64,000 nucleotides of DNA from the NCBI GenBank assembly GCA_049322915.1, contig JBMOPW010000026.1:160001-224000 (forward strand), given 5' to 3'. Source of the DNA: Candidatus Zhuqueibacterota bacterium. GTDB taxonomy: Bacteria; Zhuqueibacterota; Zhuqueibacteria; Thermofontimicrobiales; Thermofontimicrobiaceae. Position 1 is the stretch's first letter, and each line of letters begins with the position of its first letter. The notes under the pieces are model-generated. The model worked only from the letters and a program-made list of their open reading frames with translations, searched no databases and was not told the origin of the DNA. Shown here piece after piece: positions 1 to 64,000 of this stretch. Position numbers and translations under genes: made by a program.

Positions 1-1
1 G

Positions 2-379
2 AATGAGCGTCGGAATTCCCAGCAGGTGAGCGGCGTAGACGACCGGTCCGCACACGTAGCCGCCTGTTCCCACGACCACATGGGGTCGGTAGCGAATCAG
101 AAAAAGGATTGATTGAACGAGACCCACCAACAACGAGAAGATGAACGTGAACGATTTGAGGCTCAGCTTCCGGGCAATGTACTCCACGTGAATGGTTTTG
201 AGCGGGTACCCTTCGCGCGGAACGATCTTTTCCTCGATTCGATTCTTTACTCCGACGAAAGTGATTTCCACGCCGGGCAGCGTCTGTCTGACTGCCTGCG
301 CAATGGCAATGCCGGGATAGACATGTCCGCCGGTGCCGCCGCCGGAGATTACAATTCGGTACTGCGTATCTTGCTTCAT
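2..379 (-). CDS. murG: Undecaprenyl-PP-MurNAc-pentapeptide GlcNAc transferase MurG (5' part; runs off the window edge)
   Basis: Manual translation from ATG at 379: MKQDTQYRIVISGGGTGGHVYPGIAIA ... GTGGYVCGPVVYAAHLLGIPTLI, containing both MurG G-loops. Not in the ORF track. Confidence 0.93.
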   Translation of the reverse strand, partial: MKQDTQYRIVISGGGTGGHVYPGIAIAQAVRQTLPGVEITFVGVKNRIEEKIVPREGYPLKTIHVEYIARKLSLKSFTFIFSLLVGLVQSILFLIRYRPHVVVGTGGYVCGPVVYAAHLLGIPTLI

Positions 380-635
380 TCCTATTCTTTCCATGTTTTT
401 CTCAACCCCGAAGTCACACAATTTTTATTGAGTATTGAACGATGACCAATTTGCTTGTGGTAAATTTTCAATTTCCTGATTCCCATTCCTTCGAGCCACT
501 GCGACTTCAAAGCGCCTCGATTTCTTTTTTTCAATCTAATAAAAATAATAGAATAAAATCAAGACAAATTTTCCGTTTTCAAATCCGTGAAAAGAAATTC
601 ATGTGAACGAAATTTCAGTTACTAAAATCTTTTCA

Positions 636-824
636 AACTACTCAGGTGTTCACTATGTTGAAATGTGATGGAAGCGGCTGAATTCTTTAGCGCGCATCCA
701 CTATCACCATGCTGAAGCATGGCGCTGGTTCAACATTGTACCAACACAACGATGTATCGTGGTGTCCAAAAATCTACCGGCCAGCTAACCAGCAGCTTCA
801 GGAATACGCGAGCTGAGTAATTAC
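636..824. repeat. Short intergenic element with inverted termini (GTAA..TCAG family)
   Basis: AACTACTCAG (636-645) versus CTGAGTAATT(AC) (813-824), 9/10 complementary. Termini resemble those at 47270, 53726, 57708 and 38878. Confidence 0.5.
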
Positions 825-1016
825 ACAAAATATCATTCATAAAATCAAGGGTGTAGGCCTTCACTGCACTGTATTTTCAAACAACACCTCCGATGTACAA
901 GAACGTTTAGCGCTTTTAAATTTCCAAAATAGCACAACATAATTTAACTGTTGAAGTTGGCCTGGCTCGTTCGATTTTATTCGATCTGGAGTATAGAGCC
1001 CGGCGCCAAAAACGTC

Positions 1017-1045
1017 TTGATTTTTATTGGAAATAATTGTAGTAT
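1017..1045 (+). promoter_or_regulatory. sigma70-type promoter
   Basis: TTGATT-17 nt-TAGTAT upstream of the ATG at 1090. Confidence 0.45.
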
Positions 1046-1089
1046 TAACTTCCGCTAATTCCTGGATGGATTATCATATAGGTTTACAG

Positions 1090-1866
1090 ATGCATGCTCA
1101 GCTTTATTTTATTATTTCTCTGATGCTCGTTTCATCGGGCCGCGCGCAGCAGGGTCAACCAGCCTCGGCTGGGAATTTTGTCGGGGAGCGGTTGGAATTT
1201 CAGATGCAATATTTGAATATGTCTGCGGCAACATTAGTGTTTGAAATGCGCGAGGATTCGAATTTTTATCATCTCAGGGTCGCGGCAAAATCCACTGGCA
1301 AGGCGACGATTTTTTTTTCTCTGGATAATGTTTACGAAGCAATGCTGATGAAACAGAATCTGCTCCCGGTGCGAATTGAAAAAACAATCCGGCAGAAAAA
1401 TATCGCACGTGATGTCGTGATCCAATATGACCACGAAACAGGCATTGCATCGCTGGCGGATTCAGTTCGCTGGCCCATTCCGGCTGACTGCTATCACTAT
1501 TTTTCCATGCTCTATTTCTTTCGAACGATAGCCTGGGACCAGGTCGATTTGCAGCGATTGCACCTCGACTCCGAATATATTATCTCGGCGGTCGATGTTT
1601 CGTTGCAGCCTGAGCCGGAACTGACGACCACGCCGGCGGGGCAATTCAGCACAAGACGCCTGGAACTTGCCTTTACGCCACAGTCGGACGAGGCGCGCCC
1701 CTGGAAGACGGACTTGCTCACCAATCGGTTGGCGAAACCAGGATCCGAGGTGACATTTTGGTTCAGCGACGATGAGGCGCGATTACCCGTGAAAATATCG
1801 TACGGCAATTCAGCAGTCAAAACTGTCATTGTGTTAACTTCATTCTCGCGAGGGGCTCGGAATTGA
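1090..1866 (+). CDS. DUF3108-like exported protein
   Basis: Signal peptide, GERLEF-type N-terminus and FWFSDDEARLPVKI C-terminal motif. Start moved from 1027 to ATG 1090. Confidence 0.7.
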   Translation: MHAQLYFIISLMLVSSGRAQQGQPASAGNFVGERLEFQMQYLNMSAATLVFEMREDSNFYHLRVAAKSTGKATIFFSLDNVYEAMLMKQNLLPVRIEKTIRQKNIARDVVIQYDHETGIASLADSVRWPIPADCYHYFSMLYFFRTIAWDQVDLQRLHLDSEYIISAVDVSLQPEPELTTTPAGQFSTRRLELAFTPQSDEARPWKTDLLTNRLAKPGSEVTFWFSDDEARLPVKISYGNSAVKTVIVLTSFSRGARN

Positions 1867-3005
1867 TCGTTTCGTTGGGCGTCATGACTCTGGCGTTTCT
1901 CTATCTCATCTTCTCCCTTTTCATCCGCCGTGGAATAAAAGACTACCCGCAGACTGAGCGGAACGACCGCTCTGTCACCGTCATCGTTTCGGCTCGCAAT
2001 GAAGCTGGCACGATTCAGGCATGCCTGGAATCGCTGGCGGAACTGGACTACCCACGCGATCTCCTGCAGATCATTGTCGTGGACGACAGATCCGAGGACA
2101 ACACCCGCGCCCTGATTGCAGAGTGCATTCGGGGAAAATCCCAATTTCGTTGCCATGCAGTGGCGGCGTGCAATCCAGAATTGTCTGGCAAGGCCAATGC
2201 AGTGGCCAGGGCGATGAAATCGAGCGTCGGCGAAATCGTCCTGATTACCGATGCCGATTGCACCGTCCCGCCACAGTGGGTTCGAACCATGACTTCCTAT
2301 TTTACGCGCGACGTGGGCATGGTTGCCGGGTTCACGCTTGTGAATCACTCGAATCGCTTGTTCGCAAAACTGCAAGCCTTTGACTGGGCGTATCTGTTGG
2401 CTATCGGCGCGGGCGCTGCCGGACTGGGCCGGCCTTTGAGTTGCATCGGCAATAATTTTGGGTTCCGGCGTTCTGTGTACGAAGAGGTCGGCGGATTCGA
2501 GGCCATCGGATTCAGCGTTGCCGAAGATTTCGCCCTGCTCAAAACGATAGCGGATACAACGCGCTGGCGCATCGTTTTCCCTGTCGACCGGGAAAGCCTG
2601 GTAACGAGCAAACCCATTGCGCGGCCGGGCGATTTTTTCTCGCAACGAAAACGCTGGATTCTGGGCGGAAAGTCGGTTCATTGGTTTGGCAAAATCCTGA
2701 TTTCTCTGAGCGTCCTCGCCCATTGGGCGATTGCCGGCGCGCTGTTGATCGGCGAGCCGCTGACAGTCTTAGCCAGTGCGGCGCTTGCTCTGTTCGCTGG
2801 GGACATGCTCGCGCTTCAACCGGTCGTATCGCGGCTGGGCCTTAAGGATATGCTGAAATTATGGCCGTTGTACAAGCTATTTTTTCTGGCCTATTCCGTG
2901 GGATTATCGGCCATCGTGCTGGCCAGCCGCAAAGTGGTCTGGAAAGGCGTGGCGTATACGGCGCAGCGCGTGGTTTTGAAAAATACTATTCGTGGCAATC
3001 GATGA
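1863..3005 (+). CDS. Membrane-bound glycosyltransferase family 2
   Basis: SARNE, VVDDRSED, GKANA, TDAD, AEDF and QRKRW motifs; C-terminal transmembrane helices. Confidence 0.9.
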   Translation: MIVSLGVMTLAFLYLIFSLFIRRGIKDYPQTERNDRSVTVIVSARNEAGTIQACLESLAELDYPRDLLQIIVVDDRSEDNTRALIAECIRGKSQFRCHAVAACNPELSGKANAVARAMKSSVGEIVLITDADCTVPPQWVRTMTSYFTRDVGMVAGFTLVNHSNRLFAKLQAFDWAYLLAIGAGAAGLGRPLSCIGNNFGFRRSVYEEVGGFEAIGFSVAEDFALLKTIADTTRWRIVFPVDRESLVTSKPIARPGDFFSQRKRWILGGKSVHWFGKILISLSVLAHWAIAGALLIGEPLTVLASAALALFAGDMLALQPVVSRLGLKDMLKLWPLYKLFFLAYSVGLSAIVLASRKVVWKGVAYTAQRVVLKNTIRGNR

Positions 3006-3961
3006 AGCCGATCCTGTGTTTTTACTACATCACCTATCGCTGCAACATGAAATGCAGCTACTGCGACATCTGGAAAAAGGGTCAACGTCCGAATGCCAGG
3101 GATAGTCAACTTCGTGAGGTGGCGGATAATCTGCCTCAGCTACGATCGCTGGGAATTCGATTCATCGATTTCACCGGCGGCGAGCCGTTGCTCCATCCTG
3201 ATCTGCCGGCAATGCTGGCGCTGGCGAAAAAATTGGGATTCCGAACCACGGTGACGACCAATTGTTTGCTCTATCCGCAGAAGGCGGAGTCGCTGAAAGG
3301 GCTCGTGGATTTTCTCCACTTCTCTCTGGATTCTCTCGATGAAGCTGACAACAATCGGTTGCGTGGGAAGAATTCGTTTGTCAGTGTAATGAAGAGTATC
3401 GAAATCGCAAAGGAATTGGGGGAGCGTCCCGATATTCTGTTCACGGCAACAATTTTCAATTTCAAAGCCATCGATAATTTGAGCCGCTTTGTGGCAGAGC
3501 AAAAACTGATGCTGATTGTCAATCCGGTTTTTCGCTACGGCAGCCAGGAAATCCTGAATGATGCGATGCTGGATTATCTGGAGAAATTCAAACGCAAGCC
3601 GTATGTCTATGTCAATAAAGCGTTTCATCGCCTGATTCGAAACGGCGGCAACGATACGACGAACCCCCGCTGTCGCGCGATCTCTTCGACCATCGTCATT
3701 TCGCCTGCGAATGAAGTGATCTTGCCCTGTTATCATTTCGCCCAATTGTCCATTCCCATTCGAGGCAACTTAAAACAGATTCGCGAATCGAAAATGGTAA
3801 CGTTACTAAAAAAACAGCAGGGAAGTTTTCCCTTTTGTCAGGGCTGCACCGTCAATTGCTATTTCGATCCTTCGTTTCTGTACAAACTGGACAGCTATTT
3901 TTGGTTGAGTTTGATTTCGAAGGTGAAGTATGGGGTTGATAAATATGTGAGGTTCAAATAA
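3002..3961 (+). CDS. Radical SAM protein with C-terminal Cys-rich (SPASM/twitch-like) domain
   Basis: CNMKCSYC, TGGEPLL and a C-terminal C..C..CQGCTVNC pattern. ATG 3002 overlaps the GT2 stop codon (ATGA). Confidence 0.88.
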   Translation: MKPILCFYYITYRCNMKCSYCDIWKKGQRPNARDSQLREVADNLPQLRSLGIRFIDFTGGEPLLHPDLPAMLALAKKLGFRTTVTTNCLLYPQKAESLKGLVDFLHFSLDSLDEADNNRLRGKNSFVSVMKSIEIAKELGERPDILFTATIFNFKAIDNLSRFVAEQKLMLIVNPVFRYGSQEILNDAMLDYLEKFKRKPYVYVNKAFHRLIRNGGNDTTNPRCRAISSTIVISPANEVILPCYHFAQLSIPIRGNLKQIRESKMVTLLKKQQGSFPFCQGCTVNCYFDPSFLYKLDSYFWLSLISKVKYGVDKYVRFK

Positions 3962-4122
3962 CTGCCTTGCGGCGTATGGAATTTCGTCAGGCGTTTTCAT
4001 TGCTGTGGAAAAGATAAATATTGATTTTTAGAAAAAATATGGGCATATTCATAAGTGATAACAGATAAGAACTGTACTGCTATTCAAATATGTTACAAAT
4101 TTTCGATTACAGGATTCAACTA

Positions 4123-4285
4123 ACCTGAATTATTCATGAACTTGCTCAGAATTTGAGTCAACATTCAGATTCTCAATTAGCTAAAAGCTAAGCTATTTTG
4201 AAACTCAATTTTTGTACGTTTATTCTAAAAAGAACACCATTCAGGTTAGCCAGCCTCCTTTAAAAATAATATGAATAATGCAGGC
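4123..4285 (+). mobile_element. 163-bp MITE-like element, copy 1
   Basis: Terminal inverted repeats ACCTGAATTATTCAT...ATGAATAATGCAGGC flanked by TA/TA. Near-identical copies at 4829-4991 (inverted) and 38710-38872. Confidence 0.85.
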
Positions 4286-4288
4286 TAA

Positions 4289-4608
4289 ATGTCTGAATTT
4301 TTCGATTTAGCCTTAGGTGATATACGAGACTGGGAAATTATTTACAGAATACATGCGACCAAGCGTATGTACAAGAGAAATATCGAAGAAGAAGATATTA
4401 TATTCCTGCTCGAAAATGGTAAAATAATTGAACGATATGAAGAAGATTTTTCGTTTCCAAGCGTCTTAGTTAATGGGCAAACATTGGGGAAAAGGCCAAT
4501 GCACACAGTGGTTGGAATAGATCACAAAGACAAGAACTCTACTTCATCACCGCTTATGAGTCTGATTCCCAAAACTGGACGGATGATTTTTCACGGAGAA
4601 TTTCATGA
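4289..4608 (+). pseudogene. DUF4258-family putative toxin, frameshifted near 4535
   Basis: HATKRMYKRNI...IIERY motif. The family-like C-terminus LYFITAYESDSQNWTDDFSRRIS* is in the -1 frame (4537-4608) and ends in the ATGA overlap with the next gene. Confidence 0.75.
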
Positions 4609-4829
4609 AATGCGCGATTTGTAAAAATGGATATACTTCCAAAGGGCGAATTACGGTTGTTTTAGACAACGACCAAACTACACTTGTTTTTAAAAATGTT
4701 CCAGCGGAAATTTGTGATAACTGTGGTGAAGAGTATGTTTCATCTGAAACAAACCGAAAATTGCTTCAACTTGCCAGGGAAGCTTCGGACCGTGGGGTCT
4801 CTCTTGAATTGTTGAGTTATGCTGCTTAG
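4605..4829 (+). CDS. YgiT-type zinc-finger (MqsA-like) antitoxin
   Basis: MKCAICKNG ... KNVPAEICDNCGEEY; typical partner of DUF4258. Confidence 0.88.
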   Translation: MKCAICKNGYTSKGRITVVLDNDQTTLVFKNVPAEICDNCGEEYVSSETNRKLLQLAREASDRGVSLELLSYAA

Positions 4830-4991
4830 CCTGCATGATTCATAGTATTTTTAAAGGAGGCTGGCTAACCTGAATGGTGCTCTTTTAAGAGTAAACGTAC
4901 AAAAACTGAGTTTCAAAATAGCTCAGATTTTAGCTAATTGAAAATCTGAAAGTTGACTCAAATTCTGAGCAAGTTCATGAATAATTCAGGT
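4829..4991 (-). mobile_element. 163-bp MITE-like element, copy 2 (inverted)
   Basis: Reverse complement of 4123-4285, flanked by TA (4827-28) and TA (4992-93). Its first G completes the antitoxin TAG stop. Confidence 0.85.
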
Positions 4992-5102
4992 TAGTGCTTG
5001 TGTGGCCGGATAACAGAGAATTTTAAATTGAATATCCTCGACAAAAGGTTTTACCGCAGTGACTTTCCAAGATAAAGATTAAATATTTAGCCACCAAAAC
5101 AC

Positions 5103-6725
5103 ATGAAAAATTTTTTCCCTGAATTTTTATTCCCCATCATTCTCTACGCTGAAACGCATTACAAATTCAAGGGAATTTACAGCCGCTTTTTCAAGCGCGA
5201 GCCGGAAATCATTGCCGATGCGCCCATTCGGGTGGAACCAGGTCAGGCGATCCCTGTGGTGCTGCTGGTGAAAGACGCGTTTCGCTACCCCATTCGATTG
5301 AAATCGGTGACTATCGAGCTTCGTCAGGGTGATGCCGTCTTGCAGAAACATGATTTTTTATTGAACGAAAATCTGGACTCGCAGCGCTATTGGCATCGTC
5401 TGTTTCATATCAATGCGCCGCAGGGCGTGGCCGGTGGGATTGAAATCGATGTCATCATTCAGATTGAAATCAACGGTCGAACAAAGACCTATCGCAATGA
5501 CAATTACCGAATTTCATCCCATCTGCCGCTGCGGGTTCACCTGGCCGCCGATTCCCTGCCGCGGTTCCCTGGCTGGCATTTTGGCGATTTTCATTATCAC
5601 AGCAATTACACCGAAGATCAGGTGGAATTTGGAGCGCCGCTGCCTGTCGCTGCGGAAATGGCGCGGGCCATGGGGCTCAGCTTTTTTGCGGTGACAGACC
5701 ATTCCTACGATCTGGACGATCGCGAGGATTCGTGGGTGATCAATGACCCGGCATTGCCCAAATGGATGAGGCTCCGGGAAGAAGTGGCTGCGTTGAATGC
5801 CCAATTCAGCGGGTTCGCAATCCTGCCTGGAGAAGAGGTTTCTGCCGGCAATAGCCGAAATCGAAACGTGCATCTGCTCATTATCAATGACCCCCGGTTT
5901 TACTCCGGCAAAGGTGACGGGGCCGAGCAATGGTTCAGCACCGCGCCGGATCTGGCTATCCCTCAAATCCTCGACGCAATGGCGCCGGAGGCATTGGCGC
6001 TGGCAGGCCACCCTGAGATGCCATTCCCCTTCTTGCAATGGCTGCTCATCCGACGCGGACGCTGGGGCGCAGCCGATTTTGCCCACGCCAGATTGCACGG
6101 CATGCAGCTCTGGAATGGTGAGTTTGACCAGTCCTTTCATCGCGGATCGACAAACTGGATCCGCATGCTGCTGGGTGGCCGACGCATGGTGATCGTCGCG
6201 GGCAATGACGCCCACGGCAATTTCAATCGGTTCCGGCAGATTGGCTTTCCCTTCTTCACCATGCGCGAGACCAACGGCCAGTTGTTCGGAAAAATGCGCA
6301 CAGCCGTGCAACTGACCGGGGAAGTCAGCGTCCCGAACATCATCGGGGCGGTCAAAAAAGGCGCTGTTCAAATCACGACTGGTCCGGTGGTGGATTTGAC
6401 AGCGCGCAATGAGCGAGGGGAGAATGCGGGGCCAGGTGATGAAATCGCCGGACGCCGATTCGAAATTATCTGCAAAACCAGGTCGACGCCGGAATTCGGG
6501 AAATTGAAACAGGTGAGAATCATTCTGGGCGAATTGGGGCAGCGCAGGGAGCGGACTCTGCTGGAAAGGGACGCGTTTCAGTCCCCGTTTGACGATGAAG
6601 TGCAAGTTGGGCTGTCCGAGCTGACCGGCGCATCGTACATCCGGGTTGAAGTGACCTCAGAAATGGTCGATCAGGTTGCTGGTCGCTGCTTTTCCAATCC
6701 AGTCTGGTTTAACAAAATAAAATAA
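5103..6725 (+). CDS. PHP-fold metallohydrolase (CehA/McbA-like)
   Basis: GDFHYHS, AVTDH, GEEV, HLL, AGHP and GNDAH metal-binding motifs; ends in FSNPVW. Confidence 0.75.
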   Translation: MKNFFPEFLFPIILYAETHYKFKGIYSRFFKREPEIIADAPIRVEPGQAIPVVLLVKDAFRYPIRLKSVTIELRQGDAVLQKHDFLLNENLDSQRYWHRLFHINAPQGVAGGIEIDVIIQIEINGRTKTYRNDNYRISSHLPLRVHLAADSLPRFPGWHFGDFHYHSNYTEDQVEFGAPLPVAAEMARAMGLSFFAVTDHSYDLDDREDSWVINDPALPKWMRLREEVAALNAQFSGFAILPGEEVSAGNSRNRNVHLLIINDPRFYSGKGDGAEQWFSTAPDLAIPQILDAMAPEALALAGHPEMPFPFLQWLLIRRGRWGAADFAHARLHGMQLWNGEFDQSFHRGSTNWIRMLLGGRRMVIVAGNDAHGNFNRFRQIGFPFFTMRETNGQLFGKMRTAVQLTGEVSVPNIIGAVKKGAVQITTGPVVDLTARNERGENAGPGDEIAGRRFEIICKTRSTPEFGKLKQVRIILGELGQRRERTLLERDAFQSPFDDEVQVGLSELTGASYIRVEVTSEMVDQVAGRCFSNPVWFNKIK

Positions 6726-6807
6726 ATTGAAATTCACGGGATCGTAACCTGTTTTAATTTCAATTGGTAAACTCATTTCAGGCAGGGGATGACAGCAGAA
6801 AAACCGC

Positions 6808-6836
6808 TTGATTTTTTAGAAATTAAAAATTATATT
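6808..6836 (+). promoter_or_regulatory. sigma70-type promoter
   Basis: TTGATT-17 nt-TATATT. Confidence 0.6.
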
Positions 6837-7116
6837 AGCACTGGCGATTGAAGAAAAATTTAAATGACCGGCAACGGTCGTTGGCGTGTAAGTCATCCTG
6901 ACGCGAGAAGAAATTTTCAGCGCGGAGCTGAAGAAAGTTGGCGAGGAGGGGATTTCAGACCGAGCCAAAACGAGGCGGGCGCCGAGCCTGTCGCCCGGGA
7001 TGAAGGAATACTGGCAGGTTTGTTGGGCACGTTAATCCAATTGTTCAATCCGACGAGAAATTGCAGGCAGCCTGGCATGTCATCTGAACGGACTGACTTA
7101 AATGAAGGTGTAAAAG

Positions 7117-7596
7117 GTGAAGGATTTTGCAGAAGAAGATTTTACCATTTCGCCGGAATTGTTGAAAATAAATGAACGGCAAATCGCCATTCTGGATCAG
7201 GAAAACACGGATGGCGAAGGCTGGGATTATTATTGCAATGGTCAGGTTGTTCGGGCGACAATGTATAAAAACAGGATAGTCGGAACTGTGCGGGAATTGC
7301 TTGAGACCTTTGACGTGGAAATAAAGGTGGAGCAAGACGAAATTATCACCTCGTGCAGTTGCGGCACCAAAGCGGGAGTTTGCAAGCATACGGTCGCTTT
7401 CCTTTATTCCTGGGTGAACGACCGCAGTGATTTTCTCAATGTCGGAAGCTCGATAAAGAAGCTGTACAAAATGGAGAAGAGTGAACTCATCGACATTATT
7501 GGTCGTGTGATTCAGAACGATCCGACGAACGTGAGGTTCTTTTTCAACAACGCACTTGACGAAGACGAACTGGATATTGAAGGCCTCATTGAATGA
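7117..7596 (+). CDS. SWIM zinc-finger protein
   Basis: SCSCG...VCKHTVA matches the SWIM CxC-xn-CxH motif. Confidence 0.85.
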   Translation: MKDFAEEDFTISPELLKINERQIAILDQENTDGEGWDYYCNGQVVRATMYKNRIVGTVRELLETFDVEIKVEQDEIITSCSCGTKAGVCKHTVAFLYSWVNDRSDFLNVGSSIKKLYKMEKSELIDIIGRVIQNDPTNVRFFFNNALDEDELDIEGLIE

Positions 7597-7618
7597 ATGC
7601 AATGGTTTTTTATGTGAA

Positions 7619-7657
7619 AGCCGTTGGAATGGTCTTTTATTCCACCGGCTTTTTTTT
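7619..7657 (+). terminator. Rho-independent terminator
   Basis: AGCCGTTGGAAT/ATTCCACCGGCT stem followed by a T-run. Confidence 0.8.
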
Positions 7658-7788
7658 GTGTTGCGCCACAGGACGATGGCATTCTTTTTGCAAAATTGTT
7701 AAAAAAATGTTAATAGTCCGATTGAGGTGAAGAAAGGCATACTTTAATTCATCATTATATTTTCTGAAGATACGATAAAAGTGGAAAG

Positions 7789-9864
7789 GTGACTATGACG
7801 AGGAATCTCACGAAACTGCATCGGTTATGTATCGTTTGTATGGCAGTATTACTGGTGACATGTCTCACCATAATACAGGGTTACGGGCTGGTTGTCAATG
7901 AAACTGTTTTTCCGGTGCCGGAAAATTTGAAGCCCAATATCCAGTTCTGGATTAAAGTTTTCACGCTCTACAATAGCGATCAAGTCATCATTCACGACAC
8001 CGAGAATCTCGAGCGTATCTATAAAGTGGTGGATACCAATGAGATTTTGAACAATCCATCGGCCTCATCGCGGACCAAGTGGCGCGAAGTTGATAGAGTA
8101 AAAAATCAATACAAAGAAATTTTGTTGAAATTGGCCGGCATGCCAAAAATCGAGCCGGATAAGCTTGATAATCAGGAACGAATGGTCTACACCATGTTTG
8201 GCGAAAATGCAAGTCCGGCTGAATTTCAACGCGCGGCAGGGAACATCCGGGGCCAGCAGGGATTGCGCGACCATTTCCGGAAAGGGCTCATTCGCTCCGG
8301 CATGTACGCTGACCATATCAAGAAAATTCTCGAAGAAAATAATCTGCCGGCGGATATCATTGCATTGCCGCACGTTGAATCGTCTTTCAACTATCAGGCG
8401 TATTCCAAATTCGGCGCGGCCGGCATCTGGCAGTTCACGCGGAGCACCGGAAGACGCTTCCTCAAAATCAATTACACCGTGGATGAACGGTTCGACCCAT
8501 TGAAAGCAACGGAAGCCGCAGCCAGGTTATTGAAAGAGAATTACGAAATTTTGGGAACATGGCCGCTCGCCATCACCGCATACAATCATGGTGTCAATGG
8601 AATGAAACGGGCGGTGAGTGTCCACAACACAACGGATTTCGGCTACATCGTGGATAATTATGAGAGCCGGAATTTCAAATTCGCTTCGAGAAATTTCTAC
8701 GCTGAATTTTTAGCGGCCGTCGAGGTTCGGAAGAATTATCGGATATACTTCGGCGAGCTTGAATTCGATTCGCCGAAACAGTATTTGACGTTCACCCTTC
8801 CCGGTTATGTGAAGTTAGCGACATTGGAACAGCGCCTGGGCGTTTCCCGGGAAGAAATCATGGATCTGAATCCATCGTTGCGCAGAAGCGTCGTCACGTC
8901 ACAACGGCGCCTGCCGGCAGGTTTTGAACTGCGCATACCGTACCGCGAAAATTTTGATCCCGATGCTGTTTACGCGCAGATCCCGACTCAGGAGAAATAT
9001 CAGGAACAGGTGGCGACTAACTGGTATCAGGTGGAGGGTGGTGATAATCTGCAGGACATTGCCCGGCGATTTAATATGACGGTCGCAGAAATTATGGATT
9101 TGAATGAAATCCAGAATCCTCACCAACTGTACGAGGGACAGGTGATTCGAATCAAAGCTGAAGAACCGGTCGTGGCGGAGAAGAAAGCTGTTGGGACTTC
9201 GGAGGAGACGGTTGTTCCGAGCAGCGAGGTGAAGGTTGCACTGGCGGAAGTGAAAGATGAAGAAATTATCACCAGTCCCGGTGAACTGACGCAACAGACA
9301 GGTCCATTCGCCGGCAATAAACTCGACATCGAAAAGCCGGATCAAATCGCCCCGGCAGTCCAGAGAGCGCTACAGCCTGCGCCCATAATTCCCGAGCCAG
9401 GTGAGGCAGCGCTGGAACGCAAACAGGTGAAACTGCTTGAGCCAGGGCTTGGCGTCATCTACGTCCAACCGGAAGAGACGCTCGGTCATTACGCAGATTG
9501 GTTGAAGATACCCACCCAGGAATTGCGCGATTTGAACAGTCTGGATTATGGCAGAGATATTCAGTTGGGACAGAAAATTAAACTGGCATTTCGCGAAGTA
9601 ACAGAGAAAGATTTTCAGCGGAAGCGGATGGAATTCCATCGGGGCATCGAAGAGGACTTCTTCACGTCATTTCGGGTGGAAGGCGTGGTTGTCCATAAAA
9701 TACGACGCGGCGAAAACATCTGGTATTTGTGCAATCAGGTTTATGAAATTCCATACTGGCTGGTGCTGAAATACAATCCAAATCTTGACCTGGTTCGTTT
9801 GACGACAAAAGACGAGCTCATTATACCGATTGTCGAAGCAATTACCACGAGCGAAGCGAGCTGA
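7789..9864 (+). CDS. MltD-like lytic murein transglycosylase with LysM domains
   Basis: HVESSF, AAGIWQF and TAYNHG SLT motifs; LysM repeats (YQVEGGDNLQDIARRF, HKIRRGENIW). Confidence 0.9.
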   Translation: MTMTRNLTKLHRLCIVCMAVLLVTCLTIIQGYGLVVNETVFPVPENLKPNIQFWIKVFTLYNSDQVIIHDTENLERIYKVVDTNEILNNPSASSRTKWREVDRVKNQYKEILLKLAGMPKIEPDKLDNQERMVYTMFGENASPAEFQRAAGNIRGQQGLRDHFRKGLIRSGMYADHIKKILEENNLPADIIALPHVESSFNYQAYSKFGAAGIWQFTRSTGRRFLKINYTVDERFDPLKATEAAARLLKENYEILGTWPLAITAYNHGVNGMKRAVSVHNTTDFGYIVDNYESRNFKFASRNFYAEFLAAVEVRKNYRIYFGELEFDSPKQYLTFTLPGYVKLATLEQRLGVSREEIMDLNPSLRRSVVTSQRRLPAGFELRIPYRENFDPDAVYAQIPTQEKYQEQVATNWYQVEGGDNLQDIARRFNMTVAEIMDLNEIQNPHQLYEGQVIRIKAEEPVVAEKKAVGTSEETVVPSSEVKVALAEVKDEEIITSPGELTQQTGPFAGNKLDIEKPDQIAPAVQRALQPAPIIPEPGEAALERKQVKLLEPGLGVIYVQPEETLGHYADWLKIPTQELRDLNSLDYGRDIQLGQKIKLAFREVTEKDFQRKRMEFHRGIEEDFFTSFRVEGVVVHKIRRGENIWYLCNQVYEIPYWLVLKYNPNLDLVRLTTKDELIIPIVEAITTSEAS

Positions 9865-9890
9865 ACGAACGCTTCATAAAAAAAATTCAG

Positions 9891-9934
9891 ACCGCTGATT
9901 GATGAGCGCATCCATCGATCAGCGGTTTTTTTTT
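9891..9934 (+). terminator. Rho-independent terminator
   Basis: ACCGCTGATTGATG/CATCGATCAGCGGT stem followed by a T-run. Confidence 0.85.
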
Positions 9935-9976
9935 AGGAGTGTCAGGAATGTGCCCGTCAAGAACCTGAAAATTTTA

Positions 9977-10005
9977 TTGACATTAACTGTAGAATTCAAT
10001 ATTTT
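9977..10005 (+). promoter_or_regulatory. sigma70-type promoter of paralog 1
   Basis: TTGACA-17 nt-TATTTT. Confidence 0.6.
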
Positions 10006-10123
10006 GATTTCGTATCTGTTCAGCGTTCATCGGTATTATTTCTGATTGTAAACTGGTCCGGGTCCTTGTGGCCATCTGAAACACGTGAAAACAAATGATG
10101 AATGTTAATTCTGGAGAATCGTT

Positions 10124-13100
10124 TTGAGAGCTACGTTCTGTTTGAGAGTTTTAATTCTTTGTGGGTACTGTTTATTCGTGCAATTAAGTCTGCCTCTCCT
10201 TGCTTTTAGTCAGGATTTTGAAAGGCAAGCGACACGATCCGAATTATTAACGAAACGGCAGTTTCAGGAGGAACGGGTCGGCGGCGTTATCGATGTATCT
10301 GATCTGAAGATCGGATTTTTGAATAATGGGCGGTTTTGTCCGCCGGAGGAGATCATCCCGGAATTGCCCTCTGCGTTTTATGAGAAATACGGCTACCTGA
10401 GTAAGCTGGATCTTTGGGTGGGCATCCCGGATGGTCCCTGGGCACCGCAGGTGTGGGATGAATCTTCGCAGCGGTATATTTCTGCAGGACCCACAGTGTC
10501 GGGAACATTGTACGAATATTGGGTGACTGACACGGATTGGTCCACGATCAGTGGAACGCGCGGTGTGTTTTATACCGGTGAACTCCAGTATAGTGATCTG
10601 TATCGGCCGTCCAGTCTGTTCGATTTCCCGCTGGCAGCAATGAGTGAAGACGAGCGAACCTGGCCGAGGAATTCGTTCACCGGGTATCGTGAATGGCCAG
10701 GTCGCCGGAAGATCGATGTCCTGACCGGAGAGACGATTCCCGGGTCATTTCTGGGTGATCAGGACATCTTCCTCGCGTTCGATGATAAAACCCTGGCCGA
10801 TCAGATGGCGCCGACCTCGGTCATTGTTAGCAATAACGGCAGGCGATTCCAGCCGCAGAAAGGTTATCCCATCGGCGCAGAGGTGCTGGCTCAGGTGTTC
10901 AGCTACCAGTCCGGCTATCTTGCCAATACAGTATTTTTTGATCTGAAAATAATCAACACAAGCCAGTGGAATTACCATGATGTTTATCTGGGACTTTATT
11001 ATGAATCGGACAATCCGTCCTACGACCTGAATCGACCCGATTTGCTCACCACCCGCGTGCGGGAAAAAATGAGTTATATTAAAAATGATACGACCGATGT
11101 TGGGTCGGCGATGTTCCCGTTCAACATGGCCTATAGCTATGCCTATCGCGATTATTATGAATACAATGCGGGCTACTTGGGCGTTCAGTTGTTGAAAACT
11201 CCGATGGCCAGCGCTGATCAGATCGATAACGACGGGGACGGTTGGGTCGATGAGCCGGAGGGCGAGCAACTGGGACTCACCGGCTGGCATTATTTCGAGC
11301 CGAATGTCATGATGTACGCCGGAGAAAGAGAGCGGCTTCAATACCAGATATTGGCCGGCGATACCACCGGGTTCAGTGATTTGGTGCAACAACGACGGGT
11401 GTTTTTTTCCAGATTGGATGGCTCCTTCGACCCTCATTACGATACTTCGAGTTTAATAAAAAGCGGCTATTACCAGTACGGGGAGATACCCCATGTGTAT
11501 GCGCTTCTGAGCACTGGCCCGACAGATTGGGCCAGCGGCGATACGCTCAGTTTTGTCTTTGCGGTCTTGGTTGGCGAGAATCAGGAGCGGCTGGAGACGA
11601 GCGCGCAAATTGCCCGGCAAATCGTGGACTTCAATTATACTTATTCCAGCGCGCCGCTTCCGCCACAGGTAACCGCCGTAGCGCAGGATGGCAAGGTCAC
11701 GCTGTACTGGGACCGTTCTGCGGAATCAGCCGAGGATTTCATCACCGGCTATGCTGATTTCGAAGGTTATAAAATTTACCGAACCACCGTTGATCCGGCA
11801 GAAAATATGTGGGGTCAGGCTATTTACGACCATGATAACAACATTGTCAATTACATGCCGGTGGCGTCGTGCGACCTGGAAAACGGCATTCACGGCTACG
11901 AAAAAGTCTACCCGTTTCAAAAGCTGGGAGAAGACACAGGCCTGTTTCATTCCTGGACCGACACGACAGTGACCAACGGCGTAACCTACTGGTACAGCGT
12001 GTGCGCGTACGATCACGGCATTGTGGATGATGAGGATTTCAACCCAAAAAGTTTCCCGCCGTCGCCGCTCAACGAATGCGTCAAAGGGGCAGATCCAAAG
12101 CTGAACTCGAACCTGGTGCAGGTTGTGCCCGGCGTACAGGCGGTTGATTATGAAACGCCCCGGATTCAGTTTGAGGCATTGGCAGCGACTTCCGGCAATG
12201 GCCCCATTGAGGTGACGATTGTTGATCCGTTCAAAATTACCGGCCACGATTACACCATGACCTTTGAGGACACAACCTATGGTTACGCGGTCTACAACCT
12301 GTACGATGAAACAGTCGGTGAAATGAAGCTGGAAAAAGTGCAGCAGACCGGCGGCGAAGAAGGCGTTATTTGCGACGGACTGCAAATCCACGTTGAGCGT
12401 TACGATGACATGGAAGTGCTGAACGATAGAACGTTCTGGTACAATTACGAGACCGGTGAGCCGTCCAAATGCACATGGTCGATTTTCGGCGGGAAGCTGA
12501 CGTGGGATCCGTTCCCCTATGAATACGACATCATTTTCACCGGCGAAATGGACACAAGCGTTTTCATGAAGCGAACGGCGCCGTTTAAAATCTGGAACAC
12601 GGTGCTGGACAAACCGGCGCTGTGGGATATTTACTGGAATTATTCCGGAACCGACACCACCGATTCGCTGGTCAGCACCTGGTCCAGCGGCGACATGATT
12701 TATATCTGGGACCAATTCGACCAGGAGAATGAATTCACATTACGGGTGACGATTTCCGAGCGCTCGGTGTACACGTACCAGGGATTGATGAACATTCCGC
12801 CCAAAACCGGGGACGCGGTTCACATTGCGCTGAAGCGAATGTTCCGAACCGGCGATCAGTTCCGAATTTCCACCAAAGCCATGGAGAAAGCCGAAGCGCG
12901 AAAGAACCGCCTGAACGACATCAAAGTCGTGCCCAATCCCTACGTGGTGGGCGCCGACTGGGAGCTTGGCCGAAACGACTCACGCATCCAGTTCATCCAT
13001 TTGCCTTCGGAATGCACAATTCACATTTACACCCTGGCCGGCGATAAAGTGCGAACCCTGCATCACAACAATCCCAACACGGATTACGAATTCTGGGATT

Positions 13101-13204
13101 TGCTCAATTTCAGTAATTTGAAAGCGAGTTACGGCTTGTACGTTTACGTGGTGGAAACGCCGGATGGCAAGGCAACGACAGGTAAGTTTGTGATTTTGAG
13201 GTGA
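10124..13204 (+). CDS. Large secreted protein, paralog 1 of 4 (Ca-binding DxDxDG motif, FN3-like domain, T9SS-like C-terminal domain)
   Basis: Signal peptide; DNDGDGWVDE; VTLYWD..FEGYKIYR..NGVTYWYSV; C-terminal VVPNPY...IYTLAG...WDL...GKFVILR. Confidence 0.85.
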   Translation: MRATFCLRVLILCGYCLFVQLSLPLLAFSQDFERQATRSELLTKRQFQEERVGGVIDVSDLKIGFLNNGRFCPPEEIIPELPSAFYEKYGYLSKLDLWVGIPDGPWAPQVWDESSQRYISAGPTVSGTLYEYWVTDTDWSTISGTRGVFYTGELQYSDLYRPSSLFDFPLAAMSEDERTWPRNSFTGYREWPGRRKIDVLTGETIPGSFLGDQDIFLAFDDKTLADQMAPTSVIVSNNGRRFQPQKGYPIGAEVLAQVFSYQSGYLANTVFFDLKIINTSQWNYHDVYLGLYYESDNPSYDLNRPDLLTTRVREKMSYIKNDTTDVGSAMFPFNMAYSYAYRDYYEYNAGYLGVQLLKTPMASADQIDNDGDGWVDEPEGEQLGLTGWHYFEPNVMMYAGERERLQYQILAGDTTGFSDLVQQRRVFFSRLDGSFDPHYDTSSLIKSGYYQYGEIPHVYALLSTGPTDWASGDTLSFVFAVLVGENQERLETSAQIARQIVDFNYTYSSAPLPPQVTAVAQDGKVTLYWDRSAESAEDFITGYADFEGYKIYRTTVDPAENMWGQAIYDHDNNIVNYMPVASCDLENGIHGYEKVYPFQKLGEDTGLFHSWTDTTVTNGVTYWYSVCAYDHGIVDDEDFNPKSFPPSPLNECVKGADPKLNSNLVQVVPGVQAVDYETPRIQFEALAATSGNGPIEVTIVDPFKITGHDYTMTFEDTTYGYAVYNLYDETVGEMKLEKVQQTGGEEGVICDGLQIHVERYDDMEVLNDRTFWYNYETGEPSKCTWSIFGGKLTWDPFPYEYDIIFTGEMDTSVFMKRTAPFKIWNTVLDKPALWDIYWNYSGTDTTDSLVSTWSSGDMIYIWDQFDQENEFTLRVTISERSVYTYQGLMNIPPKTGDAVHIALKRMFRTGDQFRISTKAMEKAEARKNRLNDIKVVPNPYVVGADWELGRNDSRIQFIHLPSECTIHIYTLAGDKVRTLHHNNPNTDYEFWDLLNFSNLKASYGLYVYVVETPDGKATTGKFVILR

Positions 13205-13309
13205 ACGACATAGAACGCGGATTTCGCTGATGATCCTCCAAAAAATCGGCGGACGTTCCGCGCGGATAAATAAATTAAATTTTAAAATAAAATCCTCCAA
13301 AATAAAAGC

Positions 13310-16300
13310 GTGGGTGTAGTGAAAATAGTCAAGTCAAAACATATAGTCACGACGATACTAATTTATGTCCTGTTTTTTGATGGCGCTGGGATTGTTCTGC
13401 CATCACAGAGAAAGGGCTTATCCAAAATGAGCCAACAGCAGGAACTCATCGGCGGCGTGATCGATGTTAGCAGTTTAAAAAATAGTTTCTTTAACAACGG
13501 TCGATTCTGCCCACCGAGTGAATTCGTACCTGACCTTCCCAGCGCTCACAGAGGCAAGTTTGGTTATTTAAATGTACTTGATTTGTGGATCGGAATTCCA
13601 GATGGCCCTTGGGCACCCAAAGAATGGGATGCTGATTCACAAAAATATGTATCTGCAGGCCCAACTGTCTCAGGTACTGTATTTGGGGAAACCTTGAGAT
13701 TTCAAAACCATAGCAAGACGATAATACCGGGACATACTATTGGCCACGAATTCACCGGACCCTATATTGATAATACCGATTGGTCAACGATTTTTGCATC
13801 GCAAGGACAGCTTTATACTGACGAGCTTTTATTTAGTGAGGTTTATGGCCAATCCAGTTTTTTTGATTTTCTTTTAGCTCCTCATAGTGAGTATGACCGA
13901 TCATGGCCCAGGAATCCATATAGCGGCTTACAAGAATGGCCTGGCAGATGGAAAAAAAATCCCATAACCGGTGAATCGATGTCAGGTAATTTCCTTGGTG
14001 ACCAGACGATTTTTTTCTCGTTCGACGACAAAACATACGCAGATCGGTATTATCCGGAATCACCATTAATTTGGGGATCACATAAGATTTATCCCGAGAA
14101 AGGATATTCAATTCAGGCGGAGGTATTAGGGCAGGCAATTGGATTTCAAACTCCATTATTATCAAATATCATTTTTTTTGATTTGCAAATTATTAATACA
14201 TCTACCTGGGATTACAAGGATGTATATATCGGTCTTTATAATGTGTCTGACATACCCTGGTATTATCCTGATGATGCCGTCCCCAGATACGCGCTATTGA
14301 GAAATGAATATATAAAAAATGAGTTCGATGCAAGTCGAACCGAGGTAATTCCATACAATTTAAGTTATAGTTACAATTCAGAAAAGGACCCAACAGTCGA
14401 TTCTACTTATTTTGGTGTTCAATTTTTGAAAACACCATTGGCGATAGACGATCAAAAAGACAATGACGATGATGGGATCATTGATGAAGTCGGTGAACAA
14501 CTTGGTTTGACAGGATGGCATTTTATTGAACCGTGGATCCTTGAACATTACGGAAAACGGGAAAAAATACAATATAAAATAATGGCTGGTGATACCTCTG
14601 GATTAGGTTCTTTAATTGGGAGCCGCATATTTTTTAACAATGCGGACGGAACACTTAACGTAAATTTCGACTCGCCAGAGAGAATTAGAGATTTTTTTTA
14701 TTATGAATATTATGGTCGAGGTAAGTTGTGGTATGTATTTAATATAATGAGCTGCGGCCCTATCGATTGGGCAAGCGGAGATACACTTAATTTCGTTTTT
14801 GGTATTCTTTTCGCTGAAAATCTGGATAAATTGAAAGGCATAGCTGATTTGGCAAGGAAAGTTGTCGAGAGCGAATATAATACTGCAATGGGGCCACCAC
14901 CGCCCAAGGTCACTGCGGTGCCGCAAAATGGGAAGGTAACGCTTTATTGGGATAACTCTGTTGAAGATGCAACTCATAACCTTACAGGTTACTGGAGCTT
15001 CGAGGGGTATAAAATCTACCGTACTACTATCAATCCGGAATTTAATCAATGGGGCGAACCAATCAATGATTCTGACGGCACGCTTATTAATTTCGTTCCC
15101 ATAGCTCGCTGCGACATGAACAACGGTATAAACGGTTACGAGCAGGTGTACCCCTATCAAAAATATGGCGATGATACTGGTCTGTTCCATTCATGGACCG
15201 ATACCACCGTGACCAATGGCGTGACCTACTGGTACAGCGTCTGCTCCTACGATCATGGCGTTGTGGACAATCCACGTTTAAACCCGGGAAATTATCCCGC
15301 TGCTCCCATGGGTGAATGTAGAAAAGGAACCGATCCTGATGTGGATGTCAATTTGGTGAAAGTGGTGCCTGGTGTTCACGCCTCGGATTATGAGCTTCCC
15401 ACCGCTGAAGTCGAACAATTGGAGGAAACATCGGGCAACGGACTAATTACGCCCTATATCATCGATCCCTATCAAGTCACAGGCCACGATTATCTTATCA
15501 TGTTCGAAGACACGACGTTCGGTTATGCAGCCTACGATCTCTACGATGAGACCGACGGGAAAATGCTGTTTAAGAAAATCACCAGCACCAATGGCGAAGA
15601 AGGGCTGATTTTCGATGGCATTCAACTCTCCATTCAGCGATACGACGACATGGAAGTGCTGAACGAGCGAACCTTTTGGTTCAATTACGAAACAGGCGAA
15701 AACTCGGAATGCACGTGGACCATTCACGGCGGAAAACTGACCTGGGACCCATATCCATTCGAATACGATATTCGTTTCACCGATAAAATGGACACCAGTG
15801 CCTTTCTCAAGAAGACTGCGCCGTTCGAAATCTGGAACACCATTTTGAATCAAAAAGCGCTGTGGGATATTTACTGGAACTCTACGGGGACGGACACCAC
15901 AGATTCGCTGAAAAACACCTGGTCCAGCGGGGACATGATTTATATCTGGGATGAATTCAACGAGGAGAACAAATTCACGCTGCGGATCACCATCACCGAG
16001 CGGTCGATTTACACCTACCAGGGCCTGGTGAACAATCCGCCCCGGCCTGGCGATGCTGCCCACATCGCGCTGAAGCGGCCGTTCATCACAGGCGATCAGT
16101 TTCGCATCCGAACCAGCGCCTTGAAGAAAAAGCAGAACGGGCAGGCTGATTTGAACGACATCAGAGTCGTGCCCAATCCCTACGTGGTTGGCGCCGACTG
16201 GGAGCTTGGCCGAAACGACTCCCGAATTCAGTTCATCCATTTACCCTCGGAATGCTCGATTCACATTTATACCTTGGCCGGCGACAAAGTGCGAACCCTG

Positions 16301-16444
16301 CATCACAACAATCCCAACACGGATTACGAATTCTGGGATCTGCTCAATTTCAGCAATTTGAAGGCGAGTTATGGTTTGTATGTCTATGTGGTGGAAACGC
16401 CGGATGGCAAGGCGATGACCGGGAAGTTTGTGATTTTGAGATGA
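13310..16444 (+). CDS. Large secreted protein, paralog 2 of 4
   Basis: Colinear with paralog 1. The 5' two-thirds is AT-rich; the last ~1 kb is nearly identical to paralog 4. Start may be GTG 13319. Confidence 0.85.
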   Translation: MGVVKIVKSKHIVTTILIYVLFFDGAGIVLPSQRKGLSKMSQQQELIGGVIDVSSLKNSFFNNGRFCPPSEFVPDLPSAHRGKFGYLNVLDLWIGIPDGPWAPKEWDADSQKYVSAGPTVSGTVFGETLRFQNHSKTIIPGHTIGHEFTGPYIDNTDWSTIFASQGQLYTDELLFSEVYGQSSFFDFLLAPHSEYDRSWPRNPYSGLQEWPGRWKKNPITGESMSGNFLGDQTIFFSFDDKTYADRYYPESPLIWGSHKIYPEKGYSIQAEVLGQAIGFQTPLLSNIIFFDLQIINTSTWDYKDVYIGLYNVSDIPWYYPDDAVPRYALLRNEYIKNEFDASRTEVIPYNLSYSYNSEKDPTVDSTYFGVQFLKTPLAIDDQKDNDDDGIIDEVGEQLGLTGWHFIEPWILEHYGKREKIQYKIMAGDTSGLGSLIGSRIFFNNADGTLNVNFDSPERIRDFFYYEYYGRGKLWYVFNIMSCGPIDWASGDTLNFVFGILFAENLDKLKGIADLARKVVESEYNTAMGPPPPKVTAVPQNGKVTLYWDNSVEDATHNLTGYWSFEGYKIYRTTINPEFNQWGEPINDSDGTLINFVPIARCDMNNGINGYEQVYPYQKYGDDTGLFHSWTDTTVTNGVTYWYSVCSYDHGVVDNPRLNPGNYPAAPMGECRKGTDPDVDVNLVKVVPGVHASDYELPTAEVEQLEETSGNGLITPYIIDPYQVTGHDYLIMFEDTTFGYAAYDLYDETDGKMLFKKITSTNGEEGLIFDGIQLSIQRYDDMEVLNERTFWFNYETGENSECTWTIHGGKLTWDPYPFEYDIRFTDKMDTSAFLKKTAPFEIWNTILNQKALWDIYWNSTGTDTTDSLKNTWSSGDMIYIWDEFNEENKFTLRITITERSIYTYQGLVNNPPRPGDAAHIALKRPFITGDQFRIRTSALKKKQNGQADLNDIRVVPNPYVVGADWELGRNDSRIQFIHLPSECSIHIYTLAGDKVRTLHHNNPNTDYEFWDLLNFSNLKASYGLYVYVVETPDGKAMTGKFVILR

Positions 16445-16450
16445 AATGGT

Positions 16451-16485
16451 TCAGATATCGGATTGCGCATGGCAGATTTCGGAGT
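16451..16485 (+). repeat. Degenerate 7-nt tandem array (xCRGATx x5)
   Basis: tcagata tcggatt gcgcatg gcagatt tcggagt, 6 nt after the paralog 2 stop. Same unit as 24250-24291. Confidence 0.55.
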
Positions 16486-16700
16486 CTCGGTTCGACTAAC
16501 TGCATGATTTATTCAAGGATCAAACAAAAGGAAAACGAAGCTATAACCAAAAATCAACATTGGTGAATTCAATCGTAATATGTTCAAAAAATTGCTTGAT
16601 AATCTGTCAACAATGTTTTATATTTTTAGCGCTGAGACACAGGTCAATAAAAACAAGTAATCTAATCTGCTTTTCATATTAACATTTTGGGAGCATTGCA

Positions 16701-16913
16701 ATGGAATCCAGCTTTGCAGACGTTGTGGAAGAAATTAAAAAGATGTCCCATCACGATAAAATGGAATTGAAATTTCTATTAGAAAAATACCTGATCGAAG
16801 AACAAAGAGCGGGAATCTATAAAAATTATCTCGATTCGAAAAAAGAAGTCCATGACCTGAACGTTCAGTACTCATCCGATATAAATGAACTTAAGGATAA
16901 GTTAGAGCAATGA
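16701..16913 (+). CDS. Putative antitoxin
   Basis: 70-aa ORF overlapping (ATGA) the start of a RelE/YafQ-like toxin. Confidence 0.7.
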   Translation: MESSFADVVEEIKKMSHHDKMELKFLLEKYLIEEQRAGIYKNYLDSKKEVHDLNVQYSSDINELKDKLEQ

Positions 16914-17179
16914 TTGAGATTGCATTTAGTTCTTCCTTTAAAAGAGCTTATAAAAAGATGATTAAAGGGCAATCTTTGTTGGAACAAAAATTTTGAGAAC
17001 GGGTCGAACAGTTTCAGCGAAGCCCTTTCGAAAAAAACCTTAGAACACACAAGCTTTCGGGTAAACTAAAAGATTTGTGGAGTTTCAGCATTGAATATGA
17101 TGTGCGGGTTATTTTTTATTTTGCAGAAGAAGATAAAGCAATTTTTATTGATATTGGCACTCACGATGTTGTATATTGA
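16910..17179 (+). pseudogene. RelE/YafQ-like mRNA interferase toxin with an internal stop
   Basis: MIEIAFSSSFKRAYKK...EQKF*ERV...LRTHKLSGKLKDLWSFSIEYDVRVIF...DIGTHDVVY*. In-frame TGA at 16994-16996. Not in the ORF track. Confidence 0.85.
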
Positions 17180-17306
17180 TTTCTGAATGAGCAAAACTCA
17201 AATCCATTTTGCAAATAATTTTTCTTGGCGATGAAGATGTGGCTGCGTGACAGAACAAGATATATTTTTATCATATTACAAACATCAGATCGAAGGAGGT
17301 TTTGTA

Positions 17307-17510
17307 ATGGAGTCAGTGACAATATCACCTGAATTTCAAATCGTCATTCCGCGACGGGTTGGGGATTCCCTGAAATTGAAACCGGGGCAAAAGATCAGAG
17401 TCATTCAATTTGGCAAAAGGATAGAGCTAATCCCGGAAGTCGAAATATCTGAAATGCGAGGCTTTTTGAAAGGGATCGATACAAAAATCAGCCGGGAGGA
17501 GGAGCGATAA
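17307..17510 (+). CDS. AbrB/MazE/SpoVT-family antitoxin (orphan)
   Basis: MESVTISPEFQIVIP...LKLKPGQK...IELIP; AGGAGG ribosome-binding site at 17294-17299. Confidence 0.85.
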   Translation: MESVTISPEFQIVIPRRVGDSLKLKPGQKIRVIQFGKRIELIPEVEISEMRGFLKGIDTKISREEER

Positions 17511-17722
17511 TGAACAAGACAAAAAATATTCTGGATCAGGCAATGCGGCTTTCACCTGCTGATAAATTTTTAGTGATCGAAGCATTGCTGAACAGTATCG
17601 ATGAACCAAATAAAACCATTGATGAAATTTGGGCGGTCGAGGCAGAAAGCAGATTACAAGCCTACAAGCAGGGAAAATTAAGAACATTATCTTTTGAGGA
17701 AGTATTTGGCAAGGAAGATTAA
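17510..17722 (+). CDS. Addiction-module antitoxin (TIGR02574-like)
   Basis: LSPADK...LLNSID...IDEIWAVEAESRLQAY..G. Confidence 0.8.
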   Translation: MNKTKNILDQAMRLSPADKFLVIEALLNSIDEPNKTIDEIWAVEAESRLQAYKQGKLRTLSFEEVFGKED

Positions 17723-18018
17723 TGAATATTAAAATTTCTGAATTTGCCCAGAAGGAGCTCGAAGACGCTATATTCTTTTACGAATTACAACAGTCAGGCT
17801 TGGGAAATAAATTTAAAATCGAAGTTCGATCATCAATTCAAAGAATAGTGAAACATCCAAACGCCTGGCCAATTGAAAGTGGTGAAGTACGAAAGTGTTA
17901 CCTTTATAAATTTCCCTATAAAATACTGTATTCGATTCAGGAAAATAACGTAATTGTTTTAGCAATTGCTCACCAACACAGAAAACCTGGCTATTGGATC
18001 GAACCAGAGAATTATTAA
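17722..18018 (+). CDS. RelE/ParE-family toxin
   Basis: AQKELEDAIFFYE...GLG...KFPYKILY...LAIAHQHRKPGYW. Confidence 0.88.
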   Translation: MNIKISEFAQKELEDAIFFYELQQSGLGNKFKIEVRSSIQRIVKHPNAWPIESGEVRKCYLYKFPYKILYSIQENNVIVLAIAHQHRKPGYWIEPENY

Positions 18019-18092
18019 ATTTAGTAGGTGCACGAACGTGTAGTTTCTATTGAAATTTCAAAATTATTACCAGTTTAAATTTGGGATGTGCG

Positions 18093-21083
18093 GTGAAAAA
18101 TTTATTTCAACAAACAACTCCCCTCCTTATTTTGAGTGCCACACTCAGCTTTCTTCTTTCTGCGCAAGACGTATATTCATCAGATAATAAAAAACCGAGC
18201 CAACAGCAAACCCTCATCGGCGGCGTCATCGATGTTTCTGACTTGAAGATTGGATTTGTGAATAATGGTCGCTTTTGTGCGCCGAGGAATTATTTACCTG
18301 ATTTACCGAGTGCTCTCTATGACAGTTTAGGTTATTTAGCAAAATTGGATTTATGGGTGGGTGTTCCAAATGGTCCCTGGGCTCCGAAAATTTGGAATGC
18401 CGATTCACAGAAATATGTTTCTTTGGGACCAACTGTATCCGGAACTGTTTTCGATCCGCGTAATCAATATGTAACAGATTGGTCCAGTATTGAAGGCACA
18501 GAAGATATTATTTACACCAAAGACATTTTGTTTAGTGAACTATACGGCCCATCTGAACTCTTTGACTTTTTTATCGCTCCAACAAGTAACATTGAAAAAA
18601 CCTGGCCTATAAATTCGTATACAGGATTAAGAGAATGGCCAGGTCGCTGGAGAAAAAATCCTGTTACTGGCAAATTAGTAGAAGAAGTATTTTTAGGTGA
18701 TCAGGACGTGTACATCTCTTATGATGATAAACGTAATTTTGACGCAAGTAAAAACTATCCAATTGGCGCAGAGGTAATAGCGCAGGTTGTTGGTTTTAAG
18801 GAATCCTATATTTCAAACATGGTGATTTATGATTTACAAATTGTCAACACAAGTGAATGGAATTATCATGATGTTTATCTGGGAATTTACTCTGAGGCAG
18901 ACAATCCATTATACTGGTTGAATGCCAATCTGGCGAACTACAGGCGGTTGAAAACTGGCTATTTCAAGAATGAATATGATGTAAGTTCAGGATCCATTTT
19001 TCCCTATAATCTGAGCTATAGCCAAAATGATAGTCCAGGAATAATGCTGCTTGGAATTCAATTTTTAAAAACACCTTTGGCCGAAAACGACAACCTTGAC
19101 AATGATGAGGATGGAACAATCGATGAAGCAAATGAAGAACTGGGTCTAACAGGTTGGCATTATTTGCATCCCACTTCAGTGCTCTGGTCTCCACAAGCAA
19201 TTCAAGAACGAGCACAGTATCAAATTTTGGCTGGTGATACTACAGGCCTGGCATGGATGATTGATTCGACCTGTTTTTATCCAAATCAGAATGGTGTTCT
19301 CAATCCTGATTTCGATTCCCCTGAACAGATTGAACAACCTGATGATATGAGAAATATTCGAGGAACAGTTCAGGTGGCTTACAATCTTATGAGCTGCGGC
19401 CCAATCAATTGGCAGCGTGGCGACACACTCAATTTTGTCTTTGCTGTATTAGTCGCTGAAAATATAGAAAAATTAAAGGCAAGCGCCCGCATGGCTCATA
19501 AACTTGTCCACAATGACTATTACTATCCCAAAGGTCCACCTCCTCCAAAACTCAATGCTGTACCAAAAGATTCAAAGGTCACTTTATATTGGGATCGGTC
19601 CGCCGAAACCGCAAAAGATATGCTTACTGGTTATCAGAGTTTTGAAGGCTATAAAATCTATCGCACTACAACCGATCCGAGTAACAATGAGTGGGGTACA
19701 AAAAATTTAGATGATCTGGGGAATTTCATCAATTTTATTCCAATTGCCCGTTGTGATCTAACAAATGGAGTTAAGGGATATGAAACTGTATATCCGTATC
19801 AGTATTTAGGCGATGATTCTGGACTATTTCATTCCTGGACTGATACAAGCGTAACAAACGGCGTCACATACTGGTATAGTGTTTGCTCTTACGATAGAGG
19901 CATCTTGGAAAATGATGAGATAAATATTTACAATTTTCGGGCCTCCCCCATGCAGGAATGTCCCAGAGGAACCGATCCTGATTCCGATGCCAATTTAGTT
20001 AAAGTTGTACCTGGAATGCCATCGACAAATCACTGCGATCCGACCGTGCAAATTGAGCGACTTCCAGGAACATCAGGGACAGGATCAGTTGAAGCAATTT
20101 CTATCGATCCTTTTTCAATTACGGGGCATGATTATAATCTTGTATTTGACGACACAACTTACAGATTTGCAGTTTATAATCTTTATAATGAAACTGATAA
20201 TCGGTTGATATTTGAAAATGTAATTCAAACGAATGGAGAAGAAGGTATAACTTTTGATGGATTGCTTTTAACGGTCAAACGCTTTGATGAAATGCACGTC
20301 AGAAATGATGAAACATATTGGTATAAATTCGAAACTGGAGAACTCTCAGATTGTACATGGTTAATTTACGGGGAAGCGATATTAACCTATCCCTTTCCGT
20401 ATGAGTACGAAATAAGATTCAAAAATGTTTATGAAACAGGCGTAATAACCGGTAAAACAGGACCGTTTGAAATATGGAATACTCTATTAAATCGAAAATG
20501 TACATGGGATATTTTTTATGACTCGGAGACCGACTCCACTGAAAAATTGAAAAATCGGTGGTCAAGTGGTGATATGATTTATATCAGGGATGAACACGAA
20601 AATAAGTTTGTTTACACGGTACGTGTTTCAATAACCGAGTATACATTTGTGACAAATGAAGGAAATCGTAATACACCGCCTCATTCAGGAGATGTCGCTA
20701 AAATCCCAATGGACAGACCTTTTTTAAGCGGTGATCAATTCCGCATAAAAACAAATCCCTTACAAACAAGAGCAGCTTTCAAAAACGAGTTGGATCGAAT
20801 AAAGGTCGTTCCAAATCCCTACAATTTTCATGCAGAATGGGAGCTTGACCGAAACGACTCCCGTATCCAGTTCATCCATTTGCCTTCGGAATGCTCGATT
20901 CACATTTACACCCTGGCCGGCGACAAAGTGCGAACCCTGCATCACACCAATCCCAACACCGATTACGAATTCTGGGATTTGCTCAATTTCAGCAATTTGA
21001 AAGCGAGTTACGGGTTGTACGTGTATGTGGTGGATACGCCTGATGGCAAGGCAACGACCGGGAAGTTTGTGATTTTGAGGTGA
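18093..21083 (+). CDS. Large secreted protein, paralog 3 of 4
   Basis: Colinear paralog. AT-rich until ~20837, then near-identical to the other 3' ends. GTG 18093 chosen (ORF track start 18081). Confidence 0.85.
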   Translation: MKNLFQQTTPLLILSATLSFLLSAQDVYSSDNKKPSQQQTLIGGVIDVSDLKIGFVNNGRFCAPRNYLPDLPSALYDSLGYLAKLDLWVGVPNGPWAPKIWNADSQKYVSLGPTVSGTVFDPRNQYVTDWSSIEGTEDIIYTKDILFSELYGPSELFDFFIAPTSNIEKTWPINSYTGLREWPGRWRKNPVTGKLVEEVFLGDQDVYISYDDKRNFDASKNYPIGAEVIAQVVGFKESYISNMVIYDLQIVNTSEWNYHDVYLGIYSEADNPLYWLNANLANYRRLKTGYFKNEYDVSSGSIFPYNLSYSQNDSPGIMLLGIQFLKTPLAENDNLDNDEDGTIDEANEELGLTGWHYLHPTSVLWSPQAIQERAQYQILAGDTTGLAWMIDSTCFYPNQNGVLNPDFDSPEQIEQPDDMRNIRGTVQVAYNLMSCGPINWQRGDTLNFVFAVLVAENIEKLKASARMAHKLVHNDYYYPKGPPPPKLNAVPKDSKVTLYWDRSAETAKDMLTGYQSFEGYKIYRTTTDPSNNEWGTKNLDDLGNFINFIPIARCDLTNGVKGYETVYPYQYLGDDSGLFHSWTDTSVTNGVTYWYSVCSYDRGILENDEINIYNFRASPMQECPRGTDPDSDANLVKVVPGMPSTNHCDPTVQIERLPGTSGTGSVEAISIDPFSITGHDYNLVFDDTTYRFAVYNLYNETDNRLIFENVIQTNGEEGITFDGLLLTVKRFDEMHVRNDETYWYKFETGELSDCTWLIYGEAILTYPFPYEYEIRFKNVYETGVITGKTGPFEIWNTLLNRKCTWDIFYDSETDSTEKLKNRWSSGDMIYIRDEHENKFVYTVRVSITEYTFVTNEGNRNTPPHSGDVAKIPMDRPFLSGDQFRIKTNPLQTRAAFKNELDRIKVVPNPYNFHAEWELDRNDSRIQFIHLPSECSIHIYTLAGDKVRTLHHTNPNTDYEFWDLLNFSNLKASYGLYVYVVDTPDGKATTGKFVILR

Positions 21084-21124
21084 GTTCATCGACGCGAGAA
21101 CAATTTACGAGTGGATTTTTTAAC

Positions 21125-21153
21125 TTGACAGTTTAACTAAAATATGTTAAATT
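21125..21153 (+). promoter_or_regulatory. sigma70-type promoter of paralog 4
   Basis: TTGACA-17 nt-TAAATT with an extended -10 TG. Implies the true start is ATG 21182. Confidence 0.6.
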
Positions 21154-21181
21154 GAAATATCCAACTATTTCTGGTGATGAA

Positions 21182-24100
21182 ATGAACCACCTCAGAATTA
21201 TAAAATCTTGCGTGGCCTTTCCTGTCATTTGCCTCTTATTCTTCTGCTTTAAAACAAGCAACCTGCATTCTCAAAGTCTCTCGAAGGAAAAAATAAAATC
21301 GCCAATGTTAAAAAAAGAAAGAACCAGGGAACTGCTCATCGGCGGAGTCATTAACAAATCGAATTTAAAAATCGGCTTTTTAAACAATGGCAGGTTTTGC
21401 GCTCCGGAAGAATTTTTACCTGATTTGCCAGGCGCGTTATTTGGCGACTATGGTTATTTAGGCAGACTCGATTTATGGATAGGTGTTCCGGATGGCCCAT
21501 GGGCGTCCGAAGTCTGGGATCCTCAATCTCAGACGTATATAACGATGGGACCGTCAGTGTCAGGTACTATCTATGAGCCATTGCCCACCGATACGGACTG
21601 GTCCACAATCAATGCCACAAGTGGAGCGCTCTATACCCCGGATGTGCTTTACAGTGATATTTATAAGCCTTCAGAATTATTTGATTTTATTCTTGCTCCT
21701 GCAAATGAATTGAAACAGACCTGGCCAAGAAACACACTGACAGGATTGAGAGAGTGGCCCGGCAAATGGAAAAAGGATCCTTTGACTGGAAAACCAATGG
21801 AGGGAGAATTTTTAGGAGATCAACAGATATTTTTATCCTTTGATGATAAAACTTATGCAGATCAACTTGTTCCGGAAGAAGTAGCTTACGGCGGGTTTCC
21901 ACCACAAAGGGGATATTCAATTGGCGCAGAAGTGCTGGCGAATGTGATTGGTTTTCAGGAAGCCTATATTTCGAAGATGGCGATTTTTGATTTGCAAATT
22001 ATCAATACCAGCCAGTGGGATTATCACGACGTTTATCTCGGAATTTACTACGAATCTGACAATCCCTGGTATTGGCTGCGTGAAGGACGGCCCCGCTATT
22101 ACGGTCTGAAAACCGGATATATAAAGAACGAATACAATCCAAAAACAGATGAAGTTATCCTGTATAATTTAAGCTACAATTATAATGTTGAAGGGTATGC
22201 TGACGATGATCCGAATTGTTTCGGTGTGCAACTTTTAAAAACGCCAGCAGCAATGAATGATCAATTCGACAATGATGGCGATGGAATTATCGATGAGCCG
22301 GATGGGGAAGAATTGGGACTCACTGGGTGGCATTTTTTCCCGTTTTATGGAATTTATGATTACGGGAACAGAGAGAAATTGCAATATCAAATATTAAAGG
22401 GTGACACAACCGGGTTATCACGGTTCAATTTAATCGATAACAATTGTTTTTATAAAGATGCAGATGGAAATCTCGATCCCAATTTTGATTCTCCTGATGG
22501 AATAAAATACTGGCGGTTCGGTGAGATTTGGTTGATTTATAATGTGCTGTCCTGTGGCCCTCTCACGTGGCACAGCAGCGATACTCTTAATTTTGTCTTT
22601 GGAATCTTATTAGCCGATGATTTTGAAAAGTTAAAGGGAAGCGCCCAGATAGCGAGGAAAATAGTTCAAAGCGACTATCGTCGTTCAGAAGGGCCATCAC
22701 CGCCAAATGTTACGGCAGTTCCTCAAAATGGGAAAGTGACATTATACTGGGATCGCTCTGCTGAAACATCCGAAGATTTTATTACCGGTTATCAGGACTT
22801 TGAAGGATATAAAATTTACCGTACAACTTCAGATCCGATAAATAATGAATGGGGGGAACGAATAATAGACCACCAGGGCAAGCAGATAAATTTTATGCCT
22901 GTTGCAAGTTGTGATCTTGACAATAAAATTTCAGGATATGAACCAGTTTATCCATTTCAATATCTTGGCGATGATACCGGGCTTTTTCACACATGGACTG
23001 ATTCGAGTGTCACCAATGGAGTGACTTACTGGTATAGCGTCTGTTCTTACGATCATGGCATAGTTGATGATGAGAATTTAAATCCATCTCATTTTCCGCC
23101 ATCCCCGCTAAAAGAATGCCCTAAAGGAACTGATCCTGATAACTCACAAAATTTAGTGAAAGTTATTCCCGGTGTCCAGGCGTACGATCATGAGGTTGCT
23201 CACGCGGAATTAGAAACGTTGTCTGATGTTTCGGGTAACGGGCCAATTACTCCTTACATCATCGATCCCTATCAGGTCACAGGCCACGATTATCTCATCA
23301 TGTTCGAAGACACCACGTTCGGTTACGCGGTCTACAATCTCTACGATGAAACCGATGGAACCATGCTGTTCGAAAAAGTGGCCAGCACGAATGGCGAGGA
23401 AGGGCTGATCTTCGACGGCATTCAACTCTCCATTCAGCGCTATGATGATATGGATGTTTTGAACGAGAAAACATTTTGGTTCAAATATGAAACCGGCGAA
23501 TTATCGAACTGTACCTGGACGATTCTAGGCGGCAAATTAACATGGGATCCCTATCCCTACGAATACGATATTCGATTCACCGATAAAATGGACACCAGTA
23601 TTTTTCTCAAGAAGACCGCGCCGTTCGAAATCTGGAACACTATTTTGAATCAAAAAGCGCTGTGGGATATTTATTTTAATTACGCCGGCACCGACACCAC
23701 AGATTCGCTGAAGAACACCTGGTCCAGCGGGGACATGATTTACATCTGGGACGAATTCAACGAGGAGAATAAATTCACGCTGCGGATCACCATCACCGAG
23801 CGGTCGATTTATACATACCAGGGCCTGGTGAACAATCCACCCCAACCAGGCGACGCCGCGCACATCGCGCTGAAGCGGCCGTTTATTACAGGCGATCAGT
23901 TTCGCATCCGAACCAGCGCCTTGAAGAAAAAACAGATCGGGCAGGCTGACTTGAGCGACATCAAAGTCGTGCCCAACCCCTACGTGGTGGGCGCCGACTG
24001 GGAGCTTGGTAAGGACGACTCCCGCATCCAGTTCATCCATTTGCCGTCGGAATGCTCGATTCACATTTACACCCTGGCCGGCGACAAAGTGCGAACCCTG

Positions 24101-24244
24101 CATCACACCAATCCCAATACGGATTACGAATTCTGGGACTTGCTCAATTTCAGCAATTTGAAGGCGAGTTATGGTTTGTATGTCTATGTGGTGGAGACGC
24201 CGGATGGCAAGGCGATGACCGGCAAGTTTGTGATTTTGAGATGA
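21182..24244 (+). CDS. Large secreted protein, paralog 4 of 4
   Basis: Colinear paralog with signal peptide and the same GKFVILR terminus. Confidence 0.85.
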   Translation: MNHLRIIKSCVAFPVICLLFFCFKTSNLHSQSLSKEKIKSPMLKKERTRELLIGGVINKSNLKIGFLNNGRFCAPEEFLPDLPGALFGDYGYLGRLDLWIGVPDGPWASEVWDPQSQTYITMGPSVSGTIYEPLPTDTDWSTINATSGALYTPDVLYSDIYKPSELFDFILAPANELKQTWPRNTLTGLREWPGKWKKDPLTGKPMEGEFLGDQQIFLSFDDKTYADQLVPEEVAYGGFPPQRGYSIGAEVLANVIGFQEAYISKMAIFDLQIINTSQWDYHDVYLGIYYESDNPWYWLREGRPRYYGLKTGYIKNEYNPKTDEVILYNLSYNYNVEGYADDDPNCFGVQLLKTPAAMNDQFDNDGDGIIDEPDGEELGLTGWHFFPFYGIYDYGNREKLQYQILKGDTTGLSRFNLIDNNCFYKDADGNLDPNFDSPDGIKYWRFGEIWLIYNVLSCGPLTWHSSDTLNFVFGILLADDFEKLKGSAQIARKIVQSDYRRSEGPSPPNVTAVPQNGKVTLYWDRSAETSEDFITGYQDFEGYKIYRTTSDPINNEWGERIIDHQGKQINFMPVASCDLDNKISGYEPVYPFQYLGDDTGLFHTWTDSSVTNGVTYWYSVCSYDHGIVDDENLNPSHFPPSPLKECPKGTDPDNSQNLVKVIPGVQAYDHEVAHAELETLSDVSGNGPITPYIIDPYQVTGHDYLIMFEDTTFGYAVYNLYDETDGTMLFEKVASTNGEEGLIFDGIQLSIQRYDDMDVLNEKTFWFKYETGELSNCTWTILGGKLTWDPYPYEYDIRFTDKMDTSIFLKKTAPFEIWNTILNQKALWDIYFNYAGTDTTDSLKNTWSSGDMIYIWDEFNEENKFTLRITITERSIYTYQGLVNNPPQPGDAAHIALKRPFITGDQFRIRTSALKKKQIGQADLSDIKVVPNPYVVGADWELGKDDSRIQFIHLPSECSIHIYTLAGDKVRTLHHTNPNTDYEFWDLLNFSNLKASYGLYVYVVETPDGKAMTGKFVILR

Positions 24245-24249
24245 ACGAG

Positions 24250-24291
24250 TCAGATGGCGGATGCCAGATGGCAGATTACGGATACAAGATA
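24250..24291 (+). repeat. 7-nt tandem array (CCAGATG-like x6), left arm of the four-helix-bundle cassette
   Basis: tcagatg gcggatg ccagatg gcagatt acggata caagata. Confidence 0.7.
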
Positions 24292-24359
24292 AAAAATTTA
24301 TTAGCAAAAATTGTGTTGCTATTTAGCTGATTTTTTTTAAATTTTGAAATGGGGAAAAC

Positions 24360-24740
24360 GTGAATAAAAATGTTGGTTTCAAAGATTTGGAAGTTTATAA
24401 ATTAGCAAAGCAACTGGCAGTTGAAATTCATAAAATGACACTTTCGCTGCCGAAGTTCGAACTATTTGAAGAAGGAAGTCAAGTCAGGCGTTCATCGAAA
24501 TCTGTTGTAGCAAACATTGTTGAGGGATTCGGGAGAAGGCGTTATAAAAATGAATTTCTAAAACACATTACAATCGCCCTTTCAGAATGCGATGAAACCC
24601 AGGTTCACCTGGAACTTTTATATGAGACTGGTTCTTTAAAAGATGAAGAGATGTATCAGAAATTAAAGGAAGAAACAAATAAATTAGCCCGAATGTTAAA
24701 CACTTTTTTCCATTCAATCTTAAAACAACACATCAGCTAA
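24360..24740 (+). CDS. Four-helix-bundle protein (23S rRNA IVS protein / TIGR02436-like)
   Basis: FKDLEVYKLA...LPKFELFEEGSQVRRSSKSVVANIVEGFGRR. Confidence 0.92.
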   Translation: MNKNVGFKDLEVYKLAKQLAVEIHKMTLSLPKFELFEEGSQVRRSSKSVVANIVEGFGRRRYKNEFLKHITIALSECDETQVHLELLYETGSLKDEEMYQKLKEETNKLARMLNTFFHSILKQHIS

Positions 24741-24754
24741 AAATAATAAATACT

Positions 24755-24810
24755 TATCTGGCATCTGTTGTCAGAAATCCGGAATCTGACATCCGGCATC
24801 TGGCATCAAG
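24755..24810 (-). repeat. 7-nt tandem array (CATCTGG-like x8), right arm, inverted relative to 24250-24291
   Basis: tatctgg catctgt tgtcaga aatccgg aatctga catccgg catctgg catcaag. Confidence 0.7.
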
Positions 24811-24826
24811 ATTTAGGAGAAAATTG

Positions 24827-25615
24827 ATGAAGCTTCATCAACAAATCTTTACTTTATTATTTTTAATTGTCGCCATGTTATTCTGTACAGAGAAAATACC
24901 GGAAGGGCCGGAGCGGACGGAGATTCTCGATGTGAGATTATTCCTTGAAGATGGCAGGGCCGAATTTGCCCAGGAGAATAACTGGGAGAACCGTTTCAAG
25001 CTCCCGCCGCAAAAGATGACGCAGGATCAATATGAAGCGCTGGCGCAATGGCAGGTCCCGTTCGGCTTGTGGGTACACAATGATTTTGATGAAGCCATCG
25101 ACGGAAAAAAATGGATCAAGATCGCGGTGAATTTGTGGTCAGCGGATGAATCGGATAACTGGACGGCGCGCCTTGTATATGCGGACACGACGTCCACGCG
25201 GAATATGACCATCCCCCCGGGGGATTCCATCACGATTTACACCGGGGATAAACTGGCCTGGAATCAACGCAACGATGCGGGTAAAAGCATACACATGACT
25301 GATACGTATACACCCATCTGGGTGGAATGCACGATTTTTGATTCATTGTTCAAATCCCCTGACACCACAATTTTCTGGCGCCATTGCGACACAACCATGC
25401 TGGCGCCGGTGGATACTGTCGTCGCGTTCGATGCCCCGAAAATTGTGAAAGCGCAGGCTGAGGTGCAGCTATTCCAAAATTACCACATCGTTCAATCCAA
25501 TATTGTTGAATTCACTATCAACTACTATTTTCCTTCGGAAGGATTTAATAAGAAATTCTGGTGCCGCGAGGGGGCGGTGCTGAACGGCGACCCGTCCTGT
25601 CCGTTTGGGAAATAG
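24827..25615 (+). CDS. Putative lipoprotein, hypothetical
   Basis: Hydrophobic leader ending AMLF-C, AGGAG ribosome-binding site, and four further Cys in the C-terminal half. Confidence 0.7.
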   Translation: MKLHQQIFTLLFLIVAMLFCTEKIPEGPERTEILDVRLFLEDGRAEFAQENNWENRFKLPPQKMTQDQYEALAQWQVPFGLWVHNDFDEAIDGKKWIKIAVNLWSADESDNWTARLVYADTTSTRNMTIPPGDSITIYTGDKLAWNQRNDAGKSIHMTDTYTPIWVECTIFDSLFKSPDTTIFWRHCDTTMLAPVDTVVAFDAPKIVKAQAEVQLFQNYHIVQSNIVEFTINYYFPSEGFNKKFWCREGAVLNGDPSCPFGK

Positions 25616-25683
25616 GTCACTATCGATGTGAAAATGAGATGATGGATTCCTGAAACAGATGACTTACCAACCGAAGAAAGAAC

Positions 25684-28206
25684 ATGATCAAGAAAATATT
25701 ATTTTTAATTTTTGCGCTGTCCATTATGGTTCAATCCATTAGTTACGCCGGGACAACTGGCTTGTTAAAAGGCAAGGTAGTCGATAAAAAAACTGGGCAG
25801 CCGCTCATCAGTGTGAATGTCATTTTAACCGGCACCAGGTACGGCGCTGCTACCGACGCCGATGGTAAATTTGTGGTTTACAACATTCCCGCTGGCGTGT
25901 ACCAGGTGAAAGCCACCATGATAGGCTACCTGCCCTACATCATCGAAAATGTCCGCATTATCATGGATTTGAAAACAGAGGTCGACATTGAATTGACTGA
26001 AGTCGCACTTGATTGGGGAAGTGAAGTGGTGGTCACTGCGGAGAGGCCGTTGATTCAGAAAGATATCACCGGTTCCACTCATTCCGTTGGATCGCGAAAA
26101 ATAGACGAGTTGCCGGTTGATTCCTACAAAGAGGTCGTGGCGTTGCAGCCGGGCGTCACCTCGGATTTGCACATTCGCGGTGGCCGAACCACGGAAGTGC
26201 TTTATCTCGTTGATGGACTCCCCATTCAGGAGAGCATGGAAGGGGGGGCCGGCTCGGAAATCCCACAGGCGTCGGTGTCGGAAATGACCATCCAGACCGG
26301 CGGATTCAACGCAGAATACGGGAATGCCATGTCCGGCATCATTAATATTGTGACCAAGTCCGGCGGATCGTCCCACGAATTCTGGACGCGAATTGTGGAT
26401 GACCATATCGGCATCGAAAAGAGCAACAAGCGCAGCGAATGGGAATTGCTCATGTCCGGGCCGGTGTATCGCGATAAAATCGGCTATTTTCTATCGTCAA
26501 ATATTATCGTTTCGGATACGCGCTGGTGGCAGGATCTGCAGAAATACTACGATTCGCCGATGGAAAAAAATATCAACTTCATGGGCAAACTGGATTTCGA
26601 CGTGACAGACAATATCAAGCTGGTCACCCAGGCCATTTATTCGGATTGGGACATTAAAGATTATGAGTATCGCTGGCGTTACAATCTGGATGGACTTCCG
26701 CCAAAGTCCAAGCAGTCGCTGCGGTTGAGCGCGACATTCACGCACACGCTTTCACCGCGCGTATTTTACACGCTGAATTTCAGTCGTTACCAGGTGCATC
26801 ACACGCTGCAAATGGGGAGCAAGAATGCGGTGGAATCCCTGGCGCCGTTTCAGTACGAGTTACCCTGGTTTTATTTTGTCTTTTCCGGCAATCGGCTGTG
26901 GTGGCAGGACGCCACAGAAATCAGTTATCTTGCCAAAGGCAGTTTTATCGCGCAATATCATCCCATCTCTCAACTGAAAGCCGGGTTTGAATTTCAATAC
27001 TATGATCTGGAAAACGATCTCGTCAAATACGAACCGCAGAAATCGTTCTGGGGCAAGCCGCTGCTGGATGCGGATTTGCTGAACTTCAGCAGCTACTACC
27101 ATTATCGGCCCTACCAGGGCGCATTTTATATTCAAAATAAAGTGGACAACGACATCGTGGTGATGAACCTGGGCGTGCGCTACGAGTTTCTCGATCCGCG
27201 CGCGCAACGCCCTGTGGTGGAATGGATTCCGGTTTCCAACGAGGATTACGAGCAGGAGATACAATCCTGGGCTCCGGCGACGATCAAGTCGCAATGGAGC
27301 CCCCGCATTGGTTTCTCTTTTCCAGTGACGGAGAACGATCATTTTTTCATCAACTACGGCTTCTTCTTTCAGATTCCCATGTTCGACTACATGTTCACCG
27401 GTCTCAACTTCGATTTGAAAAAAGGCATCAAGGCGCTGTATGGCAATCCGGATCTGAAGCCGGAACGCACCCGCGCCATCGAGCTGAGCTACAAACGGAC
27501 ATTCTGGGATAGCTGGCTTCTCTCGTTCACCTATTTCGACAAAGATATTGCCGGGCTGGTGGACACCAAGACATTTCTGGCGTCCGACAGCAAGGCCGAG
27601 GACGATGGTTTCTCTCAGTTCATCAATCTCGCCGGTGGACGGTCAAGCGGATTTGAGCTGATGGTCGAGAAGAAGTATGGCAATTATTTTTCCGGCAAAC
27701 TCAGCTATACCCACATGAACGCCAAAGGATTGAGCGGCAGCATCGACCAGGGGCTGAATTATTTTGTCTGGGGATTTGCTGTTCCCAATGAGGAATTTTA
27801 TTTGAGCTGGGATCAGCGTCAGACATTTGTCAGCGAGATATTTGCCGGCGTGCCGAACAAGATGGGGATCAATGTGCTGTGGCGATTTAACTCGCCGCGG
27901 CCGTACACCTATTATCCCTCGCGCAGCGGCTACGTGGCCGACGAATCCATTGAAATGAAGCCGAACAACGCCCGCATGAAGAACATGTCGTACGTCGATA
28001 TTAAAATTTTTAAAACATGGCAACTCACTCAGAAACTTTCGACCATGCTGTACCTGGACGTGCGGAACCTGATGGATACCTACAATGTGCTATGGATTGC
28101 ATCGGACGGACGAATCGGCGGTGAGCTGAGCGATCCCAGCGCCTGGGATATTGGCCGACGCGTGAACCTGGGATTGAAAATATCCTTCGAAGCTGGCCGC
28201 TATTGA
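25684..28206 (+). CDS. TonB-dependent receptor with N-terminal carboxypeptidase-regulatory-like domain
   Basis: GTTG..KGKV; plug LQPGV..HIRGGR..TGGFNAEYGNAMSGIINIVTK; SPRIGFSFP; GNPDLKPERT. Confidence 0.93.
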   Translation: MIKKILFLIFALSIMVQSISYAGTTGLLKGKVVDKKTGQPLISVNVILTGTRYGAATDADGKFVVYNIPAGVYQVKATMIGYLPYIIENVRIIMDLKTEVDIELTEVALDWGSEVVVTAERPLIQKDITGSTHSVGSRKIDELPVDSYKEVVALQPGVTSDLHIRGGRTTEVLYLVDGLPIQESMEGGAGSEIPQASVSEMTIQTGGFNAEYGNAMSGIINIVTKSGGSSHEFWTRIVDDHIGIEKSNKRSEWELLMSGPVYRDKIGYFLSSNIIVSDTRWWQDLQKYYDSPMEKNINFMGKLDFDVTDNIKLVTQAIYSDWDIKDYEYRWRYNLDGLPPKSKQSLRLSATFTHTLSPRVFYTLNFSRYQVHHTLQMGSKNAVESLAPFQYELPWFYFVFSGNRLWWQDATEISYLAKGSFIAQYHPISQLKAGFEFQYYDLENDLVKYEPQKSFWGKPLLDADLLNFSSYYHYRPYQGAFYIQNKVDNDIVVMNLGVRYEFLDPRAQRPVVEWIPVSNEDYEQEIQSWAPATIKSQWSPRIGFSFPVTENDHFFINYGFFFQIPMFDYMFTGLNFDLKKGIKALYGNPDLKPERTRAIELSYKRTFWDSWLLSFTYFDKDIAGLVDTKTFLASDSKAEDDGFSQFINLAGGRSSGFELMVEKKYGNYFSGKLSYTHMNAKGLSGSIDQGLNYFVWGFAVPNEEFYLSWDQRQTFVSEIFAGVPNKMGINVLWRFNSPRPYTYYPSRSGYVADESIEMKPNNARMKNMSYVDIKIFKTWQLTQKLSTMLYLDVRNLMDTYNVLWIASDGRIGGELSDPSAWDIGRRVNLGLKISFEAGRY

Positions 28207-28682
28207 GCGTGGGGTCGACATTTTGTCTGTGCGCCGTCAGATTTTCCCGTTTACCTTTACAGTACCGGCAGGTCGCGTACGACTCAATCTTTCAAGCCAT
28301 GCAAGGGCAATTTTCAGACCGCACTCTCTGGTTGCTCCCGTCGTGCCGCAAGCGCTTTTGTTATTCTGACCCTGGAAAAACGCTTCTGCCTGATCCGTTA
28401 TCCTCCCGACCCGCTTGTAAATCAATTCATTTCTGCCGCAACTATTCTGCCTGGCTTTGCGTAGAAGCAAGTAATTTTTAAAGTCTACCGCGGGAATTCC
28501 CTGTCCCGATTTATCCAGCGCGGAGAAATGATTGGAACGTATTTTCCCGAATCGGTGATCGGTTGGCAAGCCTATCGTACTACAATTCAATTGACAATTA
28601 CAATTCCCTCATCGTGCTTTTCATAATAAAAAATAGTTAGCTTTGAACGTTTCACATCGAAGTGAACGTAACAGGAGGAACC

Positions 28683-29783
28683 ATGAAATTGAAAAAAGGG
28701 CGAGTGATCTGGATAGTCCTCGGTGTGCTGGTTGTGGCTATTGTCCTGGTGCTTGTTTTAACGAATAGAGGCAATGATAAAGATAGCAAACGGGCCACTG
28801 TGAAAGTTGAAAAGCGGAATATTGTCGAAAAAGCGCTGGCCGTTGGGACCATTGATCCTGAGACTGAAATCGAAATTAAATCGAAAATTTCCGGCGTGGT
28901 GAAGAAGCTATTTATCGATGCCGGCAGTTATGTGAAAGCCAACGAGCCGATGCTGGAGATCCGGCCTGATCCCACGCCGCTGGAATTGGCTGAAGCGAAA
29001 CGAAACGTTGAGATGACAGAAATTTCACTGGTGAACTCGAAAAGCGAATTCAATCGCCTGAAACAGTTGAAAGAGCAAGGGCTCATTTCCGAGACGGAAT
29101 TCGAGAATAGTCAGCAGAATTACCAGGAAGCGAATCTGCGCCAGGAGATGGCCATGGAGAAATTAGCCCTGCTGGAAAAAGGAAAAATCACCATTGCGAA
29201 TACAGCCATTGAGACGGTTGTCAAAGCGCCGACCGATGGATTTGTGCTGGAGAAATTGATCGATGTGGGCGATCCGGTGGTGCCGCTCACCTCGTATCAG
29301 GCCGGAACGGTTATGTTCACAGTTGCTGATATGAAGCGGCTGTTATTCAAAGGGACAGTGGATGAAATTGATGTCGGCAAACTGGCAGAAGGGATGAAAG
29401 CGGAAATTCAGGTGGGCGCGCTGCCCGGCAAGCCGGTGGAGGGAGTCCTGAACAAAATATCACTCAAGGCCCGCAAGGAAGATAATACCACTGTGTTTCC
29501 GGTCGAAATTCTGGTGCACCTGGATGAGAGTCAGGTGCTGCGCGCAGGCTACTCGGCCAATGCTAATATCATCATCCAGCAAAAAGACAGCGTGCTGGCA
29601 ATTCCCGAACGCACGATCACCTTTCGCAATGATTCGGCATTTGTCCTAATCCCGGAAGGCGAACAGGGGCATAAAGAAGTGGCCATTAAAACCGGTCTCA
29701 GCGATGCCATTTATATCGAAGTCATTTCCGGGCTGAAACTGGATCAGGAGGTGCTGGAGAAAGAAGTGCAGGAGATTAAATAA
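28683..29783 (+). CDS. MacA-like efflux periplasmic adaptor subunit
   Basis: N-terminal anchor, lipoyl-like halves (IKSKISG, KAPTDG), coiled hairpin, and TGLSD..IEVISGL; AGGAGG ribosome-binding site. Confidence 0.9.
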   Translation: MKLKKGRVIWIVLGVLVVAIVLVLVLTNRGNDKDSKRATVKVEKRNIVEKALAVGTIDPETEIEIKSKISGVVKKLFIDAGSYVKANEPMLEIRPDPTPLELAEAKRNVEMTEISLVNSKSEFNRLKQLKEQGLISETEFENSQQNYQEANLRQEMAMEKLALLEKGKITIANTAIETVVKAPTDGFVLEKLIDVGDPVVPLTSYQAGTVMFTVADMKRLLFKGTVDEIDVGKLAEGMKAEIQVGALPGKPVEGVLNKISLKARKEDNTTVFPVEILVHLDESQVLRAGYSANANIIIQQKDSVLAIPERTITFRNDSAFVLIPEGEQGHKEVAIKTGLSDAIYIEVISGLKLDQEVLEKEVQEIK

Positions 29784-29962
29784 CCGCGTCGGGCGATTTC
29801 GCCATTTTGAAATCGGCAGGTACAGCAGCAATGCCTGATCTTTGACGCGGCGGGACCGACAGGCAGTGTCCCGATGCAGCGCTGTAATGGATTGCATGAA
29901 AAATCCGAAGGCGCCGGCGAATTGCGTCGTTCATTTTTACATACTAACAGGATCATTCGATC

Positions 29963-31195
29963 ATGAAATTTTTCAATGATATTGGAGAATTTCTCCGCGA
30001 CTTGCGAACCCAGAAACTGAGGACATTCCTGACTATTTTTGGCATCACCTGGGGCACGGTGGCCATTGTGGTTCTCCTGGCGTTTGGAAATGGTTTTCAA
30101 AGTCAGACCATGAAAACCATGCGCGGGCTGGGAGACAGCATCATCCTGCTTTTCCCTGGAAAGACAGCGAAACCGTACATGGGGATGGGCAAAGAGCGAT
30201 GGATACGTCTTCGCGACGAAGATGCGGATTTGCTGAAGAGTGAAATATCGCTGATTCATCAGGTGAGCCCTGAATATTCCACATGGAGTGTGCCTGTCCG
30301 GCTCAACGATAAAGTGAAAAATCCCAACATCACCGGCATTATCCCGATCTATTCTGATATGCGCAATGTCTTCCCTCGTCCCGGCAGCCGATTCATCAAT
30401 GAACTGGATATCGAATTAAAGCGGCGCGTCATCTTTTTAGGCGATGAACTGGCGGCATTTCTCTTCGGGGAGGTCGATCCGGTCGGGAAGTATGTCCATG
30501 TGGGGAGGATTCCGTTTCTTGTCATCGGTGTGATGATCCAAAAAGAGCAGGACTCCTCCTATAATTCGCGCGACAAAGACCGGGCGTTCATCCCGTCCAC
30601 GACATTTGCCGCGCTCTTTGGCCATCATTACGTGAATAACATTGTCATCAAATCGATTCATCCTACCATGTCGCCGCAGGTCATCGACCAGGTGTATAAA
30701 GTGCTGGGGAAAAAATATCGATTCGATCCGACCGATAAAGAGGCGCTGAGCATCTGGGACACGCAGGAATTTCAGAAGATGGTCTGGTACATTTTTTTAG
30801 GGATGAATATTTTCATGGGGATTATTGGCTCCTTCACGCTGACTGTGGGCGGCATTGGCGTGGCGAATATCATGTACGTGGTAGTTCAGGAGCGAACCCG
30901 CGAGATCGGCATCAAGCGGTCGGTGGGCGCGAAGAAGCGGCATGTGATGCTCCAGTTCTTCGTCGAAACGTTTTTCATCGTTTTCATCGGCGCGTTCATC
31001 GGCACACTCATTTCCATCGGGATTTTATTGATCCTATCGATTCTGCCCATTGAAGAATTCGTTGGCACACCGTCGGTATCCTGGTGGGTTGCCGGCGCTG
31101 CAATCGGTATTTTGGCGGCAATTGGTTTTATTGCCGGCTTTTTCCCGGCGCGCAAAGCCGCCAACCTCGATGTCATTGAATGCCTCAGATATTGA
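29963..31195 (+). CDS. MacB/FtsX-type ABC permease
   Basis: RTFLTIFGITWG; GGIGVANIM..VQERTREIGI; PARKAA.LD.IECLRY. Confidence 0.92.
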   Translation: MKFFNDIGEFLRDLRTQKLRTFLTIFGITWGTVAIVVLLAFGNGFQSQTMKTMRGLGDSIILLFPGKTAKPYMGMGKERWIRLRDEDADLLKSEISLIHQVSPEYSTWSVPVRLNDKVKNPNITGIIPIYSDMRNVFPRPGSRFINELDIELKRRVIFLGDELAAFLFGEVDPVGKYVHVGRIPFLVIGVMIQKEQDSSYNSRDKDRAFIPSTTFAALFGHHYVNNIVIKSIHPTMSPQVIDQVYKVLGKKYRFDPTDKEALSIWDTQEFQKMVWYIFLGMNIFMGIIGSFTLTVGGIGVANIMYVVVQERTREIGIKRSVGAKKRHVMLQFFVETFFIVFIGAFIGTLISIGILLILSILPIEEFVGTPSVSWWVAGAAIGILAAIGFIAGFFPARKAANLDVIECLRY

Positions 31196-31338
31196 GCCCA
31201 TGTGACAGGATTCCCCTCCGCCGGAGAGCGGAGGGCTTTCGGGGATCGAATCCATGAGCCGCTTCCTGATCAGGGAAAATCCGGCGCTGCCCGATGAGCG
31301 CCAGTCGAAACGCATAAATTTAGAAAAGCGAGACTCCT

Positions 31339-32586
31339 ATGCCATTATGGATGTTGCTCAGTGACTTTTTCAATGATTTGAAAGTCAATAAAACCAGGGT
31401 ATTCCTGACCACATTTGCCATCACCTGGGGAACGCTGGCCATTGTCCTGCTGATGGCGTTCGGTCGCGGCTTTAAAACGCGAATCGTAACAAGCATGCTC
31501 AATGCCGGCAACCAGATCATTCATATTTACGGCGGTCAGACGAGCCTCAAATATCAGGGATTGCCCGAAGGCCGGTGGATTCGTTTCACCACGGAAGATG
31601 CGGATGTGATCAAACAGAGCATCCCGCAAATTCGGGAGGTGTCCCCAAGTTACGGCTGGTGGGGCGTGAGACTCAACTATCAAGGCAAAACTGCCTCAAC
31701 CTATCTGGAGGCGGTGTATCCGAATTTCGAATTCATTCGCACCATGTATCCCAAAGCCGGCGGCCGCTTTTTGAATGAAAAAGATCTGGATGAAAAACGG
31801 CGGACGATATTTTTGGGCTCGGTCATCACGAAGGAGCTATTTGGGGATGAAGACCCCATTGGAAAGACAGTGATGCTGGACGGAGTTCCCTTCACACTGG
31901 TCGGCGTGATGCAGAAAAAAATGCAGATGGGCATGAGCAACGGCCCGGATGACCGGCGCGCCATCATTCCCTTCACCACATTCGAGTCCCTGTATCCGCA
32001 TCGGTTCCTGAGAATGATCACCATCCAGCCCAATCGATTGACTGATACGGAATTGATCAGGTCCGAACTGTTCCGCGTGTTGGGCAAAAAGCTTCGCTTT
32101 GATCCAAAGGACAAAGAGGCCATTGACATGTGGGATTTTGTCAGCAATATCAAAGAGATGAGTAAGATTTTTACCGGCATTGAGATTTTTATGGGAGTCA
32201 TTGGCGGGCTGACGTTGCTCGTGGCCGGCGTTGGAGTGGCCAATATCATGTACGTCGTGGTGAAAGAACGAACGCGGGAGATCGGGATCAAGTTGGCTGT
32301 TGGCGCCCGGTCAAAACATATCATTCTGCAATTCATTTTCGAATCCGTGCTCATTGCATTTATGGGCGGCGCCATCGGAATACTCCTCTCCTGGGGGCTG
32401 GTGGAAGTTTTTACGATGATACCTATCCAAAACGAAGGACTCGCCTATCTGGGCAAGCCTCAAATATCCCGGGCGGTATTACTCACTACAACGATGATTC
32501 TGGGGAGCATTGGCATTGTGGCCGGCGTTTTCCCTGCGAGAAAAGCGGCAAAGCTGGATCCTGTGGAAAGTCTGCGGTACGAGTGA
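31339..32586 (+). CDS. MacB/FtsX-type ABC permease (paralog)
   Basis: Same motifs; ends PARKAAKLDPVESLRYE. Confidence 0.92.
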   Translation: MPLWMLLSDFFNDLKVNKTRVFLTTFAITWGTLAIVLLMAFGRGFKTRIVTSMLNAGNQIIHIYGGQTSLKYQGLPEGRWIRFTTEDADVIKQSIPQIREVSPSYGWWGVRLNYQGKTASTYLEAVYPNFEFIRTMYPKAGGRFLNEKDLDEKRRTIFLGSVITKELFGDEDPIGKTVMLDGVPFTLVGVMQKKMQMGMSNGPDDRRAIIPFTTFESLYPHRFLRMITIQPNRLTDTELIRSELFRVLGKKLRFDPKDKEAIDMWDFVSNIKEMSKIFTGIEIFMGVIGGLTLLVAGVGVANIMYVVVKERTREIGIKLAVGARSKHIILQFIFESVLIAFMGGAIGILLSWGLVEVFTMIPIQNEGLAYLGKPQISRAVLLTTTMILGSIGIVAGVFPARKAAKLDPVESLRYE

Positions 32587-32688
32587 CATGGGTATGGATG
32601 TAATTTCCATTAAAAACTGAGCTAATTTTCCGGCTGAAAATGGAGCCACTCCAATCAAAAATAATTAGTAAATTCCTCTAATAATGCT

Positions 32689-32850
32689 TGAACTGGAATT
32701 GGAATTTTCCTCAAAAATTGTTCTATTGTAAAAATTCAAAACAGAAGGAAATCCATGACTGAGAACCGACGAACATTTACACCAGAACAAAAAGTAAGAA
32801 TTTTAAATGAACACTTGATCAACCGAAAACCGCTTTCAGATAGCTGTTAA
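32689..32850 (+). mobile_element. IS3-family left-end remnant, copy 1 (truncated OrfA)
   Basis: Begins TGAACTG; 32755-32850 encodes MTENRRTFTPEQKVRILNEHLINRKPLSD, an HTH_Tnp_1-like N-terminus. 32701-32842 is directly repeated at 33875-34016. Confidence 0.65.
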
Positions 32851-32853
32851 TTT

Positions 32854-33828
32854 TTATAGCTTGGGTAATGGATACTTCTCAACAATCCAACCCTGTTCAT
32901 CATTTGGATAGACACAAAAGATGAATTGATCACTTTCAATTGACATTTTATAAGCGAATAACTCTAATTTTTGTACTGGCTTTCCATTTGTGTCAAAACG
33001 ATAAAATCGTCCACTATGCACTATATGGTCTCCATTAAGAGTAACCCCAATACCACCAAAAATACCAGTTGTCGCCTGGGGCATTGTTTTAATTCGTTCG
33101 TTCTGGTTTTTCATCGATTCCTGAACTTCAGGTATATTGCTGATGTCTTTTTCATAGATCAGGTTATGATTGCGATCATATTTACGGACAACAGGATAAG
33201 ACAGAAATAGCACATACATATTATCATCTTTGTCTAAATCAAAAAAGGTAATATTCATTTTTTTTGCCCGACGCTTATCACCGGAATAAATATAATCTCC
33301 AATTGATTTAAGATAGTGTCCATCATTCGAATAGACATCTATTAGTTTTCCTTTATACGGATAATTAAAATAAATATTTCCCATCGAATCTAATCTTAAA
33401 GTTGCTGAACTGCCAAAATCAATTCCTCGTGGCTTGAATTCTCTCACTATATTCCCATTATGATCAAAGATTTGCACTCGGTAATTACTTCCATCCAGAA
33501 CATAAATTTGATTACAACTATCGATATCGAATGCGGTAGGGTGAATGAATTCCCCCGGGCCCTGTCCAGAGCGACCAAATTCCAATAAAAAATGTCCGTC
33601 TTTATTGAATTTAACAATGCGATTGTTACCGCTATCTAATACATAAATGTTGCTCTCGCTATCTACGAGGACACCTTTCACTTGATGAAATGCTTCATGT
33701 TTATCATCCAATTTTCCTAATGTCAATATTGGTTCTGGTTTTATACACGGGATATCTTTATACTCCGAACAGAAGAATTGGGAAAGTATAATGAAGAATA
33801 GCAGCAGAGCAAATAGATTTTTTTTCAT
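32854..33828 (-). CDS. NHL / 6-bladed beta-propeller lipoprotein
   Basis: Leader ending FF-C; IYVLDSGNNRIVKF, FGRSGQGPGEF and IYVLDGSNYRVQIFD repeats; AT-rich. Confidence 0.88.
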   Translation of the reverse strand: MKKNLFALLLFFIILSQFFCSEYKDIPCIKPEPILTLGKLDDKHEAFHQVKGVLVDSESNIYVLDSGNNRIVKFNKDGHFLLEFGRSGQGPGEFIHPTAFDIDSCNQIYVLDGSNYRVQIFDHNGNIVREFKPRGIDFGSSATLRLDSMGNIYFNYPYKGKLIDVYSNDGHYLKSIGDYIYSGDKRRAKKMNITFFDLDKDDNMYVLFLSYPVVRKYDRNHNLIYEKDISNIPEVQESMKNQNERIKTMPQATTGIFGGIGVTLNGDHIVHSGRFYRFDTNGKPVQKLELFAYKMSIESDQFIFCVYPNDEQGWIVEKYPLPKL

Positions 33829-33863
33829 CGATTTTTAACTCCTTATTATTGTTCTATAATGCT

Positions 33864-34080
33864 TGAGGGGAATAGGAATTTTCCTCAAAAATTGTTCTAT
33901 TGTAAACATTCAAAACAGAGGGAAATCCATGGCTGAGAACCGACGAACATTTACACCAGAATAAAAAGTAAGAATTTTAAATGAACACTTGATCGACCGC
34001 TAACCGCTTTCAGATATTTGCGATGCGAATCAGGTGCGACCCGTTGGGATTTCTATCCCAATCAGAAGCATTTGTTGGGT
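33864..34080 (+). mobile_element. IS3-family left-end remnant, copy 2 (OrfA pseudogene)
   Basis: From ATG 33929: MAENRRTFTPE*KVRILNEHLIDR*PLSDICDANQVRP, with two nonsense codons. Confidence 0.65.
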
Positions 34081-34301
34081 TCTTCACATTTGACCCCATC
34101 AGAAAGTTATTCTGTAGTAACACGTTTGCATTTCAGCGACCTGATTTATTTAATTATATTATTGAAAGTTGTCTCTATAATTTTAGCACTACCACTGTCG
34201 AAGTTGGGCGTATCCTGACTCTTCTTAAAATCGTTACTATCGCTCAGGATTTTGAGCCACTCTTAAAGCGCTCCCGGCCTTCACCGGGAGCGCTATTTTC
34301 A

Positions 34302-37300
34302 TCACTCGATCTTCATCATCTTGCAACTTGATTGCCATTCGCCGGCTTTAATCATCATGAAATAGACGCCGGAGGGCGCTTGCTCGCCGATTCCGTTAGC
34401 GCCATCCCAGATCAGTTGATGGTACCCGGCTTCCCGCTTCTCGTCCACCAGCGTCCGGATTTCTTTTCCCAGCACATTGAAAATTTGAAGCTTCACGTGT
34501 CGTGCTTCAGGCAACTGGAATGAAATTCGCGTTTCAGGGTTGAACGGATTGGGATAATTCTGGGACAATTTGAATTGGCCCGGCAGGTTCGCTAATTCCG
34601 GATTTTCGAAGCTCACGTTCGTCTTCGCGAAGTTCGCCAGCGATACATCATTGATGCTGCCACTGGAAATTTCAACGCTTGCCAGCGCGTCCGCTTTTTC
34701 CGGCTCTTGGACATCGAACACCAGCCAGAGCACTTCGCCGTCTGTTTGCACGCCTTCAGCGCCCAGCATGGCGACATGAACAACCCCTGTTTCCGTCGCG
34801 TTGGTTTCAACAAGAAATTCGCTTGTCAAATCTGTCAGTTGGATCGATTGAAAAGACAGGATAGATGCATCATAGTTAAAACTCAGCGACAAGGTATTCA
34901 CTTTCTCACCCGCGGTTTTCGCGAAAAGGGGAATTCTCACCTGGGACGCCCGGTAGCCACTCACAGCCGGCATTTCCAGTGTGACATTGGACGCCCGTCC
35001 GACAGGCGAGCCTTTTTTCACCGCTTCGATTTCAGCCAATTCCGGCGTCCAGTTCAGCGTGGCATCTCCGAGGACATACGCTTTGAAATCCACGGTTTTA
35101 TGGCCGTCGAGTGTGACGCTTGCTGATTCGGGAATAAAACGCCACTGTCCGGTCGACGCGATGCTGATCGGAAAATAGGCGATGAAACGCAATATCGCTT
35201 TCACATCGGCCCGGGTCACCTGGCCATCTTCATCGACATCGGCGGCGAACATTTCATCTTCAGTCAGAGTCGTGCCGTATTTGATGTACTGATACATATA
35301 AAGCGCATCCGAGCTGGTCACTGCGCCTCTTCCGCCGCCTTCGCGCGAGGGCGACAACGTAACATCACCGGCCAAGATATTTTCAAATGAATAGGCCCCG
35401 GCGTCGTCCGTCACATCCGTGCCGGCTCCTTCCGGATGGGTGATGGTCACCGTTACATCCGGCACAGGCTGTTCTTTGCTGTCGTAAATCACTGTCCCGG
35501 CGACCTGATAGCGTTCTTCAAAAGCCAGGTACAGCACCGCGCCGTCGTGATCCGAGCAGCGCAGCGACGTGGAACCATCGTTTTCGTAGTGCAAAGGAAC
35601 ATCGGAGTTGGCGCGCGCGAATTGTAGCCCGGTGAATACATCATCCAGGGCGTGTGACGTTAAAAAATGGTCCAGCACCTGGGCGCTGTTGCTGAAGTTG
35701 TACGAATAGCGCCGGCTCTGGCTCACCGAAAACACCCTGTTTTGCAGGTCCGGATTCACTTCGTCCGTGCCGGGAATTTTGGCTTCGGATGCACTTGCCG
35801 GCTGGCCCATAATCTGGCCCAGCACGTGCACATACCCATCAGTGAATTCGAACGCATTGAAATCGCCGCACACGACAAGATTGACATCCGAATTGGAATT
35901 TTGAATATCCTGAATCATCCGTGAAACCGAAGTGGCCTGTTCATGCCGTTTCTGCTGAACGCGGTCATCCTCGATGTCATTCATGGAGCGCAGATGGAGA
36001 TTCATCACCTCAATGGCATTGCCGTTGGCAAATTCTGCTTCCAATAGCAGCGGCGGCCGATCGTGCAGCAACGATCCATCGTACGAGAAAAGTTCACCGG
36101 CACCCAACTGGGTCACGGCGTTTACCAGCACCCCGGTTCGAACAAGAAATCCCACATCGATGCCGCTGACATCATTGCCCTCGATGAGGTAGGCAGCGTA
36201 ATCCACGGACGCGTCGTCATTTCTGATTTTATCAGCCAGATCGTGCAGCGCGTCAATGGCGCCGGCTTCCTGTACCGCAAGAATTTCCGGAGCGAGCATC
36301 TGGTTTCGGATGTACATGGAAAATTTATTCAACCGATCCTGGTAGCCTTCAGAATTTGGTTCATTCTGAAATAGGCGCAGCATATTCAACGTGCCCACGG
36401 TGACTTCGCCATTTTCGCGGTTTCGCACTGCCGAGGGCATGGACGGCGTGTCCGTAATCGTCAGGGACGTCGGCCAGATTTGATAATCACCGAATGAAAA
36501 ACCCAGGCAACCTGTCGCCGTAAGTGTTGTGCCGGCAAACATCTCTTCATCCGCCAGTCCAAGCCTGTCCGGGTCAATTTCGAAAATCTCAGGATTGCCG
36601 TCCCACACCGGCAGACCGGATTCCCCGGGGTATTCAATCCCCTCTTCGCGGAAGACGCGGGCGTCTTTCGCCACGATGGGCGAGATGTTGTATTCGTCGC
36701 TGGCTGCTGTCGCAGTGGCGTCTTGCACTTCCACCAGCATCCCTTCGAACCGCTCCATCTCATTTTCCGGCCAGGGCTGATTTGGCGATGGAACATTTTC
36801 ATCGAACTGCACCGCAGCCGGCAGCGGATTCCCGGACGAAACGAATGTTATTTCCGGGTCGCTGGAAAATTCTGTCATTTCATAATATTCCTGAATTTCA
36901 CCGGTGATGTTCACCCAGTCGCCGACCGCAACCGCCGGAGATGAACCGGTGTAGACAAACAATCCGTCCGAGGTTACGATGTCGCCGTCCGAGCGCGCTG
37001 CTGGCGTTTGCACGAAAAATCCATCCGGGCCGACCGCCGTAACCACGTTATTTTCGGTCGTGACTGTTTGATCAGCGTACGGACTGGACATGCCGGCGCC
37101 CTGGATTTGGTAAATTTCCAGCGCTGGGATTATTATGGCATGGCCGGGAAACCGTGAGCCGTCAATCCGGGTTCCCGGGGAGAAAAGCGCTCCGCCGGAC
37201 CCGGTTGCTGTGGAATGCTTCAGCAGCGGCTCCGGCCCGGTAATGTCCGGGTCGCGCGTGAGGGATTGGTTATCATTGCCCTCGGAACCGTAGGTGTAAA

Positions 37301-38633
37301 CCGTTACATTGGCGGTTCCGTTGTTCAGCGTGACAGTGTCGCCGGTGTTGTTGAGCCCCAACTGGCCGCTGCTCGCTATTTGAACGATGGCGCCGCCAAA
37401 ACTGCCGGTGGGCGTTCCGCCGGCAAATATCACAACCGCGCCCTGGTGCGGAATCACAGTGCCGCTGGGGAACGTGTGCCGCGCCGAAACGCCATCCGCC
37501 AATGTCCAGCCGGAAATATCCTGGCTCGCGCCGGAATTATTGACGATTTCCACGAATTCATCTTCGGTGGTGTTCACCGCGCCGTCGCTATTGGCGTCGC
37601 CGGCGCTGGCATCTGGATCGGCTAAAATTTCGTTGATCACCCACACGCCGGTGGGCAGCGCCGTGGTGAAGGAAAAGGTGTAGTCCGCGGCCATGTTATC
37701 CGGCGGATCGTCCTGATCCGCGTCAGTCACGGACACCGCGAATACAGTGACCGTCACGGTTTCGCCATTGGAGAAATCGACATCAGGATTCAAGATGAAA
37801 CTTACAGGTCCGCTGCTCACCGAGGCGGTGTGCGTCCCGCTTTCCGAGCCGGAAATATCGTACCAGCCGGCAGCCACACTCACGTCCTTGCTGAAATTGA
37901 TGGTAATGTCCGAGTCAACGGCAATACCGATCGCGCTGTTGGAGGGCGTTGTGCCGCTCACCGATGGCGCGATGTCCACACCGCCGACAAACGACTGACC
38001 GTTGTTGAACGCGCCGAACGTTTCGGCCGCTGATCCATTCCAGACGAAATCTTCGTAATAGCTGCCGCTTCCGCCCAATTGGAGCGAAGTGCCAACCGCG
38101 GCGTTGCTCGCCTCGGAAACGCCGATGTCCGAGCTTGTCATTCCGCTCGCCGGGCCGTCCGTGGCTTCGAACGAACCTTCGAAACTGAGAAACTGAATGA
38201 CATTGTTCGACGCATCGACGAGCGCTATACCGTCCGGGGCGCCGTTTTGCAGGCCGTTCACCAGAAAGTACACGACGATGACGCCAAAACCGCCGCCGTT
38301 ATCCGGGATGGTTCCGCTCAACACATCCGATCCTTCCGGATCTGCTGCCGGAGATGTGTACATCGCGCCCCCGGAACCGTTGTAGCGAATGATGCGCCAG
38401 CCGGTCACATCCGTGCCGGCCGGGCCGGCGATTTCCACAGCCTCAGCCTGGTCGGTGCCGTCATTGTCGTAATGAATTTCATTGATAAACACCGGCGTCT
38501 GGGCCAGAACCATGTGCGCCTGACCGAATAAAAGTCCGGCCACCAGCAATAAAATTGCCAGATACGTTTTTGTTTTCTCTGTAAGGAATGAATGCGCTCC
38601 TCCGGAGGAATTTTTCTTTGAAAAAATTTCCAT
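34302..38633 (-). CDS. Secreted ExeM/NucH-like nuclease (LTD, Ig, OB, EEP) with dockerin-like, cohesin-like and FlgD/T9SS-like C-terminal domains
   Basis: VFINEIHYDN and WVINEILAD (LTD); IYQIQG (OB); AVQE, VCGDFN, LDH and SDHD (EEP); AADVDEDGQVTRAD (dockerin-like); SFNYDASIL (cohesin-like); SQNYPNPFNP. Confidence 0.85.
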   Translation of the reverse strand: MEIFSKKNSSGGAHSFLTEKTKTYLAILLLVAGLLFGQAHMVLAQTPVFINEIHYDNDGTDQAEAVEIAGPAGTDVTGWRIIRYNGSGGAMYTSPAADPEGSDVLSGTIPDNGGGFGVIVVYFLVNGLQNGAPDGIALVDASNNVIQFLSFEGSFEATDGPASGMTSSDIGVSEASNAAVGTSLQLGGSGSYYEDFVWNGSAAETFGAFNNGQSFVGGVDIAPSVSGTTPSNSAIGIAVDSDITINFSKDVSVAAGWYDISGSESGTHTASVSSGPVSFILNPDVDFSNGETVTVTVFAVSVTDADQDDPPDNMAADYTFSFTTALPTGVWVINEILADPDASAGDANSDGAVNTTEDEFVEIVNNSGASQDISGWTLADGVSARHTFPSGTVIPHQGAVVIFAGGTPTGSFGGAIVQIASSGQLGLNNTGDTVTLNNGTANVTVYTYGSEGNDNQSLTRDPDITGPEPLLKHSTATGSGGALFSPGTRIDGSRFPGHAIIIPALEIYQIQGAGMSSPYADQTVTTENNVVTAVGPDGFFVQTPAARSDGDIVTSDGLFVYTGSSPAVAVGDWVNITGEIQEYYEMTEFSSDPEITFVSSGNPLPAAVQFDENVPSPNQPWPENEMERFEGMLVEVQDATATAASDEYNISPIVAKDARVFREEGIEYPGESGLPVWDGNPEIFEIDPDRLGLADEEMFAGTTLTATGCLGFSFGDYQIWPTSLTITDTPSMPSAVRNRENGEVTVGTLNMLRLFQNEPNSEGYQDRLNKFSMYIRNQMLAPEILAVQEAGAIDALHDLADKIRNDDASVDYAAYLIEGNDVSGIDVGFLVRTGVLVNAVTQLGAGELFSYDGSLLHDRPPLLLEAEFANGNAIEVMNLHLRSMNDIEDDRVQQKRHEQATSVSRMIQDIQNSNSDVNLVVCGDFNAFEFTDGYVHVLGQIMGQPASASEAKIPGTDEVNPDLQNRVFSVSQSRRYSYNFSNSAQVLDHFLTSHALDDVFTGLQFARANSDVPLHYENDGSTSLRCSDHDGAVLYLAFEERYQVAGTVIYDSKEQPVPDVTVTITHPEGAGTDVTDDAGAYSFENILAGDVTLSPSREGGGRGAVTSSDALYMYQYIKYGTTLTEDEMFAADVDEDGQVTRADVKAILRFIAYFPISIASTGQWRFIPESASVTLDGHKTVDFKAYVLGDATLNWTPELAEIEAVKKGSPVGRASNVTLEMPAVSGYRASQVRIPLFAKTAGEKVNTLSLSFNYDASILSFQSIQLTDLTSEFLVETNATETGVVHVAMLGAEGVQTDGEVLWLVFDVQEPEKADALASVEISSGSINDVSLANFAKTNVSFENPELANLPGQFKLSQNYPNPFNPETRISFQLPEARHVKLQIFNVLGKEIRTLVDEKREAGYHQLIWDGANGIGEQAPSGVYFMMIKAGEWQSSCKMMKIE

Positions 38634-38709
38634 AGCAACTCCTTTCTGTTTGATTGAAATGGATTCAATGATTTGTTAAAACTCACACCAAACTTCGGGA
38701 ACACACCTT

Positions 38710-38872
38710 ACCTGAATTATTCATGAACTTGCTCAGAATTTGAGTCAACTTTCAGATTTTCAATTAGCTAAAATCTGAGCTATTTTGAAACTCAGTTTTT
38801 GTACGTTTATTCTAAAAAGAGCACCATTCAGGTTAGCCAGCCTCCTTAAAAAATACTATGAATAATGCAGGC
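38710..38872 (+). mobile_element. 163-bp MITE-like element, copy 3
   Basis: Same sequence family and length as 4123-4285; flanked by TT/TT. Confidence 0.85.
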
Positions 38873-38877
38873 TTAAG

Positions 38878-39461
38878 GTAATTGATCACAGGGGATCAAA
38901 AGTTGTATTTGTTTACTTTGGACAGGATAACATGATGATAATGATTTACCGGATTATTCTCTATCCGGTAATATCCTCACCTTTCTTTTAACTTCTACCT
39001 TATGTGGAGAGAAATTCAGCAATAAGCCTACTGGTTTGATAGTGGCCGTTAGATAATTCACCAACTGGACTTCAAACTCCTTTACTATTTTTTCTACGGA
39101 TTTCAATTCAATGATGATCAGCTCGTCGACAATGATATCCGCTTTAAAATTGCCGACGACTACTCCTTCATAATAAACCTTTATGGGTTTTTGTCTTTCT
39201 ACAGCAAATCCCATTGTTTTTAATTCAATTGTCAGGGCATTTTCATAAACAGACTCCAAAAAACCAAATCCTAACATGTTATATACTTTGTAAGCACAGC
39301 CAATAATTTTTTCAGTCAAGCTTGCAAGTTCCATTACGCAGCCTCTTGTGATTTACACGATTATGTTTTGATTAACATGATAAAGAGCTAAAGTTAATTA
39401 ATCCTGTCTATCCCAAACATCCTGTTATCCTGTCATTCTTAACTACCCTGTGATCGGTTAC
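38878..39461. mobile_element. Inverted-repeat-bounded cassette carrying a GxxExxY gene
   Basis: GTAATTGATCACAGGG (38878-93) versus CCCTGTGATCGGTTAC (39446-61), plus an inner inverted ~9-mer array (38921-54 versus 39401-34). Confidence 0.65.
38954..39334 (-). CDS. GxxExxY protein (PD-(D/E)xK-like)
   Basis: LGFGFLESVYENAL; ADIIV..IIELKSV; QLVNYL..GLLLNF. Confidence 0.93.
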   Translation of the reverse strand: MELASLTEKIIGCAYKVYNMLGFGFLESVYENALTIELKTMGFAVERQKPIKVYYEGVVVGNFKADIIVDELIIIELKSVEKIVKEFEVQLVNYLTATIKPVGLLLNFSPHKVEVKRKVRILPDRE

Positions 39462-39779
39462 GGCTTAAGAATAATTTTAGATAAGATTGTAATAAAAATT
39501 GAGGATACAAATGAAGATCGAAACACACTGAGATTCCGCCACAGGAAATAGATCGATGCTTTTATTATAATAAATTTTTCTAAAAAATCAACTAAAATCG
39601 TAATTAAAATTGAATGAGAATTTACTTTTATAATTTTCTCTTTCAGAGTCACGGTTCGCTGCTCCTGTTCAGGCCGTTAAAACAAGAACGGCAAAAGTCG
39701 TTGCTGCAGATAGCCTTCCCTTACTCAACCACTCCTCTCACTCAACAAAATCAGCGGAATAATAATTTCATAAAACACC

Positions 39780-39808
39780 TTGATTTTTAACCCGAAATAT
39801 CCTATATT
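39780..39808 (+). promoter_or_regulatory. sigma70-type promoter of pheST
   Basis: TTGATT-17 nt-TATATT. Confidence 0.6.
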
Positions 39809-39858
39809 TACCGACACTTTTTCAAAAAATGCTCACGCTTCTAACAACGGGAAATTTC

Positions 39859-41388
39859 ATGAAACCGACGATCAATGAAAATCAATGGAAATTATTCAAA
39901 GCTCTGCTGGAATCCGAGTCAGGATTGACCGCTCAGGAACTGGTCGACCGAACCGGCATTGACCATCCTATGGTGATGTCCACATTCGTATTCGGACAGG
40001 AACAGCGCTGGCTGGACGTTCACGAAGATGCCCGCGAAGAACTGGTGCCTGCGGAAGCCGCTTCTGAGTTGATGAAAGCCGGTCTGCCGGAGCGTCAGGG
40101 TTTGGCCCTGTTTCGGGAAACCGGGCGAATTGCCATGCGCGACCTGGCCCAAATGGCCGGCCAGAAAAACATACCCATGAACGAAATCGTAAAATGGGGT
40201 TCGCTACGCGGCTGGTACGACAAGGACCGGGGCGATTTAATTCTCACCGACGCCGGCAAGCGGGCCATCAACAATCCGGACGACGATGAAAAAGCGCTGG
40301 AACTCGCTCTGGAATCTGATAAAATATTTTTGGATGAATTGGCCGCGCAAAACCTGGATGTGGAGCGAATAAAGAAGCTGCTGAACAATCGCATTGCTGT
40401 GGCCAAAATAAAGCCGCGAACCATTCGGACTGCCAGCCTGACCGAGGCCGGCCGCAGCGCGCTCACCGGGGATATTAAAATTGTGAAAGAGCGCAATGTG
40501 CTCACTTCCGAAGACATCACCAGCGGCGAGTGGAAGAACATCGAGTTGCGCCATTACGATGTCACATTGGAGGCTGAAAAAGTGTACCCGGCCAAGACGC
40601 ATCTCATGCAGAAAATCATTCAGCAGACGCGCAGGGCGTTTCTGGAAATGGGCTTCACTGAAATTGTGTCGCCCCAGGTGGAATCCGCGTTCTGGGATTT
40701 CGACGCGCTGTTCCAGCCGCAGGATCACCCGGCTCGCGATATGCAGGATACATTTTACATCCAGCGCCCCAATGTCGCCAAATTGCCGGAGGAGGAATTG
40801 GTCGAAAAAGTGAAACTCACCCACGAAAACGGCTGGGAGACAGGCTCCATCGGTTGGGGTTACAACTGGAATCGCGACCGCGCCAAACAGGTTGTGCTTC
40901 GAACGCACACCACAGCCACCACCATCCGCGCCCTCGCCGAGAATCCCAATCCGCCGCGCAAGGTGTTCTGCGTGGGAAAAGTCTATCGCAATGAGGCCAT
41001 CAGCTATAAACATCTGCCGGAGTTCTTCCAGGTGGACGGCATCATCATCGACGAGCAGGCCAGTTTGTCCACGCTGTTGGGGACACTGCGGGAATTCTAC
41101 CGCAAAATGGGATTCGACAAACTGAAATTCAAACCGAGCTTCTTTCCCTACACCGAACCCAGCGCCGAGGTGTTCGTCTACATGGAATCGAAAAAAGACT
41201 GGATCGAGCTTGGCGGTTCCGGCGTGTTTCGCCCGGAAGTGACGCGGCCGTTAGGCTGCAACGTGCCGGTACTGGCCTGGGGCCTGGGCCTCGACCGCCT
41301 GGCCATGCTTCGTTACGGCTTAAGTGATATTCGAGAACTCTACTGGAGTGATCTGGATAAAATGAAGGAGGTGCCCCTGTGCCAGTAG
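39859..41388 (+). CDS. pheS: Phenylalanine-tRNA ligase alpha subunit, archaeal/eukaryal type
   Basis: FDALFQPQDHPARDMQDTF, LRTHTT, YRNE, FFPYTEPS and AWGLGLDR motifs; ~510 aa with a long N-terminal extension. Confidence 0.96.
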   Translation: MKPTINENQWKLFKALLESESGLTAQELVDRTGIDHPMVMSTFVFGQEQRWLDVHEDAREELVPAEAASELMKAGLPERQGLALFRETGRIAMRDLAQMAGQKNIPMNEIVKWGSLRGWYDKDRGDLILTDAGKRAINNPDDDEKALELALESDKIFLDELAAQNLDVERIKKLLNNRIAVAKIKPRTIRTASLTEAGRSALTGDIKIVKERNVLTSEDITSGEWKNIELRHYDVTLEAEKVYPAKTHLMQKIIQQTRRAFLEMGFTEIVSPQVESAFWDFDALFQPQDHPARDMQDTFYIQRPNVAKLPEEELVEKVKLTHENGWETGSIGWGYNWNRDRAKQVVLRTHTTATTIRALAENPNPPRKVFCVGKVYRNEAISYKHLPEFFQVDGIIIDEQASLSTLLGTLREFYRKMGFDKLKFKPSFFPYTEPSAEVFVYMESKKDWIELGGSGVFRPEVTRPLGCNVPVLAWGLGLDRLAMLRYGLSDIRELYWSDLDKMKEVPLCQ

Positions 41389-43169
41389 TTGCCATCAGCG
41401 CCAATCGGCTCAACACATTGATTGGAAAACATTTTGAAATGGATGTGCTGGTCGAAACGTTCAAGCAGTTGGGCTGCGACGTCGAGGATACCGCCACACT
41501 GGCGTTGTACAAATGTCCGGCCTGCGAAACGCCGAACGACAAGCTGGATTTTGAAGACGCGCCCCGTCGCTGCGACTTCTGCGGATTCGAGCGCGAGGAG
41601 CCGTTTGAAAAATTCGCCACGGACAAGGTCATCCGCATCGACCTGTTGGCGGACCGGCCCGATCTTTTCGACGCCGGCGGACTTTCCCGCGCGTTCAAAG
41701 GGTATCTTCACATGGAAGAGGGACTCTCGGAAATTGGCGTGTCCGATGGCGATGTGGAAGTGAACGTTGCTCCCAGCATGTCGGAGAAAGATACCTTTCG
41801 GCCTTACATTGTCTGCGCTGTTGTCACAATGCCGGCGCTGGATCAGGACAGCCTGCGCGAAATTATGCGCTTGCAGGAAAATCTCCACTGGGGAATTGGC
41901 CGCGACCGCAAGTTAGCGTCCATTGGCGTGTACGACATGGCAGCCATTCAGCTGCCCATTCACTATCGCACTGTTGACCCTGTGAAATTTCAGTTCTGTC
42001 CGTTGGGCAAACCAGGCCAACAGATGACGCCGAAGCAGATTCTGGAAGAGCATCCCAAGGGCAAGGCCTACGCCCATCTGATGGCGCCGTATGCCCGGTA
42101 CCCGATTTTAATAGATGATAACGGACTGGTTCTGTCCATGCCGCCCATCATCAACAGCGATGCGACGAAATGTAAAATTGGATCGTCCCGGCTGTTCATC
42201 GACGTCACAGGAATCAGCCGCGACGCGGTGGTGAATTCGCTGAATACGCTGGTCAGCGCGCTGTCCGAAATTGGCGGAAAGGTGGAGACCGTGAACATGA
42301 ATTATCCTGACAAAGCCGTTCGCACGCCGGATTTAACGCCGCGCACGATTAAGGTGGGCTATGAAGCGTCCAAACGCTGGTTGGGCGTTGAATACACGCG
42401 CGACGAGTTTATGGGTTACCTGCGCAAGATGCGGCTGAACGTGGAGCCAAAGGGCGATACGTACGAAGTCAGCTACCCGGCGTTCCGAACCGATATCCGC
42501 CACGAAGTGGATATTTTCGAAGACCTGGCCATTGGCTACGGCTACGACAGGATTGAAAAGAGGCTTGTGCCCAATCTGACCATCGGCGAGGCCCGCCGGG
42601 AGGAACTGCTCAGCCAGATCGTCCGCGAGGCCATGCTGGGGCTCGGCTTTAGCGAAATCATGAGCCTGAACCTGCAATCGCTGGAGCGGCATTTCACCAA
42701 GTTTTTGATGGAGCCGGACGACAACCACGTGATTGTGGAAAATCCGAAAACCATCGAGCAAAAGGTGGTGCGCAACCATCTGATGACCGGCATCATGGAG
42801 ACGTTCCACAAAAATCGGCGAAAAGCGGTGCCCCAGCGGATATTTGAACTGGGCAATGTGATTCACCTCAATGCTGAGATGGAGACCGGCACCAACGAAT
42901 ACCGCCATCTGGCGTTTGCCACCATCGGCCCGGACGCAGGCTACGCCGATGTCCGCATGATCCTCGATTCCATTCTGGGCGAGCTGAAAAGAAAGGGAGA
43001 GTACCGGCCAGCCTCGCACCCGGCATTCTGCGAAGGCCGCTGCGCCGAAGTGAGCGACGGCAACGGGCTGTGGGCGCGCATTGGCGAAATCCACCCGCAG
43101 GTGCTGAATAATTTTGGACTGGCGTTCCCTGTGTCCTACTGCGAACTGCGGTTAGTGCGGGTGATTTGA
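41379..43169 (+). CDS. pheT: Phenylalanine-tRNA ligase beta subunit, archaeal/eukaryal type
   Basis: DRPDL, QENLH..GRDRK.ASIG.YD, SMPPIINS and RTDIRHEVDIFED.AIGYG motifs; 596 aa, too short to hold the bacterial OB and anticodon-binding domains. Confidence 0.95.
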   Translation: MPVVAISANRLNTLIGKHFEMDVLVETFKQLGCDVEDTATLALYKCPACETPNDKLDFEDAPRRCDFCGFEREEPFEKFATDKVIRIDLLADRPDLFDAGGLSRAFKGYLHMEEGLSEIGVSDGDVEVNVAPSMSEKDTFRPYIVCAVVTMPALDQDSLREIMRLQENLHWGIGRDRKLASIGVYDMAAIQLPIHYRTVDPVKFQFCPLGKPGQQMTPKQILEEHPKGKAYAHLMAPYARYPILIDDNGLVLSMPPIINSDATKCKIGSSRLFIDVTGISRDAVVNSLNTLVSALSEIGGKVETVNMNYPDKAVRTPDLTPRTIKVGYEASKRWLGVEYTRDEFMGYLRKMRLNVEPKGDTYEVSYPAFRTDIRHEVDIFEDLAIGYGYDRIEKRLVPNLTIGEARREELLSQIVREAMLGLGFSEIMSLNLQSLERHFTKFLMEPDDNHVIVENPKTIEQKVVRNHLMTGIMETFHKNRRKAVPQRIFELGNVIHLNAEMETGTNEYRHLAFATIGPDAGYADVRMILDSILGELKRKGEYRPASHPAFCEGRCAEVSDGNGLWARIGEIHPQVLNNFGLAFPVSYCELRLVRVI

Positions 43170-43201
43170 GGATTTCTTTTTGACTAAAACAGGATCAACG
43201 T

Positions 43202-43238
43202 AAAAACCGAATTCCCCAGCCGGGCATTCGGTTTTTTT
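43202..43238 (+). terminator. Rho-independent terminator (possibly bidirectional)
   Basis: A-run, ACCGAAT..CCC/GGG..ATTCGGT stem, T-run. Confidence 0.75.
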
Positions 43239-43518
43239 ATTATTGGTTTTTAGCCGTAGCTGCAATCTACCTGCAGAGGCAGAAAGGCCGGGGTAAAATG
43301 GGGACAGGTGAATTGTTTTTCAGGGATGCGCAGAGGCAGCTTCTTGTTCAATTGAATTCTGTCGCACGATATGAGTTTATAAAAATTGACTTTGTTATAT
43401 ACTCTCCGCTTGAAATCATCCACTTTCCAGACAGCTTGATGGCAACTTCGCACGTCAGCCATCGGTCATAAATTATCAGCCATTCCGCCTGCCGGGTTAT
43501 TTATCCATTTTGAAGTAC

Positions 43519-44958
43519 CTACCAGCCTATTTTCAATTGAGTGTAATAAGCAAATTCATTGACAAACCGATCAAAGGCGTACGCCCCATCAATGTGAATG
43601 AATTTCACAATTTTCAATCCCAGTCCCAGCGCAATGCGCTGATCCGACATGCCCAGACGGGGCGCTATGGTCAGGGCGTTGTTCAAGGTCGTGAAACGAT
43701 ATTCCGTTCCCAGGCCGATTCGATCTTCCATTTGCTCGAAACGGGTGTCATTCTCCGCGATGTCCACCCAATCAATGGCAATATCCCAATTTTGGGTCAG
43801 CGGATGCGAGATGCCGAGGCTCATGATAAACGGAGCTTTCAATTCGAACGGTCGCGTGATGGTCGCGCCCCAGGTTACCAGAGAATCGGTCTGCCCGGAG
43901 CGGGGAATGAGCCTGTAAAACTGAAAATCAGAGGAAATAGTTTTGGTGATCTCTTTCATCGGGAAGACATTTTGAAATGTTGCGCCAACTGACGTTCCAA
44001 ATTTGAATTGATACTGCGCGCCGATATCGCCAGTAACACCAGTGACATCGGATTTGAATTTATTCCAGATGCTGCTGATAATTTCGTCGTAATCTTCCAC
44101 GGCTACTCTATCGAGCAAAAAGCGCCGGTTGATGATTTTGAGATTGGCGCCGATGGTGAAATTTTTTGTTATGGGCATGCCATAACCCACCGCGGCGACG
44201 ATGTCAAAATAGGAGCTATAGTATGCCGTTGGAAAGGCCTGATCGGAAAATTCCCGGGGGCCGGTGACCGCCGGCGCCAAAGCGGCTGTCAATTGAATGG
44301 CCGCCTGGGCAACGGCAAGTGGATTGTCCAGCGTCGAAGGGATCTCAACATCCATCAACGACTCGAACGTTGGGCTCAGTTGAACGACGAAGCCAGCCTG
44401 TCCCAGGCCATACAATGAAAATCCGAGATTGCCAAACTGCGCACTCATTCCGGGCAGGAAACTGATGCCATGCGTCTTTGGCGCTTCGCTCGGCCCGGTC
44501 ACTTCTACGAATAAATCATTGACGAAAACCAGGCCATCCTGGATGTCATGAAGCGCCTGCAATTTCTGCGCATTCGATGCGCCGGGCTCGGTCAATTGGG
44601 CCAGGCCATCATAAATCTGGTTGAGTGAAATGGCCTCCTCAAACTCGCTGATGTGCTGACTCAAATAGTTCGCTGCGTCGTACGTGGCAGAAGGCATGCC
44701 CGCCTGGATTCCGAAAATTTCGACTGAATGGCGCTTGTGTCCCAGCAATGCCGGATTGTACATCATGGCATTGTATGCTCCGGGATTCGCGATTTGTGCG
44801 TTACCCATTCCCAGGGCGCGCACGTCGAACGAATTGACAGGATAGCCCAGAAAAACTGTTTTCGCCGTTTGGAACTGATGAGGTAGCTCTGTAATTTGAG
44901 GCCACGCACAGGTCGCGATGAGGAGAGAAAGGAAAAGTGTAGCACATGTTCTTTTCAT
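43519..44958 (-). CDS. Outer-membrane beta-barrel, PorV/TraF/FadL-like
   Basis: RALGMGNA..AMMYNPALL N-terminal motif; C-terminal aromatic residue (KIGW). Confidence 0.7.
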   Translation of the reverse strand: MKRTCATLFLSLLIATCAWPQITELPHQFQTAKTVFLGYPVNSFDVRALGMGNAQIANPGAYNAMMYNPALLGHKRHSVEIFGIQAGMPSATYDAANYLSQHISEFEEAISLNQIYDGLAQLTEPGASNAQKLQALHDIQDGLVFVNDLFVEVTGPSEAPKTHGISFLPGMSAQFGNLGFSLYGLGQAGFVVQLSPTFESLMDVEIPSTLDNPLAVAQAAIQLTAALAPAVTGPREFSDQAFPTAYYSSYFDIVAAVGYGMPITKNFTIGANLKIINRRFLLDRVAVEDYDEIISSIWNKFKSDVTGVTGDIGAQYQFKFGTSVGATFQNVFPMKEITKTISSDFQFYRLIPRSGQTDSLVTWGATITRPFELKAPFIMSLGISHPLTQNWDIAIDWVDIAENDTRFEQMEDRIGLGTEYRFTTLNNALTIAPRLGMSDQRIALGLGLKIVKFIHIDGAYAFDRFVNEFAYYTQLKIGW

Positions 44959-45208
44959 GTTGCCTCCACATGTTTAATTTAAGTATTTGATAATGAGATG
45001 CAAATTCGAAAAGCTGCGCCAATGAATTTCAACGGCTCTGTTATTTGTCGATTTGATACACTCATCATTTGTAAACCATGCCAGGTTGATATGGGTCGAT
45101 CTTTGTTATTTTGAAAATCGTTTCAGAAAATCGACCATGACATTGGCGCCATCCAGGTCTAACTCTTCCAGCCCATCAAATTTTCTGATCTCATCGTACC
45201 GACTGAAT

Positions 45209-45241
45209 AAAAAAAGCCCTGCATTGTCATCATGCAAGGCT
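45209..45241 (-). terminator. Rho-independent terminator
   Basis: On the minus strand: AGCCTTGCAT/ATGCAGGGCT stem followed by a T-run. Confidence 0.8.
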
Positions 45242-45275
45242 GTGCATTTTTCGGTTCAGGGATTAGGGCGATTCC

Positions 45276-46199
45276 TTAAAACTTCACACCAAATGTAATC
45301 CGATGGGAATTGCCCAGATCGGATGTGAACGGGACATACGCATAATCCAGCCTGTAGCGCTTCACCTGCACGCCAAACCCGGCGCTGATTCCTTTGTCAT
45401 CCCAGCCAGTCTGATAGCCTAACCGCAAGGCAAAGTAATTGACAAACGCGTACTCCATGCCCATGTTGACGTGTGAATTGCCGTCGATCACCATCAACCA
45501 ATCCGACGCAGCCAGAATCGACCCATTGAAAAGCTGCATGGGCAATTGATAAGCAAACCCGGCGCGAATTGTCTGCGGGAGTTGCAGCGATTCGTCGCGC
45601 AATTCAGTGACGTATCCAAAATTCTGTAATGCCAACCCCACGCGGAGTCCGGTGATCCGGGGGCGATAGACAATGCCCATATCAACAGCGGCGCCGGTGC
45701 TGCTTTCGATATAAATTTTTTCATACAAATATTTCACTGTAACACCCCAGTCAAGATTCCGGTGAAACGCCCGGGCATAGGAAAGGCCGAACATAATGTC
45801 GTGCGCTTCCAGTACGTCCAGCGGTTCGGCGCTGGGACTCACCCGTCGTTCGATCCCGGCGACATTATTGGAAATGAAACTGACGCCGAATGCGCTTTTC
45901 CCGGCGCCAAATCGCACTGCCACAAATTCATTGGTGATGTCGTGCAGCCACTGGTTATGGGTGAAACTCAATTCAGTCCCCTCCATCGTCACCAGGCCGG
46001 CCGGATTCCAGTAAGCGCCGCTGGCGTCATTGGCAATGGCCGTATACGCCTCACCCATTGCGGCAGCCCGGCTGCCAGCGCCCAACTTCAAAAACGCCAG
46101 TCCGGTGCCGGCTGCGCTTTCGGAAGAAAAGCCAGTCGTCGCGCCGATGCCGAGCATGACCAGCGTTAACGCCAAAAATGTGAATATCGAATACTTCAT
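45276..46199 (-). CDS. PorV/PorQ-family outer-membrane protein
   Basis: FLKLGAGSRAAAMGEA..YWNPAG; DYAYVPF.DLGNSHRITFGVKF. Confidence 0.85.
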   Translation of the reverse strand: MKYSIFTFLALTLVMLGIGATTGFSSESAAGTGLAFLKLGAGSRAAAMGEAYTAIANDASGAYWNPAGLVTMEGTELSFTHNQWLHDITNEFVAVRFGAGKSAFGVSFISNNVAGIERRVSPSAEPLDVLEAHDIMFGLSYARAFHRNLDWGVTVKYLYEKIYIESSTGAAVDMGIVYRPRITGLRVGLALQNFGYVTELRDESLQLPQTIRAGFAYQLPMQLFNGSILAASDWLMVIDGNSHVNMGMEYAFVNYFALRLGYQTGWDDKGISAGFGVQVKRYRLDYAYVPFTSDLGNSHRITFGVKF

Positions 46200-46262
46200 T
46201 GTTCTACCGCTTCTTCCTGTTGTTGTTGAAATGAAATAATACTAAACTGTTGTGCTGGATCA

Positions 46263-47243
46263 TTAAAATTGAAATGACCACGTAAAAATATGTTCGCTGG
46301 AAACGTCATAGCTTTTCGTGACAAACGCATAATTGATCTGCACCGGCTTTGTGAAAATTTCAAATAAAAATCCGGCGCCCAGAGCAGGCGAGCCATTATT
46401 CAACCCGGCCCGCAGGAAACACCGGTCGACCAGCTTCGCCTCTGTCCCGACAAAATATTTCATGTCCTGCTGATTATTTTTTTCAATATCCATTGCCACC
46501 AACAGCCACGGATAGGGCCAGCGCAATGCGATCCCGCCGCAATAGGTTTTTGGGAAGCGGTCAATTTTATCGATGTCCTTCTCCCAGAGTTTATCGGTCT
46601 TCCAATTGTATCGGGCATTCAGTTCTTTCACCGCGAAGCCGATCGAAAGATACGGCAATGGCTTGTACAAAATTCCCAGGTCCAGACCCAGGCCGGTATC
46701 CGAAATGGTGGCGTTGTCCTCGCCCATGTCCGGGAAGCGATTGTACAGGACTTTTGCTGTAAATCCAATGGCCAGATTTTTCAAAGGCATGACGCCGAAG
46801 GACAGGGCGAACGCGTTTTCCGCATTCGAAAAAGTCTGATAATGATTGCCTGAGAAATCGCGTCCATCAATATTATCGACACCGGCATGTATCCATGTGA
46901 GCGCAATGCCGCCGTTCAGCGCTTTTTCATCGGATCCATCCCCAATTTTTGGCCGAATGCCGGTCGCAAAGCCGATGTAGTTGAAATGCCGGTCCAGCGA
47001 TAAAAATCGGTAGGATAGATTGACCTGCCGCGATTCCAGCATGGGCACGCCGCCGGGATTATAATAAGCTGCTTCCGGGCCATCAGCGACGGCAGTGAAT
47101 GCTCCGCCCATTCCATTGGCTCGGGCGCCCAATCCCATTCTCAGAAACGCGCCAGCCAGAATACTTTCGTCCGCAATGCTGTTTGCAGTCATCAATAAAA
47201 AGATAAGGCCGATTGACCCTATTGTGAATTTCAACTTATTCAT
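46263..47243 (-). CDS. PorV/PorQ-family outer-membrane protein
   Basis: AFLRMGLGARANGMGGA..YYNPGG; ends HIFTWSFQF. Confidence 0.82.
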   Translation of the reverse strand: MNKLKFTIGSIGLIFLLMTANSIADESILAGAFLRMGLGARANGMGGAFTAVADGPEAAYYNPGGVPMLESRQVNLSYRFLSLDRHFNYIGFATGIRPKIGDGSDEKALNGGIALTWIHAGVDNIDGRDFSGNHYQTFSNAENAFALSFGVMPLKNLAIGFTAKVLYNRFPDMGEDNATISDTGLGLDLGILYKPLPYLSIGFAVKELNARYNWKTDKLWEKDIDKIDRFPKTYCGGIALRWPYPWLLVAMDIEKNNQQDMKYFVGTEAKLVDRCFLRAGLNNGSPALGAGFLFEIFTKPVQINYAFVTKSYDVSSEHIFTWSFQF

Positions 47244-47269
47244 TTTGATTCCTTTAACCTTATTGAAGG

Positions 47270-47378
47270 GTTACTATTCAGGCATGTATTCTTGCCGCAA
47301 AGACGCCAGGTCACGAAGTTAAAGAAGATGTACATTTTCTTATTCTATCTTTATAATGCGCTATTCAATAATTTTTTT
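47270..47378 (+). repeat. Partial copy of the element at 53726-53884
   Basis: ACTATTCAGGCATG.ATT.TTGC.GCAAAGAC.CCA.GTC.CGAAGTTA aligns with 53727 onward. The right end is replaced by the next element. Confidence 0.7.
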
Positions 47379-47504
47379 GTAACGACTCAGGTTGGCTGAT
47401 TCAGGGTTCAAGGTAAAAATCCGTTCGCTATTTAAATTTCAATAAATGAATACACTTTTCAACCCTGAACCGGGAACCTTTAAACCGGGAACCTGAGCAG
47501 TATC
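47379..47504. repeat. Short element with inverted termini and 7-mer arrays
   Basis: GTAACGACTCAGGTT ... AACCTGAGCAGTATC, with inner units cagggtt/caaggt versus aaccctg aaccggg aaccttt aaccggg. Confidence 0.55.
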
Positions 47505-47527
47505 ATTGAAGATACCCATCCAAAAAT

Positions 47528-48976
47528 TCAATCGATGATGATCACTTTGCCCCAGTATGTACCGTCGCCTTCCAGGTCCAACTGGTAAAAATAAACGCCA
47601 TTGGCCAGCAATTTCCCGTCTTCATTCTCGCCATTCCAGGGTATCACGCCAGCCTGATTGGCAGGAAATGAACCGCCCTGAATCGTCGTCACCAGATCCA
47701 TGGCAAAATCGAAAATGCGGATTGTCGCGCGCGTCGCGCTGGTGGTATTGAATTGAAACCGGATAAAGCCATCGCCGCCAATTTGATTGTGCCGCAGGGG
47801 CGAAAACGGATTGGGATAAGCGTACACGCGCGGCTCGCCGGATTTGCCCGGTCTCACAAAGGCGCGGTGAACCGTCCAGTTGACGCCGCCATCGGCGGAG
47901 TTGGCCAATCCGTCGGCGCTGCCGGCCCAGAGCACATTGGAAGGCGTCACGCCCACGGAGTAAAACTCCACCGTGTACAATTTTTCGTTGTTATCCGCAT
48001 CGATAATTTGAGGGAACACATCCCAGGTTTCGCCGCAGTCCGGGGATTTCCAGAGCCCGCTATCCGTTGCAGCGTAGACAGCATTCCCGTCACAGGAGAA
48101 ATTATAGGTGAATTTCCCGCGCAAGGCGGTGCTCCACGTGAGGCCGCCGTCTTCGGTTCTGGAGACAGCGCGATACTCAGTTGGATCGTCGGTGTTGGCC
48201 GTCGCTGCCCAGAGGATGGTTTTGTCCGCTGTGCGCTGCTGACAAAATGCGACGACATGATTACCGGCAATGGGGCTATCCTGATTTTGGTGGGTGAACT
48301 GCGTTTCCCAGGTTTTGCCGGCGTCATACGACACATTGATGCCCTCGGCCGTTCCGCACCAGAGAGTATCGCCCACGGCAAGCAGGGAAAATACGCGGTG
48401 GTTGTAATACTCGTCCGGATTGAAGTTGTAATTGTCCGGCGGACGCACCTGCCATGTCCGGCCCAGGTCGCTCGACTTCATCAGTCCGCCCCCGAAGCTG
48501 GCGATCCACACCGTGGAATCGATCACCGCGATATCATAGGTAATATTGTTGATCAGCGTCCAATCGCCGCCGGGCAAAGGCTGCGGCACGAAATGCCACG
48601 TTGCGCCATGATCCAGAGAATAACTGAGACCGCCGCCGGCCGGCCAGTTCTCGCCATCGAAGAGGGTATCAATGGCAGTGGCGACCCAGATCAGCGAATC
48701 CTCGACTGCAATAGCGGAAACGCCGCCGCGACCAATGCCCTGTTTTCGTGAGTAGGTCACCCACGTTTCTCCGCCATCTTCGGTTTTGGACAATCCTTTC
48801 CCCGTGCCGATCCAGATTGTGTTTTCATCCACGACCACAATATCCGAAACGCTGTTGCTTTTTATCCCGGATTCAGGGTCAGCCAGTAATTTGTAACTGG
48901 ATTTGGATAAAACCTGGCTCATCGCAGAGCTAAAACTGAGGCTTAAAAGAAAAATCAATAGGATGACTTTTTTCAT
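47528..48976 (-). CDS. Secreted BNR/Asp-box beta-propeller protein with FlgD/T9SS-like C-terminal domain
   Basis: Repeated S.D.G.TW motifs; YAYPNPFSP...WNG...NGVYFY...GKVIIID. Confidence 0.85.
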   Translation of the reverse strand: MKKVILLIFLLSLSFSSAMSQVLSKSSYKLLADPESGIKSNSVSDIVVVDENTIWIGTGKGLSKTEDGGETWVTYSRKQGIGRGGVSAIAVEDSLIWVATAIDTLFDGENWPAGGGLSYSLDHGATWHFVPQPLPGGDWTLINNITYDIAVIDSTVWIASFGGGLMKSSDLGRTWQVRPPDNYNFNPDEYYNHRVFSLLAVGDTLWCGTAEGINVSYDAGKTWETQFTHQNQDSPIAGNHVVAFCQQRTADKTILWAATANTDDPTEYRAVSRTEDGGLTWSTALRGKFTYNFSCDGNAVYAATDSGLWKSPDCGETWDVFPQIIDADNNEKLYTVEFYSVGVTPSNVLWAGSADGLANSADGGVNWTVHRAFVRPGKSGEPRVYAYPNPFSPLRHNQIGGDGFIRFQFNTTSATRATIRIFDFAMDLVTTIQGGSFPANQAGVIPWNGENEDGKLLANGVYFYQLDLEGDGTYWGKVIIID

Positions 48977-48977
48977 G

Positions 48978-50126
48978 TTACTTTTTCACCGTTACAATGT
49001 GAATAATTTTATTGCTTAACAAATCGGAGTAATCCCGCGCCTGAAACTCGAAACGATAGTTGCCGGGAGTTGTATTGTAAGGAAAACGAATTTGCAGTGA
49101 ATAGATATGATTGCCAGGCTCCACATCGCCGCTCGTGCCGTCATCGTACATGAACAGGGGACTGCTTGCCGACATCTGGCCATCCGGTTTATAGCTGTTG
49201 AAAAAGACGTTTTTGATATCCCGATTGTCATCGGCATCCGACGCCGCAATGGTGATCAGCCGGGTATCCTCTCCTGTGGAAGGCAACTGAATGGTATCCG
49301 GAGCTGACAGATCGAAAACCACCGGCGCGACGCCGATGTCCATTTTCTTCCAGGGCAGAACGACATAGATGCTCTCGCTGACCTTGTCGCGGCTATCGTA
49401 CGCCTGAATGCTGACATGATACAGCCCGAATTTCCAGGCGGAAAACGCGGTGTTCGTTTCAATACCGAACACATGATCATTGGCCAGACTATCGCTGTGA
49501 ACGCCGTCGTCGTACAACTCGCCCTGTTCCGCCAGTTCGGAGACGGTTGGGCCGAGAATCTGATACGTCACCCGGGAGATAACATCGCCGCTGTCCTGAT
49601 CCACAGCATGCACCTGGAGCACGAACGGGACCACCTGATCCACCACGACAGAATCAGGGATGAAAATTTGGGTGATGATTGGAGCCGCATTGACAATCCC
49701 CTGCGCCACGACAAAACTCCGTGAAAGCGCATTGCTCTCCGCCTCCGATTGATCGATCGCTTTCACAGTTAACTGATACATGCCAGGCTCCAGAGTCGCA
49801 GACAGCCGCAGCGAAAATTTTCCATCGTTGGCAATATTGTCGCCGTGCGCGTCGTAATTGCCATCATCAAATAACGCGCCAGTCAGATTGACAGCGCCGC
49901 CGGTGACGCTGAAATTCACATGCTGAATATCGCCCAGACCATCCTGATCAGAACATTTCACTGAAAAAATATAGCTGGAAATCTCATTGGACAGCATGGT
50001 ATCAGGGACGCTCAGGGCTGAAAGAACAGGAACAGAATTTTTAGGTGAGACAGGATCGTCATTTTCACAAGAAGTCATGATGATGAGCATGGACAAAACA
50101 AGCGTTGTTTTCCAGGGGAACCGCAC
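48978..50126 (-). CDS. Lipoprotein with three Ig-like repeats bearing (L/M)xDDG..GD motifs
   Basis: Leader ending MTS-C; LFDDGNYDAHGDNIANDGKFS, LYDDGVHSDSLAND and MYDDGTSGD; GTG start with GGAG ribosome-binding site. Confidence 0.75.
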   Translation of the reverse strand: MRFPWKTTLVLSMLIIMTSCENDDPVSPKNSVPVLSALSVPDTMLSNEISSYIFSVKCSDQDGLGDIQHVNFSVTGGAVNLTGALFDDGNYDAHGDNIANDGKFSLRLSATLEPGMYQLTVKAIDQSEAESNALSRSFVVAQGIVNAAPIITQIFIPDSVVVDQVVPFVLQVHAVDQDSGDVISRVTYQILGPTVSELAEQGELYDDGVHSDSLANDHVFGIETNTAFSAWKFGLYHVSIQAYDSRDKVSESIYVVLPWKKMDIGVAPVVFDLSAPDTIQLPSTGEDTRLITIAASDADDNRDIKNVFFNSYKPDGQMSASSPLFMYDDGTSGDVEPGNHIYSLQIRFPYNTTPGNYRFEFQARDYSDLLSNKIIHIVTVKK

Positions 50127-50292
50127 GAGGACTCCATGATATATTTGAAAAAATTCTCGGTTGATTGATTATTCGATGAAAGGCATCGGTTTCAAAATGT
50201 TGTTAGTTGTATGTTTTTATAATCGTAAAAGTTCCACCCTTTTTTGGACGGAAGCGAGCGCTAAATATGTGAAATATTGAATTGTTGGATGG

Positions 50293-50338
50293 AAAAAAAA
50301 AGTGAGGAAAGTCGAATAGAAATTCATCTTTCCTCACT
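50293..50338 (-). terminator. Rho-independent terminator
   Basis: AGTGAGGAAAG/CTTTCCTCACT stem with an A-run on its left (T-run on the minus strand). Confidence 0.7.
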
Positions 50339-50476
50339 CAGATTTTGAAGATTCAATCACAGGGTGGAACGTATCTTCATTTTAAAGCTCACGCCATATT
50401 TGCTCAAGACGATCATGGCAACGAAACGGAAATTCAGCACACCCCCGTGAATGACGTACCTTTTGATCTGCGATCG

Positions 50477-52234
50477 TCATTTCAAAGTGAAATTGATCGG
50501 GACAGTGACCCAGGCGCCAACGGCTTTGCCATCTTTTTTCGCCGGCGTCCATTTCACCGCCTGCACCGCGTTCATTGCCGCCTTGACGCACTCCTCGTTA
50601 TCCATGCTTTTTTCTTTCTCGATTTTCACTTTCGCCACTTTACCGTCGACATCGATAAATGCGTTCACCCAAACAACCCCTTGCAGTTTTTGTTCTCTTG
50701 CTTTCGCAGGATAGGTGATGTGCTTTCCAATTTCGGCCATTCCGCCGACTGGTGAAGGAGACTCGTCCCACTCCGCCTGTTCAACGGTATCTTTGCTCTT
50801 GAGTTCATCCTTCAGGATTTCCGGCATGGGCGGCATTTCTTTTAAATCTTTGGAACCCTTCTTCTTCACCTCTTCATTGTACTGGGTGACTTTTTTCACT
50901 TCCTGTTCGTACTTCTTTTTTATCTGTAAGATTTTTTCGTCATCCGAAGCGAGCTCCTTGCTCACCAGTTTGAAATCCATGCTGGTCGTCAGATTCACCT
51001 TGACGTTAATGGATGCGACCTTAACACTCATGAATCCAGGAGAAGAGGCGAGTAAGTTGTACACGCCAGGCGGAACGTCTGCGATTGTATAGCTGCCATT
51101 CACGTCCGAAATGCCCTTGAAATTCGTGCCATCAATTGCGACCGTTGCACCGGACAAGGGCACTCCGGTTTTGACATCGATAACAACGCCGGTTATTTTC
51201 CCTGTGCTCTCATTGTGAGACGCGGTCATGCCTTCTGAAGCGGCTGTCTCCCCATTGGTAATTTCACCAATGCTCCAGGAAAAGGGAACCATCAGCAGGA
51301 TCAGTACACCTGCAATCAACAACCTTGACTTTTTAGAAATGTGTTTCATAGTGGCCTCCGTAATTTGATATTGTACACGTTTGAGTAATTCATTTTTCTG
51401 CCTGATCAGGGCAGACGCCGAAGAACAGCCTAACTCTGAATAAGCTATATCTTCAGCGATTTTCACCAGATATCTGGAGTACTCCACATGTGAACTTTTT
51501 TTGGACTCGACTGAAGCATCATCGCACGCCATCTCGCGGTATTGGTTCAACCGCTGATTCAATATCCACACCAGCGGGTGGAAAAAGTATATTGCTTGAA
51601 TGAACAATTGTATCAGTTGTGACAATCCATCGCGCCGGCGAATGTGGGCTAATTCGTGCTGGAGAATCATTCTCCTGCAATCAGGGGTCCAATTTTCCCA
51701 ATGATTGGGAACATACACTTTATTCGAAAAAATGCCCAGCGTTAAGGGCATATTGATACGACTGCTTTTGTAAATGCGAATGGAATCCAATCCGGGTGTA
51801 TTGTGAACGTCCTCAAATTTAACAGGCACAGCTTCGCGCAGTTTCATCCGCAATCTGATCGTGGAAATAAAAGGTATCAGCACTGCGATGCCCGCTGTCA
51901 CGCCCCAGACGACCAGAAGAATCACGGAAATACTGAGCTTTTCGGAAAGGGTCATCTGCTCCGCCTCGGAAATCACGACGAAATTTCCGATATCAAAATT
52001 TACCACGCCATTGGAGAAAGAAAAGGGGCCCTTTAAAAACGGCGCAGGAAGATACGGAGGGACCAGCAACTTCAGCAAGCCGATGAACGCCACGACGTAC
52101 TTCAGACGCGCATCCGCATTTTTCAATAGCGCCAGCGCAATGAAGATGACGATTAAAAACAGTGTGTTCTGAATAATCATTGAACTGAAAATAATCGCCC
52201 ATTGCTGGCTCAGATGATTCAATGTCTCAGTCAT
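50477..52234 (-). CDS. BlaR1/M56 peptidase fused to carboxypeptidase-regulatory-like and TonB C-terminal domains
   Basis: HELAHIRRRD, FFHPLVW and REMACD; TGKITGVV..GATV; ITYPAKARE..QG.V...WTPA..DGK.V..WVTVPINF. Confidence 0.9.
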   Translation of the reverse strand: MTETLNHLSQQWAIIFSSMIIQNTLFLIVIFIALALLKNADARLKYVVAFIGLLKLLVPPYLPAPFLKGPFSFSNGVVNFDIGNFVVISEAEQMTLSEKLSISVILLVVWGVTAGIAVLIPFISTIRLRMKLREAVPVKFEDVHNTPGLDSIRIYKSSRINMPLTLGIFSNKVYVPNHWENWTPDCRRMILQHELAHIRRRDGLSQLIQLFIQAIYFFHPLVWILNQRLNQYREMACDDASVESKKSSHVEYSRYLVKIAEDIAYSELGCSSASALIRQKNELLKRVQYQITEATMKHISKKSRLLIAGVLILLMVPFSWSIGEITNGETAASEGMTASHNESTGKITGVVIDVKTGVPLSGATVAIDGTNFKGISDVNGSYTIADVPPGVYNLLASSPGFMSVKVASINVKVNLTTSMDFKLVSKELASDDEKILQIKKKYEQEVKKVTQYNEEVKKKGSKDLKEMPPMPEILKDELKSKDTVEQAEWDESPSPVGGMAEIGKHITYPAKAREQKLQGVVWVNAFIDVDGKVAKVKIEKEKSMDNEECVKAAMNAVQAVKWTPAKKDGKAVGAWVTVPINFTLK

Positions 52235-52628
52235 GATTCGAGTCCTTCAAAACAGCTTCTTTTTTATCCAGGAGCTCTTTAATCATCCCGATCTCTTTCA
52301 ATGTCAGATCTTTTGAATTGATCAGAAAATTCGCGAGCGCCGGCGCGGACCCGCTGAACATGCGGGAAATGAACTGCGAGAGTTCTGAGTTCACCAACTG
52401 GTCCCGCGTCTTCGTCGGTTTGTAGAAGTTCACCAGTCCCTGTTTTTTTCGTTTTAGCAATCCTTTTTTCTCAAGAATATTCATGATGGTCTGGACTGTG
52501 GTGTAGGCCTTTTCGCCGCCCGGAAAAGCGTGATCCAGCACTTCCCGCACCGATGGCGAGCCTTTCAGCGACCAGATGGCCTCCATGATTTCCCATTCAG
52601 CAGGCGTCAATTTTTCTGTAACTGACAT
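52227..52628 (-). CDS. BlaI/MecI/CopY-family repressor
   Basis: LTPAEWEIMEAIW...AYTTVQTIMNILEKKG. Confidence 0.93.
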   Translation of the reverse strand: MSVTEKLTPAEWEIMEAIWSLKGSPSVREVLDHAFPGGEKAYTTVQTIMNILEKKGLLKRKKQGLVNFYKPTKTRDQLVNSELSQFISRMFSGSAPALANFLINSKDLTLKEIGMIKELLDKKEAVLKDSNHD

Positions 52629-52745
52629 CTATCCTCCTCGCACAATCAAGCGGTATGCATGCTCATGCTTGTGGCGCATTGAACATAATTTTTAAAATTC
52701 TTCGCGCAACTTCATCGCATCGTGACCACTCACCAATTGCGATAG

Positions 52746-52810
52746 TACTAATGAATTAATATATCTACTAATCTCATAGTAAATATACTAAACTATAAGT
52801 ACATTGTCAA
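52746..52810 (-). promoter_or_regulatory. Promoter with three tandem TACTA-N6-TAGTA-like operators
   Basis: Minus-strand TTGACA (52810-05)-17 nt-TATATT (52787-82); 16-bp boxes at 52746, 52766 and 52786 (20-bp period). Confidence 0.75.
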
Positions 52811-52953
52811 GCACTTTTTTTATTTTTTTTAAAATTTATATTCGCTATTTCAGCCAGGGGTGAAAGCGCCGCAGCCGTGCGAAAATCATTCCTCAAACGA
52901 GTCATGCCGGAACCGGCAGTCAATTCGGAGGCGCATGTCCACCCTTTGGAGTC

Positions 52954-52995
52954 AAAAAAAAAGTCCACTTCCTGTTTACGAAAGGGACTTTTTTT
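52954..52995. terminator. Rho-independent terminator, bidirectional type
   Basis: A-run AAGTCC..GGACTT T-run, downstream of the HAD gene. Confidence 0.65.
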
Positions 52996-53020
52996 GTTAC
53001 ATCAATTTTTAAAAGTGGAG

Positions 53021-53674
53021 CTAATGTCTCCCGTTCAACAACCGCTCGATTGGAACGGATTGCAAGTCGTTCACGATTAAATCAGCCTCGCGCAACAGCG
53101 CCGTGTCCTCGATGGTCGTCTGAACGGCCACGCAGTACATCCCGGCCGACCTGGCTGCACGAATTCCCAGCGGCGCATTTTCAATGACCAGACACTGTGC
53201 CGGCGTTACGTGCAGTTCGCGGGACGCTTTCAAAAAGGGCTCCGGATCTGGTTTGGTGCGTGACACCGCATCGCCGGTGACGATGGTATCAAAATTTTCC
53301 AGAAAATTCTCTCCCACGACCGGAATAATATTGGGCAGCGTGGAGCCGGTCACCAGGGCAACTTTTTTCGTTCTGCGTTTCAAAAAGGCAAGCATGTCCT
53401 CCACGCCGGGATAAATCGTCGCGCGAGTCACTTTTCGATAGAACTCTCTCTTATTGCGCGCCAGTTCAAGAAGCTCGGGCTTCTTCAGTGACAGTCCTTT
53501 TTGCTCAGCCAGACTGACGCCAATCTCCTCCGCCATTTTTCCTTCAAGTTGGCACACATCCAGCCAATGGATCGCCACGTTGTACCTGGAAAAAGCCAGA
53601 TTCCAGGCCTGCACGTGATAGGTCATTGTATCGGCGATGACGCCATCAAAATCAAACAGTACTGCTTCGATCAC
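53021..53674 (-). CDS. HAD-family phosphatase (beta-phosphoglucomutase-like)
   Basis: FDFDGVIADT, VTG, KPDPEPF and IENAPLGI motifs; GTG start at 53674 with GAGGGAG ribosome-binding site. Confidence 0.9.
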   Translation of the reverse strand: MIEAVLFDFDGVIADTMTYHVQAWNLAFSRYNVAIHWLDVCQLEGKMAEEIGVSLAEQKGLSLKKPELLELARNKREFYRKVTRATIYPGVEDMLAFLKRRTKKVALVTGSTLPNIIPVVGENFLENFDTIVTGDAVSRTKPDPEPFLKASRELHVTPAQCLVIENAPLGIRAARSAGMYCVAVQTTIEDTALLREADLIVNDLQSVPIERLLNGRH

Positions 53675-53725
53675 AAGAAAACTCCCTCGGCAAATTATCA
53701 AACAATTGTTTAAGCTTATCAATCC

Positions 53726-53884
53726 AACTATTCAGGCATGCATTATTGCTGCAAAGACACCAAGTCCCGAAGTTACACGATGATGTGCTTTTTTTTATTC
53801 AATCTTTCCATGCGATAATCATAACTTTTTCTAAAACCAATTTTAGATATTTTTTTCTTTGCACCTTTGAGGCTGAATAATTCC
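53726..53884. repeat. Short element with inverted termini (GTAA..TCAG family)
   Basis: AACTATTCAG (53726-35) versus CTGAATAATT (53873-82); left part homologous to 47270-47378. Confidence 0.65.
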
Positions 53885-53924
53885 ATCAAGCTTTTTAAAC
53901 AAAGAAAAATGCATTTCCACTTTT

Positions 53925-53965
53925 GCGTCTCGCATCTCGCGTCTCACATCTCGCGTCTCGCGTCT
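53925..53965. repeat. 7-nt tandem repeat (GCGTCTC-like x6)
   Basis: gcgtctc gcatctc gcgtctc acatctc gcgtctc gcgtct, 4 nt after the HD gene stop. Confidence 0.85.
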
Positions 53966-53969
53966 ATCG

Positions 53970-54506
53970 TCACCCCATTTTTATCGGCTCAAAATTCATG
54001 AAATCAGCATGATGCACAATCACAGCCTCCGGGCAGCGATACCCGCCATCGCCTTCTTTGGCATGCACGGCGATCATGTGCACGACTTTATCGGGCAAAT
54101 CGTGCTTCATGGCCAATCCCGCGCCGCTGAATGGATGCCGCAGCAATTTACCGGTGACGCTTTTCTTGATTCCGTCCGGCATGTTGGCATATTCCAGAAT
54201 TTTTCCCACATCATGCAACAATCCGCCGGAGACGAGAATATCATCGTCGATGGAATAGGTGTCCCCGTTGAACTTCTTCAGCACCCTGGCCGATTCAATC
54301 GCGACCTGGGTGACGCCTCGGGTGTGATCGATAATATTCACCGGACAGTCCGGAATCAACAGCGTGAAGGGAATTCGTTCCAGATCTGAAACCTTCCAGC
54401 CGCCGCGTTCCAGGGCTTCCAGCCAAACATCGATGGTTTTATTTCGAAGCTCTTCATTTTTAATCAAATTGAATTCAGGAAAAACATTGATCAGTTCGTC
54501 GCGCAT
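53970..54506 (-). CDS. HD-domain phosphohydrolase
   Basis: DHTRGV, LLHDVGK, RHPFSG and HHAD motifs; ATG 54506 with GGAGAG ribosome-binding site. Confidence 0.88.
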   Translation of the reverse strand: MRDELINVFPEFNLIKNEELRNKTIDVWLEALERGGWKVSDLERIPFTLLIPDCPVNIIDHTRGVTQVAIESARVLKKFNGDTYSIDDDILVSGGLLHDVGKILEYANMPDGIKKSVTGKLLRHPFSGAGLAMKHDLPDKVVHMIAVHAKEGDGGYRCPEAVIVHHADFMNFEPIKMG

Positions 54507-54667
54507 AGTTCTCTCCAATTAAAATTTGATCCAGTGTCGTTCAGTACTGAATTTGAAATCATCTGCTTCTAACGGACACGAGGGTATTCCTCAACAGCCC
54601 ATCACCTGGCCGGGCATTCGAATCGATCCGAATCTGCGGGCATTTACCATTCCGCGATACCCAATTT

Positions 54668-55489
54668 TCACCGGCTCTCCCGCGTTCTCTTTTCCGCCAT
54701 AATTTTATACTGGCGGCCGGCAAAGGTAAAAATATTGTTGCGCCTGCCAATCAGTTCGACTGAATTGCGATTCGCTTTCATCATTTTTGTGAACGATCGT
54801 GCAGGTCGGGCGCTGTCGAAGTCCCCCTTAATTTTGAATCCGAAGGTTCCCACGGTTTCTTCCTCACCGCTGAACGGCAGTGGATCGGATCCGGCAATCA
54901 CCGAATAGCCTTTCTGCTTCGCCCGTTTGATGAGCTTCGGTTCTGGCCACAGCGTGTGTCGCAGTGTGGTTTCGCCGATAAAGGCATCGTCGGCCGAATA
55001 CTCATAGATGAGGCTCGCAATCACTTGTCCCCGTTTGAAAAACCATTTTCCCGGCGCCCAGTTCAGCGTGGGAATACCGCCCGAATCCTCGATGGCCTGT
55101 TTTATCTCCCGAATCGACTTTTCCCGGTCAGGAATATTTAACCGCGAAACAAGCGATAAAATCTCCAGCCCCTCGCTGGCAACCAACTGCCGGCCGGCAA
55201 AAATGTACAGGTATGGTTCGGAATTTTTTCGAACGAGAATTGTCAACCCATCTTCGTGCGGGATAAATTCGTAGCCATCTTTTTTAAAGACAGCCGGGGA
55301 TTTTGAAATTTCATCGAACATGGCGCAATCCGATCGTTCGGTCAACTGCCACACCGGAACGACTTTTTCGCCAGCCTTCCCATTACAATTCTTCATTAAA
55401 TTTTCATGTCCATTTTCAATCGCTCGCGTCAAATCGTAAATCGGATACAAATGAACATGCCCATCCACACTCAGCGTTGCCTGTGCCAT
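54668..55489 (-). CDS. Hypothetical protein, degenerate PHP-like fold
   Basis: DGHVHLY near the N-terminus, TER, and AGSDP near the C-terminus. Confidence 0.6.
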   Translation of the reverse strand: MAQATLSVDGHVHLYPIYDLTRAIENGHENLMKNCNGKAGEKVVPVWQLTERSDCAMFDEISKSPAVFKKDGYEFIPHEDGLTILVRKNSEPYLYIFAGRQLVASEGLEILSLVSRLNIPDREKSIREIKQAIEDSGGIPTLNWAPGKWFFKRGQVIASLIYEYSADDAFIGETTLRHTLWPEPKLIKRAKQKGYSVIAGSDPLPFSGEEETVGTFGFKIKGDFDSARPARSFTKMMKANRNSVELIGRRNNIFTFAGRQYKIMAEKRTRESR

Positions 55490-55618
55490 TATGCTTTCTC
55501 CTTCAAACTCAGCGATCCGTTGTTAATTCATGTTTTTCATTTCAATCGTTGGGATTCAGTGCTCGGTCAGTATTTATAATTCCCCAAACGCTTTTCAACT
55601 AATCTCGTCTCACGTTTT

Positions 55619-56335
55619 CTATCTTCGAATCAGCCCAATCATGTCGCGCACAGCTCTTTCCATGCCAGTGAGTACGGCGCGCGAGATAATGGAATGACCG
55701 ATATTCAATTCCTCGATCTCTTTAATCTTCGCCACATCGACGACATTTTGATAGTTCAATCCGTGGCCGGCGCTGACGCCCAGTCCCAGTTTTGAAGCGG
55801 CCATTGCCATGGACCGAATGCGCTCCAATTCTTCGACGACCTTGTTCAGGTCCTGCGCATTGGCATAGGCGCCGGTATGCAGTTCCACGTAATCAGCGCC
55901 AAGTTTGGCAACCGCTTTGATCTGGTAAATATCCGGATCGATAAAAAAACTGACGACGATATTGTTCGCGCGCAGCGTCGAGGTGATTGCTTCCAGATAT
56001 TCGAAATTAGCAGTGACGTCCAGACCGCCCTCGGTGGTCACTTCCTGCCGCCGCTCCGGGACAAGCGTCACCATATCCGGCAGCACTGAGATGGCTTTTT
56101 TCACCATATCATCCGTGGCAGCCATTTCCAGATTCAGATGCGTTCGCACCACCTGCCGCAGCAGGGTCAAATCGCGGTCTTTAATATGGCGCCGGTCTTC
56201 GCGCAGATGGCACACGATGCCATCGGCGCCTGCCAGTTCCGCAAGCACAGCGCCGGCAATCGGGTCCGGCTCACGTCCGCGTCGCGCTTCACGGATTGTT
56301 GCAATATGATCTACATTCACGCCTAATCGAACCAT
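55619..56335 (-). CDS. pdxJ: Pyridoxine 5'-phosphate synthase
   Basis: [47 protein letters not shown] and NIGHSII motifs. Confidence 0.97.
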
Positions 56336-56418
56336 ATACTCCTCCATACAATATCTGTATCCGTTATAGGAACTGCTAGATTAATTTCAAACCAGAAAGC
56401 GTCGAGGGGTTAATTCGC

Positions 56419-57657
56419 CTACTTCACAATTTCCGAGACCGGCACGATGACGAACCCCTGTTTTTCCAATCGCGGCAACTCCTCTTTGAGCACATCAAGC
56501 GTCTCTTTATAAGGATGCCCGATGACAATCACCGTCCCCTTTTTCTGAGCGATCTTCGCGGCTGCCCGTATTTTGCCGCGGATATAGTCTTCATCCTCGT
56601 TCTTGTGTCGCTCCAAAAACGCGCCGTTGGATAAATATTTCATGTGATGTTTTTTCGCCAGCGCCGGCACGACCGTTTGCGTGGTTGTCCGGCTGTCAAC
56701 GAAGAACTTATCCAACTTTTGCACTTGTGTCAGCACAACATCCATCAATGCGTTGTCCCCGGTAATTTTCGAACCCATGTGATTGTTGGCCCCGATGGCA
56801 TCCGGCAACGAGGCAAATGCCTTTTGCACCCGCTGGGCGATTTCTTTTTTCGGCAGGTCGGCAAAAATTGTGTAGGGACTGTCTTCCACTTTTTCTTCCA
56901 CCGCCTCCATAGGAATGTGCACCATAATCTCTTTATGATGCTGCTTCGCCTTTTCAGCAATTTTTGCAGAGTGCTTCTGCCCTGGAATCACGGACAGGGT
57001 TATCGGGTAATCGAGAGACAGATAGTTGTCGCTGGTCCGATTGTCGTAATAGCCAAAATCATCGATGATGAACGCTAATTTTCCGGCATGGCGCTTCAGG
57101 TCAGGATTTTTGATGAATGTGATCGTGAGAAGCGTTTCCTTACCGGAACCGATGGAAATAGTCGACTCGCCCGTCTTCAAATTTTCCTCGGAGTCCAGCA
57201 CCTTCAAATCCATCTTCTTCACTTTCGGGATGATCTCCCAGATCACCGTCACAGCCGGCAATTCATTCGGTAGCTGCACTTCAAGGTAGCGGTCGCTTCG
57301 TTTCACCCATGATTTCTGGATATTCAGATCTTTGAAAATCTCGTCGATGACAACGCCCAGCGCCTCCTCTTTCGGAAGTGAACTGATGTCCACCGGCGCC
57401 TCCTTCGGAATCGGCTCTTCCTCTGCCGGCGTGACCACAGGGGTCTTTTGCGCCGGCGGTTTGGGACCCTCTTTTTTCTCCGGGCCGAATAATTTGTACA
57501 GGATGAATCCACAGATCCCAATCAGCACGAGAAAGCGGATGATCTTAGCCGCTACCTGAAGTCCCCTGGTCTCTTTGGTGGTGCGACGTTTCCGCACTGT
57601 AGCAGGAGCTCGCCGACGCTTCACCGGCTTTCGTCGATTATATTTTTTTTTTGCCAT
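56419..57657 (-). CDS. Divergent polysaccharide deacetylase (YibQ-like), membrane-anchored
   Basis: AFIIDDFG, HIPME, NNHMGS, FVDSRT and IGHP motifs. Confidence 0.9.
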   Translation of the reverse strand: MAKKKYNRRKPVKRRRAPATVRKRRTTKETRGLQVAAKIIRFLVLIGICGFILYKLFGPEKKEGPKPPAQKTPVVTPAEEEPIPKEAPVDISSLPKEEALGVVIDEIFKDLNIQKSWVKRSDRYLEVQLPNELPAVTVIWEIIPKVKKMDLKVLDSEENLKTGESTISIGSGKETLLTITFIKNPDLKRHAGKLAFIIDDFGYYDNRTSDNYLSLDYPITLSVIPGQKHSAKIAEKAKQHHKEIMVHIPMEAVEEKVEDSPYTIFADLPKKEIAQRVQKAFASLPDAIGANNHMGSKITGDNALMDVVLTQVQKLDKFFVDSRTTTQTVVPALAKKHHMKYLSNGAFLERHKNEDEDYIRGKIRAAAKIAQKKGTVIVIGHPYKETLDVLKEELPRLEKQGFVIVPVSEIVK

Positions 57658-57707
57658 GGCTTTATTCTATTTTAATTTTGAAAATCTTCATCGCTGAAAA
57701 ATTGGAC

Positions 57708-57855
57708 GTAGCCGTTCACAGGTTCTGGGTTCACTGTTCTCGGTTGGGGTTTTGGACATGGTCACTCGAAACATTTTTTATGCTCAAATAGTCCGTCATC
57801 AACTGTAAGTTATTATTAACCTTGAATCCTGAACGATGAACCTGTGGATGGTTAC
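57708..57855. repeat. Short element with inverted termini and inverted 7-mer arrays
   Basis: GTAGCCGTTCACAGGTTC versus GAACCTGTGGATGGTTAC (15/18; all three mismatches are G-T); inner units ggttctg ggttcac tgttctc versus aaccttg aatcctg aacgatg aacctgt. Confidence 0.7.
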
Positions 57856-58226
57856 AATTGAACTGCTCAATGAAAAACCGGTTGCAGCGACCAGTTATGT
57901 GAAAAAAGGATGACGCACCGGCGTTTGCCTGAATTCGCGTTGCTGAAAATCGTCACTCTTCATGAGTCCCCATACAATAACACTTTCAGCGGTAAAAGTC
58001 AAATGCTTTTTCTCCAATCCTGCTGTCTGGCCCGGGTTTAATCAGGATGGATGGGATGCCTCTTCAAAAATCGCTCTGCCCTTTTCGCGACTGATTTTCC
58101 GGAATTGGCCAATTGTCGTTTGACAAATTCCATAATTGGTCCGGCGTCCTCAATTTTATTGAAAAATTTTTCAAGGGACTCAATGGCGTGCGCGATGCTT
58201 GTCCGGCATGATGGGAAAAGCATCGG

Positions 58227-59360
58227 TCAATTGAATTCATGCAAAAAACCTAGAGGGAAAAGGAATGCAGCCAAACCGATTTGTAAATTTCCCTCTTCAA
58301 GCCGGCCGATGAAAAATCCCGGTTTCAGCGAGCCGATGCGCAACAGTCCCGGGAAGACCTCTATTTTGAAGTAATCGGCCTTCGCGCCGGCGATGATGGC
58401 GGACGCCATTAACGAATTAGTTCGATCCCAGAATAGTCCAATGGCGTTTTTCGTGCGGGGCGTCACCAGCCGCGCTTCTCCCTGGCGATCCTCCCGCAGC
58501 CCGAAAATGACGCTCCCGGCGCCGAACGATAGGGTGGAATGTTCGCTCACCCGGCAACTCATTCCGAAAATCGTATTCACCCCCCAATACAAAAAAATCG
58601 CCGGATGCCTTCGGGATGACACCTGAATTTTTGAAGCGAACTGCTGACCTGCATTTTCCAAATAGAAATTGCCCAGATTTAAATATGGCTGGCACGACCA
58701 ATCATAGATGGGAATGACTTTTGAAAACGTCTCTCTGCCGAACCGGGTGGAAAATAAAATGAATCCCAGCGGATTGAAAATGAGCAGATCAGCAATTGGA
58801 TCCACATTGGGGCCGTTGAAGGTGCTGTTTTCGACGATCTCATTCAGGAATTGATAGCTGATCGTCGTCGCCGCGGAAAATATGTATGGATGGGGATAGC
58901 CGCGGTAATCGCACCATTCCGCTAATTTGACGTATTGCATGCCATTCCCTAAAATGTGCAGAGAAAAATTGGGCAGGAATTGCATTCTGTCCATATCGCC
59001 TTTGGCGTTGAAAATTTCATCTGCGAAAAAATTGCCCCAGCCATATTTTTCAATATTGTCCAGGGGATGCGTGATATTGGAAATGACATTCTCGAACCCG
59101 TCCCAATACGGCAATTGGAGCACGTCCTTTGTCACGTTCCCATTTCTCAAAATATCGAATGAACCGTTAATCAGCAATGTCACGTGATTGAACACCAGGT
59201 CCGAGCCAAAATCGTTCGATGGATTGTAGAAATAGTATGGCTTCTCCTGTGCAAAAACGGGAATCACCAAAAACAGGCCCATCAGCCAACTGAGAATATT
59301 CGCAAACCACACTATTTTCATCATTCGTGTTTTTAACACAATGCACATTTTTCTTTTCAT
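58227..59360 (-). CDS. Hypothetical exported / outer-membrane protein
   Basis: Long ORF with a signal-like segment ending VFA-QE and a beta-strand-rich C-terminal half. Confidence 0.65.
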   Translation of the reverse strand: MKRKMCIVLKTRMMKIVWFANILSWLMGLFLVIPVFAQEKPYYFYNPSNDFGSDLVFNHVTLLINGSFDILRNGNVTKDVLQLPYWDGFENVISNITHPLDNIEKYGWGNFFADEIFNAKGDMDRMQFLPNFSLHILGNGMQYVKLAEWCDYRGYPHPYIFSAATTISYQFLNEIVENSTFNGPNVDPIADLLIFNPLGFILFSTRFGRETFSKVIPIYDWSCQPYLNLGNFYLENAGQQFASKIQVSSRRHPAIFLYWGVNTIFGMSCRVSEHSTLSFGAGSVIFGLREDRQGEARLVTPRTKNAIGLFWDRTNSLMASAIIAGAKADYFKIEVFPGLLRIGSLKPGFFIGRLEEGNLQIGLAAFLFPLGFLHEFN

Positions 59361-59569
59361 TTCAATGAGATGTTAAGCACTTCCAGCGATAAAATCCTGA
59401 TCTGCAGTGGTAAGCCGATTATTCTCTCAGTATGTTTGGACCAAAACTGCCGGCCAATTGAGCAACGCAGTCGAATGTTTCGTCATCGAACGATAGAATC
59501 ACGATCTACCCAGGAATATTGTAATTTAAGGAAGTCCATAGCTCTCTCGTAGCCCAGCGAAACCAGCTC

Positions 59570-60169
59570 CTAATTACTAAACCCCGCCTTAATCGTACTC
59601 CACGAAGGCAGTCGTGCGGAGGTGGAATCCAGTTTGGTATCGTGATCGTACCAGCGGGAAATGACCCAATAGCCATTTCGCCGCAGGAACCAGAAATCCA
59701 GTTGGCCCTTGCCCTGCCGCGGGTAACTCTGCGAGAGAATGTGGTGCAGATCCAGTTGATAATCCGCCTGCACATAAGCTGAATCCGGAAAATAGCTGCG
59801 CTGGATATTCGAATAAATCAGCGTCCGGACCGAGTCATCCGGGATGGCCGTGAACACTCTGTTGATATAGGTCTGCTCGCGCGATAAATTCCAGAAATCG
59901 AAAATCCCGGCATTGGTGGAAGCCTCAAATTGATCCGGCTCGAAATGAAAGATCGCATTGGAATCCACCAGGCATTTCATGTAATTCTCCACATTCTTTT
60001 CCTCGATGGCGTATTTCATGTTCTGAAGCACAATCATCGGATCAGTCGGGAACTGCCAGGATGTCCGCCCTTCGGTCGGCGGCTCGGCCTCACGTGTGGC
60101 AAAGGGATTCTTGCACGAATGCGCCAGAAGTAACACCAGCAATATCCCCACAGGTACTCGTATTTTCAT
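59570..60169 (-). CDS. Hypothetical lipoprotein
   Basis: LAHS-C lipobox-like site followed by NPFATREAEPP. Confidence 0.75.
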   Translation of the reverse strand: MKIRVPVGILLVLLLAHSCKNPFATREAEPPTEGRTSWQFPTDPMIVLQNMKYAIEEKNVENYMKCLVDSNAIFHFEPDQFEASTNAGIFDFWNLSREQTYINRVFTAIPDDSVRTLIYSNIQRSYFPDSAYVQADYQLDLHHILSQSYPRQGKGQLDFWFLRRNGYWVISRWYDHDTKLDSTSARLPSWSTIKAGFSN

Positions 60170-60305
60170 ATCACTTTCACCGTTCGAGACAAAAATCTAT
60201 TGCAATTGATGGGTACAAGTATTATCTTTTCGTTTGAAAAATGTAGCCACCGCAGCGTAAAATAAACAGCCTCATGGTTGGCGCGGAATCAGAACGAGGA
60301 TCGTT

Positions 60306-60713
60306 ATGTCCCTATTCGCTCGACTTTTCATGTTATTCACATTGGTCCCAATTATCGAGCTCGTCCTGCTCATCAAATTGGGCGGCTATATTGGCGCGTT
60401 GGAAACCATCGCCATCGTTGTGCTCACCGGGATTGTCGGCGCCTATCTCGCCAAATACGAGGGGTTCCGGGTGATGACCCGAATCCAGCAGGAACTGAGT
60501 CAGGGGCGAATCCCGGCCGAGGAACTATTGGATGGCGTGATCATCCTCGCCGGCGGCTTGCTGCTGCTGACACCGGGTTTGCTCACAGATGTCGTTGGCC
60601 TGTTAGCCATGATCCCGGCATCCCGGCATTTTATTAAAAAATACCTGCGAAAAAAATTCCAGCAAAAGATTAACTCCGGCCAGGTCTACACGACCTATAC
60701 CCGCGATAGCTGA
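60306..60713 (+). CDS. fxsA: FxsA-family membrane protein
   Basis: VPIIELVLLIKLG...LLLTPGLLTD. Confidence 0.9.
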   Translation: MSLFARLFMLFTLVPIIELVLLIKLGGYIGALETIAIVVLTGIVGAYLAKYEGFRVMTRIQQELSQGRIPAEELLDGVIILAGGLLLLTPGLLTDVVGLLAMIPASRHFIKKYLRKKFQQKINSGQVYTTYTRDS

Positions 60714-60926
60714 TAGTCGCTCCGATTGAGCCATCCAAGGCTGACCGACCTTCAAATATAAATGATTTTAATATCTTTATCAAGAATAAAGTTTTGGGTC
60801 AGGTTCCCTGTAACTGTATGCTCATTTATTGTACGCAAAGCTTGCCGATCGATAGGGGAAATACCTCCCAACCATTGCCTGCGCCGGTTATATATTCAGC
60901 GCGCTCATTTCGCTCCCGCAATTGAT

Positions 60927-62024
60927 TCACGAACCTACGTTGTCAAGAATACTGCAAATCCGCGCGGCTGCTTTTTCCGTCCCGTCGATGGCAACTTCGC
61001 TCCAGCTTTGTTCATTCAGCCTTTTAAACGAAATGGCTTCCACCCATTTTCCATAAATAAAATCTTCTCTCGGGACAAAGATCGCCGGCATGTTTTGCTG
61101 AATATAATAGTGCAACATGTCGTATTCGGCAAAATCATCCCGCGATGTGTACAACAACGGCGTCCGATTGGCGATGCAGCCGGAGACAATGCCATAGCCC
61201 GGTTTGGAAACGACGAGATCGCTGGCCATGATTAAATCTTCGAACAGACAAAAATCCGCCGGGATGGTGAGAATATTTTTATCGAGGGAGAACGCCGTAT
61301 CCGGAATGACGAACAGATAGCGCTCATAGGTTTTCCACAGGTTCGTGTCCATCCGGGTCAGATCATGATTGCGCAGCGCTAACAGAATGATTTTTTGAGC
61401 GAAATCCGCACCCAATTCCAGCTTTGCCAACACGTCCTGTTTTTGTCGAACTGATCTCCGGGCGATGAGCGGAATATCTTCGATGCGACGAAATGCGGAC
61501 ATGTCTCCGGCCGCAGGCAAGCGCAGCAACAAATCGGCGCGGGAATAGGACTGCCTGATTTCATCGATCAAAAATCGATGCTGAGGAAATTCGTCCGCGT
61601 ATGGCTGGTAAATCCAGTCCCAGGAAAAATTGCCAATGGCGATTCCGGGAACACCTGACTGGTGTGCAGCATCGAATGCGAACGGCGGGATGTCGCCGAC
61701 GACCAGTCGAATTTCGTTTTCCCTGATGAACCGAATCTCGTTGGTGATGAGAATTGGTTTCCGCGCCACCAGATCAGCGTAGGCTTCGAGCGTGGCTTTG
61801 ATTTTCACCGAAAAGCTGTTCTCCTGAATGGCGCCCACATCCATGGCTTCGTGGTAGAAATGGACGCGTTCGATATCCTGGTGGCGCGTTAGCCAGACCG
61901 GCGTTGTGGTTTTCACATGACAGACGATATCCGGTCGCGCAGTCAGAAGGTGTTTGATCACATCAAATGTTCTCACAAAATGGCCATAGCCGTGGCCAGT
62001 GATATAAAACAGCAGGTTGTTCAT
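60927..62024 (-). CDS. GT-B glycosyltransferase-like protein
   Basis: YITGHGYGH..R, GDIPP, NFSWD.IY and SKPGYGIV motifs; start moved to ATG 62024. Confidence 0.8.
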   Translation of the reverse strand: MNNLLFYITGHGYGHFVRTFDVIKHLLTARPDIVCHVKTTTPVWLTRHQDIERVHFYHEAMDVGAIQENSFSVKIKATLEAYADLVARKPILITNEIRFIRENEIRLVVGDIPPFAFDAAHQSGVPGIAIGNFSWDWIYQPYADEFPQHRFLIDEIRQSYSRADLLLRLPAAGDMSAFRRIEDIPLIARRSVRQKQDVLAKLELGADFAQKIILLALRNHDLTRMDTNLWKTYERYLFVIPDTAFSLDKNILTIPADFCLFEDLIMASDLVVSKPGYGIVSGCIANRTPLLYTSRDDFAEYDMLHYYIQQNMPAIFVPREDFIYGKWVEAISFKRLNEQSWSEVAIDGTEKAAARICSILDNVGS

Positions 62025-62060
62025 GAAGCGCACTTTTTCATCGTTAGCCGGATCATCCTG

Positions 62061-62127
62061 AAATGCCAAATGACAAAATCCAAAATACAAGTAAATCACA
62101 AAAACAAAATTTGAAAATTAAAATCCC
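62061..62127. repeat. Degenerate 7-nt array (AAATxxC)
   Basis: aaatgcc aaatgac aaaatcc aaaatac ... aaatcac. Confidence 0.5.
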
Positions 62128-62168
62128 CACTCAGCGTCTTGATTTTGAAGAATTTTTTTCCAGCGTAT

Positions 62169-62205
62169 AAAAAAAAGCGAGAGCCAAATCTGACCCTCGC
62201 TTTTT
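62169..62205 (-). terminator. Rho-independent terminator of the OPT gene
   Basis: A-run AGCGAG..CTCGCT T-run. Confidence 0.7.
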
Positions 62206-62213
62206 CATTTCAT

Positions 62214-64000
62214 TTATGCATCGGTCTTTGCAGATTTCGAGTATCGATACATGAAAATACAGAGGAATGTGAACATCACAATGCTGATAACCATGCCGAT
62301 ATGCCAGCCGCCAAGCTCAATTTCGGCCAGGCCGGTGTTCAGCTTATCGGCGAAGAAATAGGCGAGCACCGCACTGATGACGCCCATTAATGCGCCGCCG
62401 GCGATGAAACCGGAGGCGATGAGCGTGCCTTTATCCCGGCGTGCTTTGCTGACCTCTTCATTTTTACTGCTCTTGTCGACCAAGTGCGCGATGATACCGC
62501 CGATCAACAGCGGCGTGTTCAATTCAATCGGAAGGTACATGCCAAGCGCAAACGCCAGCGGGGCGATGCCGATCAATTCCATCACCAGCGCCATGAACAC
62601 ACCTGCCAGATACAATCCCCAGGGCACGGCATCCGTGGCGAACAGCACATTCAGGATTGCAGCCATAGCATTGCCCTGCGGAGCAGCCAGAGGCGCCGGA
62701 TGCTCCGGCGTCTTCACGAATCCATACACATTTTCCAGCAGTAAAATGACGCCGCCAACGAACAGCGATGCCACGAGAATGCCCAGGAACTTGAATCGCT
62801 CCTGGTTGAATGGCGTTGAACCCAGCCAGTAACCGACTTTGAGATCGGTGATGAACGCGCCGGCCGAAGACAACGCCGTGCAGACGACCGTCCCGATGAT
62901 CAGCGAGGAGATCATCCCGGCGGTTCCGTGCAGGCCGGCTTTGACCAGAATGATGCTGCTCAGAATCAACGTCATCAGCGTCATGCCGGAGACCGGATTC
63001 ACGCCGACAATGGCTGTGGCGCGGGCGGCAACCGTTGTGAACAGGAAACTGATGATGACCGTGATGATCACAGCGAGCAGAGTGATGTACCAGGATTCAA
63101 CTACCCAGAATCGGAAGAACAAAAGGATGGCGATAGTCGTGAGCGCAATGACCAGAATGACGAGCGACATGGGAATGTCTTTATCCGTGCGCTCCGGTTT
63201 TTCAATGTCTGAACCGGCTTTGAAAATCTGTTTGAATCCCAATGAAAACGCCTGAACGATGATTTTCAGATTTTTGATGATGCCGATGATCCCGGCGCAG
63301 GCGATACCGCCGATACCGATGTGCCGGACGTAGTTGGTGAAAATTTGCTCGACAGTCATTGTATTGAACGGGATATCCGCCGGCAAGACAGCCACGCCGA
63401 GATGGCTGCCGAAATACCACACGGCCGGAATCAGAACGAGCCACGAGACAAAGCTGCCGGCCACAATGATCGATGCATAGCGCAGACCGATGATATAACC
63501 CAGTCCGGTGACCGCAGCGCCGGCATTCACCTTCAGCACCAGTTTCGCCTTGTCGGCGAGCGTTGCGCCCCAGGGAATGACGCGGGTGGAAATGATCTCG
63601 TTCCACAGCCCGAAACTGGCAATGGCGAAATCATAGATGCCGCCGATGATGGCGGAGAAGATGAGCGTCTTCGCCTGCTCGCCGCCCTGTTCGCCGGTCA
63701 CCAGCACTTCGTTGATGGCTGTGCCTTCCGGAAATGGCAGCAGGCCGTGCTGCTCCGCCACAAAATATCGGCGCAGCGGGATGATGAAAACGATTCCCAG
63801 AAATCCGCCGAATAATGACGCTAAAAATATTTGCAGAAAACTCGTCGAAAGTCCCGGAATAATGTACAGCGCCGGGATGGTGAAAATCGCGCCGGCCACC
63901 ACCATGCCGGACGCAGCGCCAATAGATTGGATGATGACGTTCTCCAGAATGGTGTTCTTTCGTCGGTACAAACCGCTCAAACCAACCGCAATGATGGCAA
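62214..64000 (-). CDS. OPT-family oligopeptide transporter (5' end outside the window)
   Basis: ENVIIQSIG, LPFPEGTA, NPVSGMT, DLKVGYWLG and APQ motifs. Confidence 0.92.
   Translation of the reverse strand, partial: AIIAVGLSGLYRRKNTILENVIIQSIGAASGMVVAGAIFTIPALYIIPGLSTSFLQIFLASLFGGFLGIVFIIPLRRYFVAEQHGLLPFPEGTAINEVLVTGEQGGEQAKTLIFSAIIGGIYDFAIASFGLWNEIISTRVIPWGATLADKAKLVLKVNAGAAVTGLGYIIGLRYASIIVAGSFVSWLVLIPAVWYFGSHLGVAVLPADIPFNTMTVEQIFTNYVRHIGIGGIACAGIIGIIKNLKIIVQAFSLGFKQIFKAGSDIEKPERTDKDIPMSLVILVIALTTIAILLFFRFWVVESWYITLLAVIITVIISFLFTTVAARATAIVGVNPVSGMTLMTLILSSIILVKAGLHGTAGMISSLIIGTVVCTALSSAGAFITDLKVGYWLGSTPFNQERFKFLGILVASLFVGGVILLLENVYGFVKTPEHPAPLAAPQGNAMAAILNVLFATDAVPWGLYLAGVFMALVMELIGIAPLAFALGMYLPIELNTPLLIGGIIAHLVDKSSKNEEVSKARRDKGTLIASGFIAGGALMGVISAVLAYFFADKLNTGLAEIELGGWHIGMVISIVMFTFLCIFMYRYSKSAKTDA

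Follow-up and report, generated by a model that had tools for sequence, protein, structure and literature searches.

The window, a 64,000-nt stretch from a Candidatus Zhuqueibacterota genome, contains an array of four large genes (W1 to W4, Table 1) in which, on sequence evidence, a common tail appears to have acquired exchanged heads originating in other bacteria; this mosaic array is what is new at the locus. The four are intact, full-length, co-oriented paralogues, 55-69% identical to each other, and we lean slightly towards the view that they are exchangeable, likely surface-displayed capture proteins serving one conserved TonB importer. The preliminary description of this DNA had reported an array of four paralogues, followed on the same strand by a lipoprotein and a TonB-dependent receptor. 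The order and strand are as described, but the genes are not contiguous: 1.6 kb of toxin-antitoxin-type genes separates W2 from W3, and a four-helix-bundle gene lies between W4 and the lipoprotein.

The spacer between W2 and W3 contains a 70-aa ORF, a YafQ-like gene interrupted by an in-frame stop, an AbrB/MazE-like gene, an addiction antitoxin and ParE. The four-helix-bundle gene is likely to be a passenger, because a genome of the same genus has a different set of small genes in its position. W1 is likely to be the resident copy, given its codon composition. No Rfam match, riboswitches included, was found in the window and four loci, and Fur-box scores were at chance level. No carbohydrate-active genes flank the locus, and a glycan role is therefore not supported by the neighbouring genes.

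Table 1. Positions of the features of the array within the window
Feature	Position (nt)	Strand	Remarks
Terminator-like hairpin	9889-9928	+	strong; ends upstream SLT/LysM gene; 16-pair stem and T run; consensus match only
Sigma70-like promoter candidate before W1	9977-10005	+	TTGACA-17-TATTTT; consensus match only
W1, 1026 aa	10124-13204	+	codon composition host-like throughout
W1 head	10265-11647	+	
W1 CTD	12917-13201	+	
W2, 1044 aa	13310-16444	+	tail common with W4
W2 head	13436-14887	+	AT-rich
GC3 step in W2	near 15104	+	
Spacer	16445-18080	+	AT-rich, GC 0.35; small toxin-antitoxin-type genes
W3, 1000 aa	18081-21083	+	head, FN3-like and middle domains AT-rich; only CTD host-like
GC3 step in W3	near 20835	+	
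Sigma70-like promoter candidate before W4	21125-21153	+	TTGACA-17-TAAATT with TG; consensus match only
W4, 1030 aa	21152-24244	+	probable start ATG 21182
W4 head	21326-22687	+	
Variable segments in W4	21566-22537	+	
V1	21566-21592	+	
V2	21851-21907	+	
V3	22061-22111	+	
V3b	22172-22219	+	
V4	22331-22375	+	
V4b	22412-22450	+	
V5	22487-22537	+	
W4 FN3-like domain	22688-23176	+	
W4 middle domain	23189-23926	+	
GC3 step in W4	near 23252	+	
W4 CTD	23957-24241	+	
Four-helix-bundle gene	24360-24740	+	PF05635; AT-rich
Cys-lipoprotein-like ORF, 263 aa	24824-25615	+	conserved Cys after hydrophobic stretch
TonB-dependent receptor, 840 aa	25684-28206	+	PF00593 and Plug

Base composition and divergence show that heads and tails have different histories. 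The heads of W2-W4 are AT-rich (GC3 0.32-0.39, against 0.59 for the genome), while their tails are host-like and homogenised. The GC3 steps in these genes (0.36 to 0.63, 0.32 to 0.68 and 0.38 to 0.67) are three of only nine such steps among 775 long genes, and the position of the junction differs from gene to gene. Differences at four-fold sites among W1-W4 are 0.59-0.81 in residues 61-690, compared with 0.14-0.31 in the tail. Relatives hold different head sets, and 4 of 11 relatives of the cassette type have no significant GC3 step. GC-biased gene conversion could have contributed to the GC-rich tails.

Assembly chimerism as the source of the mosaic was ruled out, because each GC3 step is spanned by single source contigs. 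The source contigs break within the repeated tails, so that the order of the genes is taken from the genome assembly. In a run of a different study, near-identical W3 and W4 heads recur, and there the W4 head continues, from the step onwards, into a tail resembling that of W2. Read depth was lower over W2-W4 in run X1, and cover of the W2 head was missing in run X2; neither was counted as evidence.

A structure model was built from 78 sequences (pLDDT 90.7, pTM 0.81; with the four sequences as input, pLDDT was 28.6). It is nearly all β, and the predicted architecture consists of an N-terminal hydrophobic stretch, a β-supersandwich head, FN3-like and middle β domains, and a PorZ-like CTD. As to a candidate signal peptide, hydropathy peaks at 2.35-2.87 in the first 35 residues of W1-W4, marginally so in W3. 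The head model matches the N-terminal domains of GH15, GH94 and GH116 enzymes (Z 16.5-18.1, rmsd 3.1-4.8) at 5-11% sequence identity. The model has no (α/α)6 catalytic domain, the linker helix being followed by the β domains, and the head is thus predicted to be a non-catalytic GH94-type β-supersandwich. The tail model superposes on the PorZ CTD over 94 residues (Z 13.3, rmsd 2.0), and in profile searches it resembles the PorZ and PorU tails (5m11 and 6za2; E 0.009 and 0.025), although at 15-17 bits the CTD is below the TIGR04183 cut-off of 23. Foldseek found only low-TM multi-domain matches for the whole model, with PorZ first. W1-W4 matched nothing in Pfam or in a sequence search of the PDB, and an Atlas search gave no usable match for the lipoprotein and only unnamed clusters for the head.

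The four proteins had been described as differing at five named places in the N-terminal domain, and both the segments and the sequences given for them are confirmed. Aligned with each other, W1-W4 show 27 gap runs in the head (W4 residues 61-512) and one in the remainder. Among 20 other homologues (the window proteins, the W1 orthologue and four partial or distant matches being excluded), the five segments have a pair identity of 0.31, compared with a value of 0.57 ± 0.07 in randomly chosen segments of the head (p = 0.0004, with related sequences that are not independent). Two additional variable segments, V3b and V4b (W4 residues 341-356 and 421-433), make seven loops in total, all of them in the head. 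Across homologues V1 ranges from 9 to 33 residues, V2 from 6 to 30 and V3 from 5 to 20. Of the residues in which the loops were said to be rich, two are indeed enriched, Tyr at 0.105 vs 0.06 and Arg at 0.073 vs 0.03, whereas Trp, at 0.032 vs 0.028, is not. Strand alternation in the model suggests that V2 projects from one end of the sheet and V3, V3b, V4 and V5 from the other, and a single loop face is therefore not assured.

The loops had also been called hypervariable and antibody-like. As a statement about ongoing diversification this is not supported: the loops of W4 and its orthologue are 94% identical, with dN/dS 0.05 at dS 0.54, and no template copy was found. In the second of the two orthologue pairs compared, which is more diverged, the loops are 65% identical and dN/dS is 0.16, vs 0.07 in the framework. 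Since these comparisons point to purifying selection between orthologues, the loops are best described as old, fixed alleles rather than hypermutating CDRs. Diversity arises by whole-head exchange.

The earlier account did not report that the proteins have a type IX secretion tail, that a PorV-like barrel belongs to the family, or that heads and tails form a mosaic. In profile searches of the genome, SprA and two PorU exceed their cut-offs; GldM had no match, but control genomes gave none either. The proteins would be exported through the SprA translocon and retained on a PorV-like barrel with the tail uncleaved, as PorZ is on PorQ. A PorV-like barrel gene is absent from this cluster; at 17 related lipoprotein loci it is present in eight, absent in five and ambiguous in four. 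Barrels of this clade number one each in genomes G000 and G005, and two or three in three others. The source genus has no barrel gene of the cassette's own, so that the proteins would have to borrow the nearest paralogous one (contig C14).

The family to which W1-W4 belong has 6217 representatives at 50% identity and no Pfam family. Its usual cassette consists of a TonB receptor, the big partner and a PorV-like barrel. In the source genome, the receptor adjoins 19 of the 20 other paralogues, and a PorV-like gene is directly 3' of 18. A metagenome survey covered 80 loci, 25 of which were too short; the 55 informative loci contain the receptor in 52 cases and the barrel in 42, so that the proposed linkage to TonB-dependent receptors is borne out. 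The lipoprotein falls outside any known family and is a marker of this cassette subtype: of 17 lipoprotein loci examined, 16 have the receptor as a neighbour and 14 the big protein. In a comparison within one set of four genomes, head identity is 51% and receptor identity about 75%, compared with 76% for both head and receptor of a control triad. The predicted complex of receptor and lipoprotein scored 0.01, which has no bearing either way. No description of the family was found in a search, largely limited to non-subscription papers, of the literature on it or its host group, and the main text of bioRxiv 10.64898/2026.09.21.753266 does not mention PorV, T9SS or KSB1.

We suggest that the locus encodes four versions of one capture protein, with different loop-decorated heads on a common tail, which are likely to be displayed on the surface and to pass captured material on to the one conserved TonB-dependent importer, whose gene follows a short way downstream. 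The Tyr/Arg-rich loops would bind differing carriers or polymers, and the receptor would import a more constant cargo. New heads would come from AT-rich donors and become established through homologous recombination within the conserved 3' part, a process that would also homogenise the tails. A bolder version, which we consider possible but less likely than not, is a horizontally shared library of antibody-like variable heads recombined onto a constant type IX-anchored stalk, with one conserved importer and a lipoprotein adaptor stripping cargo from the differing carriers of neighbours.

The heads might instead all do the same job, with alleles exchanged in a serotype-like manner because an exposed surface is a receptor for phages or predators. 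The exchanged alleles are AT-rich with conserved flanks, the heads vary while the receptor stays constant, and Bacteroides SusC shufflons have been proposed to subvert phage (10.1101/521070). We consider evasion unlikely: all four genes are intact, two with their own promoter-like sites, so that four alleles displayed together would add receptors rather than hide them; there is no recombinase among the scanned ORFs of the locus; and selection on the loops is purifying. Allele exchange driven by phages or predators would leave the same picture of a conserved receptor and exchanged surface heads. Less probable again is a role in adhesion to, or cell recognition of, biofilm partners, with the receptor sensing or importing material released on contact, or merely being co-regulated. 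The long multi-domain β architecture with an FN3-like stalk, the Tyr/Arg-rich loops and the presence of the head fold in other T9SS cargo clusters would fit this, but not the near-constant position beside a receptor, nor genome G013, where both have decayed (the big gene to a 165-aa tail, the receptor into four pieces).

That the head is an epimerase or hydrolase with variable specificity loops, processing substrate at the receptor mouth, seems very improbable. Mutarotase-like matches reach a Z of about 12, and His343 (model numbering) is found in 76 of 78 aligned sequences and Asp181/Asp395 in 73 of 76, but His343 drops to 101 of 135 across the wider family, and the two central head strands have no conserved His or Glu in the aligned family sequences. 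Galactose mutarotases use a catalytic His/His/Glu set, against which the head offers one conserved His, as judged from the aligned sequences. The GH94 N-terminal domain does help to form the pocket (PMC5309861), but, in keeping with the original proposal, the model shows no catalytic barrel of a known enzyme. Active diversification of an antibody-like kind, driven by a shufflon or a diversity-generating retroelement, would account for the wide variation of loop length and sequence across homologues; it is already largely refuted, and we give it almost no weight. Of the traits of such retroelements, neither a template repeat nor a nearby reverse transcriptase was found: a copy of a loop template occurs nowhere in the genome, its two reverse transcriptases lie on other contigs, and the loops hardly change between orthologues. 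The polymorphic toxin traits of unrelated tips and cognate immunity genes are also lacking, the heads being homologous and W1 and W3 having no small gene directly after them.

The exchangeable capture proteins have parallels in several known systems. In TbpA/TbpB and BtuB/BtuG a conserved transporter works with a more variable surface co-receptor, a lipoprotein of another fold. The likeness is in the variable partner, which would strip cargo from carriers; here there is a tandem set with exchanged heads, and a separate lipoprotein. SusC/SusD and RagA/RagB have a surface binding partner encoded beside the TonB-dependent transporter, and allelic variants whose loop differences have been suggested to change preference (10.1101/755678), including four ragAB alleles (PMC11817032). 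Their partner is a TPR lipoprotein, whereas here it is a 1000-aa all-β protein with a T9SS-type tail, there are several heads per receptor, and only the head is exchanged. The absence of SusD homology proposed earlier is upheld by the missing Pfam match, the fold of the model and the absence of PF07980 from the genome (a control matched); the receptor scores 61 bits against TIGR04056 (SusC/RagA type), far from the cut-off of 368. PorZ-PorQ, PorU-PorV and type B cargo with PorP/SprF barrels (PMC5562754, PMC10202324) are similar in the PorZ-fold CTD and in the PorV-like barrel normally beside the cargo. They are tied to the attachment complex, and the present family to a nutrient importer; in this array four cargos have near-identical tails and no adjacent barrel. 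The Bacteroides SusC shufflon BT1032-BT1053 (10.1101/521070) likewise reassorts parts of nutrient-uptake genes via a common segment. It relies on a tyrosine recombinase and a 7-bp site and includes truncated copies, whereas here all copies are intact and point the same way, the scanned ORFs of the locus include no recombinase and the junctions differ by gene. GH15/GH94/GH116 enzymes and galactose mutarotase share the predicted fold of the head and linker helix, except that here no catalytic barrel follows. Compared with the usual triad of its own family, the locus has a tandem multi-head array, mosaic genes, an extra lipoprotein and an altered gene order, and lacks its own barrel.

The locus is a natural experiment for the family, with four heads, one receptor and near-identical tails. 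It would localise specificity to a 450-residue domain and seven loops. One conserved outer-membrane importer is likely to be enabled to capture several different targets, and the repertoire of surface receptors would grow by head exchange, not by mutation. The shared library of heads, if true, would represent a novel recognition system as well as a novel natural binding scaffold. The TonB importers of SusD-less relatives of Bacteroidota may be equipped by means of this family.

An ORF check and domain scan confirmed the positions that the preliminary description gave for the four large genes (W1-W4), for the gene resembling a lipoprotein gene and for that of the TonB-dependent receptor. W1-W4 are 55-69% identical in pairwise comparisons and matched no Pfam family. 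Their length differences are, as had been claimed, confined almost entirely to the first 450 residues (27 gap runs in the alignment there vs 1 elsewhere). A further 20 homologues likewise show their lowest conservation in the five segments named as variable (V1-V5; 0.31 vs 0.57, p = 0.0004); two more variable segments (V3b and V4b) were found. The loops had been called rich in Tyr, Trp and Arg; Tyr and Arg are enriched, but Trp is not. Among named homologues, the closest carry the label candidate division KSB1, and other record titles read 'uncultured Cytophagia'.

Features at and around the array, with related loci (G000, source genome; C, contig; L, fetched locus)
Feature	Position	Remarks
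W1	window 10124-13204	
65-nt element after W1	window 13204-13267	REP-like; repeated at 81-91% identity on at least 6 other contigs and at window 33492-33550
W2	window 13310-16444	
YafQ-like toxin gene	window 16910-17179	broken by in-frame TGA at 16994-16996; amid small toxin-antitoxin-type genes, a spacer with shorter versions in metagenome run X2
W3	window 18081-21083	
W4	window 21152-24244	
Lipoprotein gene	window 24824-25615	
TonB-dependent receptor gene	window 25684-28206	
Phe-tRNA synthetase genes	window 39829-43169	alpha subunit 519 aa with N-terminal winged helix, reminiscent of the archaeal type
Three PorV/PorQ-like barrel genes	window 43519-47243 (-)	479, 307, 326 aa; behind FlgD-Ig/BNR protein and BlaR1-TonB_C gene
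PorU-like sortase genes	G000:C7:386485-394032	two in tandem, both above family cut-off
C14 triad, nearest paralogous triad	L009:1427-8814 (G000:C14)	kept in all six relatives fetched; head conserved, no GC3 step; likely a housekeeping importer
T9SS-like cargo genes	G000:C20:295978-299760; G000:C14:862453-865851	AT-richer 5' parts, host-like tails (GC3 0.49 to 0.77; 0.24 to 0.66); head exchange may extend beyond the W1-W4 family
Relative's large gene	L082:6403-9404	split by frameshift close to head/tail boundary; either sequencing error or decay
Small genes, divergent subtype	L033:10848-11996; L037:12542-13443	before or between head genes; one thioredoxin-like (PF00578); beta-propeller + CTD proteins also inside this cassette
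126-132 aa ORFs	L071:9014-9394; L072:11454-11846; L036:6490-6888	signal-like starts; immediately upstream of head genes

A profile built from the four proteins finds 24 family members in the source genome. The expected linkage to TonB receptors is borne out by the gene neighbourhoods: a receptor lies near 19 of the 20 other paralogues, with a PorV-like barrel gene immediately behind 18 of them, and among 55 informative metagenome loci (80, less 25 excluded as too short) the receptor occurs in 52 and the barrel in 42. The family has 6217 representatives, and no description of the triad (receptor, large partner and barrel) or of the tandem array was found in the literature searched.

The lipoprotein marks a subtype, the cassette, and is present in 15/167 genomes of the phylum. 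At the 17 loci examined an 840-aa-type receptor adjoins in 16 and the large protein in 14, the misses lying at contig ends; the cassette includes a barrel at 8 of the loci and lacks one at 5, the other 4 being unclear in this respect. In the source genome and the same-genus G005, the only barrel of the cassette-barrel clade is that of the C14 triad (55-56% identical to the cassette barrel), so that W1-W4 might plausibly borrow it as an anchor. The three barrels encoded in the window are not the best matches of the cassette barrel. Tandem heads (the N-terminal variable domains) number four in the window, two in G005 and two in G003:C54; in G013 the large gene is truncated and the receptor is in fragments. 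Of the small ORFs upstream of head genes at three loci, two were scanned and gave no Pfam match; these ORFs are possible cognate ligands, and no comparable one was seen in the window.

The W4 model, predicted from a 78-sequence alignment, has a pLDDT of 90.7. Its head resembles a non-catalytic domain of GH15/GH94/GH116 enzymes, the beta-supersandwich (Z up to 18.1), its middle domain FlgL (Z 11.1) and its tail the C-terminal domain of PorZ (Z 13.3). The least confident head blocks (pLDDT 77-84) coincide with V2, V3, V3b, V5 and the stretch right after V4b, which fits the expectation for surface loops. Strand alternation would put V3, V3b, V4 and V5 at one end of the sandwich, with V2 beginning at the other and V1 not placeable. 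PorZ and PorU are described as retaining their tails, held by PorQ and PorV respectively (PMC5562754, PMC10202324). The source genome encodes SprA and two PorU; a search for GldM gave no match there, nor in the control genomes.

The genes are mosaics. Among W1-W4, silent sites are saturated across aa 61-690, but over the final 95 codons their difference is no more than 0.14-0.31; between W2 and W4 the shared tail extends further. In trees, heads cluster by orthologue (support 100), while the two tails of locus L001, which is the same DNA as G005/L040, cluster together (support 90). GC at third codon positions (GC3) is 0.32-0.39 in the heads of W2-W4, against a genome mean of 0.59, and steps up at codon 599 in W2, 919 in W3 and 701 in W4, reaching 0.63-0.68; W1 is host-like, four-fold sites repeat the pattern, and source contigs span each junction. 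With W3's value as a threshold chosen after the fact, such steps occur in 9/775 long genes and in none of the other 20 paralogues, which have three weak ones, two of them downward. A step is found in 7/11 cassette-type relatives vs 0/6 control orthologues. The G003:C54 pair is 89% identical in DNA from nt 1210 onward, with divergent heads. A groundwater run from another study contains W3 (60 differences/2703 nt) and the W4 head (71/2192 nt), which there gives way, at nt 23248, to a tail like that of W2; further contigs match heads in patches only and may come from other organisms.

The antibody-like hypervariability first proposed for the loops is not supported in the sense of ongoing diversification. 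Against its orthologue, W4 is 94% identical over the five loops without gaps (dN/dS 0.05 at dS 0.54), the more diverged W1 pair retains 65% (dN/dS 0.16), and no template copy of any loop was found in the source genome. The loops are therefore constrained alleles moved as whole heads rather than hypermutating CDRs, and active hypermutation is highly improbable; retroelement targets and shufflons are likewise rejected as classes. That the heads are enzymes, as their GH-like fold might suggest, is improbable, since no catalytic barrel follows the head in the model, and membership of a GH family fails. Exchange of alleles as a means of evading phages is a reading that we regard as unlikely, and an adhesive role is rather less likely again. 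The locus showed neither a riboswitch nor a Fur box, and beside it no carbohydrate-active gene, that would point to a ligand.

We lean, somewhat beyond even confidence, towards W1-W4 being exported by the type IX translocon and anchored through the tail to a PorV-like barrel, where the heads would capture different carriers or polymers, the binding and cargo being putative, for a single importer. The anchoring would resemble that of PorZ, and the working mode that of the SusD/RagB and TbpB co-receptors; the source genome has no SusD match, in keeping with the earlier statement that W1-W4 are not homologous to SusD, and they fall outside SusCD. Homologous recombination within the conserved 3' part would introduce new heads, and with them spacer sequence, the toxin-antitoxin genes being an example. 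The genetics of the array is unusual and well supported, and the function is a proposal. Within one set of four genomes the heads are 51% identical and the receptor 75%, vs 76% for both in the control triad, and this pairing of variable heads with a constant importer suggests that the heads serve different targets while the cargo is common.
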